A stretch of 42,846 bases of DNA from Candidatus Giovannonibacteria bacterium (lineage in GTDB: Bacteria; Patescibacteriota; Minisyncoccia; UBA11713; 2-01-FULL-45-33). Shown piece by piece: positions 1 through 42,846 of this stretch. The translations under genes were made by a program, and so were the position numbers. The DNA is taken from positions 1-42,846 of the forward strand of contig JAUYMO010000020.1 in the NCBI GenBank assembly GCA_030699445.1. Direction: 5' to 3'. The notes under the pieces are model-generated. The model worked only from the letters and a program-made list of their open reading frames with translations, was not told where the DNA came from and did not search any database. Position 1 is the stretch's first letter, and every line of letters begins with the position of its first letter.

Positions 1-2
1 CC

Positions 3-728
3 GCGTCGAGTCCGGCGGAGTTCCACGCGATTTTGGGGCAGATTAATCTTTTTTCCAAAATCCGCCTGGTAATTTTTAAAAATATTTTGGAATCTAATCC
101 CAAAATTTTTGAAATTCTTGAAGAAAGCGGCGATTTTTTAAAAAATTCAAAAGACATTTTCGTTTTTTGGGAAAAAGATTTAACGAAGCATAAAGAAGTT
201 TTAGCGTTTTTTAAGAAATTCGCGGAAAAAATGCAGGAAGTAAAAATACTTGGCCCGAAAGAACTGGATTTGTGGCTAGCGAAAAAAGCGCAAATTTTGG
301 GTTTAAAAATCAGCAAAGAGGAGCGCGATGTGATGATATCCGAAGCCGGCGACGGCGCCGAATGGGCGCTGGAAAATGAGCTGGAGAAAAGGGTGCTAGG
401 CGCGCCAGCCTCTTTGAAGTCCGACTTCAAATCCCCAAAGAAGTCGGACTTCTTCCCGGCTAGCGCGGCTTCTCCCTTTCCTTTCATTGAAAAAATGTTT
501 GGCCCGCGCGCGTTAATTGCTTTAAAAGAAATGTCTTTCACCGGCATTGAGCCGCAACAATTTATTTATCCTTTGCTTTGGAAAATAAAACAAAAGCGCA
601 TGGCGGACGCTTATTTCAAAGGCATCCAAGTAGAATCAGCCATGCGAAGAGACCCAAAAAATTCGTACGAAATTCTGGAGCGATTTATTTTTTCCCTGCC
701 CGACCGGCAGGCGGGGCTAAAAGTTTAG
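3..728 (+). CDS. holA: DNA polymerase III delta subunit (5'-truncated by window); contains two palindromic in-frame inserts
   Basis: Frame is open from the window start; 'LENELEK' motif; convergent with rpsT, the usual holA-rpsT arrangement. Confidence 0.75.
   Translation, partial: ASSPAEFHAILGQINLFSKIRLVIFKNILESNPKIFEILEESGDFLKNSKDIFVFWEKDLTKHKEVLAFFKKFAEKMQEVKILGPKELDLWLAKKAQILGLKISKEERDVMISEAGDGAEWALENELEKRVLGAPASLKSDFKSPKKSDFFPASAASPFPFIEKMFGPRALIALKEMSFTGIEPQQFIYPLLWKIKQKRMADAYFKGIQVESAMRRDPKNSYEILERFIFSLPDRQAGLKV
409..459 (+). repeat. 51-bp double-palindrome element (arm GAAGTCCGACTTC), in frame in holA
   Basis: cctcttt-gaagtccgacttc-aaatccccaaa-gaagtcggacttc-ttcccgg; near-identical to 2207-2257. 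Confidence 0.9.
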
Positions 729-945
729 CCAGACGAGATTTCATCCGGGCGGCTTTGTTTTTTTTGATGAGGCCTCTTTTGGCGGATTTGTCTATGGCTT
801 TATAGGCGGCGGAAAGTGAAGCGGGCGACTTTTCAAGAGCCGCCTTTTTTACAGCCTCCTTTAATTTTTCTTTCCATGCCTGATTTCTCTCCCGCCTTTG
901 GCTGGATTGCCTTAAGGCCTTTTTAGCCGATGAAGTTATTGGCAT
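685..945 (-). CDS. rpsT: 30S ribosomal protein S20
   Basis: MPITSSAKKALRQS...AYKAIDKSAKRGLIKKNKAARMKSRL. Confidence 0.97.
   Translation of the reverse strand: MPITSSAKKALRQSSQRRERNQAWKEKLKEAVKKAALEKSPASLSAAYKAIDKSAKRGLIKKNKAARMKSRLAKLLAPPAGRAGKK
695..715 (+). repeat. 21-bp CCTGCC/GGCAGG palindromic element in the holA/rpsT overlap
   Basis: cctgcccgaccggcaggcggg. Confidence 0.85.
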
Positions 946-959
946 AAAAAGAGTTTATA

Positions 960-2939
960 TTAGTTTAAACTTTTAATCAAGTCTCTCAATTCGGCGGCTT
1001 TTTCAAAGTCCAGCGCTTTGGCGGCTTCCAGCATCTCTTCTTCCAATTCCTGTTTTAGTTTTTCTTTGGACATTTCTTTAGACATTTTAGTAAGGTCAAA
1101 TTTTATTTTCTTTTCTTCTTCACCAAAGATATTTTCTCCGATTTCCCGCCTGATTGGCTCGGGCGTAATGCCGTTCTTTTTGTTATATTCATCCTGGATT
1201 TTTCTTCTGCGTTCAGTTTCTTCAATCGCGTTTTTCATGGATTCCGTAATTTTATCCGCGTACATAAGGACGGTTCCGTCGGTGTGCCTGGCCGCCCGGC
1301 CGATTGTCTGGATTAAAGTTTGTTTATTTCTCAAAAATCCTTCTTTGTCCGCGTCTAAAATTATAACAAGCGAAACTTCCGGGAGATCGATGCCCTCCCT
1401 TAAAAGATTTATTCCGACGATCACATCAAACGAACCTTTTCTTAAATCTCTCAAAATTTTATGTCGCTCTAAAGTTTTTATGTCGGAATGCAGATATTCG
1501 GCTTTGATTTTCTCTTCTTTTAAAAAATCCGCCAAATCCTCGGCCATGCGTTTTGTAAGCGTCGTCACGATAACGCGCTCATTTTTCGCGACCCGCTTTT
1601 CTATCTCAAAAATTACGTCTTTGATTTGTCCTTCAGTTTTTCTTATCTCAAGTTTCGGATCCAAGAGGCCGGTCGGGCGGATAATTTGTTCCACGACGGC
1701 GTTATTGCTTAATTTTATTTCATATTCAGCCGGCGTCGCCGAAACATAAACCGTCTGGCCGACTTTTTTTAAAAATTCGTCAAATTTTAAAGGCCGGTTG
1801 TCCATAGCCGAGGGGAGTCTGAAGCCGTAATCCACCAAAACCTGTTTTCTAGCGCGGTCGCCCATATACATCCCGCGGATTTGAGGGATGGACATATGCG
1901 ATTCATCAATAATCGTAATAAAATCTTTGGGCAAGTAATCCAAAAGCGTGGCGGGCGGCTCACCTGCTTTTCTAAACGCGAGCTGCCTGGAATAATTTTC
2001 TATTCCGTGCGTATAGCCGGTCTCGCGGAGCATTTTTAAATCAAAATTAACGCGCTGGGAAATTCGTTGGGCTTCCAAAAGCTTTCCCTCTTTTTTTAAT
2101 TCGGCAACTCGGCTTTTTAATTCCAATTCAATATTGGTAAGTGCCAGCTCAAGTTTGTCCTGCGGGGTCACGAAATGTTTCGCCGGGAAAATTTTTGCCT
2201 CGCCAGCCTCCTCGAAGTCCGACTTCAAATCCCCAAAGAAGTCGGACTTCTTCCCGGCTGGCGCGGTTTCCGATATCTTTTCAATTCGGTTTCCGTTCCA
2301 TTCAATTTTAACCACCGAATCTCCGGATGGAGCCGCGATTTCCACCGCTTCTCCGCGCACTTTAAAAATCCCCGCCCTCAAGTCGTAATCATTCCTTTCG
2401 TACTGCATCTCAACCAGTTTTTTTAAAAAAGCGCGCTGGGAAACCGGCATGCCCTCTTTTATTTCAAGCGCCGCTTTTTCGTATTCAACCGGATCGCCGA
2501 TGCCGTAAATACAGGAAACCGACGCGACAATCACAAAATCTCGGCGGGTGAGCGCCGTAGCGGTTGTGGCGTGGCGCATAGCGTCAATAAAATCGTTTAT
2601 TTTGGCATCCTTTTCTATATATGTGTCGGTTTGCGGAATATAGGCTTCCGGCTGGTAATAATCGTAATAAGAAACAAAATAATGCACGGCATTTTCCGGG
2701 AAAAAAGTTTTAAATTCCTGATAAAGCTGGGCGGCCAAAGTTTTATTGTGGGAAATCACCAAAGCCGGGCGGCCCAAATTGGCGATGGCGTTGGCCATAG
2801 TAAAAGTTTTTCCGGAGCCGGTGACACCTAAAAGCGTCTGATTTTTATTTCCTGCTTTCAGCAAACCGGTTAGCTCGGCAATCGCTTTTGGCTGATCTCC
2901 CTCCGGCTTATATGGCTGATGAAGTTTAAATATTGACAT
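960..2939 (-). CDS. uvrB: Excinuclease ABC subunit B
   Basis: GVTGSGKT, YFVSYYDYYQPEAY, DESH, C-terminal UVR 'LDFEKAAELRD'. Confidence 0.99.
   Translation of the reverse strand: MSIFKLHQPYKPEGDQPKAIAELTGLLKAGNKNQTLLGVTGSGKTFTMANAIANLGRPALVISHNKTLAAQLYQEFKTFFPENAVHYFVSYYDYYQPEAYIPQTDTYIEKDAKINDFIDAMRHATTATALTRRDFVIVASVSCIYGIGDPVEYEKAALEIKEGMPVSQRAFLKKLVEMQYERNDYDLRAGIFKVRGEAVEIAAPSGDSVVKIEWNGNRIEKISETAPAGKKSDFFGDLKSDFEEAGEAKIFPAKHFVTPQDKLELALTNIELELKSRVAELKKEGKLLEAQRISQRVNFDLKMLRETGYTHGIENYSRQLAFRKAGEPPATLLDYLPKDFITIIDESHMSIPQIRGMYMGDRARKQVLVDYGFRLPSAMDNRPLKFDEFLKKVGQTVYVSATPAEYEIKLSNNAVVEQIIRPTGLLDPKLEIRKTEGQIKDVIFEIEKRVAKNERVIVTTLTKRMAEDLADFLKEEKIKAEYLHSDIKTLERHKILRDLRKGSFDVIVGINLLREGIDLPEVSLVIILDADKEGFLRNKQTLIQTIGRAARHTDGTVLMYADKITESMKNAIEETERRRKIQDEYNKKNGITPEPIRREIGENIFGEEEKKIKFDLTKMSKEMSKEKLKQELEEEMLEAAKALDFEKAAELRDLIKSLN
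2207..2257 (+). repeat. 51-bp double-palindrome element, in frame in uvrB
   Basis: cctcctc-gaagtccgacttc-aaatccccaaa-gaagtcggacttc-ttcccgg, flanked by cgccag/ctggcg. Confidence 0.9.
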
Positions 2940-2976
2940 AGTAAAATAAACGCGAACTTAGCTTATCAAAAATTAT

Positions 2977-3012
2977 TTGATTCCACAACTACTATGATAT
3001 ATCATAGTAGTT
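2977..3012 (+). promoter_or_regulatory. Promoter TTGATT-17-TATCAT overlapped by a 26-bp perfect palindrome (putative operator)
   Basis: aactactatgata|tatcatagtagtt at 2987-3012, directly upstream of the TrpR-like gene. Confidence 0.65.
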
Positions 3013-3015
3013 AAT

Positions 3016-3432
3016 ATGCCGCATGTTTCCAGAAAAAAATTAAAGAAGAAAGTTTTTATAAAAATCGGCGAGCAACTGGCCGATACTATCGCCAAAGCCA
3101 ACTCGGCGCGGGAGTTAAGGTGGATTTTTAAGGAACTAATCACGCCGACTGAACGCGTTATGCTGGCGAAAAGGCTGGCGATAATATTGATGCTTGAGCG
3201 CGGTTATTCTTTCAATATTATTCAAAAAACTCTTAAAGTAACGCCGCAGACCATATTAAGGTTTTGGAAAATTACCAAACAGAGCTCGCATAAAGCAGTT
3301 ATTAAAGAAATTTCTTCCAGCAAAGCCAAAAAAGATTTTTGGCAGGAATTGGAAAAACTTATTTTATTTGGCATGCCGCCTCGTGGCCGGCAATGGCAGC
3401 TCATGCGCCGAGTTGCCGCGAAACACTTATAA
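3016..3432 (+). CDS. TrpR-like (YerC/YecD-type) helix-turn-helix protein
   Basis: ELITPTERVMLAKRLAIILMLERGYSFNIIQKTLKVTPQTI resembles the Trp repressor LT..ER..L..R..I pattern. Confidence 0.8.
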   Translation: MPHVSRKKLKKKVFIKIGEQLADTIAKANSARELRWIFKELITPTERVMLAKRLAIILMLERGYSFNIIQKTLKVTPQTILRFWKITKQSSHKAVIKEISSSKAKKDFWQELEKLILFGMPPRGRQWQLMRRVAAKHL

Positions 3433-3450
3433 ACACTTATAAACACTTAT
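3421..3450 (+). repeat. Tandem repeat (aaacacttat)x3 spanning the TrpR-like stop codon
   Basis: Three exact 10-bp units. Confidence 0.95.
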
Positions 3451-3453
3451 AAC

Positions 3454-3483
3454 CAAACCACTATGATATATCATAGTGGTTTG
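3454..3483. repeat. 30-bp perfect palindrome, copy 2
   Basis: caaaccactatgata|tatcatagtggtttg. Confidence 0.95.
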
Positions 3484-3515
3484 AAGACTCTTAGATAAGA
3501 TGTTAATATAATCAT

Positions 3516-4301
3516 ATGGCGAAATGGCATTTTTGGGGAGAAAAAGAATTCTCGGATGTTTATGAGAATATTTATATCCGCGCTTTAAACGAGGATTGGT
3601 TTGAAATAGTGTCTATAATGGTTGACGAAATCAATTCTCTAAAAACTCAAGGAAAGAAGTCAATTTTAGATATAGGTTGCGGAGAAGGGCATACTACGAA
3701 ACAAATATTGGATAGGATAAAAGGAGCTTACGCGTGCGATTTATTGGAGCCCAACGAAAATGCTTTGGCCTCAGCCGAAGCTTTTTTGACCCCAGAAAAT
3801 AATATAGGCAAGCGATATCCTAAATCGCTCGCCACTTTTAAGCCAGAAAAGAAATACGACATAGTGTTTACATCCCATACTAATTATTACTGGGCGCTTA
3901 ATCAGAAAGATTATAATGAGCAGTTAAAAAAATTAATTACATTTCTAAAGCCGAATGGTAAATTACTAATTCTCACGTTGCCGTGGGAGAGCGATCATTA
4001 TCAAATAGCACTTAGGCAGATATATCCAGTTTTCAATTACGCGCAGTATATTATTGATTTCTACAAAAAATTCAGCGTTCAAATAAAGGTTAAAAAACTC
4101 AGGATGCGGCTTTTTATAGGAGATATTTTAAACACAAAGAAACTTTTCGATGTAAAGATCTTTTATCGCTTTATACACAACACAGATTCCTATCCGCGCG
4201 AATCAGAAAGTAGGGCTTTTCTTAAAAAAATACAGAAGTATCAAAAAAATAACTATCTTGATTTTAAGGATTACTTAATTGTTGTCAGTAGAAAGGAATA
4301 A
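3516..4301 (+). CDS. Class I SAM-dependent methyltransferase (AT-rich accessory gene)
   Basis: ILDIGCGEG motif I; KYDIVF; LKPNGKLLI. Confidence 0.9.
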   Translation: MAKWHFWGEKEFSDVYENIYIRALNEDWFEIVSIMVDEINSLKTQGKKSILDIGCGEGHTTKQILDRIKGAYACDLLEPNENALASAEAFLTPENNIGKRYPKSLATFKPEKKYDIVFTSHTNYYWALNQKDYNEQLKKLITFLKPNGKLLILTLPWESDHYQIALRQIYPVFNYAQYIIDFYKKFSVQIKVKKLRMRLFIGDILNTKKLFDVKIFYRFIHNTDSYPRESESRAFLKKIQKYQKNNYLDFKDYLIVVSRKE

Positions 4302-4326
4302 TCAAATGATCAATTTTTACTAACTT

Positions 4327-4356
4327 CAAACCACTATGATATATCATAGTGGTTTG
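4327..4356. repeat. 30-bp perfect palindrome, copy 3
   Basis: Identical to 3454-3483. Confidence 0.95.
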
Positions 4357-4417
4357 GATTTGTAATAGAAATATGCGAAATACGCATTTTGCGCGCAATT
4401 TATGTTATAATTAATAA

Positions 4418-4987
4418 ATGATAGGGCACTTGGAAGGCAAGGTCATATTTAAAGGCGAGCGGCATGTTGTTTTAGATGTGGGCGGAGTCGGATATAAAAT
4501 TTTTGTCTCTGCCTCTTCTAAAAATTTATCCATTGGAGAGAACGCCAAGCTTTGGACGCGCCTGCATGTAAAAGAAGAAGCGCTGGAGCTTTACGGATTT
4601 TCGCATCAGGCGGAATTGGAATTTTTTGAAATGCTGATTTCCATCTCGGGCATCGGCCCAAGGTCGGCCTTGGGCGCGCTTGCTTTAGCGCCAGTTGATT
4701 CTTTAAAGCGCGCGATATCATCCGGCGATACCTCTTATCTCACAAAAATTTCCGGCATCGGCAGAAAAACCGCCGAAAAAATAGTTTTGGAACTGAAAGA
4801 CAAAATGGGCTTCGGAAAAGTTTCATTCGGCGGGGAAGAATTCAAGGAAGACACGGATATTTTGGACGCCCTGATTGCTTTGGGCTATTCCCAAAGAGAG
4901 TCGCGCGAAATGCTCCAAAAAATTCCGTCAAATATCCGCGGCCGCGAAAAAAGATTAAAAGAGGCCTTAAAAACGCGGGAAAAATAA
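4418..4987 (+). CDS. ruvA: Holliday junction branch migration protein RuvA
   Basis: MIGHLEGKV, GVGYKI, ISGIGPRSAL, GIGRKTAEKIVLELKDK. Confidence 0.98.
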   Translation: MIGHLEGKVIFKGERHVVLDVGGVGYKIFVSASSKNLSIGENAKLWTRLHVKEEALELYGFSHQAELEFFEMLISISGIGPRSALGALALAPVDSLKRAISSGDTSYLTKISGIGRKTAEKIVLELKDKMGFGKVSFGGEEFKEDTDILDALIALGYSQRESREMLQKIPSNIRGREKRLKEALKTREK

Positions 4988-4988
4988 T

Positions 4989-6263
4989 ATGCTTGATGAA
5001 ACATTGGCTTCAGTAAAAAAATTTATTCCGAAGCCGATTTTTAATTTTTTCCAGCCATACTATCATTGGTGTTTGGCGTATCTGGCGGCGGCGATTTACG
5101 GATTTCCTTCGCGCAAGTTAAAAATCGTGGGAGTTACAGGCACCAACGGGAAATCAACCGTGGTGCATTTGTTAACTTCCATTTTGGAAGAGGCGGGCGA
5201 GAAAGCCGCGTCGATTTCTTCTCTGCGTTTCCGGATAAATAAAAAAGAAGAAACAAATACTTTAAAAATGACCATGCCGGGCAGGTTTAAGCTCCAAAAA
5301 TTTTTGCGGGAGGCGGTCAAAGCCGGATGCAAATACGGAATTATAGAAATAACATCAGAAGGAATCAAACAGCACCGGCACATAGGCATTGATTTTTACA
5401 TGGCGGTGCTTACCAATGTGACGCCGGAGCATATTGAATCGCACGGGACTTTTGAAAAATACCGCGCGGCAAAAGCGGAGCTTTTTAAAAAAGCGAAAAT
5501 ACATGTTTTAAACGGAGAGGACCCTTCTATTGATTATTTTTTAAAAATTCCTGCCTCGCCGGCAGGCAGGCCCGCCCAGAACCGCATTATTTATTCCAAA
5601 AAAGATTTTCCTCCGAATATACATCTTAAACTTTTGGGCGATTTTAATCTGGAAAATTCAGTCGCGGCGTATCACGCCGCGAAACTTCTGGGAATAGAGT
5701 TTGGCGCAATAAAAAGCGCGTTGGAAAAAACAGAAGGCGTGCCGGGGCGGCTGGAATTTATCCAAAAAGAACCATTTTCCGTGGTGGTGGATTACGCGCA
5801 CACTCCGGACGCGCTGGAGAAAATCTATGAGACTTTGCGTCCACCCGGGAAAACACTCGGTGTTTTTGGGGATTCAACACCGAGTGTTGAGGAGGGTAGA
5901 CGATTGATTTGTGTTTTAGGATCTGCGGGAGGCGGGCGCGACAAATGGAAACGGCCGGAGATGGGGAAAATCGCCGCGAAATTCTGCGATGAAATTATTT
6001 TAACCAATGAAGACCCGTATGACGAGAATCCGGAAGCAATTTTGGCGGAAGTAGAGCGCGGCATCGCGCAAAAAAACAAACTCCGGAAAATTTTGGATAG
6101 AAAAGAAGCGATAGGCGCGGCTTTGAAATCAGCGGAGCCGGGCGACACCGTAATCATCACCGGCAAAGGCGCTGAACCATGGCTCATGGGCCCCAACGGC
6201 TCCAAAATTCCTTGGGATGACAGGGAAGTGGCGAGAGAAGAGCTGGCCAGCGCGCAAAAATAA
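4989..6263 (+). CDS. murE: Mur ligase, MurE-like
   Basis: GVTGTNGKST, PGRLE, VDYAHTPD, GGGRD..KR..MG, NEDP, GKG. Confidence 0.9.
   Translation: MLDETLASVKKFIPKPIFNFFQPYYHWCLAYLAAAIYGFPSRKLKIVGVTGTNGKSTVVHLLTSILEEAGEKAASISSLRFRINKKEETNTLKMTMPGRFKLQKFLREAVKAGCKYGIIEITSEGIKQHRHIGIDFYMAVLTNVTPEHIESHGTFEKYRAAKAELFKKAKIHVLNGEDPSIDYFLKIPASPAGRPAQNRIIYSKKDFPPNIHLKLLGDFNLENSVAAYHAAKLLGIEFGAIKSALEKTEGVPGRLEFIQKEPFSVVVDYAHTPDALEKIYETLRPPGKTLGVFGDSTPSVEEGRRLICVLGSAGGGRDKWKRPEMGKIAAKFCDEIILTNEDPYDENPEAILAEVERGIAQKNKLRKILDRKEAIGAALKSAEPGDTVIITGKGAEPWLMGPNGSKIPWDDREVAREELASAQK
5550..5570 (+). repeat. 21-bp palindromic element, in frame in murE
   Basis: cctgcctcgccggcaggcagg (PASPAGR); exact reverse complement of 34017-34037. 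Confidence 0.9.
5845..5895 (-). repeat. 51-bp double-palindrome element (arm AACACTCGGTGTT), in frame in murE
   Basis: Reverse complement reads cctcctc-aacactcggtgtt-gaatccccaaa-aacaccgagtgtt-ttcccgg. Confidence 0.9.
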
Positions 6264-6293
6264 AAAAAGCCCAGCGATTGAGGCGCCGAGCTT
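6262..6293 (-). terminator. Probable intrinsic terminator for the minus-strand ORFan
   Basis: Minus strand reads aaagctcggcg..cgctgggcttttttt. Confidence 0.55.
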
Positions 6294-6307
6294 TACTGGA
6301 ATTTATT

Positions 6308-6643
6308 TCATAATGGAGGAGGAGGTGATAGCGAAAGCGGTGTTTTTTCATGAATCTCTATCTCATTTAGTTGCCCATCACAGACCCCAATAACAAACAC
6401 GCCGCTTTTCTGATTTAAATCCTTTAACTCCTTCACTTTTATGTCAAAATATTTCTCTTTTCCGTCCTGCTCTCGGAGTGCCTCTTTTACTTTTGGGTCC
6501 TCCGGTGGCAATATTGGCGTGAGCTTTTCTATAACTTGGCTTTCAGAATTAGCCTTTACAATAAATAGATGTGCACGGCTCCATGCTGTCCAGCCATGCA
6601 TACCGAGGCACGGAATAAAAACTTGTGCAAGAAATAAGCTCAT
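6308..6643 (-). CDS. Hypothetical protein (ORFan cassette)
   Basis: Upstream TTGACT/TATTAT promoter and AGGGGG SD; downstream terminator. Confidence 0.7.
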   Translation of the reverse strand: MSLFLAQVFIPCLGMHGWTAWSRAHLFIVKANSESQVIEKLTPILPPEDPKVKEALREQDGKEKYFDIKVKELKDLNQKSGVFVIGVCDGQLNEIEIHEKTPLSLSPPPPL

Positions 6644-6820
6644 AAAACACCCCCTTTCTTCTGTGCCTATAATACTCCCGCAATTTAAGAAGTCAAGTGC
6701 CGCGTAGTATTTTTTGAATTTGCAATTTACACGCCATAGCGGGTTAATTGCAAATTTGATTTATTAGAGTTGCAAAAAATATAGAACGATGCTAGAAAAA
6801 ATAAAGAAGGAGAATTCTTT

Positions 6821-7525
6821 ATGGACAAATTTTGGGTTGAAAGGCGTGAAAGCGGTATTGACAACAAAAAAGCGCTTCTAATTTTCCCTCACTGGGGAGC
6901 GTCCGTTTGGCCGTATAAATGGCTTGCGAAATATTTTACGGATTATCGCATAACTATTTATCAATGTCCTAGTTCGCTTTTAAGTTCGGACATTGAAGCC
7001 ACGTTTCGCAATTTTGACCTTTTGGAGTCAGCGGCTTTGAGCGACATTAAACGTTTAAAGAGCGAAGGCGTTCGCGATTTTAGTTTTTACGGGGTTAGCT
7101 TGGGGAGCGTTATGGCTTTTCGTACCGCCAATATTTTAGCGTTTGCAGACGGTAGGGCGAACGGAGTCGTTGTAAATTTAAGCTGCGCTGATTTCCCGTT
7201 CGCGGTTTGGAACGGCAGCGCGACAGAACCAATCAGAGAAGATTGGAGAGAAAGGGGCGTGAGTTACTCAGAAATAGACCAGGCTTGGTCATATCTTTCG
7301 CCCATTAACAATTTACAGCGCCTCAAGGAAACAAAAATATTATTTTTTGCTTCCAAAAAGGACGCAGTCATGAATTCTCCCAATGTAATGGATTTGGCCG
7401 ACACGCTTGCTAGTAGTTTTCCTAAAGCCGAAGTTTACACGAATGTTTTTCTGGGGCATTATTTGGGCGGCGCCAAGAATTTTTTGCGCCTGCGCACTAT
7501 GAGAAAATTTTTAGATAAACCCTGA
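6821..7525 (+). CDS. Alpha/beta hydrolase fold protein
   Basis: GVSLG nucleophile elbow, later D and GH; AAGGAG SD. Confidence 0.75.
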   Translation: MDKFWVERRESGIDNKKALLIFPHWGASVWPYKWLAKYFTDYRITIYQCPSSLLSSDIEATFRNFDLLESAALSDIKRLKSEGVRDFSFYGVSLGSVMAFRTANILAFADGRANGVVVNLSCADFPFAVWNGSATEPIREDWRERGVSYSEIDQAWSYLSPINNLQRLKETKILFFASKKDAVMNSPNVMDLADTLASSFPKAEVYTNVFLGHYLGGAKNFLRLRTMRKFLDKP

Positions 7526-7576
7526 CCATCCGGCGGGTTTTTTTATTTTTAATCTGTCTTGTGATACCATAAATAT

Positions 7577-8347
7577 ATGGATATAAACGAATCAAAATAT
7601 CTGCATATCAGGCCGCCGAAGGAGGCGCTTTGGGCGCTAGTCGTGTTTTTGGCTTTGGCCAGTATTTATATGGCGGTAAAAATCAACGGCGAATGGAACG
7701 GCTACGGCAGAATTATTCCGCCCAACACCATTACGGTTTCGGGCGAGGGAAAAGTTTTGGTAAAGCCAAATATCGCGGTTATTAATATCGGAGTTATAAA
7801 AGAAGACGCTGATTTGGCTAAAGTTCAGCAAAACGCCGCCGATATAATGGGGCAGCTCACAAAATTTTTAAAAGAAAATAAAGTAGATGAAAAAGATATT
7901 AAAACAACCTCTTACAGCATTAGCCCGCGGTATGATTATAAAGAAGGCGAACAAAAACTGCGCGGTTATGAAGTTTTCCAAAATCTGGAAGTGAAAATAA
8001 GGGACTTAGGAAAAGTTGGCGCGATTCTTTCCGGCGCGGCTGCCCGCGGTGCCAACCAAGTCGGCTCTCTGACTTTTTCGGTGGACGATTCCAAAAAAGC
8101 CAAAGATGAAGCGAGAGCCATGGCCATAAAAGACGCTAGAGAAAAAGCAAGCAGGCTTTCGGCGGATTTGGGAGTGAGTTTAAAAAAAATAGTAAGCTAC
8201 GGAGAATCTGGCGGAGATATTCCTCCAATTTACGCGCAAGCAGATTTCGGTTTTGGAAAGGGCGGGGCCATTTCCGCGCCAGTTCCTGCCCCTTCCGGCG
8301 AAAACGAAATCCGAGTTACGGTTAATTTGACTTACGAAATCAAATAG
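7577..8347 (+). CDS. SIMPL (DUF541) domain protein
   Basis: N-terminal TM; TITVSGEGKV..KPN; DIKTTSYSISPRYDY; GENEIRVTVNLTYEIK. Confidence 0.93.
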   Translation: MDINESKYLHIRPPKEALWALVVFLALASIYMAVKINGEWNGYGRIIPPNTITVSGEGKVLVKPNIAVINIGVIKEDADLAKVQQNAADIMGQLTKFLKENKVDEKDIKTTSYSISPRYDYKEGEQKLRGYEVFQNLEVKIRDLGKVGAILSGAAARGANQVGSLTFSVDDSKKAKDEARAMAIKDAREKASRLSADLGVSLKKIVSYGESGGDIPPIYAQADFGFGKGGAISAPVPAPSGENEIRVTVNLTYEIK

Positions 8348-8350
8348 GGG

Positions 8351-8848
8351 ATGAAAATTTTTCTTATTTTGCACAATGTCCGAAGTTTGCATAATGTCGG
8401 CTCAATTTTCCGGACGGCCGAAGGACTGGGCGTTAAAAAAATATATTTAACTGGATATACGCCGGAGCCATATGATATTTTCGGAAAACTTCGGAAAGAT
8501 TTTCAAAAAACCGCGCTCGGCGCGGAAAAATATTTGGAGTGGAAGCAAGTTAAAAATATTTTCGCTTTAATTAAGCGTCTCAAACAAGACGGCGTTAAAA
8601 TAGTCGCGCTGGAGCAATCAAAATCTTCTATTAATATTAAAAAATTCAAACCGCGCGCAAAATTTGCGTTGATTTTGGGAAACGAAGTCACTGGCATTCC
8701 GAAATCCGTTCTTAAAAAATGCGATAAAATTATAGAAATCCCCATGCGCGGCAAAAAAGAGTCGCTGAATGTTTCAGTAGCGGCAGGAATTGCGCTTTAT
8801 GCTTTGCGCAACTTAGACGTCGGACGTCTAAGTGAGACGTCTAAATGA
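8351..8848 (+). CDS. TrmH/SpoU family RNA methyltransferase
   Basis: HNVGSIFRTA, LGNEVTG, IPMRGKKESLNVSVA. Confidence 0.95.
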   Translation: MKIFLILHNVRSLHNVGSIFRTAEGLGVKKIYLTGYTPEPYDIFGKLRKDFQKTALGAEKYLEWKQVKNIFALIKRLKQDGVKIVALEQSKSSINIKKFKPRAKFALILGNEVTGIPKSVLKKCDKIIEIPMRGKKESLNVSVAAGIALYALRNLDVGRLSETSK

Positions 8849-8868
8849 CCCAAACCAGGTTTAGGTCA
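8811..8868. repeat. Palindrome cluster at the 3' end of the TrmH gene
   Basis: acttagacgt-cgg-acgtctaagt; partial repeat gagacgtctaa; tgacccaaac-cag-gtttaggtca. Confidence 0.8.
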
Positions 8869-8940
8869 GTTGAAATAGGTACTAATTTTTGGAAATAAAA
8901 AGGAACGATATCATTATCGTCCCGATTTCGTTAAGAATTT

Positions 8941-9138
8941 TTACTCGGTTACTAGGATAGTCAGCGACCCGGTTTTGCGGACAGCCTCCAGATGATCATC
9001 TATCCGAACCTTTCCTTTTTCGTTTGAAAGCGCAATGGTCTCGAGGATTCTTTGGTCTTCTGCAGAATCTGCAGTTAGTATGATTTTGTGGCTATACCAA
9101 AGATCCAATTTCTCTCCGACTGTTTGAATTGTTCTCAT
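8941..9138 (-). CDS. Small hypothetical protein (ORFan cassette)
   Basis: AGGAGGTG SD; TTGACA..TGCTAGACT promoter; downstream hairpin. Confidence 0.7.
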   Translation of the reverse strand: MRTIQTVGEKLDLWYSHKIILTADSAEDQRILETIALSNEKGKVRIDDHLEAVRKTGSLTILVTE

Positions 9139-9233
9139 TTTTCACCTCCTTTTTCGAGTCTAGCATATATAAAAGCATTGTCAAGCCCCAATCTTGGCTC
9201 TAAAAATTAGCACCGATTATAAAGGGGAGGTAA

Positions 9234-10169
9234 TTAATAACTTGTCTCCGTGATTAATTTTCCAAGCTGGCCAAAAAGCTGGATGTTTTCGTGCCGGTTG
9301 CCCCACATTTCGGCGTTTTTGCCGAGATAAATTCTCCATTCCGGCTGGTTGAAATCGGAATCGTTTTTATGGTCGGCCACGCACCCGGCGTAGCTCGCGT
9401 GCTGCGAAACGAATTCGGCGCAATCATTATTTATTCCGGTGTCGGCGTTGATAGTGGGCGAGACGCAGGAATTCAAGCTCTCAATATAATCTATGCACCT
9501 GTTATTTAAATTTCTCGGCAAAGCCAAGTCCGATATCCTCGGGCAGGAAAAAGACATTGATGGAGAAATATTTTTTCCTTGCGCCATATAACCGGAACAT
9601 TTGTTTATTTTAAAATTTTTACCCAAAGCACTTTCGCCCGTGGCTATAATCGCGCGCTCGCCGTATTTCAAAGAAATATTATTTCCATATTCATCTTTGC
9701 CGATGGTCGCCGAAGCCCTGTCCCTATTTTGGAGCGTGAGGCCCGAAATAACCGCGGTCTGCTTATTTTCATAATCAAAATTGTCCAGAGAAATATATTC
9801 TTGCGAAAAATCTCCGTAAGCAGCTCCGCCGGTGTTAACGCGAAGCGGATTTTTTAAAGGAGCGCTTGTTGCGGGCGCAGGCGGAGCCGGAGCGGGCTGC
9901 GCCGCGCTTTTAATTGGATTTTGTATTGTCGGAGGCGGCGTGGTTATGTTAGGCAAAGTGAAAAAAGAGCTGTTTGTGGATTGGTTTGTCGGCGCAGTTT
10001 CCGGCGCCGTGGGGGAGCCGGAAGTTCCGGCGGCGCCGTGCTCCGGAAATTGTCCCGGGGCTTGCGTTTGCGGGCTTTTGGTGAAAAGATTTAAGTTTTT
10101 TCTTTGAAAACTAAAAACTATGCCGATGATGATAAGCACGAATATCAGCCACATGACATCTTTATTCAT
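9234..10169 (-). CDS. Membrane-anchored hypothetical protein with Pro/Thr-rich linker and Cys-containing extracellular domain
   Basis: Start reassigned to MNKDVMWLIF at 10169; N-terminal TM, low-complexity linker, several Cys. Confidence 0.8.
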   Translation of the reverse strand: MNKDVMWLIFVLIIIGIVFSFQRKNLNLFTKSPQTQAPGQFPEHGAAGTSGSPTAPETAPTNQSTNSSFFTLPNITTPPPTIQNPIKSAAQPAPAPPAPATSAPLKNPLRVNTGGAAYGDFSQEYISLDNFDYENKQTAVISGLTLQNRDRASATIGKDEYGNNISLKYGERAIIATGESALGKNFKINKCSGYMAQGKNISPSMSFSCPRISDLALPRNLNNRCIDYIESLNSCVSPTINADTGINNDCAEFVSQHASYAGCVADHKNDSDFNQPEWRIYLGKNAEMWGNRHENIQLFGQLGKLITETSY

Positions 10170-10171
10170 AT

Positions 10172-10186
10172 TTGCTATAATAGCAA
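10172..10186. promoter_or_regulatory. Palindromic bidirectional extended -10 promoter
   Basis: ttgctat-a-atagcaa gives TGCTATAAT (+) and TGCTATTAT (-), each 7 nt from an ATG. Confidence 0.7.
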
Positions 10187-10188
10187 GT

Positions 10189-10350
10189 ATGGGAAAAGAA
10201 GGCGAGCTATTTCCGGTAATAGAAAAAAAGCCGCATGGCATAGAAAAGCTACGCGAATTGGAGAAGGAACTTGAAGCCAAAAAAAAGATAAGAGAACAAA
10301 AAGAGCGCCAAAAAAGAATAGACGAGATTTTAAAAAAAGATAAAAAATAA
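10189..10350 (+). CDS. Small charged hypothetical protein
   Basis: MGKEGELFP...; ATG 7 nt after TATAAT; ends 3 nt before the DoxX gene. Confidence 0.6.
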   Translation: MGKEGELFPVIEKKPHGIEKLRELEKELEAKKKIREQKERQKRIDEILKKDKK

Positions 10351-10353
10351 ATT

Positions 10354-10701
10354 ATGCTAAGCGTATTGCCTCAATTTTTAGATTATAGTTTCTACGCCCC
10401 CACAATTTTGAGGCTTGCCTTGGGGGCAGTTTTTTTAATTCACGGATACCCAAAACTTTTTGAAGCTCGACTGCGGCTCGCGGGTTTGCTGGAATTCATA
10501 GCCGGCGTTTTATTGGCCATCGGGCTTTTTACCCAAGCCGCCGCCTTGGTTCTGGCGGTTGAACTTTTAATTATAATTATTTGGTTTAAACGCGGGCAAA
10601 AATTCGTGGGCGGGTGGGAATTTGATTTTGTTTTACTTATTATGGCGCTCGCGCTTTTGGTTTTGGGCTCCGGCGCCTGGGCTTTTGATTTGCCTTTATA
10701 A
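10354..10701 (+). CDS. DoxX family membrane protein
   Basis: LRLALGAVFLIHGYPK, LEFIAG.LL.IGLFT, GGWEFD, GSGAWAFD. Confidence 0.92.
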   Translation: MLSVLPQFLDYSFYAPTILRLALGAVFLIHGYPKLFEARLRLAGLLEFIAGVLLAIGLFTQAAALVLAVELLIIIIWFKRGQKFVGGWEFDFVLLIMALALLVLGSGAWAFDLPL

Positions 10702-10702
10702 T

Positions 10703-11314
10703 ATGGACGCCGGAGACATTGTTTTTGATATTGAAACCCAGAAATCTTTTGATGAAGTTGGCGGACAAAGCCATTTTGATAAACTTGGCGTGTCCGTGGT
10801 CGGCGCGTATCTTTACGGGGCAGGCTTGCCCGGCCGACAGGCGGGAGAATATTTAACATACGAAGAGCACGAAATTCCGGCTTTTGAAAATCTGCTGAAA
10901 AAAGCCGGACGCGTGGTCGGTTTTAATATCCATCATTTTGACTTGGCGGTTTTACAGCCCTATATTTCCTGGAATTTAAAAAATCTGCCGACGCTGGATT
11001 TGATGGATGACGTAAAAAAATCGCTGGGCTTCCGGCTTCGTTTGGACAGCTTAGCGGACGCGACTTTGGGCGTCCGGAAAAGCGGGGACGGCCTGCAGGC
11101 CTTGAGATGGTATAAAGAAGGCAAAATGGATGAAATAAAAAAATATTGCCTGAAAGACGTGGAGATTACAAAAAATCTTTATGAATTTGGCAAAAAGAAC
11201 GGCCATGTGCTATTTTATTCAAGAGACACGGGCGGCAAGGTGGCGGTACCCGTGGCTTGGGAGAAGCCGGAAAAGCTAAACATGGAAAAAAATGTCCAAC
11301 TCAAAATTTTTTAA
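10703..11314 (+). CDS. RNase H-like/DEDD 3'-5' exonuclease (YprB-like)
   Basis: VFDIETQ, VGFNI..FD, YCLKDV; start reassigned to 10703. Confidence 0.88.
   Translation: MDAGDIVFDIETQKSFDEVGGQSHFDKLGVSVVGAYLYGAGLPGRQAGEYLTYEEHEIPAFENLLKKAGRVVGFNIHHFDLAVLQPYISWNLKNLPTLDLMDDVKKSLGFRLRLDSLADATLGVRKSGDGLQALRWYKEGKMDEIKKYCLKDVEITKNLYEFGKKNGHVLFYSRDTGGKVAVPVAWEKPEKLNMEKNVQLKIF
10825..10845 (+). repeat. 21-bp palindromic element (degenerate), in frame
   Basis: cttgcccggccgacaggcggg (LPGRQAG). Confidence 0.8.
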
Positions 11315-11774
11315 CATATTGGGCGCGGAATTAAACTTGGACGAAGTAGTCCAGGCGATTTACGATTTTGTTAAATTAAAACCGCAAAGAAAATATAAAA
11401 TAATTATCGGCTCGGATTCTTCAGCGAGAAACGAAGTGGCTTTAATTACCGCAATAACCATTTGGCGCGTTGGAAACGGCGGAATTCATTTTTGGACGAA
11501 ATCCGAAGTTATGAAATTCCACGGCTTGAGGGAAAGAATTTATAAAGAGGCAATCCAATCCATAACTTTGGCGCAGGAATTGCGCGGAAGATTAAAAGAC
11601 GCGCTGGGCGACGAATTTTTCTGGGACGACCAGATTCATATTGATGTCGGCGAGAACGGACCGACAAAAGAATTGATTGATACCGTCGTTGGAATGGCGA
11701 AAGGATACGGCTTTGATGTTCAAATAAAACCAAACGCCTTCGGCGCTTCGACTGTCGCGGATAGACATACTTAA
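11292..11774 (+). CDS. YkuK-family (DUF458) RNase H-like protein
   Basis: IIIGSDS, R.G.GG, ERIYKEA..S, IHIDVGENG.T, KPNAFGASTVADRHT. Confidence 0.9.
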   Translation: MSNSKFFNILGAELNLDEVVQAIYDFVKLKPQRKYKIIIGSDSSARNEVALITAITIWRVGNGGIHFWTKSEVMKFHGLRERIYKEAIQSITLAQELRGRLKDALGDEFFWDDQIHIDVGENGPTKELIDTVVGMAKGYGFDVQIKPNAFGASTVADRHT

Positions 11775-11779
11775 AATTC

Positions 11780-11851
11780 GTCTCCGTCGTCCAACGGATA
11801 GGACGCAAGCCTCCGAAGCTTGAAATCCGAGTTCGAATCTCGGCGGGGACA
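11780..11851 (+). tRNA. tRNA-Arg (CCG)
   Basis: Acceptor gtctccg/cggggac; anticodon arm caagc-ctCCGaa-gcttg; T-loop gttcgaatc. Confidence 0.95.
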
Positions 11852-11901
11852 CAGGTTCGATTTTTACCCGCCTTTGGCGCGGCCTGTCGAGGGCAAAAAA
11901 T

Positions 11902-12678
11902 ATGCCAGAACTTCCGGAAGTGGAGATTACAACAAGAAAATTGAAAACGCTTATTTTAGGAAAGCGGATTTTAAATTTTAATAGGAAAATTTTAAATATT
12001 GAGCGGAAAGGAAAGGCGATTTTGATTTATCTTTCCGGCGGGAAAATTTTGGGATTTCACCAGCGGATGAGCGGGAAGCTTTTGGTTGTAGGGCGCGCCC
12101 GCCTGTCGGACGGGCAGGGCCGGGATGATAAACACATAAGAAAAAGATTTAAACTTTCCGATGGGCGAGATTTAGTTTTTCACGACGTGCGCAAATTTGG
12201 TGTGATTTGGTATGGCACAGCCAAAAAAGTTTTGAAAGACAACTATTTTAAAACTTTGGGCGAAGACGCGCTAACCGCAGGGCTTCAAAGTATTAAGAAT
12301 ATTTTATTAAATCGGAAAGGAAAAATCAAAGCATTCTTATTAAATCAAAAAAATCTTGCTGGAATCGGCAATATTATGGCGGACGAAATTTTATGGAAAG
12401 CGAAAATCCATCCCGAACGAGAGATTAAAACACTTCGATATATCGAAGTAAAAAGATTATGGAAGGCGCTCAAATTTATTTTAAAAAAGAGCATCAAACT
12501 CGGTGGTTCAACGATGCGAGATTGGCTTCATCCGGGCGGGGAGAAAGGCGGATATTTCAAAAAAAGGTATGTTTATGGCAGAGAAGGCCAAAAATGCTTT
12601 CGCTGTCGCGCTAAAATCTCGCGAAAAAAAATCGCCGGCCGCTCCAGCTATTTCTGCCCGCGATGCCAAGTGCTATAA
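11902..12678 (+). CDS. mutM: Formamidopyrimidine-DNA glycosylase
   Basis: MPELPEVE, D.RKFG, GIGNIMADE, C-terminal zinc finger. Confidence 0.95.
   Translation: MPELPEVEITTRKLKTLILGKRILNFNRKILNIERKGKAILIYLSGGKILGFHQRMSGKLLVVGRARLSDGQGRDDKHIRKRFKLSDGRDLVFHDVRKFGVIWYGTAKKVLKDNYFKTLGEDALTAGLQSIKNILLNRKGKIKAFLLNQKNLAGIGNIMADEILWKAKIHPEREIKTLRYIEVKRLWKALKFILKKSIKLGGSTMRDWLHPGGEKGGYFKKRYVYGREGQKCFRCRAKISRKKIAGRSSYFCPRCQVL
12098..12118 (-). repeat. 21-bp palindromic element, in frame in mutM
   Basis: Reverse complement reads cctgcccgtccgacaggcggg. Confidence 0.8.
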
Positions 12679-12715
12679 TCCCAAAGGCGCACCCTTGGTC
12701 CAGCACTAAAATTTT

Positions 12716-12786
12716 CGGACTGTAGTATAGCGGTAGTACGCACCCTTGGGGTGGGTGTAGCCCGAGTTCGACTCTCGGCAGTCCGA
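12716..12786 (+). tRNA. tRNA-Pro (GGG)
   Basis: Acceptor cggactg/cagtccg; anticodon arm caccc-ttGGGgt-gggtg; T-loop gttcgactc. Confidence 0.95.
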
Positions 12787-12790
12787 TTTA

Positions 12791-12828
12791 AAATTCAAAA
12801 ATCCTCCCTAAGGAGGATTTTTGAATTT
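12791..12828. terminator. Bidirectional terminator
   Basis: 17-bp perfect stem aaattcaaaaatcctcc/ggaggatttttgaattt between convergent units. Confidence 0.8.
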
Positions 12829-12830
12829 GT

Positions 12831-13019
12831 TTAATCGTCTACGTCTTTGAGGCTACTCTGGATTTCTTTTCTTAACTCCGGAGTGTCTGCGTGGCCGTGG
12901 TCGGCTACCGCGTGTTTTATCGCAGTATCCAAAACTTCTTCCGCTGTGCCGGAGATGTAGAGAGAGCAATTTTTCTCGCTCGGCATCAATCTGCAATCCG
13001 CCGCTTTTCTATTTGCCAT
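12831..13019 (-). CDS. DUF1059-like small protein
   Basis: DCRLMPSEKNCSLYISG..EEV...A..HAV..HGH.DTPELR. Confidence 0.8.
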   Translation of the reverse strand: MANRKAADCRLMPSEKNCSLYISGTAEEVLDTAIKHAVADHGHADTPELRKEIQSSLKDVDD

Positions 13020-13043
13020 TTGATTAAAATTTTAAATTAATAA

Positions 13044-13265
13044 TTAACGCGACCTTTTTTTCACTGCCTTAATTTTTATTTTTAAATGTTTTCCGGCTTT
13101 CATGCACCTTGTGCAGATTTTTATTCTTCCGCCAGCGGGCAAGCGCGCCCATTGGAGGTTGGGATATTTTCGTGAGCGTTTTGTCGGATTATAATGACCG
13201 CGGAGAAGCCGGCGCGTTCCCATTATTACCGACCCTTTTTTACAAATTGGACATGCTTTTGCCAT
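13044..13265 (-). CDS. rpmB: 50S ribosomal protein L28
   Basis: MAKACPICKKG...PNLQ...KICTRCMK. Confidence 0.9.
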   Translation of the reverse strand: MAKACPICKKGSVIMGTRRLLRGHYNPTKRSRKYPNLQWARLPAGGRIKICTRCMKAGKHLKIKIKAVKKRSR

Positions 13266-13303
13266 AAAAAATTATTAAACTTTATGTTATCATAGATACA
13301 ACC

Positions 13304-13942
13304 ATGAATCAAGTTCTGCAATTTATTTTTCAAATCGCCATTTTAATGCTCTCCGTGATAATCCACGAGGTTTCTCATGGCGCGGTGGCTTACGCGCTGG
13401 GAGATTCTACTGCAAAAGATGAAGGCCGGCTCACGCTGAACCCCGTAAACCATCTTGACCCTTTCGGCTCTATTTTACTGCCAATGCTCACTTATTTGGC
13501 AGGAGGATTTATTTTCGGCTGGGCAAAACCCGTGCCTTACAATCCCTATAATTTAAAAAAACCGCGCTGGCTCGGAAAAATTTCGCCGGACGCTTTGGTC
13601 GGCGCGGCGGGCCCATTGAGCAATATTCTTTTGGCGGTTATTTTCGGATTTTTTATCAGGTTCGGCGGCGTTTATGCTTTTTTGCCGCCGGCTTTTTTCC
13701 AAATCGCTTCTTTCATTGTTTTTTTAAATTTGATTCTGGCGATTTTTAATCTGGTGCCGATTCCTCCTTTGGACGGTTCAAAAGTCCTTTTCGCGTTTCT
13801 GCCGGGCCGGACTTATGAAATCCAGCGCTTTATGGAAAGATACGGCATTATTTTGCTTTTGATATTTATTTTTCTTTTATCTGGCATTATAATTCCCATC
13901 GCGGATTTTCTCTTCAGCGCCATCACCGGCTTGGGGATTTGA
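13304..13942 (+). CDS. Site-2 protease (M50) family zinc metalloprotease
   Basis: [25 protein letters not shown]. Confidence 0.95.
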
Positions 13943-13977
13943 CCGATGTTTATTTTTTTGTTAGCATAGTCCCTACA

Positions 13978-14394
13978 ATGCCGACCATTAATCAATTGGT
14001 AAAAAGAGGCCGAAAAAAAATTCAATATAAAGCCAAATCGGTTGCTTTGGCTAAAAGTTTTAACGCGCTCCAAAATAGGCCGAAATTTTATCCTTCGCCT
14101 TTCAAGCGCGGGGTATGTCTGGCGGTAAAAACAATGACGCCCAAAAAGCCGAACTCCGCTTTGCGGAAAGTCGCCCGTGTGCGCCTTACCAACGGCATGG
14201 AGGTTACCGCTTATATTCCGGGAGAGAAACATTCTTTGCAGGAGCACTCGGTTGTCGTAATCCGCGGAGGGCGCGTGAAGGATTTGCCCGGGGTGCAGTA
14301 CCATATTGTGCGCGGAGTTTTGGACACGACCGGCGTTGAGGGCAGAAAACAGCAAAGGTCAAAATACGGAGCGAAACGCCCCAAAATATCATGA
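13978..14394 (+). CDS. rpsL: 30S ribosomal protein S12
   Basis: [29 protein letters not shown]. Confidence 0.99.
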
Positions 14395-14861
14395 GGAGAA
14401 AAAAGAAAGAAAAACGCGAATTAGTTTTAGACGCGATTTATGAATCGTCTTTGGTTTCCAAATTGACGAACTATCTGATGTTTTCCGGGAAAAAATCCAC
14501 AGCCCAAAAAGTAATTTGGGGGGCTTTGGAAGAAATAAAAAAGGCAAAGAAAACGGACAATCCGGTGGCGGTTTTGGAAAGCGCGATGAAAAACATAACG
14601 CCGATGGTGGAAATCCGCCCGAGGCGCATCGGCGGAGCGACTTACCAGGTGCCCCGCGAAGTTCAGCCCGACCGCGGATTTTCTCTAGCTTCCAGATGGC
14701 TTATCGGCGCGGCGCGCGCCAAAAAAGGCAAGCCTATGGCGCAGAAACTTGCCGAGGAGATTTTACTTGCCACAAAAAATGAAGGCGCCGCCATCAAGAA
14801 AAAACTGGACACGCATAGAATGGCCGAAGCCAACCGCGCCTTCGCGCACTTCGCGTGGTAA
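14391..14861 (+). CDS. rpsG: 30S ribosomal protein S7
   Basis: [26 protein letters not shown]. Confidence 0.99.
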
Positions 14862-14873
14862 TTTGAAAATTTT

Positions 14874-15281
14874 ATGGAAGGAGGCAAGGAGCAGTTAGAT
14901 AAAAAAGAAAAAACAAGAGAGGCAATTGACGATTTTCTGAATAATTATGGAGAATATCCGGATACTTGGCTTAGCGACGACGAGAAAGAAAATTACGGAG
15001 AAAAAGTCAAGGCCGAACCAAAAAGCGAGTTCGCTAAACGCGTTTACGAATGGAGCCACAATAAGTACTCCGTTACTTGGTGGATATTCCCGGCTTTAGT
15101 AAAAGTTGAGGAAGCCGTTTTTTTTGAAGCATTGATAAAAGACGAAGCAAAACAAAACGAGATAATACAAAAGTGGGAAGCTTTGCACAAGCGCGTTAAG
15201 GAAGAACAAGCGAATAAAATTTCTGAAGAAACTATAAAGCAAATTGAAGCCTTGCTTCGCGAAGTGAGAGAAGCTCTCTAG
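14874..15281 (+). CDS. Hypothetical acidic protein inserted in the str cluster
   Basis: 135-aa ORF filling the gap; no motif recognised. Confidence 0.7.
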   Translation: MEGGKEQLDKKEKTREAIDDFLNNYGEYPDTWLSDDEKENYGEKVKAEPKSEFAKRVYEWSHNKYSVTWWIFPALVKVEEAVFFEALIKDEAKQNEIIQKWEALHKRVKEEQANKISEETIKQIEALLREVREAL

Positions 15282-15325
15282 GCTTGCAGGTTTTTATTTT
15301 TTTAAGAATGTGCTAGAATGGCTAT

Positions 15326-15535
15326 ATGTCCACAATTACTATAGAAATTCCAAAAGAAGTCTTAAAACGCGCTAACGGCCGCAAGCTTTTGGTGGTTGAC
15401 CCAAAAGAATTTGAGAAAGAGTTGAGAAGAAGTTGGGAAACAGACGACGCGCTTAAAGCCAGCAGATTGGGGAGACGAGAACATGGGCTAGGCAAAACTA
15501 AAACTTTAAAAAGCCTGAGCCAGCTTATTAAATGA
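15326..15535 (+). CDS. Putative type II antitoxin
   Basis: Small gene overlapping (ATGA) a RelE-like toxin; C-terminal GKTKTLKSL. Confidence 0.7.
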   Translation: MSTITIEIPKEVLKRANGRKLLVVDPKEFEKELRRSWETDDALKASRLGRREHGLGKTKTLKSLSQLIK

Positions 15536-15810
15536 CGCTACGGAGGATTTCTAAAGTAGAATATGCTTCTCTTTTTGAGAAAAATTTTGAGAATTTGCCC
15601 GAACATATTAAAAAATTGGCGGCAAAAAAAGATAAGCTTTTTCAGCAAAACGCTTTTCATCCGTCTTTAGAAACCCATAAACTCGGCGGCAAACTAAAAA
15701 ACGACTGGGCTTATTCGGTAAATAGGGATTATCGAATTCATTTTTATTTTGTAAACGATAATACGGTAGTTTATTTAAACATCGGCACGCACGAGATTTA
15801 CAAGAAATAA
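15532..15810 (+). CDS. RelE/YafQ-family mRNA interferase toxin
   Basis: FHPSLETHKLGGKL, SVNRDYRIHF, IGTHEIY. Confidence 0.9.
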   Translation: MTLRRISKVEYASLFEKNFENLPEHIKKLAAKKDKLFQQNAFHPSLETHKLGGKLKNDWAYSVNRDYRIHFYFVNDNTVVYLNIGTHEIYKK

Positions 15811-15820
15811 ATAATTTTTT

Positions 15821-17923
15821 ATGGCGCGTGAATATCCATTGGAAAGAGTTCGCGATATCGGAATTATCGCCCACATAGACGCCGGTAAAACCACCGTTAG
15901 CGAACGGGTTCTTTTTTATACCGGAGTTTCGCATAAAATCGGCGAGGTGCACGAAGGCGAAGCGATTATGGACTGGATGGAACAGGAGCAGGAGCGCGGA
16001 ATTACCATTACCGCCGCCGCCACAACCTGTTTTTGGACTCCGTCTTATCTTCCGAAAGAAAAATCAAACGAGTACCGCATAAATATTATAGACACTCCGG
16101 GCCATGTTGATTTCACGGTGGAAGTGGAGAGGTCTTTGCGGGTTTTGGACGGAGGCGTGGTGGTTTTTGACGGCGTGGCCGGAGTTGAGCCGCAGTCGGA
16201 AACCGTCTGGCGCCAAGCTGATAAATATAATGTCCCAAGAATTTGTTTTATAAATAAACTGGACAGAATGGGTGCCTCCTTTGAAAATAGTTTCAAATCA
16301 ATTTTAGACCGCTTGACCCCGAACGCCGTGGCTTTAAATATTCCGGTGGGATTGGAAGCGGCGTTTTCCGGAGTGGTTGACCTTATGCGGATGAAATTTA
16401 TAAAATTTGAGGGAGAGCACGGCGAAAAAATGGTCGTAGAAGAAATTCCGGCGGAGCGCAAAAAAGAAGCCGAGGACTGGCGCCACAAGCTTGTTGAGAA
16501 AATCGCCGAGCAAGATGATGCTCTCACCGAAAAATATTTGGAGGGAAAAGAAATTTCACAGGAAGAACTAAAAAAAGTTTTGCGCAAGGCCTCCCTTTCC
16601 TACGCTTTGGTGCCGGTTTTTTGCGGTTCGGCTTTAAAAAATAAAGGAGTCCAGCTGATGCTGGACGGCGTGGTTGATTATCTGCCGAGCCCGCAGGACC
16701 TTCCTCCGGTAAAAGGCACGGACCCCAAAACCGGCGCGGAAATTTCCAGAGAATCCAAGGATGACGCTCCTTTGGCCGCTTTGGCTTTCAAGCTTCAGAC
16801 CGACCCATACGTCGGCCAGCTTACTTATTTCAGAGTTTATTCCGGCACGCTGTCTTCCGGCTCGTATGTTTTTAATTCCACAAAAAATGAAAAAGAAAGA
16901 GTCGGAAGAATTTTGCGGATGCACGCCAACCACAGGGAGGAAGCGAAAGAAATGCAGGCCGGTGAAATCGGCGCGATCGTCGGCCTTAAAAGCACCAAAA
17001 CCGGAGACACGCTTTGCGATCCGGAGAAGCCGATTATTTTAGAAAATATTATTTTTCCCGAGCCGGTGGTGTCTTTGCGGATTGAGCCCAAAACCAAAGC
17101 CGACCAGGAGCGCATGGGCTTGGCTTTGCACCGCCTTTCGGAAGAGGACCCGACTTTCAGAATCAAAGGAGACGAAGAAACAATGGAGACGATTATTTCA
17201 GGAATGGGCGAGCTCCATTTGGAAATTATCGTGGACAGGATGAAGCGCGAGTTTAAAGTCGGCGCGAATGTCGGTCGCCCGCAGGTTGCATACAAAGAAA
17301 CCATTAAAAAAACGGCGGAGGCCGAAGGAAAATACATCAAGCAGTCCGGCGGGCACGGGCAATATGGCCACGTCTGGTTGAGAGTTGAACCGCAGGAGCG
17401 CGGAAAAGGATTTGAATTTGAAAGCGAAATCAGAGGCGGAGTAATTCCGCAGGAATTTATTCCGGCTGTTGAAAAAGGGGTGAAAGAAGCGGTTGAAAAA
17501 GGAGTGGTAGCGGGGTTCCCCTTGGTAGATATAAAAGTCGCGCTCTATGACGGCTCTTACCACGATGTGGATTCTTCCGAATCCGCTTTTAAAATCGCGG
17601 GCTCCATCGCTTTGCAGGAAGCCGTGAAGCGCGCGAGCGCTGTGCTTTTAGAGCCGGTTATGAAAGTAGAAGTGGTGACGCCGGAACAATTTTTGGGGGA
17701 CGTGACCGGCGACCTTTCTTCCAAACGCGGAAAGATTGAAAAAATGTTTGAGCGCGGAACCGCGAAAGTCGTTGACGCTAAAGTCCCGCTTTCCGAAATG
17801 TTCGGATATGTCACAAAACTGCGGTCTATGACCGAAGGCCGCGCCTCCTACACAATGGAATTTGACCATTATGAGGAAGTTCCCGCCAACATCGCCGAGC
17901 TGATTAAAGAAGGAAAGAAATAA
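15821..17923 (+). CDS. fusA: Elongation factor G
   Basis: [33 protein letters not shown]. Confidence 0.99.
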
Positions 17924-18030
17924 TGGAAAACGAAAATATAGAAATAGAGAAAGAGGAAAAACTATTATCAGACGAATTGCTCGCCGAGGATTTGGATTCA
18001 GAGCCGTCGCTTGACGATTTGCCGGTGTAG
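17923..18030 (+). CDS. 35-aa acidic micropeptide coupled to fusA
   Basis: TAATG overlap; [35 protein letters not shown]. Confidence 0.45.
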   Translation: MENENIEIEKEEKLLSDELLAEDLDSEPSLDDLPV

Positions 18031-18128
18031 AAAATGGCGGGGTTGACAGGATTTCCGGCATCATATAACATACCCTTATACGCTAAATGGCGTTTTTTAT
18101 TAGCTTTTAGTATTAAATAAAACAATTT

Positions 18129-19322
18129 ATGGCGGAAAAATTTGAGAGGACAAAACCCCACTTAAATGTGGGCACAATCGGCCACGTTGACCACGGCAAG
18201 ACCACTTTAACGGCGGCTATTTTACACGTGCTTAATTTGGCGGGCAAAAAGGTGCGCATTGAAAAAATTGAGGACATTGACAACGCTCCCGAAGAGAGGA
18301 AGCGCGGAATTACCATCGCCTTGCATCATTCCGAATACGAAACCGACAAGCGCCACTACGCGCACATTGATGCTCCCGGGCACGCCGACTACATTAAAAA
18401 TATGATAACCGGAGCCGCGCAGATGGACGGCGCGATTTTGGTGGTTTCGGCCGCGGACGGCCCGATGCCCCAGACCAGAGAGCACATTCTTTTGGCGCGC
18501 CAAGTAGGCGTTCCGGCGGTTATTGTTTTTCTGAATAAAGTTGACACGGTTGACGACAAAGAATTGGTTGATTTGGTTGAAACGGAAATCAGGGAGCTCT
18601 TAACCAAATATGAATACCCGGGCGACAAAACTCCGATTATCCGCGGTTCGGCTTTGAAGGCCTTGGCGGCGAAATCCGCCGATGACGAATGGGCCAAGCC
18701 GATTTTGGAACTTGCAAAACAATTAGATGAATATATTCCGGAACCTGTTCGCGACATTGACATGCCTTTTCTTATGCCGGCTGAAGATGTTTTTTCAATT
18801 GAAGGAAGAGGCACCGTGGTTACCGGAAGAATTGAGCGCGGAAAAGTTAAATTAAACGACGAAGTTGAAATCGTGGGATTGAAAGACACCCAAAAAACTG
18901 TGGTGACGGGCATTGAAATGTTCAATAAGCAATTGGACGAAGGCATGGCGGGAGACAACGCCGGGATTTTGCTCCGCGGAGTTAAAAAGGAAGACGTGGA
19001 AAGGGGCCAGGTAATCGCCAAGCCCGGGTCTATTACTCCGCACACCGATTTTGAATCGGAAGTTTATATTCTCACCAAAGAAGAAGGCGGACGGCACACG
19101 CCGTTTTTCACCGGCTATAAGCCGCAATTTTACATCAGGACAACCGATGTGACCGGCGATGTGACGTTGCCGACTGGGACTGAAATGGTGATGCCAGGAG
19201 ACACGATTAAATTCACTGTGAAGCTCATCGCGCCGGTTGCCATGGAAGAAAAATTGCGCTTCGCGATTCGCGAAGGAGGCAAAACTGTCGGTGCGGGAGT
19301 TGTCACCAAAATTGTTAAATAA
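18129..19322 (+). CDS. tuf: Elongation factor Tu
   Basis: [30 protein letters not shown]. Confidence 0.99.
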
Positions 19323-19338
19323 AGCTAAAAATTAAGCG

Positions 19339-19698
19339 ATGCCGAAGAGCCCATTAAAAACCAAAGAGAAAGAAAAAGAAAAGGAAGCGGAAGAAAAGCA
19401 AAGGCTTAGAATCCGCGTGCGAGCTTACGACCATAAAATTTTGGACTCCTCGGTAAAACAAATCGTGGACACGGCTTTGAGGTACGGCTCGGAAATACAG
19501 GGGCCGGTGCCTTTGCCCACGGAAATAAAAAAATACACCGTCAACCGCTCATCTTTCGTGCACAAAAACGCGCGGGAGCAGTTTGAAATGCGCGTGCACC
19601 GGCGCCTAATTGATATTTTAAACCCCACGGCGAAAGTTATTGAAGCCATGACCAATCTCAATCTTCCGGCAGGCGTGGATATTGAGATAAAAATGTAA
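19339..19698 (+). CDS. rpsJ: 30S ribosomal protein S10
   Basis: [31 protein letters not shown]. Confidence 0.99.
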
Positions 19699-19711
19699 TA
19701 ATATTAAATTG

Positions 19712-19894
19712 ATGGCACAAGAAATTACAATTGACGATTTGGCCGGAATGGTAAAACGCAGGTTTGATAAGGTTGACGAAACCTTAGACAGAATCGAAAA
19801 CTTTATTTTAAAGAAACACGAAAGAGAAATCGGAGATTTGAAATTGCGCATGCAAAACCTTGAAGATATGCTGGCAATGCCAACGAAGAAATAA
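19712..19894 (+). CDS. Small coiled-coil hypothetical protein
   Basis: ITIDDLAGMVKRRFDKVDETLDRIE heptad pattern. Confidence 0.7.
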   Translation: MAQEITIDDLAGMVKRRFDKVDETLDRIENFILKKHEREIGDLKLRMQNLEDMLAMPTKK

Positions 19895-19926
19895 AAAAAG
19901 TTGTGGGTGCATATTACCACACGCTA

Positions 19927-19955
19927 TTGACATAGGTCTATCTTAGGTCTATGCT
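19927..19955 (+). promoter_or_regulatory. Sigma70 promoter TTGACA-17-TATGCT with a taggtctat direct repeat
   Basis: Repeat units at 19933-19941 and 19944-19952. Confidence 0.7.
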
Positions 19956-19982
19956 CAAACACAGAAGAAGAAAGGAGCTTTT

Positions 19983-20360
19983 ATGACTAAGAGAGATTGG
20001 GAGTTTTTGGAAAAAATGCCTGGTCGCCTTGACTCTGTTATTAAAAGTCTCGAACTAGTTTCTTTCCTAAAAGACAGAGAGAATCAGATTGGGGGCGAAG
20101 AAATGCTTTGCCGGGCTCGTTTCGAGTTTGGCACCAATTACGGTCAAGAAGACGCCGATTGGTTTATTGAGCATCAAGAAAAGATTCCCAAAGAATTCCG
20201 TCCATTCTTTCTCGTTTTTGCTGGTTCTGACTGTATGACCTCATGGGGTTGGCGTCATGTTGCGTGTCTAAGCTTTGAAAGTGGGCTGTGGGTTCTCGGC
20301 TTAAAGGGGCTCAACGAGTATTTCTATTCCCCTTGCCGACTGGTTCGTAATCGTAGATAG
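19983..20360 (+). CDS. Hypothetical protein with a DGR variable-region-like C-terminus
   Basis: G.R.V..L....G.W.L....L...F....RL.R.R C-terminus, NNY-rich codons, downstream GC hairpin; AAGGAG SD. Confidence 0.6.
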   Translation: MTKRDWEFLEKMPGRLDSVIKSLELVSFLKDRENQIGGEEMLCRARFEFGTNYGQEDADWFIEHQEKIPKEFRPFFLVFAGSDCMTSWGWRHVACLSFESGLWVLGLKGLNEYFYSPCRLVRNRR

Positions 20361-20394
20361 TTCTTTGAAGCTTGGGATCTTGTTTTTTTAACTT

Positions 20395-20428
20395 TCAGCT
20401 CTGCGCGCACGCAGAGCTGATTTTTTTT
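20395..20428 (+). terminator. GC hairpin plus U-tract (terminator and/or DGR target stem-loop)
   Basis: tcagctctgcg-cgca-cgcagagctga-tttttttt. Confidence 0.8.
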
Positions 20429-20469
20429 ATGCTATTGAAATTTAAATCTTTGTTTGCTACACTAAGCCA

Positions 20470-21072
20470 ATGAAATTCATACTTGCTAAAAAAATAGAAA
20501 TGTCGCAGATTTTTGACGACAAAGGTAGGGTGCATCCGGTAACCTGGCTTTTGGCCGGGCCTATTTTTGTGACCCAGAAAAAATCGGCGGAAAAAGACGG
20601 ATATGTTTCCGTGCAAGTCGGCTTTGGGACGAAAAAAGAAAAAAATATAAAAAAACCGCAGAAAAAATTGGGAAATTTTGAGGGATTTAAAGAATTCAGA
20701 CCTCTAACTTCCGACGCCTCGCTTCCGGAAGTGGGGGACAAAATTGATGTTTCGGTTTTTAAAGAAGGAGACGCTGTTAATGTTTCAGGAACTTCCAAAG
20801 GCAAGGGCTTTCAGGGCGTTGTGAAAAGGCACGGCTTCGCCGGCGGCTCGCGGACTCACGGCCAGAAGCATTCGGAAAGAGAGCCGGGGTCAATCGGAGC
20901 AACTTGGCCGCAAAGAGTTTTGAAAGGCAAGCGCATGCCCGGGCGGATGGGCAGCGAGCGCGTCACGGTGCGGAATCTTAAAGTAATCAAAATAATTCCG
21001 GAAAAAAATCTTCTGGCCATTTTAGGAGCTGTTCCTGGTCATCGTGGCAGTCTCGTGGAGGTTAGGGGGTGA
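20470..21072 (+). CDS. rplC: 50S ribosomal protein L3
   Basis: SKGKGFQGVVKRH, HGQKHSEREPGSIG, GKRMPGRMG. Confidence 0.99.
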   Translation: MKFILAKKIEMSQIFDDKGRVHPVTWLLAGPIFVTQKKSAEKDGYVSVQVGFGTKKEKNIKKPQKKLGNFEGFKEFRPLTSDASLPEVGDKIDVSVFKEGDAVNVSGTSKGKGFQGVVKRHGFAGGSRTHGQKHSEREPGSIGATWPQRVLKGKRMPGRMGSERVTVRNLKVIKIIPEKNLLAILGAVPGHRGSLVEVRG

Positions 21073-21073
21073 A

Positions 21074-21156
21074 TTTATAGTTATCTCCGGCGCCCTGCCT
21101 GCCGGCAGGCAGGCATCCCCGGCAACCGCGGAAGCTTGGTGGAAATCAGAGGATAA
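21074..21156 (+). pseudogene. Relic second rplC 3' end, frameshifted by a 20-bp palindrome
   Basis: FIVISGA[cctgcctgccggcaggcagg]IPGNRGSLVEIRG* versus the active LLAILGAVPGHRGSLVEVRG*. Confidence 0.85.
21094..21113. repeat. 20-bp perfect palindrome of the CCTGCC/GGCAGG family
   Basis: cctgcctgcc|ggcaggcagg. Confidence 0.95.
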
Positions 21157-21174
21157 AAGGGTTATAATTAGCAT

Positions 21175-21435
21175 ATGTCAAAAACACAAGAAGAAAACAT
21201 CATAAAAATGCCCGATTTAAGCTCAATTCTTAAGCCATATGAAAATAAATGGGTGGCGCTTTCTCCTGATAGAAAAAAAGTTGTGGCCAGTGGCGAAACC
21301 CTTAAAGAGGCCGCTTCTAAAATAGACAGCAAGTTTAAAAATCAAGTTGCTTTTTCGAAAGTGCTGTCGCTCGGCATAAATTTAGCGCCTTCTATAAGAA
21401 ATAATATATATGAGGCCTACAACAGAAGAACTTAA
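21175..21435 (+). CDS. DUF5678-like small protein
   Basis: YENKWVAL...KVVASGETLKEA pattern. Confidence 0.65.
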   Translation: MSKTQEENIIKMPDLSSILKPYENKWVALSPDRKKVVASGETLKEAASKIDSKFKNQVAFSKVLSLGINLAPSIRNNIYEAYNRRT

Positions 21436-21736
21436 TAAGAAAATTTGGTACCGGATATTTAAAGTTGTCGCTGTTTTGGTTTTTATTGGAGCATTTATCG
21501 CGCCATGGATAGTACACGAACCCAATATTTTGCTATTGATCGATAGTGCTGTCAACGCACTTATATGGTTGATATTACTTTTTATTATCCGAGCGGTGAT
21601 TTTGTATACAATATATGGAAAAAGAGAGACAACACCGGAAGAAAGAAAAAGAATATGGGAATGGATAATTTGGGGGACTGCCAGTTTGATACTAATAGTC
21701 GGCTTTTTATCCGTCGTTATTTATTTTGCTTTCTAA
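21410..21736 (+). CDS. Hypothetical membrane protein (3 TM)
   Basis: Three hydrophobic segments. Confidence 0.65.
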   Translation: MRPTTEELNKKIWYRIFKVVAVLVFIGAFIAPWIVHEPNILLLIDSAVNALIWLILLFIIRAVILYTIYGKRETTPEERKRIWEWIIWGTASLILIVGFLSVVIYFAF

Positions 21737-21833
21737 GCGATATTCACACAGTAGTTGAGGTGTATGCTATTATAAGAGTATAGTAAAATTGGTTTATATC
21801 TACGACAAACGACGTGTCTTTTTTGGTTTTGTC

Positions 21834-21862
21834 TTGACAAATGTTTAATAACGCTTTATATT
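21834..21862 (+). promoter_or_regulatory. Promoter TTGACA-17-TATATT
   Basis: Upstream of the Panacea gene. Confidence 0.7.
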
Positions 21863-21888
21863 AAGAACATAAGAAAACATACAAACAA

Positions 21889-22425
21889 ATGAATATACCA
21901 CTCCCAAAATTGAAGGCCATCATACTCTATTTTTGCACTTACACCGACAGTAAGTTTCTTGGGAAAGTAAAGCTAATGAAGCTATTTTACTTTCTAGATT
22001 TTATGCATATAAAAAAATATGGCGCGCCAGTTACTTATGATCATTATGTGAATCTAGAACATGGGCCTATACCTTCCTCTATAAAAAACTTAATTGATAA
22101 TGCCTCCGATGACGTAGATAATTCTGTGTTATCTGACATAGTTTCATTTGAGACGCCGGAAGGAACTGGTATGTACCGCGTTATTCCCTCTAGAAAGTTT
22201 ACAGAGAAAGACGAAAAATATTTTTCACGCACAGAATTAGACATTCTAAACGCCGTTTGTAGGAGATTTGGTGATAAAAACACCAAATATATAGAAGACA
22301 TATCTCATGCAGAGGCACCATGGAAAGAAACAAAATTTTTGGAGGAAATTCCATACACACTTGCTACAAAGGACACTGATTGCTTGGTAAGCGAGGAAGA
22401 AATAAAATTATTACTTAGCCTTTAA
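21889..22425 (+). CDS. Panacea (DUF4065/GepA/SocA-like) antitoxin
   Basis: GKVKLMKLFYFLDF, HGPIP, ISHAEAPW. Confidence 0.9.
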   Translation: MNIPLPKLKAIILYFCTYTDSKFLGKVKLMKLFYFLDFMHIKKYGAPVTYDHYVNLEHGPIPSSIKNLIDNASDDVDNSVLSDIVSFETPEGTGMYRVIPSRKFTEKDEKYFSRTELDILNAVCRRFGDKNTKYIEDISHAEAPWKETKFLEEIPYTLATKDTDCLVSEEEIKLLLSL

Positions 22426-22433
22426 AAAACGTT

Positions 22434-22826
22434 ATGGCCGAAACCATTAAATTCGGTGACGTATTTAAATACAAAGAAAAAGAATACGTATACCTAGTAA
22501 AAACAGACGAAATACTTTACGTTGCCGCAATACTGAATAAAGAAGACACATCTAGGGTTAACACGCGATATGAGAATTTGGAGCGTAACGGCAAAATTGA
22601 TCAATATAAAGACCACCCACTTTATTGTTTTGTAATGTTAACGACAGAGGAATTTAAAGATAGAATGGCTAACTTTTATCGGCCCGGACATGACGAGAGC
22701 AACCTAAATTTTGGTGGCATATTATGTTCCTTAAATGTTAGAGATTTAAAGGATATAAAATCCGAAATATTAAAAGGGCCTGTACCCAAAGAGCTTCAGG
22801 AATTAGTAAAAAATATCAATATATAA
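22434..22826 (+). CDS. Hypothetical protein, candidate Panacea-cognate toxin
   Basis: 8 nt downstream of the Panacea gene; same low-GC composition; followed by a terminator. Confidence 0.6.
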   Translation: MAETIKFGDVFKYKEKEYVYLVKTDEILYVAAILNKEDTSRVNTRYENLERNGKIDQYKDHPLYCFVMLTTEEFKDRMANFYRPGHDESNLNFGGILCSLNVRDLKDIKSEILKGPVPKELQELVKNINI

Positions 22827-22835
22827 GCTATGTCC

Positions 22836-22858
22836 AGCCCCCTTGCGGGGGGTTTTTG
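22836..22858 (+). terminator. Terminator-like hairpin, repeated at 23235-23258
   Basis: agcccccttgcggggggtttttg versus agccacccttgcggggggtttttg. Confidence 0.75.
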
Positions 22859-22878
22859 ATGATGATATTATTAAATTG

Positions 22879-23061
22879 ATGGCAAAAAAGAAAATTAAAA
22901 AAGACATACTTACTTTTAACGCTGTTTTTTCCGAAGAAGACGCTGGCGGATATAGTGTGAGCGTACCGGCTTTGCCGGGATGTTTTTCGCAGGGGGATGA
23001 TTTTGAGGAGGCGGCGAAGAATATCGCAGAAGCAATTGAACTTTATAAGGTAGCCACATGA
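22879..23061 (+). CDS. hicB: HicB-family antitoxin (C-terminally shortened)
   Basis: [34 protein letters not shown]. Confidence 0.9.
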
Positions 23062-23198
23062 AATTTATTCGTATGGGTTCTGAGGGCGCAAAAGAATCCA
23101 TTGTTGTTCCAAATCACAAAGTTTTAAAGAAAGGAATGTTGCATGATATTTTAAAAAAGCTCGGACTTAATATTGAAAAATTTAAAGAGCTTGGTTGA
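23049..23198 (+). pseudogene. hicA: HicA toxin remnant lacking its N-terminus
   Basis: GSHMKFIR...[23 protein letters not shown]; no start codon upstream of GSH. Confidence 0.8.
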
Positions 23199-23424
23199 GG
23201 CGAGAGGATAAATAGCTATATTTTGAAGCTCAAAAGCCACCCTTGCGGGGGGTTTTTGGTTGTGCTAATATCTAAATCACTTGTGGGAAGAGAACCAAAA
23301 TACGGTTTAGGAGGATAAAAAGGCGCAAAATCCCGGGTTTTTAACCGAGGAGGTTCTGCCTCCTTGTTTTTCGTTGCTTTAGCAACGATCCCGCCATCGG
23401 CGGGATGAAAGCTAAAGCTTTCAT

Positions 23425-24075
23425 ATGAAAATAACAACTTATAACACAAAAGGAGAAAAGGCGGGAACTGCGGAATTGCCGGAGGGGATTTTTGGGGTGG
23501 CTTGGAAACCGGCGTTGGTAAAACAGGTTTTTGACGGGGAAATGGCCAACAAGCGCCGCCCCTGGGCGCATACCAAAACCAGAGGCGAGGTAAGGGGAGG
23601 CGGCAGAAAGCCGTGGCGGCAAAAAGGGACGGGACGAGCGCGCCATGGGTCAACACGCTCTCCTTTGTGGGTTGGCGGTGGAGTCGCCCATGGGCCGAGA
23701 AACGAAAGGGATTACAGCGTAAAAATAAATAAAAAAATGAGGCGGGGAGCGCTGATTTCTTTGCTTTCCAGAAAATTAAAAGAAAAAGAAATTATTTTGA
23801 TTGATAATTTTGAAATGGCTAAACCCAAAACAAAAGAAGCTTTTAATATTTTTAAAAATTTAAGGACAGCAGGAGATATTTATAATTTGGGAGTAAAAGG
23901 CGGGAAAGCGCTTTTGGCTTTAGTGAAAGGCGACGCCAAAAAAGCGGTCCATAATCTGCCTTTCGTGAATTTTATAGAGCCGAGAAATTTGAATGTTTCG
24001 GCGCTTTTAAAAAATAAATATTTAATTTTGGATAAGGCCAGCATTAAAGAATTAGAAAAAACTTATGCCGTTTAA
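23425..24075 (+). CDS. rplD: 50S ribosomal protein L4
   Basis: TKTRGEVRGGGRKPWRQKGTGRARHGS. Confidence 0.99.
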   Translation: MKITTYNTKGEKAGTAELPEGIFGVAWKPALVKQVFDGEMANKRRPWAHTKTRGEVRGGGRKPWRQKGTGRARHGSTRSPLWVGGGVAHGPRNERDYSVKINKKMRRGALISLLSRKLKEKEIILIDNFEMAKPKTKEAFNIFKNLRTAGDIYNLGVKGGKALLALVKGDAKKAVHNLPFVNFIEPRNLNVSALLKNKYLILDKASIKELEKTYAV

Positions 24076-24529
24076 TTTATCGCAAATATTCGGAGGATGG
24101 AGGAGGAAAGAAAGCAAAGGGCGCAGCAAGGCCCGAGGCACAGCGGATGAAATTTCTAGGCGTGGGCGCGCGCCCGAAGCCGCGAAAGCGGCTGAGGGCA
24201 GGGTTAAGGAAATTTCAGATGCTACGCCTCGGGTCGCTTCCGTCAAAAATAAAAGCGAATTGGCGTGGAAATTAATTATCGCGCCGCATATTTCCGAAAA
24301 ATCAACTATGCTCGGCGATGGCAGGTATGTTTTTAAAGTCTCCGGCTCCGCCAACAAGCCTTCCCTTAGGCAGGCCATAGAAGGCAGGTATGGCGTCGCG
24401 GTTCAGTCTATCAACATTCTCGCGGCAAGAAATAAAAAACGGAGACGAGGCGTGATTTTGGGAATTAAGCCGGGATTTAAAAAAGCAATTGTGGCGTTAA
24501 AAGCAGGGCAAACTATTTCTGAATTTTAA
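24065..24529 (+). CDS. rplW: 50S ribosomal protein L23 with N-terminal extension
   Basis: PHISEKS, YVFKV...ANK, KKAIVAL; position between rplD and rplB. Confidence 0.95.
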   Translation: MPFNLSQIFGGWRRKESKGRSKARGTADEISRRGRAPEAAKAAEGRVKEISDATPRVASVKNKSELAWKLIIAPHISEKSTMLGDGRYVFKVSGSANKPSLRQAIEGRYGVAVQSINILAARNKKRRRGVILGIKPGFKKAIVALKAGQTISEF

Positions 24530-24532
24530 TTT

Positions 24533-25363
24533 ATGAAAACTTTCGCTCCAACATCTCCATCCAGAAGGCAAATGACCGGAATAAATTACAGGGAGTTTTT
24601 GACGCGCCATGAGCCCGAAAAATCTTTGGTCTTTGGAAAGCATCGAGCAGTCGGCAGAAATAATTTAGGCCGCATTACCACGCGCCACAAGGGAGGCGGA
24701 GCAAAACGGCTTTTGCGCATCGTTGATTTTCTATTTGATAAAAAAGATATTCCCGGGCGCGTGGAATCGGTTGAATACGACCCAAACCGCACGGCTTTTA
24801 TCGGGCTGGTTGTTTATAAAGACGGCGAGAAGCGCTACATGGTTTTGCCGAAAGATGTCCGCCCCGGGCGCGAAATTTTAATATCCGAAAAAGCCCCAAT
24901 CATAGCCGGCAACCGCTTGCCGTTGGGCGCTTTGCCGCCTGGCACTTTGGTTTACAACATTGCTCTTGCTCCGGAAGGTAAAGCCGCTTTAGTGCGTTCA
25001 GCCGGAAGTTTCGCGGAGGTAGTGGCGCATGACGGCGGATATGCCACAATAAAACTTCCTTCGGGAGAGGTCAGAAAAATAAAAGACAACGCCTGGGCTT
25101 CCGTTGGCCAGGTTTCAAATGAAGAAAATAATCTTGTGGTAATCGGCAAAGCCGGCCGGTCGCGCCTGATGGGCATCCGGCCTACGGTTCGCGGTTCAGC
25201 GATGAATCCGGTGGACCATCCTTACGGAGGCGGCGAAGGGCGCACCATGCGCGGGACAAGGCGCCCGAAAAACAAATGGGGCAAGGGAACCCGGGGCGTT
25301 AAAACCAGAAACCGCAATAAATATTCTTCCCAATTTATAATTAGCCGGAGAACCAAAAATTAA
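24533..25363 (+). CDS. rplB: 50S ribosomal protein L2
   Basis: EYDPNRTA, RGSAMNPVDHPYGGGEG. Confidence 0.99.
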   Translation: MKTFAPTSPSRRQMTGINYREFLTRHEPEKSLVFGKHRAVGRNNLGRITTRHKGGGAKRLLRIVDFLFDKKDIPGRVESVEYDPNRTAFIGLVVYKDGEKRYMVLPKDVRPGREILISEKAPIIAGNRLPLGALPPGTLVYNIALAPEGKAALVRSAGSFAEVVAHDGGYATIKLPSGEVRKIKDNAWASVGQVSNEENNLVVIGKAGRSRLMGIRPTVRGSAMNPVDHPYGGGEGRTMRGTRRPKNKWGKGTRGVKTRNRNKYSSQFIISRRTKN

Positions 25364-25372
25364 TTTAAAATT

Positions 25373-25723
25373 ATGTCGCGAAGCTTAAAAAAAGGCCCGT
25401 ATACAGACCCAAAATTGCTCAAGAAATTAAGCAAGTTTAAATCCGGCGGGCGGGATATAATCAAAACCTGGTCCCGGAGGTCGCAAATCGCTCCGGAGAT
25501 GATAGGATACACTTTCGGGGTGCATAACGGCAAGGATTTTATTACGGTAAATATCTCCGAAGAAATGGTCGGGCACCGCTTGGGCGAATTTTCGCCTACG
25601 CGAAAATTCGTGAAGCACGGCGGGAAAATGCAGAAAGAACTGGAAATGCAGGCCAAGGAAGCAGAAAAAACCAAAGCTGCCGCTTCAACCGCGCCAGCAT
25701 CAGCGGCTCCGGCTAAAAAATAA
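25373..25723 (+). CDS. rpsS: 30S ribosomal protein S19
   Basis: [25 protein letters not shown]. Confidence 0.99.
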
Positions 25724-25728
25724 AAATT

Positions 25729-26064
25729 ATGAAAGAAATAAAAGCACATTTGAGATATTTGAGAATGGCGCCGAGAAAAGTAAGATTGGCGGCCGATTTA
25801 ATTCGCGGAAAATCGGCGGAAGAAGCCGAGGCGGCTTTGGGATTTTTAGCGCGCCGGTCCGCCGAGCCCCTAAAAAAACTTCTTCATTCCGCGGTCGCCA
25901 ACGCCAAACATAATTTTAATATTGAAAAAGAAAATCTGTTTGTGAAAAGCATCAGTGTTGACAAAGGGCCGACTTTAAAACGCTTTATGCCGCGCGCGAG
26001 AGGAGTAGCTTCGCCGATCAGGAAGCATTCCAGCCACATTACAATTATACTTTTAGGAAAATAA
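25729..26064 (+). CDS. rplV: 50S ribosomal protein L22
   Basis: PRKVRLAADLIRG, PRARG, SHITI. Confidence 0.99.
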   Translation: MKEIKAHLRYLRMAPRKVRLAADLIRGKSAEEAEAALGFLARRSAEPLKKLLHSAVANAKHNFNIEKENLFVKSISVDKGPTLKRFMPRARGVASPIRKHSSHITIILLGK

Positions 26065-26065
26065 C

Positions 26066-26758
26066 ATGACGCACACATCACATCCATATTCAATGAGGTT
26101 GGGAATCATCAGGCCGTGGAAATCGCGCTGGTTTTCCGTTAAGGATTACCAAAAATTCCTGAAAGAAGATGTTTTATTGAGGGAGCATCTTGAAAAAAAA
26201 CTTAAAGGCATGCTGGTAGACGCGATTGATATTGAAAGATCCCCATCAACGCTGAATGTAATCATAAAAACGGCGAGGCCCGGGCTTTTGATCGGCCGAG
26301 GGGGCGAGGGCGTGGAAAAATTAAAAAAAGAAGTGGAGATATTTTTGAAAAAATTAAGAAAAACATCCGTAAAAAAAACAAGCCTTAAGCTCACGGTTGA
26401 AGAAATAAAATCTCCCGAACAGCACGCGAGAGTGATGGCTGAAACAATAGCGCAGGATTTGGAAAAACGCCTGCCTTTCAGAAGGGTTCTCAAACACACC
26501 ATGAGCAAAATAATGTCATCCAAAGGCGTTAAGGGCGTAAAAATCACGCTTTCGGGCAGATTGGACGGCGCGGAAATGGCGCGCTACGAATGGCTGAAAG
26601 AGGGTCAGGTTCCACTGCAGACGCTGCGCGCTGATATTGATTTTGCCAGAGGCCGGGCGCATTTGCCTTACGGTGACTTGGGAATAAAGGTCTGGATTTA
26701 CAAGGGAGAAATTTTTAACAAAGAAAAAGATGTTGTTACCCAAAAGAGTAAAATTTAG
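26066..26758 (+). CDS. rpsC: 30S ribosomal protein S3
   Basis: [30 protein letters not shown]. Confidence 0.99.
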
Positions 26759-27140
26759 GAAGTGGCAGAGATTGGCGACCAAAAGAAACCTCAAAGAAAC
26801 CAGAGGCGTGTCTTTGGCTTTCGGCTCATTCGGCCTCAAAGCTGAAGAAGCCCTTTGGGTAAAATCAAAACAATTAGAAGCCGCCAGAAAAGCCATGACC
26901 AATTATATCCAAAGAGGCGGAAAAATTTGGATTCGCATTTTTCCGGACAAGCCGATTACCCAAAAACCGCCGGAGGTGACCATGGGCTCCGGAAAAGGCG
27001 ACGTGGCCGGATATGTTTTTCCGGTGCTTCCGGGAAGAATAATTTTTGAAATGGACGGCGTGACCAAAGAAGTCGCCAAAGAGGCTTTAAGGCGCGCCGG
27101 AGCAAAACTCCCGATTAGAACTAAATTTGTTTCAAGATAA
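26730..27140 (+). CDS. rplP: 50S ribosomal protein L16
   Basis: [26 protein letters not shown]. Confidence 0.99.
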
Positions 27141-27144
27141 TTTT

Positions 27145-27339
27145 ATGGCAAAAATTAAAATAAAAGATTTAAAAAATAAAGGCGGGGCGGAGTTGGCGGA
27201 GCTTTTATCCGAAGAGCGTGAAAAATTGCTTACGCTTAAAATGCGCGCGGGAGAATCCAAGATAAAAAACGTGAAAGAAACCAAAGAAATCAGAAAAAAT
27301 ATCGCCCGCATGCTTACAATTCTAAAAATAAATAAATAA
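27145..27339 (+). CDS. rpmC: 50S ribosomal protein L29
   Basis: IRKNIARMLT; operon position. Confidence 0.95.
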   Translation: MAKIKIKDLKNKGGAELAELLSEEREKLLTLKMRAGESKIKNVKETKEIRKNIARMLTILKINK

Positions 27340-27340
27340 T

Positions 27341-27568
27341 ATGGCGCAAGAATTAAAAGGGAAAATAGTTTCAAATAAAATGGCCAAAACCGCGGTCGTG
27401 GAAGTTTCGCGCCTGAAAAAGCACCGCCTCTACGGCAAATTTATGAAAATTTCCAAAAAATACAAGGCGCACACGGAAGAGCAAATTCCGGAAGGAACCA
27501 CGGTTATCATAAAATCCGCCAAGCCGATTTCCAAAGATAAAAAGTGGAAGATAATTAAAATTTTATGA
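27341..27568 (+). CDS. rpsQ: 30S ribosomal protein S17
   Basis: [23 protein letters not shown]. Confidence 0.97.
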
Positions 27569-27930
27569 TTCAACACCGCACCATGCTCAATGTGGCAGAC
27601 AATTCCGGGGCGAAACTCGTCCAGTGTATTAAGGTTTTGGGAGGAACCCGCCGCAGATACGCAGGCATCGGGGATATTGTTGTTGTCACGGTAAAAATCG
27701 CTGAACCCAGAAAACAGGTTAAAAGAAAAGAGGTGCATAAGGCCTTGGTTGTCAGGCAAAAAAACGCGCTAAGGCGCCCGGACGGGTCTTATATCCGATT
27801 TGACGACAACGCTGTGGTTATTTTGGACGGCAAGGAGCCGAAAGGCGGAAGGATTTTCGGGCCGATTCCCAGAGAAATCAAAGAAAAAGGTTTTAATAAA
27901 ATAGTTTCGCTCGCGGAAGAAATTGTATAA
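27565..27930 (+). CDS. rplN: 50S ribosomal protein L14
   Basis: [24 protein letters not shown]. Confidence 0.99.
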
Positions 27931-27934
27931 ATAT

Positions 27935-28240
27935 ATGAAAATAAAAAAAGGCGATAATATAATAATAATTTCCGGAAAAGACCGCGGCAAGCAGGGCAAG
28001 GTTCTTAAAGTTTTTCCAAAAAGCGAAAAAATATTGGTGGAAGGCGTGTCCCTTAGAAAAAAACATCAGCGCCCGAGAAAGCAGGGCCAAAAAGGCGAAG
28101 TGGTTACTTTGCCGACGCTGTTTCATGCTTCCAACGCAATGCTTTTTTGCAAAAACTGCGGAAAAGGTTCGCGCGTTGGGTATAAATTTTCCGGAGATAT
28201 TAAAACCAGAATTTGTAAAAAATGTAAAAACGAAATTTAA
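27935..28240 (+). CDS. rplX: 50S ribosomal protein L24
   Basis: MKIKKGD..IIISGKDRGKQGKV. Confidence 0.98.
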   Translation: MKIKKGDNIIIISGKDRGKQGKVLKVFPKSEKILVEGVSLRKKHQRPRKQGQKGEVVTLPTLFHASNAMLFCKNCGKGSRVGYKFSGDIKTRICKKCKNEI

Positions 28241-28245
28241 ATTTT

Positions 28246-28785
28246 ATGCAATCAATTAAAGAAAAATATAAGGAAGCAGTGCCAAAAATAATGAAAGAAT
28301 TCGGATTTAAATCGCCGATGGCTGTTCCGCGTGTCTTGAAAGTCGTGGTGAACGTCGGCACGGGCAGGATGCGCGATAAAAAAGAAGCCGTGGAAACCGT
28401 GGAAAAACATCTAGCGCTGATTACCGGCCAAAAGGTTTCTCCTCGCCCGGCGCGGGTCGCCATTGCTTCCTATAAAACCAGGGAAGGCATGATTATCGGA
28501 TACAAGGTAACTTTACGCGGAGAGAGAATGTATGATTTTCTGGACCGCTTGGTTAACTTTGCTATTCCAAGAACCAGGGATTTCCGCGGGATTCCGTTAA
28601 AATCGCTGGACCAGGGAGGCAATTTGACAGTGGGCATAAAAGAGCATATTATATTTCCTGAAATGATCGGCGAAGACGTAAGGAATATTTTCGGGCTGGA
28701 GGCGACAATTGTGACCAGCGCGAAAAAAAGAGAAGAGGCTTTGGCGCTTTTTAAATTATTGGGTGTGCCTTTTGAGAAAAAATAA
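28246..28785 (+). CDS. rplE: 50S ribosomal protein L5
   Basis: [24 protein letters not shown]. Confidence 0.99.
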
Positions 28786-28786
28786 A

Positions 28787-28972
28787 ATGGCCAAAACTTC
28801 AACATACGTAAGGTCGCTAAAACCGCCGAAATTCAAAAGCCGGGTGGTCAGGCGCTGTTTCAGATGCTGGAGAAAGCGCGGATATATGCGCGATTTTGAC
28901 CTTTGCCGGATTTGTTTCAGAGAATTGGCCAACGACGGATTAATTCCAGGCATTAAAAAAAGCAGCTGGTAA
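28787..28972 (+). CDS. rpsN: 30S ribosomal protein S14 (Zn-ribbon type)
   Basis: RCFRC...[20 protein letters not shown]. Confidence 0.98.
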
Positions 28973-28979
28973 AAAAAAT

Positions 28980-29372
28980 ATGACCGACCCAATCGCGGAT
29001 ATGTTAGTGAGAATAAAAAACGCCCAAGCGGCAAAAAAAGAAGCCGCGTCTTTTGAGCACTCAAATATTAAAATGGAAATCGCCAAGGTTTTAGAGCGCG
29101 CGGGATACTTGGGAAGCATAGAGCGGAAAGGCAGAAAAGGCGGCAAACAAATAGAAGTCAAGCTTTTATACGACGAATCGGGAGACCCGAAAATTTCGGG
29201 CGGCAAAAGAGTATCCAAGCCTTCGCAGAGAATCTACCGCGGGTACCGCGAAATTTACGCTTTAAAAAATGGATTCGGAATCGCGATCTACTCAACGCCC
29301 AAAGGAATTATGACGGACCGCGAGGCAAGAAAATATAAATTAGGAGGGGAAGTTTTAATGGAATTATGGTAA
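28980..29372 (+). CDS. rpsH: 30S ribosomal protein S8
   Basis: MTDPIADML.RIKNA, STPKGIMT, GGEV. Confidence 0.99.
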   Translation: MTDPIADMLVRIKNAQAAKKEAASFEHSNIKMEIAKVLERAGYLGSIERKGRKGGKQIEVKLLYDESGDPKISGGKRVSKPSQRIYRGYREIYALKNGFGIAIYSTPKGIMTDREARKYKLGGEVLMELW

Positions 29373-29493
29373 CCCCGTTAGAAATCGCGGACACATAAAC
29401 AAAAATATGATATATAATAAAAAGTCGCAATTTATAAGCAATAATCTAGCACGCAACGCATTTTTTGCGTCTGCGTACTATTTCTAACGGGGT
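29372..29493. mobile_element. 122-bp MITE-like element with 14-bp perfect TIRs
   Basis: accccgttagaaat (29372-29385) ... atttctaacggggt (29480-29493). Confidence 0.8.
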
Positions 29494-30037
29494 GAGCCGA
29501 CTAGCAAAAAAACCAATAACTCCGCCGGCGGGGGTGACAATAAAAAAAGAAGGAAGCTTCTGGATTTTTAAGGGGCCAAAAGGGGAGCTTAAAAAATCTT
29601 TTTCTGATTACGTTAATATTGAAGAGCGTGACGGCGCTTTTCTGATTTCTCTGAAAAACGATTCAATCAAAGACGCTTACGCCATGCTTGGCACGACCGC
29701 AGCGCTTTTTAAAAATTGCGTTGAAGGCGCGCAAAACGGATTTGAAAAGAAATTGGAAATTGAAGGAGTGGGCTACCGCGCGCAAATTGACGGCAATGAC
29801 CTGGTTTTATCCATAGGATTTTCGCATCCCGTAAAAATTCCGGCTCCGGAAGGCATAACTTTTAAAGTTGAAAAAAATGTTATTACCATAAATGGCGTAG
29901 ATAAAGAGCAAACCGGTCAGGTAGCCGCTAAAATCCGCGCGGAGAAAAAACCGGAGCCCTACAAAGGCAAAGGCATACATTATCAAGGCGAGGTTATAAG
30001 GAGAAAGGCCGGCAAGAAAGCAGTTTCAACAGCATAA
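29492..30037 (+). CDS. rplF: 50S ribosomal protein L6 (GTG start)
   Basis: (M)SRLAKKP, KGPKGEL, GVGYRA, PEPYKGKGI. Confidence 0.97.
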   Translation: MSRLAKKPITPPAGVTIKKEGSFWIFKGPKGELKKSFSDYVNIEERDGAFLISLKNDSIKDAYAMLGTTAALFKNCVEGAQNGFEKKLEIEGVGYRAQIDGNDLVLSIGFSHPVKIPAPEGITFKVEKNVITINGVDKEQTGQVAAKIRAEKKPEPYKGKGIHYQGEVIRRKAGKKAVSTA

Positions 30038-30041
30038 TTTT

Positions 30042-30386
30042 ATGGCTCAAAGAAGAAAAATTAGGCATAAACGGGTAAGGGCAAAAATTTCCGGGACTAT
30101 ACAGAAGCCGCGCCTTTCGGTTTACCGCTCAAACAAGCATTTATTTTTACAATTGATTGACGACGAAAAAAATAAAACCTTGCTTTCCATTTCCGACCGT
30201 GAGCTTAAATTAAAGAAAAAAGGCGTTAAAAAATCTGATTTGGCTTACGAAGCGGGAAAACTTTTAGCAAAAAAAGCCAAAGAAAAAAATATAAAAAAAA
30301 TTGTTTTTGACAGAGGCGGTTACCAATACCACGGCAGAGTGCGGAAAGTAGCCGAAGGCGCGAGAGAGGGCGGATTAGAATTTTAA
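30042..30386 (+). CDS. rplR: 50S ribosomal protein L18
   Basis: PRLSVYRSNKH, FDRGGYQYHGRV. Confidence 0.99.
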   Translation: MAQRRKIRHKRVRAKISGTIQKPRLSVYRSNKHLFLQLIDDEKNKTLLSISDRELKLKKKGVKKSDLAYEAGKLLAKKAKEKNIKKIVFDRGGYQYHGRVRKVAEGAREGGLEF

Positions 30387-30396
30387 AAAAATATTT

Positions 30397-30858
30397 ATGG
30401 CAAGACCTCAAAAACCAAAAAGTGAATACGAACAGAAATTAATTGACCTCCGGCGCGTGGCGCGGGTGATGGCCGGAGGCAGGCGCTTTACTTTCCGGGC
30501 GGCGATGGTAATCGGCGACCAAAGAGGGCGTGTGGGCTTTGGCTTGGGGAAAGCCGCCGATACTTCGCAGGCAATTGAAAAAGCAGTGCGCCGGGCGAGG
30601 CAAAATATGATTTCGGTGCCTTTGACCAAAGACCAGTCCATCCCGCACGAGATTTACGCGAAATTCGGCAGCGCCAGGGTTATTTTAAAACCCGCCAAGG
30701 CGGGCAAGGGCTTGGTGGCCGGGGGTTCGGCTCGCACTGTGCTCGCCATGGCTGGAGTGAAAAATGTCAGCGCCAAAATTTTATCGCACACAAAAAACAA
30801 ACTGACCAACGCTTTGGCGACTCTGGAGGCGCTGAAAAAATTAAAAAGCCCAAAATAA
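30397..30858 (+). CDS. rpsE: 30S ribosomal protein S5
   Basis: RVARVMAGGRRFTF, VGFGLGKA. Confidence 0.99.
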   Translation: MARPQKPKSEYEQKLIDLRRVARVMAGGRRFTFRAAMVIGDQRGRVGFGLGKAADTSQAIEKAVRRARQNMISVPLTKDQSIPHEIYAKFGSARVILKPAKAGKGLVAGGSARTVLAMAGVKNVSAKILSHTKNKLTNALATLEALKKLKSPK

Positions 30859-30924
30859 ATCTCAGAAAATTTGAAAAAGAAAAAGCGCCGTACCCATAGG
30901 TCGTGCGCCTGTTGTTGTCGCCTA

Positions 30925-31200
30925 TCAAAAGATACTAAATTCTAGCCTTTTTTTCGCCCTTTTTCGTCCTTCCTTGCGAAGATCGGCTTGTACGCCGAGA
31001 TCCCCATCATCGGATTGCCAGTGAATTTCCTGTAGTCGCTTTTTCCATGCCGCGATGATTTTATAATGCCCCTTCTGAAGCTTGGTTGCTTTAATGAGCT
31101 TTGCCAATAACTTCATTTCCGAATCGGAAGCCTCGCTGATCACATAGCTGATCGACTTATAGAAAGGATACTTCTTTCCAGTATAGTAGGCCTTTTTCAT
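30925..31200 (-). CDS. Hypothetical protein (antisense ORFan at the rpmD position)
   Basis: Own TTGACA-17-TAGCTT promoter, AAGGAG SD and a terminator-like hairpin near 30880-30910. Confidence 0.65.
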   Translation of the reverse strand: MKKAYYTGKKYPFYKSISYVISEASDSEMKLLAKLIKATKLQKGHYKIIAAWKKRLQEIHWQSDDGDLGVQADLRKEGRKRAKKRLEFSIF

Positions 31201-31348
31201 ATGCCCCTTCTCCTTTCAAGGAATTTGAATTTTGTTGGGCACGCCAATAATTTGAACTTAATTTACATCTTATTTAAAGCTAGCATATCTATTTATATAT
31301 GTCAAGCGCTTGCATACTGGCGTTTTTTAAGCTAGCATAATTGTCATT

Positions 31349-31777
31349 ATGCAGGTTCATAATTTAACAAAATCAACCAATAAAAAACAGAAGAGAATCG
31401 GGCGCGGTGGGAAGCGCGGGTCATTTTCGGGCAGGGGAATTAAGGGACAAAAAGCCCGTGCCGGCAGGCGTGTTCGTCCGCAAATCCGTGATATCATAAA
31501 GAAGCTCCACAAGCGCCGCGGCTACGGCAGAAGCCGGGCACAGTCGGTGAACGCTAATAAAGCCAAAATAGCGGTGGTAAATTTGGGCGCGCTGGACAAA
31601 GCATTTAAGGATGGCGACAAAATTACTCCCAAAGAATTAGTAGCGGCGCGGTTGGTAAAAATGCAGGGAAACAAAATGCCAAAGATTAAAATTTTGGGCG
31701 ACGGCAAACTTACAAAAAAATTGGTTTTTGATAAAAATCTTTTAATGTCCAAATCAGCCAAAGAAAAAATCGGCTAA
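31349..31777 (+). CDS. rplO: 50S ribosomal protein L15
   Basis: RIGRGGKRGSFSGRGIKGQKARAG, KILGDG. Confidence 0.98.
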   Translation: MQVHNLTKSTNKKQKRIGRGGKRGSFSGRGIKGQKARAGRRVRPQIRDIIKKLHKRRGYGRSRAQSVNANKAKIAVVNLGALDKAFKDGDKITPKELVAARLVKMQGNKMPKIKILGDGKLTKKLVFDKNLLMSKSAKEKIG

Positions 31778-31778
31778 C

Positions 31779-33044
31779 ATGTGGGAAAAATTTAAACTTA
31801 TTTTAAGAGATACAGACCTCCGGAGAAAATTTCTTTATCTTTTGGGTTTTTTGGCGGTGTTCCGCCTAATTTCTTCCATTCCGATTCCGGGGATTGACGC
31901 GCTGCGGCTCCGCCAATTTTTTGAGGCAAACCAATTTTTCGGCTTGCTCAATCTTTTTTCGGGAGGCGCTTTGGGAAATCTTTCCATTATGATGCTGGGA
32001 GTCGGGCCGTATATTACCGGCTCAATTATCATGCAGCTTTTAACTATGATTTTTCCCTCTTTAAAAGAATTGGCGCAGGAAGAGGGCGAAGCCGGCAGGC
32101 AAAGATTCAACCAGTATTCGCGCATGCTCACCGTGCCTTTAGCGTTTGTACAGGGATTCGGGCTCTTAACCATTTTGGAACGGCAGGGGATTTTGCAGTT
32201 CCTGACTTTTTACGAAAAGTTCGCCAATGTGATAATTGTCGCGGCCGGCTCTATTTTGCTTATGTGGATAGGCGAGCTGATTTCCGAATACGCTTTGGGC
32301 AACGGCGTATCTCTGCTTATTTTCGCGGGTATTGTGGCAAGTTTTCCCTCCGACCTCCGGCAAACCTTTTTGGCGTATGACGCGTCGCAGCTGCCGACGC
32401 TTATTGCTTTTACGGTAATCGCGGTCATAACCGTGGCGGCGGTTGTCTATATATCGGAAGGAGACCGGCCGGTTCCGGTTTATTATGCTAAAAGAATCCG
32501 CGGCATGCGCATGTATGGCGGCACAACCACTTATCTTCCCTTGAAAGTAAACCAAGCAGGAGTCATTCCGATAATTTTCGCGCTTTCCATTTTGCTTCTG
32601 CCGCAGATGGTCGCCAGTTTTTTTGCCGGTTCAGCCAATGCTGTTTTAAAAATTGTTTCGTCATTCATAATTAATTTTTTCGCGAGCCCCTGGGTTTACG
32701 CCGCCGCTTATTTTCTTTTGGTTTTCCTTTTCACTTATTTTTACACCGCCGTCACATTTGACCCGCAGTCGGTTTCCAAAAATCTCCAGCAAAGCGGGGC
32801 TTTTTTGCCGGGAATCCGCCCGGGAAATTCCACGGCGGAATTTTTAAGCAAAATCGTCACGCGCATAACTTTTGTCGGGGCTTTGTTTTTGGGCGCGGTG
32901 GCGGTTTTGCCGCTTATTTTGCGCGCTCTGACCGGCATCTCAACCCTTGCCATCGGCGGGACGGCTTTGCTGATTGTGGTCTCGGTGGTTTTAGAAACCG
33001 CCAAGCAGGTTGAAGGCCAGCTCTCATTGCGAAGTTATGATTAA
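31779..33044 (+). CDS. secY: Preprotein translocase subunit SecY
   Basis: LGVGPYITGSII.QL, GNGVSLLIF, GVIPIIFA, PGIRPG, GGT.LLI.V. Confidence 0.99.
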   Translation: MWEKFKLILRDTDLRRKFLYLLGFLAVFRLISSIPIPGIDALRLRQFFEANQFFGLLNLFSGGALGNLSIMMLGVGPYITGSIIMQLLTMIFPSLKELAQEEGEAGRQRFNQYSRMLTVPLAFVQGFGLLTILERQGILQFLTFYEKFANVIIVAAGSILLMWIGELISEYALGNGVSLLIFAGIVASFPSDLRQTFLAYDASQLPTLIAFTVIAVITVAAVVYISEGDRPVPVYYAKRIRGMRMYGGTTTYLPLKVNQAGVIPIIFALSILLLPQMVASFFAGSANAVLKIVSSFIINFFASPWVYAAAYFLLVFLFTYFYTAVTFDPQSVSKNLQQSGAFLPGIRPGNSTAEFLSKIVTRITFVGALFLGAVAVLPLILRALTGISTLAIGGTALLIVVSVVLETAKQVEGQLSLRSYD

Positions 33045-33052
33045 AAATAGTT

Positions 33053-33655
33053 ATGAAAAATCAGCCTTATAATTTTACTTTTATCGGACGGTCCGGTTGC
33101 GGCAAAGGCACGCAGGCGGATCTTCTCAAAAAATTATTGGAAGAAAAAAGCGGAACTGACAGTGCACTCTATGTTTATACCGGCGCGCGCTTGAGGGAAC
33201 TTGCCGGTCACTCGGAGTTTTTTACGGCAAGATTGTTAGATGAAAAAAGTTTAAAATCCGGCAAGCTAACACCGAACTCTTTAGCTATTTGGGCCTACGC
33301 AACCGAATTTATTCATGGAGTCACCGAAAGCAACCATATTATTATAGACGGCTCACCGCGCCAGGCGCTGGAAGCGGAAGCGTTGGATGAAATGTTTGAT
33401 TTTTATGGCAGAGAAAATGTTTTTCATATTTGGCTGAATGTAAGCGAGGAATGGGCAACCGCGCGTATGAAAGAAAGGGGGCGGTCAGATGACAGCCCGG
33501 AGAGCATTAAGCACCGTTTTGCCTATTACGAAAGAGAGGTTGTGCCGACAATTGAATTTTATAAAAAAGATAAAAAACACAAATTTATAGAAATCAATGG
33601 CGAGCAGACGATGGAAAAAGTTCACGAGGATATCGTGAAAGCGATTGAGTTATGA
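33053..33655 (+). CDS. adk: Adenylate kinase (short-LID type)
   Basis: GRSGCGKGTQA, IDGSPR, RGRSDD; follows secY. Confidence 0.9.
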   Translation: MKNQPYNFTFIGRSGCGKGTQADLLKKLLEEKSGTDSALYVYTGARLRELAGHSEFFTARLLDEKSLKSGKLTPNSLAIWAYATEFIHGVTESNHIIIDGSPRQALEAEALDEMFDFYGRENVFHIWLNVSEEWATARMKERGRSDDSPESIKHRFAYYEREVVPTIEFYKKDKKHKFIEINGEQTMEKVHEDIVKAIEL

Positions 33656-34425
33656 TTATTAAAAATAAAAAAGAGCTGGAAATTTTGCGGGAAGGCGGCA
33701 AGAGACTTGCCGCTGTTTTGGCTGAAGCCGCGTGCCACGCGATTGCCGGAATTTCCACAAAGGAACTTGACGCGCTCGCGGAAAATTTGATTTTAAAATC
33801 CGGAGGCGCGCCGTCTTTTAAAGGATATAAAGTGCGGGGCGTGCCGCGTCCCTACCCGGGTTCGCTTTGCGTTTCAATAAACGAAGAAGTGGTGCATGGG
33901 TTGCCGTCCGACCGCGAATTAAAAAACGGCGATATCGTCGGCTTGGATATCGGGATGTGGTTTGAAGGCCTATGCACTGATACGGCGATGACTGTTTTAA
34001 TTGGCGGAGGGAAAAACCTGCCTGCCGGCGAGGCAGGTAAATTAATTGACGCGACAAAAAAATCTTTGGAAATCGGCATCGCCGAAGTCCGTGCCGGAGC
34101 GCGTGTTGGCGATATTGGCTTTGCTATTCAAAAATATTTAGAAACAGAAGGATTCGGTGTGGTGCGCGAACTTGTTGGGCACGGCGTTGGGCGGGCAGTG
34201 CATGAAGACCCCGAAATTCCGAATTGGGGCCATCGCGGCGATGGTCCCGAGCTCCGCGAGGGAATGGCAATCGCTTTAGAACCAATGGCGACCGACGGCA
34301 GCCCGAAAGTAAAACTTTCCAAAGACGGCTGGACATGGCTTACGCGCGACTGCTCCCGCGCCGCGCATTTTGAGCATACTTTGGTGGTGAAAAAAAACGG
34401 GGCGGAAGTGTTGACAAGGATTTAA
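33652..34425 (+). CDS. map: Methionine aminopeptidase type I
   Basis: SINEEVVHG, GHGVG..HEDP, EPM, AHFEHT. Confidence 0.99.
   Translation: MIIKNKKELEILREGGKRLAAVLAEAACHAIAGISTKELDALAENLILKSGGAPSFKGYKVRGVPRPYPGSLCVSINEEVVHGLPSDRELKNGDIVGLDIGMWFEGLCTDTAMTVLIGGGKNLPAGEAGKLIDATKKSLEIGIAEVRAGARVGDIGFAIQKYLETEGFGVVRELVGHGVGRAVHEDPEIPNWGHRGDGPELREGMAIALEPMATDGSPKVKLSKDGWTWLTRDCSRAAHFEHTLVVKKNGAEVLTRI
34017..34037 (-). repeat. 21-bp palindromic element, in frame in map
   Basis: cctgcctgccggcgaggcagg (LPAGEAG). Confidence 0.9.
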
Positions 34426-34445
34426 ATTTAGAATAATATAAACTT

Positions 34446-34664
34446 ATGCGTAAAATAGATTTACAAAATGTGGTTTGGAAAGAGGGCAAGTATTATGTTG
34501 CCCAGTGTTTGAATGTTGACGTTTCTAGTTTCGGTAAAACCAAAAAGGACGCTTTGACCAACCTGCAAGAAGCCCTGGAACTTTATTTTGACGGAGCCAA
34601 AATATCGGATTTGCTGAAAGTGGAGCAACCGACTATCGTGAAGCGCCAACTTCAGTATGCCTAA
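34446..34664 (+). CDS. hicB: HicB-family antitoxin
   Basis: YYVAQCL..DVSSFGKTKKDALTNLQEALELY. Confidence 0.9.
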   Translation: MRKIDLQNVVWKEGKYYVAQCLNVDVSSFGKTKKDALTNLQEALELYFDGAKISDLLKVEQPTIVKRQLQYA

Positions 34665-34866
34665 ATTTTATTCTTCGGATTACATCATCAAAGTCCTTCG
34701 CAGGAAAGGCTTTGTTTTTGTTTCTCAAAAAGGAAGCCATATGAAATTTCAAAGAGCAAATCCGCCGTTGACCGTGATTATTCCGGCTGGCCGCAAAGAA
34801 ATTCCTATCGGCACTTTCCGCTCGATTTTACGGCAGTCACATCTTAAACAAGAAGATTTCGATTAA
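34657..34866 (+). CDS. hicA: HicA-family toxin
   Basis: GFVFVSQKGSHMKF, IPIGTFRSILRQS. Confidence 0.93.
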   Translation: MPKFYSSDYIIKVLRRKGFVFVSQKGSHMKFQRANPPLTVIIPAGRKEIPIGTFRSILRQSHLKQEDFD

Positions 34867-34885
34867 AATGTGCTAAAATAAATCT

Positions 34886-35623
34886 ATGCCAAAACCGGAT
34901 ATCTACTTATCTGTAATAATCCCCGCGTATAATGAAGCCGAGCGGTTGCCTAAAACTTTGAGAAGATTTCAGGAATATTTTGCAACGCAGGCGCATAGCT
35001 ATGAAATTTTAGTTGTAAGCGACGGCTCCAGAGATGGCACTGCGGAGGTCGCGGAAAAAATGGCGGGCGAAATTAAAAACCTGCGCGTGATTGGCCGCAA
35101 AAAAAATATGGGCAAGGGCTATTCTGTCCGCGAAGGGATGCTGGCGGCCTACGGCAGAATCCGCCTTTTTGCTGATGCCGACAACGCCACCGACATTTCC
35201 CATTTTGATAAAATGCGCCCGTTTTTTGACGGCGGATACGATGTTGTGATTTGTTCCAGAGATTCCAAAGATGCTCCGGGCGCCAAACAATCCGTGGCTC
35301 AAGTTTGGTGGAAACGCGCGCTGGGGAACATGGGCAATCTGTATATTCAATGGATGGCGGTTCCGGGAATTTGGGATACCCAATGCGGTTTTAAGGCGTT
35401 TCGCGATTACGCCGCCGAAAAAATTTTTTCCGCGGCAAAAATAAATCGCTGGGCTTTTGATGTGGAAACTCTGGCGCTGGCCAAGCGTTTCGGATATAAA
35501 ATTGGAATTATTCCCGCCAATTGGGTCAACGATCCGCGCTCTTCAGTAAACTTTACGGCGTATTTCCGCACCCTTTGGGAAGTTTTTAAAATCATGAGGT
35601 CTTTAAATAAATTAAAATTTTAA
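34886..35623 (+). CDS. GT2 glycosyltransferase (polyprenyl-phosphate glucosyltransferase-like)
   Basis: SVIIPAYNE, DGSRD, GKG, DAD, DTQCGFK. Confidence 0.93.
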   Translation: MPKPDIYLSVIIPAYNEAERLPKTLRRFQEYFATQAHSYEILVVSDGSRDGTAEVAEKMAGEIKNLRVIGRKKNMGKGYSVREGMLAAYGRIRLFADADNATDISHFDKMRPFFDGGYDVVICSRDSKDAPGAKQSVAQVWWKRALGNMGNLYIQWMAVPGIWDTQCGFKAFRDYAAEKIFSAAKINRWAFDVETLALAKRFGYKIGIIPANWVNDPRSSVNFTAYFRTLWEVFKIMRSLNKLKF

Positions 35624-35627
35624 TTTT

Positions 35628-36575
35628 ATGAAGCCAACAATAGAATTTCGCAAAGATATTGTTTCCGGGGACTGGGTTTTGATTTCCACGGACATTCAAA
35701 AAAAACCCGTGTTTTTTAAACGCATTAAAACAAAACCGTTTCCCAAATCAAGATGTCCATTTGAAACAATTCAACAATCCAAAGACCGATGGGTTCATGT
35801 TTTCCCTAATAAATATCCGGTTGTCGCGCGCTCCAATATCTGCCCGCCATTGGAAAAATGCGGCATACACGAAAAAAAAATCGGCGTCGGGTTTCAGGAG
35901 GTAGTCGTGACCAGGTCCCACGAAAGGCATTTCGCGCTTATGACTCGGGATGAAATATGTTTGGTTTTGGAGGCCTACCAATCAAGATACCAGGCGCTGG
36001 CTAGCGAGCCATGCGTGGATTACATTTTAATAATTCACAATCACGGCTCGCGCGCCGGAGCCACCGTGCCCCATCCGCATTCCCAAGTTTTCGCGATTCC
36101 AATAATCCCACCGGACGTGAAAAGAAGCTTGGAGGGTTCGCATAATTATTTTCGCGCGCACAGGCGCTGCGTCCATTGTGATATTTTAAAGGATGAGCTT
36201 AAGGAAAAAGAGCGCACTATTTATCAAAACAAGCGTTTTGTGGTTTTGGCGCCTTATGCTTCGCGGGTCTCGTATGAAGTCAGGATATTCCCGAAATTCC
36301 ACGAGTCGCGTTTTGAAGTTATAGACCAGGCGCAAAGAAAAGATTTATCGGACGCGATGAGCTTTGTTTTCCAGAGAATTTTTAAAAAAAATAAAAATCC
36401 CGATTATAATTTTTTTATCCACACCGCTCCGCCGAAAGAGCGCCACGCCGAGCATTACCATTGGCACATGGAGATTTTGCCGAGGGCCGCAATTTGGGGC
36501 GGGTTGGAATTGGGCGCGGGGATTGACGTCGTCAAAATTTCTCCCGAAGAAACAGCTAAACTTTTAAGAAGATGA
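35628..36575 (+). CDS. galT: Galactose-1-phosphate uridylyltransferase family (HIT-like)
   Basis: CPFE, PNKYP, NHG..AGAT..HPHSQ, YHWH.EI.PR. Confidence 0.9.
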   Translation: MKPTIEFRKDIVSGDWVLISTDIQKKPVFFKRIKTKPFPKSRCPFETIQQSKDRWVHVFPNKYPVVARSNICPPLEKCGIHEKKIGVGFQEVVVTRSHERHFALMTRDEICLVLEAYQSRYQALASEPCVDYILIIHNHGSRAGATVPHPHSQVFAIPIIPPDVKRSLEGSHNYFRAHRRCVHCDILKDELKEKERTIYQNKRFVVLAPYASRVSYEVRIFPKFHESRFEVIDQAQRKDLSDAMSFVFQRIFKKNKNPDYNFFIHTAPPKERHAEHYHWHMEILPRAAIWGGLELGAGIDVVKISPEETAKLLRR

Positions 36576-37309
36576 AAAAAATAATTATTGCCAACTGGAA
36601 AATGAATCCGAAAACTCCGCGGGACGCTTCGCGTCTAGCCGACAAGATTGGGCGCGGAGTTAAAAATATCAAGAGTGTTGAGGTTGTTTTTGCCCCGCCA
36701 TTCATTCATATTCCCGCAATTTATAAATTTAAAACAGGAGCACAGGATTGTTTTTATGAAAAATCAGGAGCATACACGGGCGAGGTATCCCCTTTACAGC
36801 TTAAAGCTTGCGGCGTACGGCTTGTTATCGTTGGCCATTCGGAAAGAAGGGCGTTGGGAGAAACAAATGAAATCGTAAATAAAAAATTGAAAGCGGTTTT
36901 AGGAACGGGTATGCGGGCAATACTTTGCGTTGGGGAAGCGGAAAGGCAAAAGGAAATAGCGTTCCCAAAAATTATACGGGATGAACTTCATGAAGGGCTC
37001 TCGCGCATTAAAAAATCATTCTTCAGGAATTTGATTATTGCTTATGAGCCGATTTGGGCAATTGGAACGGGGCGGGCTGACACGCCAAAAAATGTTTATG
37101 AAATTACGACAATAATACGCAGGGAACTTTACCGCATGGTTGGAAAAAGAATCGCTTCCAAAATCCCGGTGCTCTACGGCGGTTCGGTGGATGACAAAAA
37201 TTCCTACGCTTTCGTAAAAGACGGCGCGGTTGACGGCTTGTTGGTCGGCGGAGCGAGCCTCAACGCGAATAAATTTGTAAAATTGGTTAAAGCGGTTGCC
37301 GGCTTATGA
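36572..37309 (+). CDS. tpiA: Triosephosphate isomerase
   Basis: ANWKMN, GHSERR, AYEPIWAIGTG, YGGSV, LVGGASL. Confidence 0.99.
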   Translation: MKKIIIANWKMNPKTPRDASRLADKIGRGVKNIKSVEVVFAPPFIHIPAIYKFKTGAQDCFYEKSGAYTGEVSPLQLKACGVRLVIVGHSERRALGETNEIVNKKLKAVLGTGMRAILCVGEAERQKEIAFPKIIRDELHEGLSRIKKSFFRNLIIAYEPIWAIGTGRADTPKNVYEITTIIRRELYRMVGKRIASKIPVLYGGSVDDKNSYAFVKDGAVDGLLVGGASLNANKFVKLVKAVAGL

Positions 37310-38340
37310 AACGAGTTCTTTTACGCGCCGATTTCAATGTTCCTCTCAAAAAAGGCAGAGTGGCCGACGATTTTAAAATACAAAAAACGATTCCAACCAT
37401 AAAAAAACTTTTGGCGGGAAATAATCAAATTTTTATTATTACCCACTTGGAAATTGACGGCAAAACGCCCAATTTAAATCCGGTAAAAATTGCGCTGGAG
37501 AAATTGCTTGGATTTAAAATAGGTTTCGCGCGAGGCAAGTTGCCGTTAAAACCAAAAAAGTTTTCCGAGCGCGTAGTGCTTTTGGATAATATCCGCTTAA
37601 ATCTAGGAGAGAAAAAAAACGATTTAGCTTTTGCCAAGCGTTTGGCTTTTTGGGGCGACTCTTATATCAATGACGCTTTTGCCGAATCCCACCGCAAGTA
37701 CGCTTCAATTGTTTTACTGCCCAAGTTTTTGCCTTATGAAGCCGGGCCGCTTTTAAAAAAAGAAATTAAACATCTTTCCAGATTTTTCAAGCCAAAGCAT
37801 CCATTTTTGGCGGTTATCGCCGGAAAAAAATTCGCGACCAAAGAACCGCTAATTTCAAGATTTTTAAAATCCGCCGACGCGGTGTTTGTCGGGGGCGCCA
37901 TCGGCAATACTTTTTTGGCCAGGCGCGGAATCGGTGTGGAAAAATCAAAAGTTGAGAACATAAAAATTCCAAAAAGCGTTGTTTGGAGCAATAAAATTTT
38001 ATTGCCGGGGGATTGGACGATGAAGCAAGGTTTGATTTTAGACGCGGGGCCGAAAACAGTAAAAACTTTGGGCGAGCTTGCCCAGGCGTCCAAATTTGTT
38101 TTATGGAACGGAACTCTAGGCATTTGTGAAAAAGGATTTATTTATGGGACAAAAACTTTTGCCAAAGAGCTTGGAAAATCCAAGGCGTATAAAGTTGTTG
38201 GCGGAGGAGATACGGTTGCCGCCATCCGGAAATTCAAACTGGAAAAAAACTTTGATTTTATTTCAACCGGCGGCGGCGCCATGCTGGAATTTCTGGCGAA
38301 AGGAACTCTTCCGGGGATTGAGGCATTGAAGAAAAAATAA
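37306..38340 (+). CDS. pgk: Phosphoglycerate kinase (compact)
   Basis: RADFNVP, NDAF..SHR, GGGDT, STGGGAMLEFL. Confidence 0.97.
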   Translation: MKRVLLRADFNVPLKKGRVADDFKIQKTIPTIKKLLAGNNQIFIITHLEIDGKTPNLNPVKIALEKLLGFKIGFARGKLPLKPKKFSERVVLLDNIRLNLGEKKNDLAFAKRLAFWGDSYINDAFAESHRKYASIVLLPKFLPYEAGPLLKKEIKHLSRFFKPKHPFLAVIAGKKFATKEPLISRFLKSADAVFVGGAIGNTFLARRGIGVEKSKVENIKIPKSVVWSNKILLPGDWTMKQGLILDAGPKTVKTLGELAQASKFVLWNGTLGICEKGFIYGTKTFAKELGKSKAYKVVGGGDTVAAIRKFKLEKNFDFISTGGGAMLEFLAKGTLPGIEALKKK

Positions 38341-38362
38341 AGTGCTATACTGACTTAATCTT

Positions 38363-39157
38363 ATGCGCTACGATAATGCGGAACATTTTAAAAAAGAAAA
38401 CGGCTACGAGGTGGACGGGGCGTGGTATCCGAGGGTTACCAGAATTTTGGAAGTGAAAGCCAAACCGGGGCTACAAGTTTTTTTTAAAGAAATGGGAAGC
38501 TTTGACGCCGCCGAAGACGTAAAAAATAAATCGGCAGAGGAGGGTTCCGCGGTTCACGAAGCGATTCAGAAGTTGCTTACCGGAAAAAAAGTTTCCGTGT
38601 CTCGCGATATTGAACCCGCCGTGAATAAATTTTTGGAATTTAACCAATTAAGGCAGATTTATTTTCACCCCGAGTATGTGGAGCGCCGGATTTGGTCGGG
38701 GCTCCATAAATACGCGGGAACGGTTGACGCGCTCGCCACCATAGACGGGAAATTCGGCGTTTTGGACATTAAAACCTCAACCGGATTTTTTCCGGAATAT
38801 AATCTCCAGACCGCGGCTTATATCCAGGCGCTTCAAGAATTGGAAATTAAAAAATCGCTGGCATTGCCGAAAGAAATCCAAACAAGATGGATTTTGCGGA
38901 TTAACCAGCACAAGGTTTGCAAAAAATGCAATTCAACGCTCCGCGAAAAAGGAGGGAGGAGCAAAGTCAGGAATGGTAGATCAAACGGCATGCCGCATTG
39001 TATAGAAGCAGAGCATGATTGGGGCGAGGCGGAGGGCGACGTGGAGCTCAAAGAATTTCCGTATTATTTCAGGGACGTCCGCGCGTTTTTAGCCGCCAAA
39101 ATTCTCTGGGAATGGGACAATGATTACTGGCTCCGCCAAATCGGATATTCAAGATGA
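38363..39157 (+). CDS. PD-(D/E)XK nuclease family protein
   Basis: PRVTRIL, GSAVH, YAGTVD, LDIKTS, Q..AY. Confidence 0.85.
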   Translation: MRYDNAEHFKKENGYEVDGAWYPRVTRILEVKAKPGLQVFFKEMGSFDAAEDVKNKSAEEGSAVHEAIQKLLTGKKVSVSRDIEPAVNKFLEFNQLRQIYFHPEYVERRIWSGLHKYAGTVDALATIDGKFGVLDIKTSTGFFPEYNLQTAAYIQALQELEIKKSLALPKEIQTRWILRINQHKVCKKCNSTLREKGGRSKVRNGRSNGMPHCIEAEHDWGEAEGDVELKEFPYYFRDVRAFLAAKILWEWDNDYWLRQIGYSR

Positions 39158-39999
39158 ACAAAAATAAAAACATCGTGGTTTTGTATCATAAAGGGTGCGA
39201 GGACGGCTTTGGCGCGGCCTGGGCGGCGTGGAAAAAATTTGGCGCGCGCGCGGAGTATATTGGAGTAAATCATGGCGATAAATTGCCCGCGGACTTAGCG
39301 CGAAAAGATATTTATATGGTTGATTTTACGTATCCCGCTAAGGAAATGCGGCGGCTTCTTAAGATTTGCAAAAAAGTTGTAGCTCTAGACCATCATGTTA
39401 GCTCAATGGCTGCTACAATGTTGGCGCATGATTATCGTTATAATATTAATCATTCCGGAGCCGGACTCGCTTGGAAATATTTTCATCCTAAAAAACCAAT
39501 TCCAAAGCTACTCAAATATATTGAGAATGTGGATATTTGGAAAATGTCTTTGCCCTATGTTTACGAAATCGCTGCATCGCTGGGCACTTATGAATTTGAA
39601 TTTTATTTATGGAATAAAATTGCCAAAGATTTTGAAAATACTAGAAGTTTAAATAAATATATTGAAGAGGGCAAGGCAATTTTGAAGTACAAAAATGTTC
39701 TTATAAAAAAAGCTTTAAAAGACGCGGAAGAAGTGAGATTTTTTGGCAAGCGCGCGCTCGCGGTTAATTTTGCGCTGGCTCTCAATTCCGATATTGGCGA
39801 CGCAATGCGCAAAAGGGGGTTTCAACTCGGAATTATTTGGCAAAAAAAGGGAGATAAATTGGTAGTAAGTTTACGTTCCACAAATAAAGTTGATTCGTCA
39901 AAAATTGCTATGAAGTTTGGCGGAGGCGGGCACAAAAAAGCGGCTGCATTTAGATTGCCAATTAACCAAAAATTCCCATGGAAAAAAATAAAAAAATAG
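39154..39999 (+). CDS. DHH/DHHA1 phosphoesterase
   Basis: YH..C.DG, VDF, LDHH, SLRS, GGGGHKKAA. Confidence 0.93.
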   Translation: MNKNKNIVVLYHKGCEDGFGAAWAAWKKFGARAEYIGVNHGDKLPADLARKDIYMVDFTYPAKEMRRLLKICKKVVALDHHVSSMAATMLAHDYRYNINHSGAGLAWKYFHPKKPIPKLLKYIENVDIWKMSLPYVYEIAASLGTYEFEFYLWNKIAKDFENTRSLNKYIEEGKAILKYKNVLIKKALKDAEEVRFFGKRALAVNFALALNSDIGDAMRKRGFQLGIIWQKKGDKLVVSLRSTNKVDSSKIAMKFGGGGHKKAAAFRLPINQKFPWKKIKK

Positions 40000-40565
40000 T
40001 TTTTATAATCCACGGTTGGTGGGGCTACCAGAAAGAAGGATGGTTTCCTTGGCTTAAAAAAGAGCTTGAAAAAAGAGGGTTTAGGGTTTTTGTTCCAAAA
40101 ATGCCGGAAACCGGCAAGCCAAAAATAAGCAGATGGGTTGGAAAACTCGCCAAAATTGTTAGGATGCAGTATAAAAATACTTATTTTGTCGGGCATAGCA
40201 TCGGCGCGCAGGCGATTATGAGATATTTGGAGAAATTGCCGAAAAGTAAAAAAATCGGTGGGGCTGTTTTCGTGGCCGGTTGGGTGAGTTTAACAAATCA
40301 AACTCCCGAAGAAAAACCGATTGCGAAACCTTGGTTGCGAACGCCATTAAATTTTAAAAAAATAAAAAATTCCGGCAATAAATTTGTCGCCATATTTTCA
40401 GATGGCGATCCTTATGTGCATTTTTCTAAAAATTCAAAAGTATTCAGACAAAAACTCGGCGCAAAAATTATTGTTCAGCATAAAAAAGGCCATTTTTCCG
40501 GAAGCGACGGCGTTAAAAAATTACCGGTAGTTTTGAATGAGTTGTTAAAAATAGTGAAGAAATAA
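39978..40565 (+). CDS. RBBP9/YdeN-family alpha/beta hydrolase
   Basis: IIHGW, WFPWL, GHSIG, SDGDPYV, GHF. Confidence 0.93.
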   Translation: MEKNKKIVFIIHGWWGYQKEGWFPWLKKELEKRGFRVFVPKMPETGKPKISRWVGKLAKIVRMQYKNTYFVGHSIGAQAIMRYLEKLPKSKKIGGAVFVAGWVSLTNQTPEEKPIAKPWLRTPLNFKKIKNSGNKFVAIFSDGDPYVHFSKNSKVFRQKLGAKIIVQHKKGHFSGSDGVKKLPVVLNELLKIVKK

Positions 40566-40568
40566 ATT

Positions 40569-41021
40569 ATGCCAAAAAAAGAAGCCGAAAAACTTATTGT
40601 CTATACTGACGGAGGGTCAAGGGGGAATCCGGGGCCGGCGGCGCTGGGAGTGGTGATTTTGGACGAAAAAGGGCGTGTGGTTAAAGAATACGGAGAAAAA
40701 CTTGGCGTAAAAACCAACAACGAGGCCGAATACGCCGCGGTGATATTCGCTTTAAAAAAAATCAAAGCGCTATTGGGAAAAGAAAAAACAAAAAAGATGG
40801 AAATTGCTTTTCGGATGGACAGCGAATTTGTGATGAAGCAGTTAAACGGAGAATATAAAATTGAAGAAGAAAGAATGTTTCCGCTTTTTGTTGCCGTGTG
40901 GAATTTAAAATTTGATTTTGGCAAAATAACTTTCAGCCATGTGCCCCGCGAAAAAAATCGCGAAGCCGACCGCTTGGTTAACGAAGCGCTGGATAAGGAA
41001 CAGGGCAGATTATGGCAGTAA
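40569..41021 (+). CDS. rnhA: Ribonuclease HI
   Basis: YTDGGSRGNPGPA, TNNEAEY, DSE, HVPREKNREADRL. Confidence 0.96.
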   Translation: MPKKEAEKLIVYTDGGSRGNPGPAALGVVILDEKGRVVKEYGEKLGVKTNNEAEYAAVIFALKKIKALLGKEKTKKMEIAFRMDSEFVMKQLNGEYKIEEERMFPLFVAVWNLKFDFGKITFSHVPREKNREADRLVNEALDKEQGRLWQ

Positions 41022-42409
41022 AGCACGTTCCGTATTTGCTGGTCGCGTTTTTATGCGGAGTTATGCTCCGCTCATTTTTTAATATTCCGCAAAATTGGAT
41101 TTTGGGAGTGTTGGGATTAACGGTGGGGATCGTAATTATTTTATATTTTTTTGCCGCGCCCTCCTCAACACTCGGTGTTGAATCTCAAAAAACACCGAGT
41201 GTTTTCCCGTGCGCGGCTTTGTTTATTATTTTATTTTTCCTCCTTGGCATATTCCGCTTTTCTATTTTTGAAAATAAAATTACGGCTGACCGGCTTCACG
41301 ATTATTACGGCCAAACACTTACTTTACAAGGTAAAGTATTATCGAGCGTTCTTAAACCGAATAGTTCCCGCATCATTTTAGAAACCAATCTGGGCAGGAT
41401 TTTAATAGTGAAAAGAATTTATCCGGAATATAAATACGGAGATGTTTTGGAAATTTCCGGAAAAGTAGCCGAGCCGGAGCCTTACGCCGGCTTTGACACG
41501 GCTAAATTTCTTGCAAAACAGCAGATTTATTCCCAGATGATTTTTCCGGAAATTAAAAAAATCGGCTACTCTCCCAATAAATTTTTAAATTCGCTATTTT
41601 TTATAAAAAATAAATTTGAAGAAAGCTTAAAAAATATTTTACCGGAACCGGAGGCCTCACTGGCTTCGGGAATGCTTTTGGGGATTGAGGGCGTAATCCC
41701 GCAAAATATTTTGGATAATTTCAGGAAAGCAGGCGTTATCCATATTTTGGTGCTTTCTGGCTACAATATCACGGTCGTGGGAGCGTTTATTATGGCTTTT
41801 TTGGGATTTATTTTGCCGGATTTTCTGGCTTGGGCCGGCTCGCTTTTGGGGATTTTAGCTTTTACTTTGATGACCGGAGGCGAGCCAGCCGCGGTACGCG
41901 CGGCGATTATGGCCGTAATCGGACTCGTGGCCCTGCGCACGGGCAGAAGCTACCTCGCGATACTCGGCCTTTTGTGGGCGGCCTTTTTCATGGCTTTTTG
42001 GAATCCGATGTATGTCCGGTTTGACAGGGGTTTCCGGCTTTCTTTTTTGGCGACTTTGGGGCTGATACTTTTTTCTTCCTGGTTTATTAAAAAACTTTGG
42101 TTTCTGCCGAAATTTTTGGGCATCCGCGAAGCGGCCGCATCCACGCTTTCAGCCCAAATTTTCGTGACGCCGCTTCTGCTTTCCTGGGGGAATCTGGTTT
42201 CTTATCTAAGCCCCTTAGCCAATGTTGTGATAGTCGGTTTTGTGCCGACAATTATGTTTTTTAGTTTTGTAGCCGGAATTTTGGGATTTTTTTCCAGTTT
42301 TTTGGGGACAACGCTGGCTTTGGTCCCTTATTTTTTGATAAAATTTCAGATTTTGGCCGCCCAATTTTTCGCTAGCATTGATTGGGCCATGATTTATTTT
42401 AATTTTTGA
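41012..42409 (+). CDS. comEC: ComEC/Rec2 competence protein (membrane part)
   Basis: G..HILVLSGYN, AVRAAIM, GF.LSFLATLG, ANV. Confidence 0.95.
   Translation: MAVKHVPYLLVAFLCGVMLRSFFNIPQNWILGVLGLTVGIVIILYFFAAPSSTLGVESQKTPSVFPCAALFIILFFLLGIFRFSIFENKITADRLHDYYGQTLTLQGKVLSSVLKPNSSRIILETNLGRILIVKRIYPEYKYGDVLEISGKVAEPEPYAGFDTAKFLAKQQIYSQMIFPEIKKIGYSPNKFLNSLFFIKNKFEESLKNILPEPEASLASGMLLGIEGVIPQNILDNFRKAGVIHILVLSGYNITVVGAFIMAFLGFILPDFLAWAGSLLGILAFTLMTGGEPAAVRAAIMAVIGLVALRTGRSYLAILGLLWAAFFMAFWNPMYVRFDRGFRLSFLATLGLILFSSWFIKKLWFLPKFLGIREAAASTLSAQIFVTPLLLSWGNLVSYLSPLANVVIVGFVPTIMFFSFVAGILGFFSSFLGTTLALVPYFLIKFQILAAQFFASIDWAMIYFNF
41160..41210 (+). repeat. 51-bp double-palindrome element (arm AACACTCGGTGTT), in frame in comEC
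   Basis: cctcctc-aacactcggtgtt-gaatctcaaaa-aacaccgagtgtt-ttcccgt, flanked by gccgcgc/gcgcggc. Confidence 0.9.
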
Positions 42410-42411
42410 AG

Positions 42412-42846
42412 ATGAAAAACTTTTTAAAGCTTCATAAAAATAAAATTTTATCCGGCGGGCTCTTATTTTTGGCGGCGCTCATGATGCTCGCCGGATTATA
42501 TATTTGGAGTTTGAAAAATAAACCGGAACTTCAAGTTTATTTTTTTGACGTGGGGCAGGGCGATTCTATTTTTATTGAAGCCAAGGATGGGACGCAGATT
42601 TTAATTGACGGCGGGCCCACAAATAAAATTCTCCCGCTTTTGGGCGGCGTTATGCCTTTTTATGACCACTCCATAGACGCCGTTGTTTCAACCCATCCGC
42701 ACGCCGACCATGTTTCTGGGCTGATTGATGTTTTAAAAAAATACAGCGTGGGAGAAGTGATAGAAAGCGGGGCAAGCTATAGCACGGCGGAAGCCAAAGA
42801 ATTTGAAAATCTGGTTTCGGAAAAACATATCAAAAAAATAATTATA
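42412..42846 (+). CDS. ComEC-type metallo-beta-lactamase domain protein (3'-truncated by window)
   Basis: FFDVGQGD, LIDGG, THPHADH. Confidence 0.93.
   Translation, partial: MKNFLKLHKNKILSGGLLFLAALMMLAGLYIWSLKNKPELQVYFFDVGQGDSIFIEAKDGTQILIDGGPTNKILPLLGGVMPFYDHSIDAVVSTHPHADHVSGLIDVLKKYSVGEVIESGASYSTAEAKEFENLVSEKHIKKIII

Follow-up and report, generated by a model that had tools for sequence, protein, structure and literature searches.

Miniature hairpin elements with exchangeable arms inside protein-coding genes of a Candidatus Giovannonibacteria genome, probably a REP/REPIN-like family

The stretch of DNA analyzed here (the window) is a contig of 42,846 nucleotides from a Candidatus Giovannonibacteria bacterium (JAUYMO010000020.1, assembly GCA_030699445.1), and four of its protein genes each carry one copy of a short palindromic element. 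A first-pass annotation had claimed these four copies on the basis of a fixed scaffold bearing swappable arms. Its pattern matched the window exactly four times (positions 409, 2207, 5846 on the minus strand, and 41160) and never in 100 dinucleotide shuffles, and its description of the layout, of arms that are themselves palindromic, of a reading without stops, and of both orientations relative to the host gene was borne out. The copies, together with a solo palindrome retrieved by a palindrome census, are located as follows.

402..466, plus strand: element copy 1, GAAGTC class; outer stem 402-409 / 459-466; 49-nt core 410-458; peptide SLKSDFKSPKKSDFFP
2200..2264, plus strand: element copy 2, GAAGTC class; outer stem 2200-2207 / 2257-2264; core 2208-2256; peptide GKKSDFFGDLKSDFEE
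5838..5902, minus strand: element copy 3, AACAC class; outer stem 5838-5845 / 5895-5902; core 5846-5894; peptide GKTLGVFGDSTPSVEE
8811..8833, no strand assigned: solo REP-like perfect palindrome ACTTAGACGTCGGACGTCTAAGT, at the 3' end of ORF 8351..8848
41153..41217, plus strand: element copy 4, AACAC class; outer stem 41153-41160 / 41210-41217; core 41161-41209; peptide SSTLGVESQKTPSVFP

Copy 1 lies in ORF 3..728 and copy 4 in comEC (41012..42409), both in the orientation of their host. The orientations are opposed for copy 2, in uvrB (960..2939, minus strand), where the peptide falls within the UvrB interaction domain, and for copy 3, in a Mur ligase gene (murE; 4989..6263, plus strand). The host identities UvrB, Mur ligase, and ComEC were confirmed with Pfam, whereas the proposed holA was matched only weakly (TIGR01128, 43 bits against an NCBIfam cut-off of 80) and is called holA-like below. 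The solo palindrome ACTTAGACGTCGGACGTCTAAGT is a member of a hairpin family that flanks other RAYT-like transposase paralogs in relatives: it flanks Y1 genes in genomes G016 and G010 and also occurs in G001 (G000 being the source genome).

The conserved unit consists of CTCCTC, a 13-nt palindrome, a loop of ∼11 nt, the same palindrome with its center base complemented, and TTCCCG. It had been taken to be 51 bp long, but across 17 copies the two terminal bases of the 51-mer covary (C-G in 8, G-C in 5, T-A in 2, A-T in 1, and another combination in 1), so that the core is 49 nt and both of these bases are part of a flanking inverted repeat. This outer stem is variable, GC-rich, and about 8 to 11 bp long, and it encloses the core. 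The arms, previously described as 5-3-5 palindromes, are in fact 6-1-6 palindromes, the center base being complemented between arm 1 and arm 2. The spacer between the arms measures 9 to 13 nt and the second arm is the reverse complement of the first, as in a REPIN doublet. Pairing reaches 99.5% in the inner 13-bp helix, where both partners have changed at 10 of 13 pairs, and 74.9% in the outer helix, where both have changed at all 11 pairs; the observed covariation score was reached by none of 500 shuffles. Since the scaffold holds inverted 13-nt hairpins and the outer stem encloses them, a single strand folds as a two-storey hairpin, and single-strand DNA folds of the elements gave −19 to −26 kcal/mol (z scores of −5.7 to −7.5).

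Rather than the two unrelated arm sequences first reported, we found at least six arm classes linked by small steps, neighboring classes differing at 1 or 2 positions per half-arm. Five of them occur among the 17 first-scan copies of the source genome (AACACT, 9; GAAGTC, 4; AAAACC, 2; AACATC, 1; GAAACC, 1), and relatives add AACACC and AAAGTC. In total, the source genome (0.66 Mb) holds ∼20 copies, 17 found by the structural scan and 3 variants by a covariance model. Of the 20 genomes in the order, 17 contain the element; G003 has ∼8 copies. Host proteins include UvrA, UvrB, UvrC, two class-I tRNA synthetases, Mur ligase, IF-2, SOD, and ComEC. Identical 49-nt cores were found in unrelated genes with unrelated flanks, six identical AACAC cores each had a different outer stem, and groundwater metagenome contigs from two studies showed the 49-nt core beside many other flanks. 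Such identical cores could reflect gene conversion instead of recent transposition.

All copies but one (63/64) lie within open frames of at least 100 amino acids, in contrast to extragenic REPINs, and 61 of these 63 use only two reading frames (P = 1.6e-13 and 3.3e-5 against stop-free frames). Rickettsia palindromic elements, too, are palindromic repeats inserted in frame in coding genes. In a structural model of MurE, the insert was the sole internal segment with a pLDDT below 50 (residues 287 to 302) and is thus modeled as a low-confidence, disordered loop. The elements are probably translated as part of their host proteins, and the stop-free frames, the hosts identified with Pfam, and the loop in the MurE model all support the earlier proposal that they add new peptide loops to housekeeping proteins.

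Alignment of orthologues, suggested earlier as a way to find empty sites, recovered them in uvrB, murE, and an IscS-like gene. The uvrB site is empty in G002, G014, and G015 and filled in G000/G001, G010, G016, and G018, by two arm classes and in both orientations; the uvrB of the source genome is 66 nt longer than the three empty orthologues. The murE gene is short in G002, G007, G008, G012, and five genomes of other families and filled in the source genome, G010, G004, and G151, the last from another family; the site of the source genome is 57 nt longer than that of G002. At the IscS-like site, the source genome is empty, G002 carries an AACAC element, and G001 carries a GAAGTC element. The comEC site has no element in G001. 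The empty sites in congeners establish the element as an insertion, and its variable presence at the uvrB, murE, and IscS-like sites agrees with the claim of a non-autonomous repeat family. The insertion size is not exactly 17 codons, as had been stated: filled sites in these three genes exceed empty ones by 57, 63, 66, 69, 72, or 84 nt, all multiples of three. The net difference ranges from 48 to 84 nt depending on the comparator, and, given the DNA identity of only ∼75 to 85% with the nearest genomes and the variation in loop length among empty alleles, these values do not fix the exact boundaries of insertion.

The same protein loops are occupied repeatedly, by different arm classes and in both orientations. 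At the LeuRS site the linker is inverted between the source genome and G002, site C58 shows a full element versus a single-arm form, site C20 has one arm swapped for another palindrome, and the C34 copy contains a different hairpin nested within its linker. Templated arm rewriting, as the first-pass annotation put it, found no support as such, although orthologous sites do show arms, loops, and whole cores altered in place.

The flank palindrome, for its part, had been read as the pre-existing target of insertion. It is real, as its covariation demonstrates, but a bare flank palindrome was absent from the empty uvrB, murE, IscS-like, and SOD sites. Flank palindromes seem to arrive with the element or to form at insertion. 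At uvrB, where the insertion is 66 nt, both stem halves are new. In MurE of three lineages, the native G-(G/R)-R codons that precede LICVLG are covered by one stem half, whose reverse complement makes up the other, and the stem bears a similar relation to host codons in SOD and the IscS-like gene. The outer stem CGCCAGC/GCTGGCG is shared by at least six different genes, so that this subfamily fits a stem carried with the element better than one made from host sequence. A bare palindrome formed by TCCGCCAG and CTGGCGGA occurs in two unrelated genes, at C8:17532 of the source genome and in the PolI 5'-exonuclease loop of G001; no filled counterpart was found at either of these sites.

The source genome encodes seven Y1_Tnp ORFs (214 to 230 amino acids) with HUH and Tyr motifs, which are invariant in an alignment of Y1 proteins. 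Within NCBIfam they match the REP-associated tyrosine transposase (RAYT) best; one paralog scored 38 bits against the RAYT model NF047646, under its cut-off of 80, and 43.4 against Pfam Y1_Tnp, above its cut-off of 23. When best hits were compared, the seven paralogs were at most 57% identical to each other. The GAAGTC-type RAYT is represented by one orthologue per genome in 8 genomes, and, as is typical of RAYTs, there is one gene per hairpin class and not many identical copies. Also as in RAYTs, Y1 HUH genes of three relatives are flanked by a dispersed hairpin class, which is in each case the arm hairpin and is found at both flanks (5' and 3') as well as inside the gene: AACAC-TCG-GTGTT for G016 L092 and GAAGTC-C-GACTTC for G010 L102 and G001 C7:25060-25755. 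The closest named relatives of the Y1 transposase genes are Patescibacteria. Among 80 patescibacterial homologues, 32 have a single palindrome at both flanks, and in 16 of the 80 it also lies within the gene. The flanking palindromes include AACACTCGGTGTT, AACATCCGATGTT, and GAAGTCGGACTTC, and some patescibacterial Y1 records have AACAC, AACATC, or GAAGTC hairpins both at their flanks and inside. Arm hairpins that flank and lie inside Y1 genes, in the three relatives as in Patescibacteria, give direct support to the earlier idea of several cognate transposase specificities. A link to GIY-YIG genes, also suggested, found no such support, since the only GIY-YIG match was the host protein UvrC.

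We then compared element numbers with RAYT content. AACAC doublets averaged 5.8 in the 6 genomes with a RAYT at least 57% identical to that of G016 and 1.1 in the 14 genomes without (one-sided Mann-Whitney P = 0.019, related genomes not being independent). The relation between GAAGTC RAYT and copy number was weak (Fisher P = 0.36; Mann-Whitney P = 0.064); the GAAGTC pattern also missed the short-linker copies of G007. No RAYT of the GAAGTC orthogroup was found in the source genome or in G002 at E ≤ 1e-40 (assemblies ∼95% complete), despite the GAAGTC elements of both, and no Y1 gene with an exact AACAC or GAAGTC hairpin was found in the source genome; the hairpin flanking its AACAC-type RAYT (C17:747-1418, 61% identical to that of G016) is degenerate. 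The scaffold motifs CTCCTC and TTCCCG were not found beside RAYT genes, and we rejected on this ground the idea that the element is a simple deletion derivative of a RAYT unit. Y1 paralogs also occur in families in which no element was found, as in G024 with 8 Y1 hits.

Altogether, we consider it probable that the elements are an intragenic, miniature, non-autonomous hairpin family of the REP/REPIN/BIME type residing in protein genes of ultra-small groundwater bacteria with small genomes. Each arm class would have a RAYT-like paralog of its own, which would cut and join it as single-stranded DNA. The only copies to survive would be insertions into surface loops that tolerate them, read in either of two benign frames and translated as a disordered loop of about 19 to 28 residues. 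The outer stem would be carried along with the element in part, as in the GAAGTC subfamily, and be host-made in part, as an inverted copy of neighboring codons, for which fold-back template switching at a strong hairpin during replication would be the simplest source. We counted against this reading the missing scaffold at RAYT genes, the GAAGTC elements without a RAYT, the weak relation of GAAGTC copy number to RAYT content, gene conversion as a possible source of identical cores, the RAYT scores below the cut-off, the degenerate hairpin at the source genome's own RAYT, and the Y1 paralogs in element-free families.

REPINs are paired inverted short hairpins with a short spacer that fold as one long hairpin, BIMEs are mosaics built from REPs, and RAYTs are REP-associated tyrosine transposases, enzymes that act by cutting and rejoining their REP as single-stranded DNA. 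Literature on these systems includes PMC3116915, PMC3337134, and PMC2817692; according to PMC3733652, REP-RAYT systems have a conserved tetranucleotide, GTAG or CGTC, at the hairpin foot. The element resembles REPs and REPINs in its pairs of inverted short hairpins that form a larger hairpin across a short spacer, BIMEs in its linkers conserved between hairpin variants, and REP-RAYT systems in the single-copy Y1 HUH genes, each bordered by a hairpin class of its own, with several classes each having its own paralog. Unlike REPs and REPINs, its copies are intragenic and in frame, its hairpins are far smaller (13 nt), and one conserved scaffold, surrounded by a variable outer stem, bears different hairpin classes. 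Unlike in the REP-RAYT systems of Proteobacteria, the RAYT-like genes have their hairpin within the coding sequence as well, the proteins fall under the NCBIfam RAYT cut-off, and the hosts are Patescibacteria-like genomes of ∼0.7 Mb. REP, REPIN, and RAYT are treated as extragenic features of Proteobacteria, and their mode of movement is unsettled. We found no paper linking RAYT, REPIN, or REP with Patescibacteria/CPR in the part of the literature that we covered.

Rickettsia palindromic elements are palindromic repeats of ∼100 to 150 bp that lie in frame in protein genes, essential ones included, and are tolerated as peptide segments; to our knowledge, they are confined to Rickettsia and have no known transposase. 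Going by their description, they share with the present element the palindromic in-frame insertion into coding genes, but the latter is 49 nt plus a stem and has exchangeable arms and a candidate enzyme family. IS200/IS605 elements (see PMC6006769) have a Y1 HUH gene between subterminal hairpins and a single-strand DNA mechanism, and their miniature PATEs keep both hairpin ends. Here too Y1 HUH genes are bounded by hairpins, but each is single-copy and diverged, in contrast to multicopy identical insertion sequences. Nor did the element arise from the gene-bearing unit by internal deletion alone, since its scaffold was not found in the flanks of Y1 genes.

The preferred reading would extend REP/RAYT-like logic to ultra-small genomes so dense in genes that only the genes themselves offer room, and in which the elements have become coding-compatible in both orientations. 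Mobile hairpins may often lie behind the variable "lineage-specific inserts" in core proteins of Patescibacteria. With a single scaffold, 13-nt hairpins, and several pairs of paralog and hairpin, the system is compact and modular enough for the hairpin specificity of a Y1 transposase to be tested directly with oligonucleotides.

It is rather unlikely that the mobile unit is defined by structure, such that any extruded hairpin is moved, modular RAYT-like paralogs swap hairpin cassettes within one shared scaffold, new elements insert into the tips of hairpins already present (hence the nesting), and insertion leaves an inverted target duplication. If true, both the transposition footprint and the cassette swapping would be undescribed for HUH transposases, and genomes almost without intergenic space would have a standing supply of new surface loops in essential proteins.

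We think it unlikely that the repeat was spread and homogenized without a dedicated transposase, by slippage, fold-back template switching, and gene conversion, the likeness of RAYT hairpins to the arms reflecting a shared hairpin pool. The genome does abound in palindromes from many families (458 have stems of at least 7 bp, against 141 to 156 in shuffles), and the in-place changes of arms, linkers, and whole cores, the GAAGTC elements of G000 and G002 without a RAYT of that orthogroup, and the RAYT flanks without scaffold also suit this explanation. So do the outer stems that resemble inverted host codons, as expected of template switching. Quasipalindrome template switching (the Ripley model) is a mutational process, and it accounts for arm complementarity kept through change, for the inverted linker, and for palindrome growth into flanks, but it leaves the arrival of identical cores in unrelated genes unexplained. 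Such cores need a copy-and-insert step for which slippage alone is insufficient, and gene conversion requires a copy already at the site. Exact arms at and inside Y1 genes of three relatives and several distant Patescibacteria likewise argue for a transposase, as do the four genomes richest in AACAC doublets, all of which have the AACAC-type RAYT orthogroup.

A functional host module, either a regulatory DNA or RNA hairpin (for pausing, mRNA stability, or binding of a dimeric protein) or a peptide tag, appears quite improbable. In its favor, the stems covary whereas scaffold and linker are kept across genera, a pattern known from functional RNAs; the choice of frame is far from random, and the element persists in most genomes of the order. 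However, the two orientations yield two unrelated peptides and two different RNAs, congeners differ in presence of the element in the same essential genes, and the insert is modeled as a disordered loop. The stem covariation is nearly all Watson-Crick with few G-U pairs, which points to DNA symmetry and not to RNA, and the five weak matches to Rfam 15 in window positions 1 to 6500 overlap no element. No Rfam intron family was matched either, and an intervening sequence removed after transcription or translation like an intron or intein, which would leave proteins without the extra loop, is highly improbable. The two-storey hairpin could in principle serve as a processing site, but removal needs no open frame, and yet nearly all copies in long frames use the two stop-free frames and all length differences from empty sites are multiples of three; excision of the 49-nt core alone would shift the frame.

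Finally, we give practically no credence to assembly artefacts (chimeric joins at a repeat), although the short-read contigs of the likely source run break within the uvrB and murE copies, because contigs from three runs span the holA-like copy with 0 differences, independent assemblies contain orthologous copies (uvrB and the holA-like gene in G001; murE in G010, G004, and G151), and frames are open through all copies. That contigs break at elements bears on the annotation of Patescibacteria. Among the joints listed for contigs of four runs (Logan), none skipped exactly one element. In one X3 contig, murE positions 5823 to 5906 were replaced by 36 other letters that correspond to the short loop of a relative.

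A first-pass annotation had described a 51-bp pattern in four genes of the window, the holA-like gene, uvrB, murE and comEC. A search with this pattern returned exactly those four matches, and 0 of 100 dinucleotide shuffles matched it. The further copies which the annotation had proposed to look for do exist. We scanned the whole of our genome, an assembly of 657,832 bp in 58 contigs (43.8% G+C, 95% complete; the window is contig C52), for a palindromic 13-mer followed by 11 bases and the reverse complement of the 13-mer, and found 17 copies of the element. A covariance model built from these 17 copies added three variants, listed here with their contigs (arm classes are named by their half-arm).

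Variant copies in the own genome found with the covariance model
C34:2894-2985, GAAGTC class with a second hairpin nested inside the linker
C58:377, short form with a single arm
C17, arm pair without scaffold, of a further arm class

The annotated layout held, but the two terminal bases of the 51-mer covary among the 17 scanned copies, which leaves a conserved core of 49 nt. Each arm is a 6-1-6 palindrome, the second being identical to the first except for a complemented center base. In a set of 64 distinct copies, drawn from the own genome and its relatives, neighboring arm classes (among AACACT, AACACC, AACATC, AAAACC, GAAACC, GAAGTC, and AAAGTC) differ at 1 to 2 positions per half-arm; thus, the two classes of the window, initially taken as unrelated, are the two ends of a stepwise series. 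With respect to the scaffold, the linker can point either way, and a linker of another type, GGCGGGCTTCA, exists. The core is enclosed by a second helix of about 8 bp whose sequence varies between copies while complementarity is kept. All 11 tested pairs of this outer helix change on both sides, mostly to Watson-Crick pairs, and the observed covariation score was reached by 0 of 500 shuffles. When the partners were shifted by 1 to 3 columns, pairing dropped to ∼40%. As single-stranded DNA, both strands fold into a two-storey hairpin (-19 to -26 kcal/mol, z of -5.7 to -7.5). Comparison with Rfam yielded no family matching an element.

With the covariance model, the element was detected in 17 of 20 genomes of the order, which consists of a single family; individual genomes gave between 1 and about 40 matches. 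A first set of genomes of the class, one from each of 12 other families, lacked it throughout (0 of 12), and an even sample of the class contained it in 12 of 151. These 12 were the own genome, all 5 others sampled from its family, 3 of 5 from family f18, 2 from f46, and 1 from f73, with 1 to 3 copies each. Parts of the window were present in four groundwater metagenome runs from two studies. Contigs of three runs bridged the holA-like copy with zero differences, and metagenome contigs ended inside the uvrB and murE copies. The loose contig ends accumulate precisely where the 49-nt core begins and ends, indicating that the core has many other flanks in those metagenomes.

Sixty-three of the 64 copies lie inside open frames of at least 100 aa. 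Frame 1 is used in the same orientation as the host gene by 43 of these 63 copies (S-S-TLGV-ESPK-TPSV-FP and class equivalents) and in the opposite orientation by 18 (GKTLGVFGDSTPSVEE and equivalents). Other frames account for 2 copies, despite being stop-free in 20 to 51 of the 64 (binomial p of 1.6e-13 and 3.3e-5 for the frame preference). Hosts in the own genome are UvrA, UvrB, UvrC, LeuRS, a second class-I aminoacyl-tRNA synthetase, the Mur ligase, ComEC, an Fe/Mn superoxide dismutase (SOD), IF-2, a PrgI-family protein, a PMT_2 glycosyltransferase, a Wzy_C/TPR protein, an LTD-domain protein, a double-receiver protein, a weakly HolA-like protein, and two proteins without family. If retained, the inserts in UvrB, MurE, or SOD would be read as peptide stretches such as SSTLGVESPKTPSVFP or GKKSDFFGDLKSDFEE. 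An AlphaFold model of the Mur ligase, built with 14 aligned orthologues, had a mean pLDDT of 86.2; the insert, residues 287-302 between a helix and a strand, was the sole internal stretch with pLDDT below 50. All three excision-repair genes carry one element each: uvrC (C31:3136-4440), uvrA (C31:4475-7324), and uvrB (window 960-2939). At C39:2559-6146, a 1,196-codon open frame encodes an intein splicing domain enclosing an NYN nuclease domain. It has an AACATC-class element with an inverted linker near its 5' end; the reading frame of this element is one otherwise unused, so it possibly lies upstream of the true start.

Alignment with orthologues, by which the annotation had hoped to recover empty sites, provided empty alleles for uvrB and murE. 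In UvrB, the stretch from EWxGN to KIFPAKH measures 63 nt in G002, a genome of the same genus, and in two further genomes, G014 and G015. The MurE loop is short in G002, G007, G008, G012, and five genomes from other families.

Filled orthologous sites
UvrB, own genome and G001: +66 nt, GAAGTC class, opposite orientation to the gene
UvrB, G010: +84 nt, GAAGTC, same orientation, with a GAGGAG-GCTGGCGCG end left from an opposite copy
UvrB, G016: +72 nt, AACAC class, opposite orientation
UvrB, G018: +69 nt, AACAC class, same orientation
MurE, own genome: +57 nt versus G002, AACAC, opposite orientation
MurE, G010: GAAGTC, same orientation
MurE, G004: AACATC, same orientation
MurE, G151 (a different family): AACAC, opposite orientation

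Other genes vary likewise. An IscS-like site is empty in the own genome but holds AACAC in G002 (+57 nt) and GAAGTC in G001 (+63 nt). The PrgI-family gene has AACAC in the own genome; in G001 and G002 it has GAAGTC, whose orientation is unchanged and whose outer stem differs. Compared with G002, the LeuRS site of the own genome has its linker inverted in place, and a site on C58 holds the full element in one and the single-arm form in the other of the own genome and G001. An unrelated palindrome replaces one arm at a C20 site, and the scaffold is gone with the arms kept at about position 23,680 of C42. As judged from these alignments, the element is an insertion, and the same loops have been struck repeatedly.

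The MurE spot is occupied by other small repeats or a REP-like hairpin in G001, G003, and G006; in-frame repeats in this loop comprise three CACGCTT in G001 (L106) and three ACGGCGT in G003 (L109). On C28 (about 29,450-29,540), in a gene that we read as LepA-like from its sequence, three CGCAGA followed by three TCTGCG stand in frame where G001 has an AACAC element. The large LTD-domain protein (own C58:2-2947; G001 C14:1000-1250) accommodates several different hairpin inserts consecutively within 250 bp, namely, a ACTTAGACGTC REP that another hairpin interrupts, an element of the short form, and a complete one; the own genome and its congener G001 do not have the same set.

Two outer-stem patterns coexist, one variable and partly made of host sequence, the other traveling with the element. 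Six identical AACAC cores have six different outer stems. In MurE of the own genome, G010, and G151, the native G-(G/R)-R codons that precede LICVLG in the host are covered by one half of the stem, whose reverse complement forms the other; a similar pattern is seen in SOD and the IscS-like gene. The variable stem looks like host sequence copied in inverted orientation, at or after insertion. In contrast, GAAGTC copies share the stem (C)CGCGCCAGC ... GCTGGCGCGG in at least 6 unrelated genes from four genera, and the 66-nt insertion in uvrB implies that both stem halves are new there. In these copies, the stem appears to belong to the moving unit. A single model could reconcile both patterns: the extruded hairpin would move as a whole, after which fold-back template switching at so stable a hairpin would lengthen the palindrome into host sequence. 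The same template switching would account for the inverted linkers and the four-way agreement of half-arms. The GAAGTC-class outer stem also occurs without a core, as the bare palindrome TCCGCCAG|CTGGCGGA, in two unrelated genes (own C8:17532-17547 and G001 C9:17881-17900). The latter gene, apparently a PolI 5'-exonuclease, gains NPPAGG in a protein loop, absent from the own orthologue. Such a palindrome may be either the footprint of an excision or a landing pad.

Candidate transposases are present. Pfam Y1_Tnp matched 7 ORFs of 214 to 230 aa in the own genome and had matches in 25 of 31 relatives. The ORFs carry the motifs NH(F/Y)H and (A/S)Y(I/V)xxN, and for the one own paralog scanned, the best NCBIfam family was REP-associated tyrosine transposase (RAYT), below cut-off. 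Many Y1 genes have one perfect palindrome on both sides within 0 to 30 nt, often with a third, in-frame copy inside the gene. The internal copy always lies in a variable stretch ahead of the HUH motif. Such triple-palindrome genes are found at C45:2953-3612, C9:4291-4950, C43:7138-7830, and C53:3220-3864 in the own genome and among loci L086-L104 and L162-L241 of relatives. The annotation had asked whether Y1 genes are flanked by the arm palindromes of the element itself, and three are.

Y1 genes with element arm palindromes
G016 C35:25721-26422, AACAC type, CCAACAC-TCG-GTGTTGG on both the 5' and 3' flanks and within the gene
G010 C19:6315-6980, GAAGTC type, TTGAAGTC-C/G-GACTTC three times
G001 C7:25081-25752, GAAGTC type, TATCGAAGTC-G/C-GACTTCGATA three times

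In G001, 7 of the 9 element copies inspected belong to the GAAGTC type, including one AAAGTC variant. Within the order, whose genomes are related and not independent, AACAC doublets averaged 5.8 in the 6 genomes with a RAYT of the G016 orthogroup versus 1.1 in the other 14. GAAGTC doublets, by a pattern that skipped the copies of G007 with their 5-nt linker, averaged 3.5 with and 1.1 without the GAAGTC-type orthogroup, again among related, nonindependent genomes. Against this link, the RAYT flanks are without the element scaffold, a RAYT of the GAAGTC orthogroup was not found in the own genome or G002, which have GAAGTC elements, and the own AACAC-type RAYT is flanked by a degenerate hairpin only. 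A search of the genomes of 185,579 species for Y1 homologues gave 564 relatives. The best 80 of these came nearly all from records titled Patescibacteria, Parcubacteria, Paceibacterota, and similar; among these 80, 32 had one palindrome on both flanks and 16 also had it inside the gene. The palindromes of these homologues include AACACTCGGTGTT, AACATCCGATGTT, and GAAGTCGGACTTC.

Altogether, we consider it fairly probable that this is a mobile, RAYT-associated, translated hairpin element. Its layout and the hairpin-flanked genes resemble REPIN/BIME systems with their RAYTs, whereas the element is not extragenic and the curated RAYT score is not reached; like Rickettsia palindromic elements, it is read in frame. 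The literature searched contained no publication tying RAYT, REPIN, or REP to Patescibacteria, and the terms "Parcubacteria" and "Patescibacteria" are absent from PMC6006769.

The genome has other palindromes as well. A perfect palindrome of 26 to 30 bp (CAAACCACTATGATATATCATAGTGGTTTG and a variant) lies in three intergenic gaps of the window (2987-3012, 3454-3483, and 4327-4356), with shorter forms on at least 5 other own contigs, and is also present in G001; it may act as an operator or a bidirectional terminator, or represent another repeat family. The zero-loop palindrome family CCTGCCTGCCGGCAGGCAGG has about eight members in the genome (window 21094-21113 and contigs C4, C25, C28, C34, C45, and C53), and the hairpin found within the linker of the C34:2894-2985 GAAGTC element is related to it.

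Follow-up and report, generated by a model that had tools for sequence, protein, structure and literature searches.

The locus raises the question of how a GC-rich near-palindrome of only 20 or 21 bp comes to recur within conserved protein-coding genes, and whether it is a mobile element, a functional signal or an artefact. The window, meaning the whole 42,846-nt stretch of DNA that was analysed, belongs to a 658 kb genome (G000) that is Giovannonibacteria-like by the names of its protein homologues. Two relatives served for comparison, a same-genus genome 84% identical to G000 (G001) and a complete genome of the same family (G003). The copies probably represent a very small, non-autonomous mobile element comparable to the repetitive extragenic palindromes (REPs) and the Rickettsia palindromic elements (RPEs); we assign a probability of about 70% to the core of this reading, namely that the element is mobile.

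Copies in the Window and Form of the Element

All six copies listed in the preliminary description were recovered at their positions, and ORF analysis gave the same in-frame peptides as those quoted there (Table 1). A scan for CCTGCC-N(0-12)-GGCAGG returned six matches in the window against 0.03 expected, and none of 100 shuffles gave six; two pairs among these matches are nested, so the pattern marks four loci.

Table 1. Copies of the palindromic element in the window, with their host genes and the adjoining rplC relic.
Feature	Sequence	Coordinates	Strand	Location and encoded peptide	Pfam result for host gene
21-bp copy	CCTGCCCGACCGGCAGGCGGG	695..715	+	Overlapping 3′ tails of convergent ORF 3-728 (+; PDRQAGL), labelled holA, and rpsT 685-945 (-; PPAGRAG)	ORF 3-728, no match; 685-945 (minus strand), rpsT
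21-bp copy	CCTGCCTCGCCGGCAGGCAGG	5550..5570	+	In frame in Mur ligase gene 4989-6263; PASPAGR	Mur ligase
Degenerate 21-bp copy (2 mismatches)	CTTGCCCGGCCGACAGGCGGG	10825..10845	+	3′-5′ exonuclease-like gene 10622-11314; LPGRQAG	3′-5′ exonuclease / RNase H-like
21-bp copy (1 mismatch)	CCCGCCTGTCGGACGGGCAGG	12098..12118	-	fpg/mutM 11902-12678; RLSDGQG	Fpg/MutM
Perfect 20-bp palindrome	CCTGCCTGCCGGCAGGCAGG	21094..21113	.	Non-coding relic of the original rplC 3′ end	
Relic of original rplC 3′ end (GNRGSLVEIRG*)		21114..21159	+	93% identical to G001 rplC 3′ end	
21-bp copy, exact reverse complement of the 5550 copy		34017..34037	-	In frame in methionine aminopeptidase gene 33652-34425; LPAGEAG	M24 methionine aminopeptidase

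Genome-wide, G000 carries 57 curated copies; 46 have the 21-bp form and the other 11 the 20-bp form. When the single-stranded 21 nt are folded as DNA, a 6-bp CCTGCC/GGCAGG stem closes a 5-nt loop and leaves four bases unpaired as a tail, which reads CCYG on one strand and CRGG on the other. This conserved imperfect hairpin with its fixed tail is the most abundant variant in every genome set that was searched, and in the commonest variant CGTC is present only within the loop. A pyrimidine (C or T) follows the element at 50 of the 57 copies, and new sites are mostly AT-rich. Beyond this pyrimidine, no target consensus was found at the empty sites compared between G000 and G001, and a search for a master copy, in which the element was masked and the 150-nt flanks from 228 copies were compared all against all, revealed no shared context other than that of orthologues and neighbouring copies.

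Some copies are nested (G000:C5:8381-8421, L304:11422 and G000:C34:2932, the last within the loop that a 66-bp palindrome forms); copies sometimes land inside the loop of another palindrome. A full-length parent insertion sequence was sought in G000 and rejected: half-sites that stand alone there are no more than 8-mers, and none bounds a longer element. Further candidate readings of the 21-mer would be the product of a type IIB-like excising nuclease, a resemblance to CRISPR type I-F repeat hairpins and an origin as a transposon footprint.

Insertions, Empty Sites and Gain and Loss of Copies

The preliminary description had proposed that precise removal of a copy restores plausible sequence and that no target duplication accompanies it, and had suggested orthologue alignments as the way to find empty sites. 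These alignments bear out both proposals, with exact gaps of 21 bp or seven codons in the two related genomes. In DNA alignments between G000 and G001 the gaps are crisp and free of duplication, and about 25 host proteins of G000 show an exact 7-aa gap in G003. Of the 58 copies found by the scan made for this comparison (57 after curation), 25 are empty in G001, 3 are filled and 30 are unclear or unaligned; conversely, 8 of the 15 copies in G001 are empty in G000 and 1 is filled. The copies are insertions.

Within the window, the copy in the Mur ligase gene has an exact 21-bp, 7-aa empty site in both G001 and G003, the former reading aaaatt|ccagcc (KIPAQ), and the copy in the methionine aminopeptidase gene (map) faces an exact 21-bp empty site in G001, ggagggaaaaa|taaattaat (GKNKLID), and a 7-aa gap in G003. 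The fpg/mutM copy corresponds to a gap of 21 bp or 7 aa in both genomes, the orthologous place of the 695-715 copy in G001 lacks the 21 bp, and the exonuclease copy shows a 7-aa gap in the G003 orthologue, the alignment to G001 being less clean there. Most junctions have no microhomology, as in map (aaaaa|taaat).

The perfect 20-bp palindrome was described as lying in a relic of rplC, and its flanking sequence confirms this (Table 1). The working rplC gene of G000 ends on a diverged replacement piece (~21030-21072) that displaces the original 3′ end, and no source of this piece was found in G001, G003 or the rest of G000. As G001 reads ggcgc|catccccggc at the corresponding place, the palindrome is a true 20-bp insertion.

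At one site in GyrA, 4 of 17 genomes carry the insert; these four do not form a clade (AU p = 4.3e-5), and the tree requires four changes. Copies are gained, and at some sites they are either lost precisely or inserted more than once. No empty alleles were found in Logan contigs from three DNA runs of one study, contigs being an assembly form that hides rare variants; in the part of the window compared (1-20000), these contigs span positions 695, 10825 and 12098 without a 21-nt gap. The earlier claim of a self-spreading unit is somewhat too strong, the spreading being deduced here from the patterns of gain and loss.

Reading Frame and Selection on the Encoded Peptide

With 48 of 57 copies in coding sequence (84%) against a coding density of 88.5% (p = 0.3), the element does not avoid genes, and intragenic copies occur in either orientation. 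Length separates the two forms: 43 of 46 21-mers but only 5 of 11 20-mers lie in coding sequence (Fisher p = 8e-4), the 20-bp form being enriched outside genes and depleted within them. A genome-wide count by length and coding status had been named as a check of the proposed reading-frame selection, which equal frequencies of the two forms in intact coding sequences would have refuted, and the proposal is upheld. The frame counts of 9/0/6/0/6/22 (chi-square p = 1e-8) show that four of the six frames are used, and the two frames that encode Cys are absent among the copies in G000. It is thus supported that selection acts on the peptide and filters the surviving copies.

That the 20-bp form occurs only in dead sequence holds for the window but is too strong for the genome: of the five 20-mers in called ORFs, four are in long intact genes (369-932 aa), and each of these four carries one further base, for a net gain of 21 nt. 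The four frames in use yield peptides rich in Gly, Pro and Ala (LPAGxAG, PAxPAGG, LPxRQAG and RLPDGQ), and because 21 nt amount to seven codons, copies can survive within genes as loop insertions. Homologues of the methionine aminopeptidase carry 7-aa insertions at no fewer than four (>=4) independent sites. For the methionine aminopeptidase of G000, the expected surface position is supported by an AF2 model, in which the insert is the sole stretch with pLDDT <50 and forms a low-confidence surface loop.

Distribution across Genomes, Phyla and Phages

The element is not specific to G000, the same variants being found across the phylum, in other phyla and on phage contigs. Of the 19 genomes from the same family, 18 carry it, each with 1-17 exact copies. 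In a sample of 300 genomes from across the phylum, 45 contain identical variants, whereas a reversed-pattern control gave no match in 301 genomes. Close relatives carry anything from 0 to 32 copies; bursts in single lineages reach 28, 24, 22 and 11 copies, and one variant predominates in each burst. A MAG labelled Bacteroidetes holds 133 copies, and an Ignavibacteriales-like kinase gene contains identical variants. Among viral sequences, 111 exact copies were found on 80 stretches, and on one phage-like contig 14 kb of sequence contain 19 copies or near-copies, of which some lie inside the terminase and tail-sheath genes.

Since the element is as long as the smallest k-mer in common use, most of the genomes are MAGs and some G000 contigs terminate within a copy, a near-palindrome manufactured by k = 21 graph steps during metagenome assembly has to be considered. 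We regard such an artefact as extremely improbable, because copies are present in complete or isolate genomes of Niabella, Aequorivita, Flavivirga and Aquiflexum and in a single-contig genome of 651 kb, because orthologous copies with point differences recur in independently assembled genomes, and because assembly would neither avoid Cys-encoding frames nor supply compensating single bases.

The high identity among copies and across phyla could also be taken as the mark of a functional signal under selection, such as a DNA-uptake sequence, a protein-binding site or an RNA hairpin or terminator, and not of a selfish insertion. The GyrA copy is almost unchanged across four genera while its flanks have diverged, and the 695-715 copy lies between convergent genes, a terminator-like place. 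This explanation is nevertheless very unlikely given that copies arise as 21-bp insertions and not by point mutation, that they decay by point mutation once old and shared (G000:C24:1798 and G000:C13:2786), that their number varies so widely in close relatives, and that 84% are intragenic in both orientations; an Rfam scan of the window returned two tRNAs only.

A Candidate Mobilizing Enzyme

The preliminary description placed the mobilizing enzyme outside the window. No candidate gene was found within it, and the seven Y1-transposase-like genes of G000 are all on other contigs, in agreement with that placement. The suggested co-occurrence with transposases is present in part. PF01797 matches 35 of 45 element-bearing but 103 of 255 element-free genomes (OR 5.2, p = 3e-6), against 21 of 45 and 81 of 255 for the RVT_1 control (OR 1.9, p = 0.06), with the limit that the genomes compared are kin and Fisher tests therefore overstate significance. 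Y1 is present in 8 of the 10 genomes of the phylum with at least four copies, but 7 of these 10 also match the RVT_1 control, so the link is weakly specific there.

Several observations count against the Y1 link. Copies of the element flank none of the seven Y1 genes in G000, each of which is bordered by other hairpins of its own; the nearest element lies 569 bp to 8.4 kb away. The proteins score 28-38 bits against NF047646 (cut-off 80). A Y1 homologue was near the element at 2 of 119 loci of other taxa and at none of 80 viral loci, and PF01797 had no match in the multi-copy genomes G093 (6 copies) and G320 (5 copies), whereas G006, G025 and G088 have 7-8 Y1 matches and zero or one copy. In the copy-rich Bacteroidetes-labelled MAG, the Y1 family of G000 is represented only by relatives with 32% identity. 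An HUH Y1 enzyme (IS200/RAYT-like) of the ~230-aa family is still the best candidate for the mobilizer, a tentative assignment that we would sooner bet against than for. TnpB was rejected as a partner: it turned up in 5 of 301 genomes, not one of which is rich in the element. Differential gene content was likewise abandoned as a pointer to the enzyme, since ~160 G000 genes of >=100 aa have no match in G001, which is too many; G001 also has insertions of its own, which bears on that comparison.

An alternative, which we consider unlikely, is that the element moves without a dedicated transposase: a short hairpin or duplex would be captured as break filler or template-switched by host replication and repair enzymes, and precise loss would be hairpin-stimulated slippage, for which the GGC...GGC that brackets the GyrA insert would be suitable. 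No copy is accompanied by a physically linked enzyme gene, neither a target consensus nor a duplication is seen, and neither replichore of G003 favours one orientation (~11+/8- on one and 7+/6- on the other, with no replication-strand bias), all of which suits this alternative, and a universal host process would explain the same variants in distant phyla without co-transfer of an enzyme. Against it, the lack of microhomology at most junctions argues against template switching, the patchy single-lineage bursts and the Y1 association point to a factor present in some genomes only, and the conserved imperfect hairpin with its fixed tail looks like a protein recognition site.

Proposed Mechanism and Implications

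For the non-autonomous mobile element that we favour, mobilization would occur in trans, most likely on single-stranded DNA, at which the hairpin fold, the nested copies and the following pyrimidine hint, and the ~230-aa HUH Y1 family, with seven paralogues in G000, would be the best candidate for the enzyme. The perfect 20-mer may be a variant one base shorter or a derivative formed by palindrome "correction", and phages may help to carry the element between hosts. Copies have been gained in lineage-specific bursts, have decayed by point mutation and, at some sites, have been either lost precisely or inserted anew. A wider reading, possible but on the whole rather improbable, is that the 21-nt ssDNA hairpin is the smallest transposable element described, pan-bacterial and phage-borne, mobilized in trans by the ~230-aa Y1 HUH family or by other shared machinery; it would enter transiently single-stranded or hairpin DNA, excise precisely, and have seeded seven-residue loops in essential proteins of Patescibacteria, the Bacteroidota/Ignavibacteria group and phages.

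If the copies are such an element, the lower size limit of selfish DNA would fall to seven codons' worth, and a selfish element could reside mainly in essential genes (GyrA, MetAP, Mur ligase, Fpg and the tails of ribosomal proteins) of a 0.65-Mb genome. It would also explain a class of short Gly/Pro/Ala-rich insertions that resemble lineage-specific features and can mislead alignments, trees and structure models. The identical variants in distant phyla and on phage contigs make the element a tracer of horizontal contact, and the natural set of tolerated sites is a map of permissive loops in conserved proteins. The question raised is which enzyme recognizes the hairpin.

Comparison with Known Systems

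Literature searches with exact 20-21-nt strings of the element gave no match in the papers covered and topic searches led only to REPs, RPEs and MITEs, although the supplementary lists of intragenic REPs in PMC3733652 could hold relatives. REPs, including the intragenic GTAG- and CGTC-tagged ones, are characterized in the part of that paper drawn on here (Di Nocera et al. 2013, PMC3733652) as GC-rich imperfect palindromes of 20-40 bp in many copies, whose hairpin, with 6-9 bp in the stem and 4-5 nt in the loop, has an unpaired terminal tetranucleotide, GTAG or CGTC; some are intragenic and encode extra residues, and RAYT/Y1 enzymes are the suspected mobilizers. The element resembles them as a 21-bp imperfect palindrome with 57 dispersed copies in 658 kb and a hairpin with a 4-nt tail, and CGTC REPs too are described there without a transposase gene flanked by them. 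It differs in lying at the lower size limit, in its CCYG tag in place of GTAG or CGTC, and in lacking the AT-first stem and CCA tail given for CGTC REPs in the same text. REPs are mostly extragenic and downstream of genes, whereas 84% of element copies (48/57) are intragenic; the copies are singletons and not head-to-head dimers, and the same variants extend across several phyla and phage contigs. In contrast to a REPtron, there is no cognate RAYT flanked by the element, only a statistical association (OR 5.2).

RPEs (Ogata et al. 2000, as summarized in the review PMC2229807) are palindromic selfish DNA carried in frame in conserved genes and tolerated as an extra peptide. The element shares with them, as far as that summary goes, the in-frame palindromic insert in conserved genes and the lack of an associated transposase gene, but RPEs measure 105-146 bp and are given there as restricted to Rickettsia and relatives, whereas the element has 21 bp, adds exactly seven residues and spans several phyla. 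MITEs of ~50-500 bp have terminal inverted repeats and a target-site duplication, unlike the element, which leaves clean empty sites without duplication. DNA uptake sequences, which originate through point mutation, are uniform within a lineage and act by uptake bias, differ in that the element arises by insertion and is present in 0-32 copies among relatives, not uniformly.

IS200/IS605 elements and their non-autonomous derivatives transpose as single strands by "peel and paste", with an orientation tied to the direction of replication; they leave no duplication and enter on the 3′ side of an invariant tetra- or pentanucleotide. The element is similar in its lack of target duplication, its precise empty sites, its imperfect hairpin as a possible recognition feature, its polar flank preference (a purine beside its tail) and its co-occurrence with Y1 genes. 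It departs from this family, which is listed in PMC6006769, in what looks like a target preference of one base only (the flanking pyrimidine, 50/57), in the absence of replication-strand bias in G003, in consisting of one hairpin in place of separate left and right ends, and in the absence of TnpB from element-rich genomes. The palindromic coding repeats of Methanocaldococcus jannaschii are like the element in being short in-frame palindromes and unlike it in being archaeal and species-specific; as reportedly found by Suyama and colleagues in 2005, they are very short and fused in frame into protein genes.

Element Copies in the Window and the Genome

The six copies named in the preliminary description were each confirmed, five of 21 bp starting at window positions 695, 5550, 10825, 12098 and 34017 and one of 20 bp at 21094; the copies at 34017 and 5550 are exact reverse complements of each other. 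A window search for CCTGCC-N(0-12)-GGCAGG returned six matches, representing four loci with two pairs nested, against 0.03 expected, and 0 of 100 shuffles reached six. Pfam-supported hosts in the window are a Mur ligase, a 3'-5' exonuclease-like protein, Fpg/MutM, an M24 methionine aminopeptidase (MetAP) and ribosomal protein S20; the ORF previously called holA had no Pfam match, and Rfam identified just two tRNAs in the window.

In G000, the genome holding the window as its contig C52 (657,832 bp, 58 contigs, 43.8% G+C), a search allowing up to two mismatches yielded 57 copies after curation: 46 have 21 bp and 11 have 20 bp. Some contigs break off within a copy, so this is a minimum count. 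The names of MetAP homologues put G000 among Candidatus Giovannonibacteria. The consensus CCYGCCY-NNN-CGGCAGGCRGG covers all variants; the most frequent, CCTGCCCGTCCGGCAGGCGGG, is an imperfect palindrome with arms that differ at two fixed positions. As single-stranded DNA, the 21-mer variants are predicted to form a 6-bp stem (CCTGCC/GGCAGG) with a 5-nt loop and a 4-nt unpaired tail, and the 20-mer an 8-bp stem with a 4-nt loop. A non-coding copy on contig C28 carries additional CCTG units on one arm, which suggests tetranucleotide slippage within the element. Two 20-bp copies, on C25 and C34, are followed directly by the DnaA-box consensus, in a flank conserved in the related genomes G001 and G003.

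Coordinates of features in the window and in G000 (C, contigs of G000; L, locus from another taxon)
Feature	Location	Detail
Non-coding element copy	C28:9267-9294	(CCTG)4CCGG(CAGG)2
20-bp element copy	C25:14533-14562	then gTTATCCACA
20-bp element copy	C34:11748-11777	then gTTATCCACA
21-mer by heptanucleotide repeats	L118:1150-1330	
rplC replacement end	window 21030-21072	
2.1-kb segment	within window 21030-23231	absent from G001
Y1-like gene	C42:13093-13764	
Y1-like gene	C17:747-1514	
Y1-like gene	C45:2917-3612	
Y1-like gene	C53:3220-3864	
Y1-like gene	C9:4291-4950	
Y1-like gene	C43:7138-7857	
Y1-like gene	C42:24592-25263	
RVT_1 match	C45:8549-9177	split across two adjacent frames
66-bp repeat	window 401-466	within holA-like ORF
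66-bp repeat	window 2201-2266	within uvrB
66-bp repeat	C31:6282-6332	
66-bp repeat	C15:10382-10432	
66-bp repeat	C34:2896-2987	21-mer exactly in its loop
49-bp stretch	window 5846-5894	Mur ligase gene
49-bp stretch	window 41161-41209	465-aa ORF 41012-42409
49-bp stretch, G001 match	G001_C7:10207-10255	94% to both
CCCGCC-N3-GGCGGG, 15 bp	window 23390-23404	just upstream of rplD
CCCGCC-N3-GGCGGG	C33:11559-11572	

Insertion, Gain and Loss

The empty orthologous sites (those without the element) anticipated in the preliminary description were found in both G001, of the same genus (643,010 bp, ~84% nucleotide identity to G000, syntenic), and G003, of the same family (complete, 651,549 bp, one contig). 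DNA alignments with G001 show crisp 21-bp gaps without duplication, bearing out the earlier remark that no consistent target duplication is visible, and the G003 orthologues of ~25 host proteins have an exact 7-residue gap. In G001 the empty sites of map and the Mur ligase gene read ggagggaaaaa/taaattaat and aaaatt/ccagcc (slash, insertion point). A separate scan, tallying 58 copies (one above the curated 57), scored 25 as empty in G001, 3 as filled and 30 as unclear or unaligned; six sites are filled in both G000 and G003. G001 also has its own insertions, eight of its 15 copies being empty in G000. On these alignments, the copies are insertions. The junctions are AT-rich, no target consensus was found at the insertion sites, and nested copies occur in which the element has inserted into palindrome loops. 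The pyrimidine that directly follows 50 of the 57 copies is the target's base, because it is already present in empty sites.

Among 40 aligned MetAPs of the Giovannonibacteria type, heptapeptides like those encoded by the element occupy at least four independent sites: one with NLPAGEAG (G000), one with both PASPAGE and RLAGGQA, one with PASLTGG and PASSAGG, and one with VRLPDVQ and ASLPDGQ. In the AlphaFold model of MetAP (mean pLDDT 91.5), the sole stretch below 50, residues 121-124, is the start of the insert and is predicted to lie in the loop that joins strand 107-116 to helix 127-144, consistent with the earlier expectation of surface loops.

Of 17 family genomes, four (G000, G003, G005 and G008) have one GyrA site filled with SLPAGRQ, a 20-mer plus one base, and the insert is absent from both congeners of G000. 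In a gyrA tree inferred without the insert, the four filled sequences do not group as a clade (AU p=4.3e-5; 4 changes needed), and filled G000 is sister to empty G001 (support 100/99), which implies either repeated hits at one nucleotide or several precise losses of an old copy; the GGC...GGC bracket at the site would allow loss by slippage. Two further sites hold the element in both G000 and G003 and are empty in G001, and old shared copies are decayed.

Coding Status and Reading Frame

Counted genome-wide, the two lengths are not equally coding: 43 of the 21-bp copies lie within called CDSs and 3 outside, versus 5 and 6 of the 20-bp copies (Fisher p=8e-4; p=1.2e-4 with a 57-aa ORF not treated as a gene). 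Genes are not avoided: CDSs hold 48 of the 57 copies, and 88.5% of the genome is coding (p=0.3). The 43 coding 21-mers use the frames 9/0/6/0/6/22 (chi-square p=1e-8), and the two frames never used would encode Cys and Arg. The claim that the 20-bp form occurs only in dead sequence holds in the window, where the 20-mer has been cleanly inserted (20 bp) into the remnant of the original rplC 3' end, but not genome-wide; four 20-mers lie within long genes (369, 828, 932 and 922 aa), each with one additional base for a net gain of 21 nt, so the rule describes a strong tendency and has exceptions.

The rplC relic comes after the diverged replacement end that displaced it, and no source of this end was found in G001, G003 or the rest of G000. 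The 2.1-kb segment past the relic encodes DUF5678, T4SS-pilin-like, SocA/Panacea antitoxin domain, unknown 130-aa and HicB-like antitoxin proteins, and is a small toxin-antitoxin island within the ribosomal protein operon.

Distribution Across Bacteria and Phages

Exact copies occur in 18 of 19 same-family genomes (1-17 each; 32 in G000) and in 6 of 21 from other families of the class. Across an even phylum sample, 45 of 300 genomes were positive, with bursts of 28, 24, 22 and 11 copies, each dominated by one variant; a reversed-pattern control gave 0 in all 301 genomes. A collection of 185,579 species yielded at least 119 loci in many phyla, and a viral collection 111 exact copies in 80 stretches. 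A Bacteroidetes-labelled MAG holds 133 exact copies, a 0.7-Mb genome 10, and three large genomes (one a complete Niabella) 1-2. Usage of the three free positions is strongly skewed: among the species-collection matches listed, four variants account for 45 of 84. Among the low-GC matches listed, 48 of 93 copies have a best spanning ORF of at least 200 aa, mostly in the four frames used in G000, with 9 in one Cys-encoding frame and 1 in the other. For an Ignavibacteriales-like hybrid kinase, two close homologues contain ARLPVGQ and two more show an exact gap of 7 residues, and one phage-like viral contig carries 19 copies or near-copies within 14 kb, some within terminase and tail-sheath genes.

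At four loci from other phyla (L118, L167, L120 and L122), the 21-mer lies within or beside tandem heptanucleotide repeats (CATAACT, CCAATAT, CAAACTC); three heptamers make 21 nt, equal to the element length. This arrangement recalls the TAACTGA heptamers of Beggiatoaceae in the available part of PMC4853749.

Candidate Mobilising Enzymes

G000 encodes seven Y1-like (IS200/RAYT-like, PF01797) proteins of ~220-260 aa with the HUH motif. The element's imperfect hairpin with its tail resembles Y1 HUH enzyme substrates. The proposed co-occurrence with candidate enzymes was seen for PF01797, present in 35 of 45 element-bearing versus 103 of 255 element-free genomes (OR 5.2; reverse-transcriptase control, OR 1.9). 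However, no Y1 gene of G000 is flanked by the element, almost none lies near copies at loci from other taxa or viral loci, and two multi-copy genomes had no Y1 match. Further points against Y1 are that TnpB was not found in element-rich genomes and that orientation showed no replication-strand bias in G003. Weighing the evidence for and against Y1 leaves the mobile-element reading firm, at a probability of roughly 0.7, and Y1 as mobiliser tentative, at about one in three.

At least five of the seven Y1 genes have inverted or direct repeats of their own on both sides (for example, ..CTTGGGAAC..GTTCCCAAGTGGA at each flank of the C9 gene), and these genes resemble small autonomous or TIR-associated units. 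The split RVT_1 match on C45 may come from a retroelement gene that is broken or frameshifted.

Other Repeats

A second in-frame palindromic family of ~66 bp (DNA fold -42 kcal/mol) encodes ..ASLKSDFKSPKKSDFFPA.., a peptide type also found in some MetAP homologues. It has five copies in G000 (six BLAST hits, the C34 copy being split by a 21-mer) and six hits in G001; none was found in G003. The 49-bp stretch shared by two window genes could reflect a conserved motif of Mur ligases, gene conversion or a further small repeat. GC-rich palindromes of other families occur in the window, on C33 and elsewhere: CCCGCC-N3-GGCGGG, whose window copy lies in a ~40-bp motif that recurs on C33, and the 24-bp CCAGCCTCGCCGAGTCTAGGCGGG and 25-bp CCTTCCCCCTTACGAAGGGGGAAGG types.

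Comparison with Known Systems

The exact element strings were absent from the literature searched, and the nearest known systems are REPs and Rickettsia RPEs. Among REPs are intragenic members and the CGTC family, which lacks a transposase (available part of PMC3733652). Unlike REPs as described there, the element has no REP tag, extragenic location or REPtron arrangement; it differs from RPEs, as far as the available part of PMC2229807 describes them, in size and lineage, and from MITEs in lacking target duplication. New here are its minimal size, its mostly intragenic life and the occurrence of identical variants across phyla and phages.

Follow-up and report, generated by a model that had tools for sequence, protein, structure and literature searches.

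The window analysed here is a 42,846-nt stretch of DNA from a groundwater Candidatus Giovannonibacteria bacterium of the candidate phyla radiation (CPR), whose genome (G000) of ~0.66 Mb is available as a MAG of 58 contigs. The window carries, in this order, tuf, rpsJ, rplC, a block of cargo genes and rplD, and the features described below lie on the forward strand. The rplC gene (20470..21072) codes for a full-length ribosomal protein L3 of 200 aa (Pfam Ribosomal_L3) that terminates in LLAILGAVPGHRGSLVEVRG and a TGA stop at 21072. The rplD gene (23425..24075; ribosomal protein L4, Pfam Ribosomal_L4, 206 bits) follows what we recognize as the ancestral rplC-rplD spacer (23236..23424), in which a hairpin at 23239-23253 and then a conserved leader are collinear with insert-free congeners. 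The family-specific spacer of 150 nt between these genes includes a terminator-like hairpin of its own, together with an AT-rich stretch that can be read as promoter-like. An Rfam search of 19000-24500 gave no match near the gathering score. In a further insert, of 771 nt between rpsJ and rplC, neither the end of rpsJ nor the start of rplC is repeated (scores of 7.5-8.0, where shuffled sequence averages 8.2). A 23-nt repeat found both after rpsJ and before hicB has many short matches class-wide and was set aside as AT-rich start-of-gene context.

An identity profile against the congeners G001 and G002 shows ~90% nucleotide identity over the 5' ~550 nt of rplC, a part that to judge from this profile is vertically inherited, and then a drop to 60% in the last ~50 nt (from ~27/30 to 18/30 per profile window). 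Third codon positions follow the same course, with 68/93 identical to G002 upstream and 6/17 in the last 17 codons (p=0.004). Moreover, nine of these 17 codons end in T, as against 22% of the codons in eight housekeeping genes (Fisher p=0.006). By identity and codon usage, then, the last ~51 nt of rplC are foreign, and the active foreign end (ILGAVPGHRGSLVEVRG + TGA) can be placed at 21019..21072. The first-pass annotation had also taken the TGA stop as a mark of this end; the seven other translation genes checked in the window do use TAA, but TGA closes 104 of 437 long open frames genome-wide, leaving the stop codon as weak evidence for foreign origin. No close nucleotide relative of the active end was found among ~110 ends compared (best 36/48), and searches for a donor returned 0 matches to a codon-family pattern in genome contigs and 0 to a looser pattern in viral contigs. 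The gene is intact with an end that would have been supplied by an element, as is the case for integrative elements that target the 3' ends of genes.

Directly behind a 10-nt linker (21073..21082) lies a second rplC end, relic 1 (21083..21156), which corresponds to the genus-typical end (ISGA followed by IPGNRGSLVEIRG + TAA) and is interrupted by a GC-rich perfect palindrome of 20 bp (21094..21113) that shifts its frame. With the palindrome removed, 21083-21156 translates as ISGAIPGNRGSLVEIRG + TAA. A profile of 14 family rplC ends detects relic 1 in the window with E=2.2e-12 and 42.5 bits (nhmmer), and it is identical to the ends of G001 and G010 at 44/51 and 45/51 positions, respectively. 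None of its 17 codons ends in T and 11 end in C, which bears out the earlier description of host-like codons in this relic beside a T-rich active end. These likenesses identify relic 1 as the displaced, vertically inherited end of the genus. A promoter-like site (TGGAAA-17-TATAAT; 21140..21168), recognized by consensus scan only, overlaps the end of relic 1 and stops 6 nt short of the start codon of the first cargo gene; G010 has the same junction.

The adjacency of the active end and relic 1, only 10 nt apart in a MAG of 58 contigs, could be read as a local tandem duplication of the rplC end that diverged or underwent gene conversion without foreign DNA, or else as an assembly chimera of two strains. 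However, the two ends are identical at only 30/51 positions, and in-place divergence under one and the same mutation regime cannot yield 21/51 differences when the remainder of rplC is ~10% diverged from congeners. Further, another sample of this study yielded a contig of 175 nt that matches 20943-21117 without a single difference, linking the active end with relic 1 and the palindrome, and the same architecture recurs in five other assemblies (see below). Both forms of this explanation are thus close to refuted and retain scarcely any probability. The contig supports the first part of 21000-21200, the region for which the first-pass annotation had proposed confirmation by spanning sequence; none of the sequence pieces listed spans 21117-23500, and the uncovered parts are uninformative. 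Run X1 recovered all sampled words, with no spanning piece among those listed. The pieces compared, all of them contigs, contain no excision or empty-site joint.

The cargo proper begins with a gene for a DUF5678 protein (86 aa; 21175..21435; Pfam PF18929, 29.3 bits), whose counterpart in G010 is 79% identical at the amino acid level and, by nucleotide alignment, also stands directly after rplC. It overlaps a gene for a small membrane protein (108 aa; 21410..21736) with weak pilin-like matches, both below their cut-offs (Pfam T4SS_pilin, 21.2 bits against 26.6; NCBIfam NF045849, 22.1 bits against 40). The third gene (21889..22425) encodes a SocA/Panacea-domain antitoxin-like protein of 178 aa (Pfam PF13274, 72.8 bits). 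Beside it lies a gene for a 130-aa protein without a family (22434..22826), which has no Pfam, NCBIfam or PHROG match and falls only into unnamed clusters of the Atlas; its position suggests that it is the toxin partner of the Panacea protein. A second, internal copy of the spacer hairpin with the AT-rich stretch after it follows at 22826..22880 (27/32 in the repeat alignment), and the terminator scan places a terminator-like element inside it at 22838-22852. The block closes with a hicB-hicA remnant (22879..23198), in which an internal deletion took the C-terminus of HicB and the first 30 residues of HicA: the Pfam matches are partial (HicB profile positions 5-44 of 123, HicA 27-58 of 58) and the products measure 60 and 46 aa, as against 84 and 75 aa for the full-length homologues in G269. 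The cargo consists mostly of toxin-antitoxin remnants, to which one relative adds a mercury-type island.

At the far side of the cargo lies relic 2 (23191..23211), a 21-nt copy of the extreme rplC end (TTGGTTGAGGCGAGAGGATAA) that is identical to relic 1 at 20/25 positions in a repeat search. The first-pass annotation had located three rplC ends in this window, all of which are present in the sequence, and had placed the last at 23188-23211. Its first bases (AGCTT) are in fact the native end of hicA (...EKFK(K/E)L in homologues), so that the relic proper comprises the 21 nt from 23191 to 23211. While relic 1 stands far above chance, relic 2 taken alone is marginal: its E-value is 0.053 within the window and rises to 0.81 over the whole genome, in which two unrelated loci outscore it. 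It becomes credible because the collinear spacer resumes after it and because its left boundary, TTGGTGGA, is common to the short relics of G007 and G019: its TAA stands 28 nt upstream of the hairpin from which the spacer is collinear with G001 and G002, and the short relics are identical to their own rplC ends at 22/22 (G007) and 19/21 (G019) positions. Relic 2 is accordingly a 21-nt repeat that marks the right edge of the cargo and not, as had been proposed, a third successive version of the full end.

The palindrome in relic 1 is an exact 20-nt insertion between GGCGCC and ATCCCC of the congeners' rplC ends, in keeping with its earlier description as the element that breaks this relic. It belongs to a dispersed repeat family with 11 loci in G000 and representatives in 15 of 19 other family genomes (reversed-pattern control, 0). 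Four of the 11 loci lie within open frames of 380-927 codons that resemble housekeeping genes, all in one reading frame, and comparison of one of these with four orthologues shows a 21-nt in-frame insert of seven residues. A short GC-rich palindrome with many copies in unrelated flanks, some of them in frame in long open frames, recalls the REP elements with their RAYT transposases and the Rickettsia palindromic elements. A weak RAYT-like candidate is a 223-aa ORF on contig C42 (NF047646, 37.5 bits against a cut-off of 80; Y1_Tnp, 20.5 against 23). The present palindrome differs in being only 20-21 nt long and conserved letter for letter across genera, and in having the said four loci inside long open frames, whereas REP/RAYT repeats are expected in intergenic locations.

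The position of the palindrome within relic 1, and the occurrence of such copies in long open frames, had led to the suggestion that it first frameshifted the then-active rplC end and that the foreign end was subsequently fixed as a rescue of L3. On this view, the last 14 residues of an essential protein would have stayed replaced through a frameshift until a rare rescue. In addition, the coding copy checked adds 21 nt and keeps the frame, and the other three share that reading frame, while the copy in relic 1 measures exactly 20 nt, and the long relics of G010, G018 and G002 lack the palindrome, so that replacement of the end needs none. We regard the rescue as the less parsimonious and a very unlikely account; the 20-nt frameshifting copy better fits, without proving, an insertion into an already dead relic.

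Altogether, 18 rplC-rplD junctions from a small sample of 20 family genomes were examined. The gap between the two genes exceeds 300 nt in 12 of the 18 and measures 6-171 nt in the other six; it is 1-116 nt in 14 genomes from other families of the class, and of 76 metagenome loci only five have a gap above 500 nt. The survey of junctions proposed in the first-pass annotation revealed duplicated rplC ends in five further family genomes, so that cargo between direct repeats of the rplC end is found in six (the window, G002, G007, G010, G018 and G019); the remaining six of the 12 enlarged junctions have no such repeat. A search of 44 junctions for a second copy of the respective rplC end gave z>=9.6 in five, all within the family, and z<=2.5 in the rest. 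Repeat-flanked cargo was found nowhere outside the family among the junctions tested, and the only L3 relatives that a metagenome scan returned, all of <=61% identity, likewise lack repeats of their rplC ends.

The repeats fall into discrete length classes of ~21 nt and 50-57 nt, with a truncated copy of 282 nt in G019. The long relics of G010, G018 and G002 begin at profile positions 10-13; for relic 1 of the window, the nhmmer match starts at position 5, and a boundary at ~10-13 was placed by eye. In the short class (G007, G019 and the window), every relic begins at TTGGTGGA. The relics of G010 and G018 are identical to the active ends of their own genera at 48/51 and 43/51 positions, as against 36/51 to each other, which makes a single inherited founding event unlikely. 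The cargo, of 0.5-5.7 kb at these junctions, is accessory and mobile. For instance, the DUF5678 gene in G010 is followed by a MerA-like reductase, a weak MerT-like match, DsbD_TM, thioredoxin/glutaredoxin and ArsR genes. Likewise, G013 and G019 share a Phd/ParE-like cassette at ~93% identity although the adjoining rplC is ~75% identical, with the step exactly at the stop codon; in G013, the cassette lies directly after the rplC stop without any repeat.

Consistent with the first-pass annotation, which had noted no integrase in the cargo, domains of integrases, recombinases or transposases were found in 0 of 6 cargo ORFs of the window and in 0 of 18 cargo ORFs selected from eight relatives. G000 codes for a single tyrosine recombinase, which is Xer-like and lies on another contig, and for no serine recombinase; G002, G010, G018 and G019 have one tyrosine recombinase each only. 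No rplC-end-like sequence was detected near recombinase genes at 13 loci from five relatives, and alignment of the rplC end region with the Xer locus scored at chance level with no dif-like site recognized. Pattern scans of genome and viral collections returned no free element carrying an rplC end. A scan with a short core retrieved 44 genome loci, 16 linked to rplC and 28 in unrelated taxa, against an overall chance expectation that we calculate as ~69; none of these matches extends past the 21-mer, nor does the single viral one. A related autonomous element with a cognate integrase was thus not found at the 18 junctions of this small family sample, near the 13 recombinase loci or in the genome and viral scans.

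These features can be brought together in a model of serial single-crossover insertions, at a recurrent attachment point of the family, of DNA that carried its own rplC end and belonged to elements now decayed; we put it forward as having about an even chance of being correct. Incoming DNA bearing its own version of the final ~21 or ~55 nt of rplC would recombine with the chromosomal copy in a single crossover of Campbell topology, presumably as a circle. The rplC gene would thereby remain intact, its end being hybrid or derived from the element, while the cargo comes to lie after the stop codon and the old end beyond the cargo. The window would then record at least two such events, in an order that we infer. 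The first, with the short repeat, would have brought the toxin-antitoxin-type cargo of 21175-23198, between the present relics 1 and 2; the second, with the long repeat, would have placed the foreign end (21019-72) before the then-active end and turned the latter into relic 1. The cargo of this later event would be expected where the 10-nt linker alone is found, and would have been lost except for these 10 nt; since the second event left no cargo, the model needs an extra deletion. This counts against it, as do the six enlarged junctions without a repeat, the missing integrase in the cargo examined, the solitary tyrosine recombinases without rplC-end-like sequence nearby, and scans that revealed no free element. 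Subsequent decay would include the entry of the palindrome into relic 1 and the internal deletion in hicBA. The active end, relic 1 and relic 2 stand in series without a recombinase between them, as in tandem accretion. The earlier proposal that cargo enters by recombination into the rplC 3' end and brings a replacement end thus holds as a topology, given the foreign end, the vertical relic 1 and the recurrence.

By analogy with decayed elements arrayed in tandem at ribosomal protein genes of streptococci, the recombination would most likely have been carried out by site-specific integrases that the elements have since lost or that acted in trans. Nevertheless, the crossover point seems to vary (left edge in G000, close to the stop codon in G002; our own reading of few informative sites), and together with the 282-nt copy of G019 this is more in line with recombination driven by homology than with a fixed core site. 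The same topology could accordingly have arisen without any dedicated element, if the rplC 3' ends of related cells were taken up with their cassettes and joined by host recombination, be it a RecA-dependent single crossover of a repeat-excised circle, homology-facilitated illegitimate recombination or the single Xer-like recombinase; the rplC-rplD junction would then be a permissive break in the operon that tolerates inserts. The lack of an integrase in the cargo examined and the Xer-like enzyme as the only recombinase of G000 speak for this route, as do the differing repeat lengths (21, 50-57 and 282 nt) and apparent crossover positions, and repeat-free cassettes as in G013. Moreover, with the hairpin and promoter-like stretch of the spacer, inserts need not break co-transcription. 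Yet 21 nt is very little homology for RecA to act on, illegitimate joins are not expected at the same boundary in three (short) and four (long) genomes with unrelated cargo, and the genus-specific relics of G010 and G018 do not favor one inherited founding event. On balance, we consider this route possible but rather unlikely. A bolder version, which we hold to be unlikely, posits integrase-free mobile cassettes in Giovannonibacteria whose defining feature is a short stretch copied from the rplC 3' end; they would be excised as a circle between the repeats and re-inserted into the conserved rplC end of another host cell by host functions alone, namely the single Xer-like recombinase or, after DNA uptake, RecA. 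In that case, the end of an essential ribosomal gene would serve toxin-antitoxin and resistance cassettes as a universal docking site in ultra-small genomes.

The closest parallels to serial insertion at rplC come from elements that target the ends of essential genes. Integrative mobilizable and conjugative elements of streptococci target the 3' ends of rpsI, rplL, rpmG and rpmE (PMC5357655). They share with the present locus an essential ribosomal protein gene that stays intact, direct repeats of the target end flanking the cargo, with long and short repeat classes at one target, and tandem accretion with decayed elements. They differ in encoding tyrosine (some serine) integrases and mobilization genes (PMC5357655), none of which was found in the 24 selected cargo ORFs here, and the present case further differs in its target (rplC), its CPR host of ~0.66 Mb, its cargo of 0.5-5.7 kb and one event being cargo-less.

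Other systems share single aspects. At islands in the 3' ends of tRNA and tmRNA genes, the end of an essential gene is likewise duplicated, as attL/attR, and successive islands form arrays; these islands target an RNA gene, normally with an integrase next to it, whereas rplC codes for protein and its replacement must keep reading frame and protein sequence. The e14 element and phage 21 reportedly bring a substitute 3' end to icd of E. coli and leave the original as a pseudo-copy, the two ends being said to differ mostly at synonymous sites; this resembles the substitute end and displaced copy seen here, but each is a single prophage with its own integrase and without serial relics. Decayed elements of the CIME type and Xer-dependent modules (pdif modules, IMEX) hold cargo, often toxin-antitoxin genes, between recombination sites without a recombinase of their own, as does the rplC-rplD junction, with the difference that no cognate integrase was found in the genome here and no dif-like site was recognized. 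Titles and abstract openings in the literature yielded no report of insertion at rplC or of such a hot spot in these bacteria.

How CPR genomes of ~0.6 Mb, with few recognizable mobile-element genes, gain and lose genes is little understood. The rplC-rplD junction has naturally recorded how genes were gained again and again within the genome's most conserved operon, and reveals toxin-antitoxin modules and a mercury-type island as the arriving cargo. It also shows that the end of an essential gene can be exchanged for a foreign one. As rplC is a standard marker for phylogeny and binning, it is of note that its last ~50 nt here differ in history from the remainder. If it is true that no dedicated integrase is needed, this would be a new way for cassettes to move.

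The rplC gene of the window (20470–21072), part of contig C52 in a 58-contig, 658-kb genome, lies downstream of tuf (18129–19322) and rpsJ (19339–19698), and 2.35 kb of extra DNA separates it from rplD (23425–24075), which is followed by rplW, rplB, rpsS and rplV. Using a nucleotide profile of the last 66 nt of rplC from 14 family members, we searched the window and the genome for further copies of this gene end. Besides the active end, ...ILGAVPGHRGSLVEVRG with a TGA stop at 21072, this recovered a displaced copy, relic 1 (21083–21156; E=2.2e-12), which starts ten bases past the active end and, with a palindrome removed, reads ISGA followed by IPGNRGSLVEIRG and TAA. The palindrome is an exact 20-nt insertion (21094–21113) relative to the GGCGCC/ATCCCC junction of the congeners. 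The first-pass annotation had proposed three rplC ends; the active end and relic 1 are plainly present, and the third, relic 2, stands where it was placed (23188–23211) but is shorter than supposed. It opens with bases that are part of hicA (homologues of which end in ...EKFK(K/E)L), and the relic proper is therefore 21 nt (23191–23211). On score alone it is marginal (E=0.053 in the window and 0.81 genome-wide, where two unrelated loci outscore it). It is nevertheless credible, because its TAA stands 28 nt upstream of the spacer hairpin, from which the rplC–rplD spacer is again collinear with the congeners G001 and G002, and because short relics of this kind, with an identical left boundary, occur in relatives. 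Upstream of rplC, positions 19699–20469 (771 nt) form a second insert in the same operon; in relatives rpsJ and rplC abut or are at most about 30 nt apart. The insert contains two ORFs that match no family (61 and 125 aa) and a strong terminator-like hairpin (20395–20420) of its own; a search of it for the rpsJ end revealed no repeat.

The active end departs from the rest of its gene. Identity to G001 and G002 is about 27/30 per interval along rplC and falls to 18/30 in the last ~50 nt; third-position identity to G002 is 68/93 upstream, as against 6/17 in the last 17 codons (p=0.004). T-ending codons make up 9/17 of the active end versus 22% in eight housekeeping genes (p=0.006), whereas relic 1 has none among its 17 codons, 11 of which end in C, bearing out the codon contrast noted at first reading. 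The TGA stop adds little as evidence, since 104 of 437 long open frames genome-wide end in TGA. The two ends are identical to each other at 30/51 positions; relic 1 matches the ends of G001 (44/51) and of G010, another genome of the family (45/51), and the best match of the active end among ~110 ends compared is 36/48. From these identity and codon measures we infer that relic 1 is the genus's own vertically inherited end and that the active end came from elsewhere.

Such arrangements recur in the family. The rplC–rplD gap is 6–171 nt in six and 335–5672 nt in 12 of the 18 family genomes with an rplC end, compared with 1–116 nt in 14 other-family genomes of the class, and it exceeds 500 nt in only 5 of 76 metagenome loci (L3 ≤61% identical); by this comparison of sequences the junction is a family-wide hot spot. 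Of 44 junctions, each compared with its own rplC end, five gave a clear repeat, all of them in family members: G010 (54/57, z 44), G018 (47/57, z 28), G002 (44/50, z 23), G007 (22/22, z 15) and G019 (19/21, z 10), every other junction having z≤2.5. The pair in the window is not picked up, its active end having diverged too far, and so old or foreign pairs are missed by this test. The relics fall into two boundary classes: long ones begin at profile positions 10–13 in G010, G018 and G002, and in the window's relic 1 by eye at ~10–13 (nhmmer start, position 5), while short ones begin at TTGGTGGA in G007, G019 and the window's relic 2. Each of the G010 and G018 relics finds its closest match among the active ends of its own genus (48/51 and 43/51, respectively), against 36/51 between the two relics; this speaks for separate events sharing a boundary, or else for gene conversion. 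Since the arrangement recurs in five other assemblies, a chimera of the present one is unlikely, and we regard the displaced ends as real. A 175-nt contig obtained in the same study from a second sample matches 20943–21117 with no differences and so bridges the active end, relic 1 and palindrome, the rest of the junction being without a listed span.

The cargo of the window comprises a DUF5678 gene, a gene for a small membrane protein (weak pilin-like matches), a Panacea-domain antitoxin-like gene with a neighbour encoding a 130-aa protein without assigned family, and an internally deleted hicBA (22879–23198). The deletion fuses hicB to hicA and has removed the first 30 residues of HicA, among them the GSH motif that the full-length homologue of genome G269 has; the module is probably dead. 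The spacer hairpin, with the AT-rich stretch that follows it, occurs twice (22826–22880 and 23209–23271; 27/32 identical), on either side of the hicBA remnant; hicBA may thus have inserted into the spacer separately, or have brought its own copy along. Over its first 97 nt (21175–21271) the DUF5678 gene is identical at 94/97 positions to that of G010, a member of another genus; further on, identity drops to ~70%, and neighbouring housekeeping genes are at 75–82%. This points to either a mosaic or a constrained 5' segment. The start codon of the gene lies 6 nt past the end of a promoter-like -10 element, suggesting a leaderless transcript. In G010, ~5.5 kb between rplC and a 57-nt relic amount to a mercury-type island within the S10 operon: DUF5678 directly after rplC, a retropepsin-like protease, thioredoxin/glutaredoxin, DsbD_TM, a weak MerT-like match, a MerA-like reductase and an ArsR regulator. 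G014 carries an NYN-domain protein, G019 a starch-synthase-like gene whose frame extends into the relic, and G013 and G019 a weak Phd/ParE-like pair. This last cassette, directly 3' of the rplC stop, is ~93% identical between these two genera, the adjoining rplC being ~75% identical; identity changes precisely at the stop codon, which suggests transfer into one shared site, and no relic was detected in the G013 junction.

The topology is that expected of single-crossover insertion of DNA carrying its own copy of the target 3' end, and the earlier proposal of recombination into the rplC end with a replacement end was right in this respect. After such an insertion rplC would retain a working end, the cargo would sit behind its stop codon, and the displaced end would follow on the far side of the cargo. 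The window would require two events: a short-repeat insertion that brought 21175–23198, and a long-repeat insertion that supplied the foreign end and made the previous one relic 1. Only 10 nt besides the foreign end are attributable to the second event, so its cargo would have been deleted or the element would have departed by an imprecise route; this loss is the weakest step of the account. Site-specific integration by elements now decayed is the cause we favour, with an even chance in our estimate: relic boundaries fall into sharp classes, one repeat is only 21 nt long, and the streptococcal elements at ribosomal protein gene 3' ends (PMC5357655) offer a close precedent. The main rival, host-driven recombination without a dedicated element, we consider rather unlikely, though several observations speak for it. 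Integrase, resolvase and transposase domains are wholly absent from the 24 cargo ORFs examined in the window and relatives, in agreement with the first reading. Crossover points appear unlike in the window's genome and G002, and family members have a natural break in the operon at this junction, which carries a terminator-like hairpin of its own and AT-rich sequence read as promoter-like. Further, a second contig of G019 (C41, 953–1234) bears the last 282 nt of rplC (88% identity with the complete copy on C65), with unrelated small ORFs upstream of it and a glgA-like gene, a 21-nt relic and rplD downstream; this copy is either a third, much longer relic class or the product of a mixed bin (genome 1.2 Mb). 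Elsewhere in the window's genome there is one tyrosine recombinase, Xer-like (XerA model, 254 bits; cut-off 220), on another contig, and a search of that genome for serine recombinases returned none. Tyrosine recombinases number one each in G002, G010, G018 and G019 and three in G007; G002, G010 and G018 also encode large serine recombinases, none adjoining rplC. No rplC-end-like sequence was found near any of these recombinase genes, nor a free copy of the end by pattern scans of genome and viral collections.

The palindrome, CCTGCCTGCCGGCAGGCAGG, is a dispersed repeat with unrelated flanks at 11 loci in the genome (the window copy; C13:12025, C28:3700, C28:6748, C45:13110; and six more), and is found in 15/19 other family genomes (1–13 copies each) and 5/21 other-family genomes; the reversed pattern gave no matches. 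Four of the 11 copies lie inside open frames of 380–927 codons, all in one reading frame giving xLPAGRQx; from their translations these look like housekeeping genes (AlaRS-, GyrA-, RNR- and P-type-ATPase-like). In a 917-codon frame the insert is 7 residues (21 nt) and is found only in this genome, being absent from four orthologues. The relic 1 copy is exactly 20 nt and therefore breaks the frame, and it is read as having entered an already dead relic. The opposite order, in which the palindrome first shifted the frame of rplC and the foreign end later rescued it, had been suggested at first reading; it would demand that an essential gene survive broken, and we hold it to be highly improbable. 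By eye, from flanks only, one of three further copies (C53:11007, C25:14533, C34:11748) lies within apparent tRNA D-arm sequence and the other two abut TTATCCACA, which is DnaA-box-like. A 223-aa ORF on C42 (L127:763–1434), adjoining the genome's only tyrosine recombinase (L127:1435–2307), weakly matches REP-associated tyrosine transposases (37.5 bits; cut-off 80), and its product is a candidate mobiliser of the palindrome.

A full-text literature search, judged on titles and abstract openings, returned no paper describing insertion at the rplC end. The phenomenon is of a known kind, namely integration at a gene 3' end with replacement of that end and tandem accretion; what is new here is the lineage, the target rplC, the lack of a recognisable integrase, and an orphan foreign end left without its cargo.
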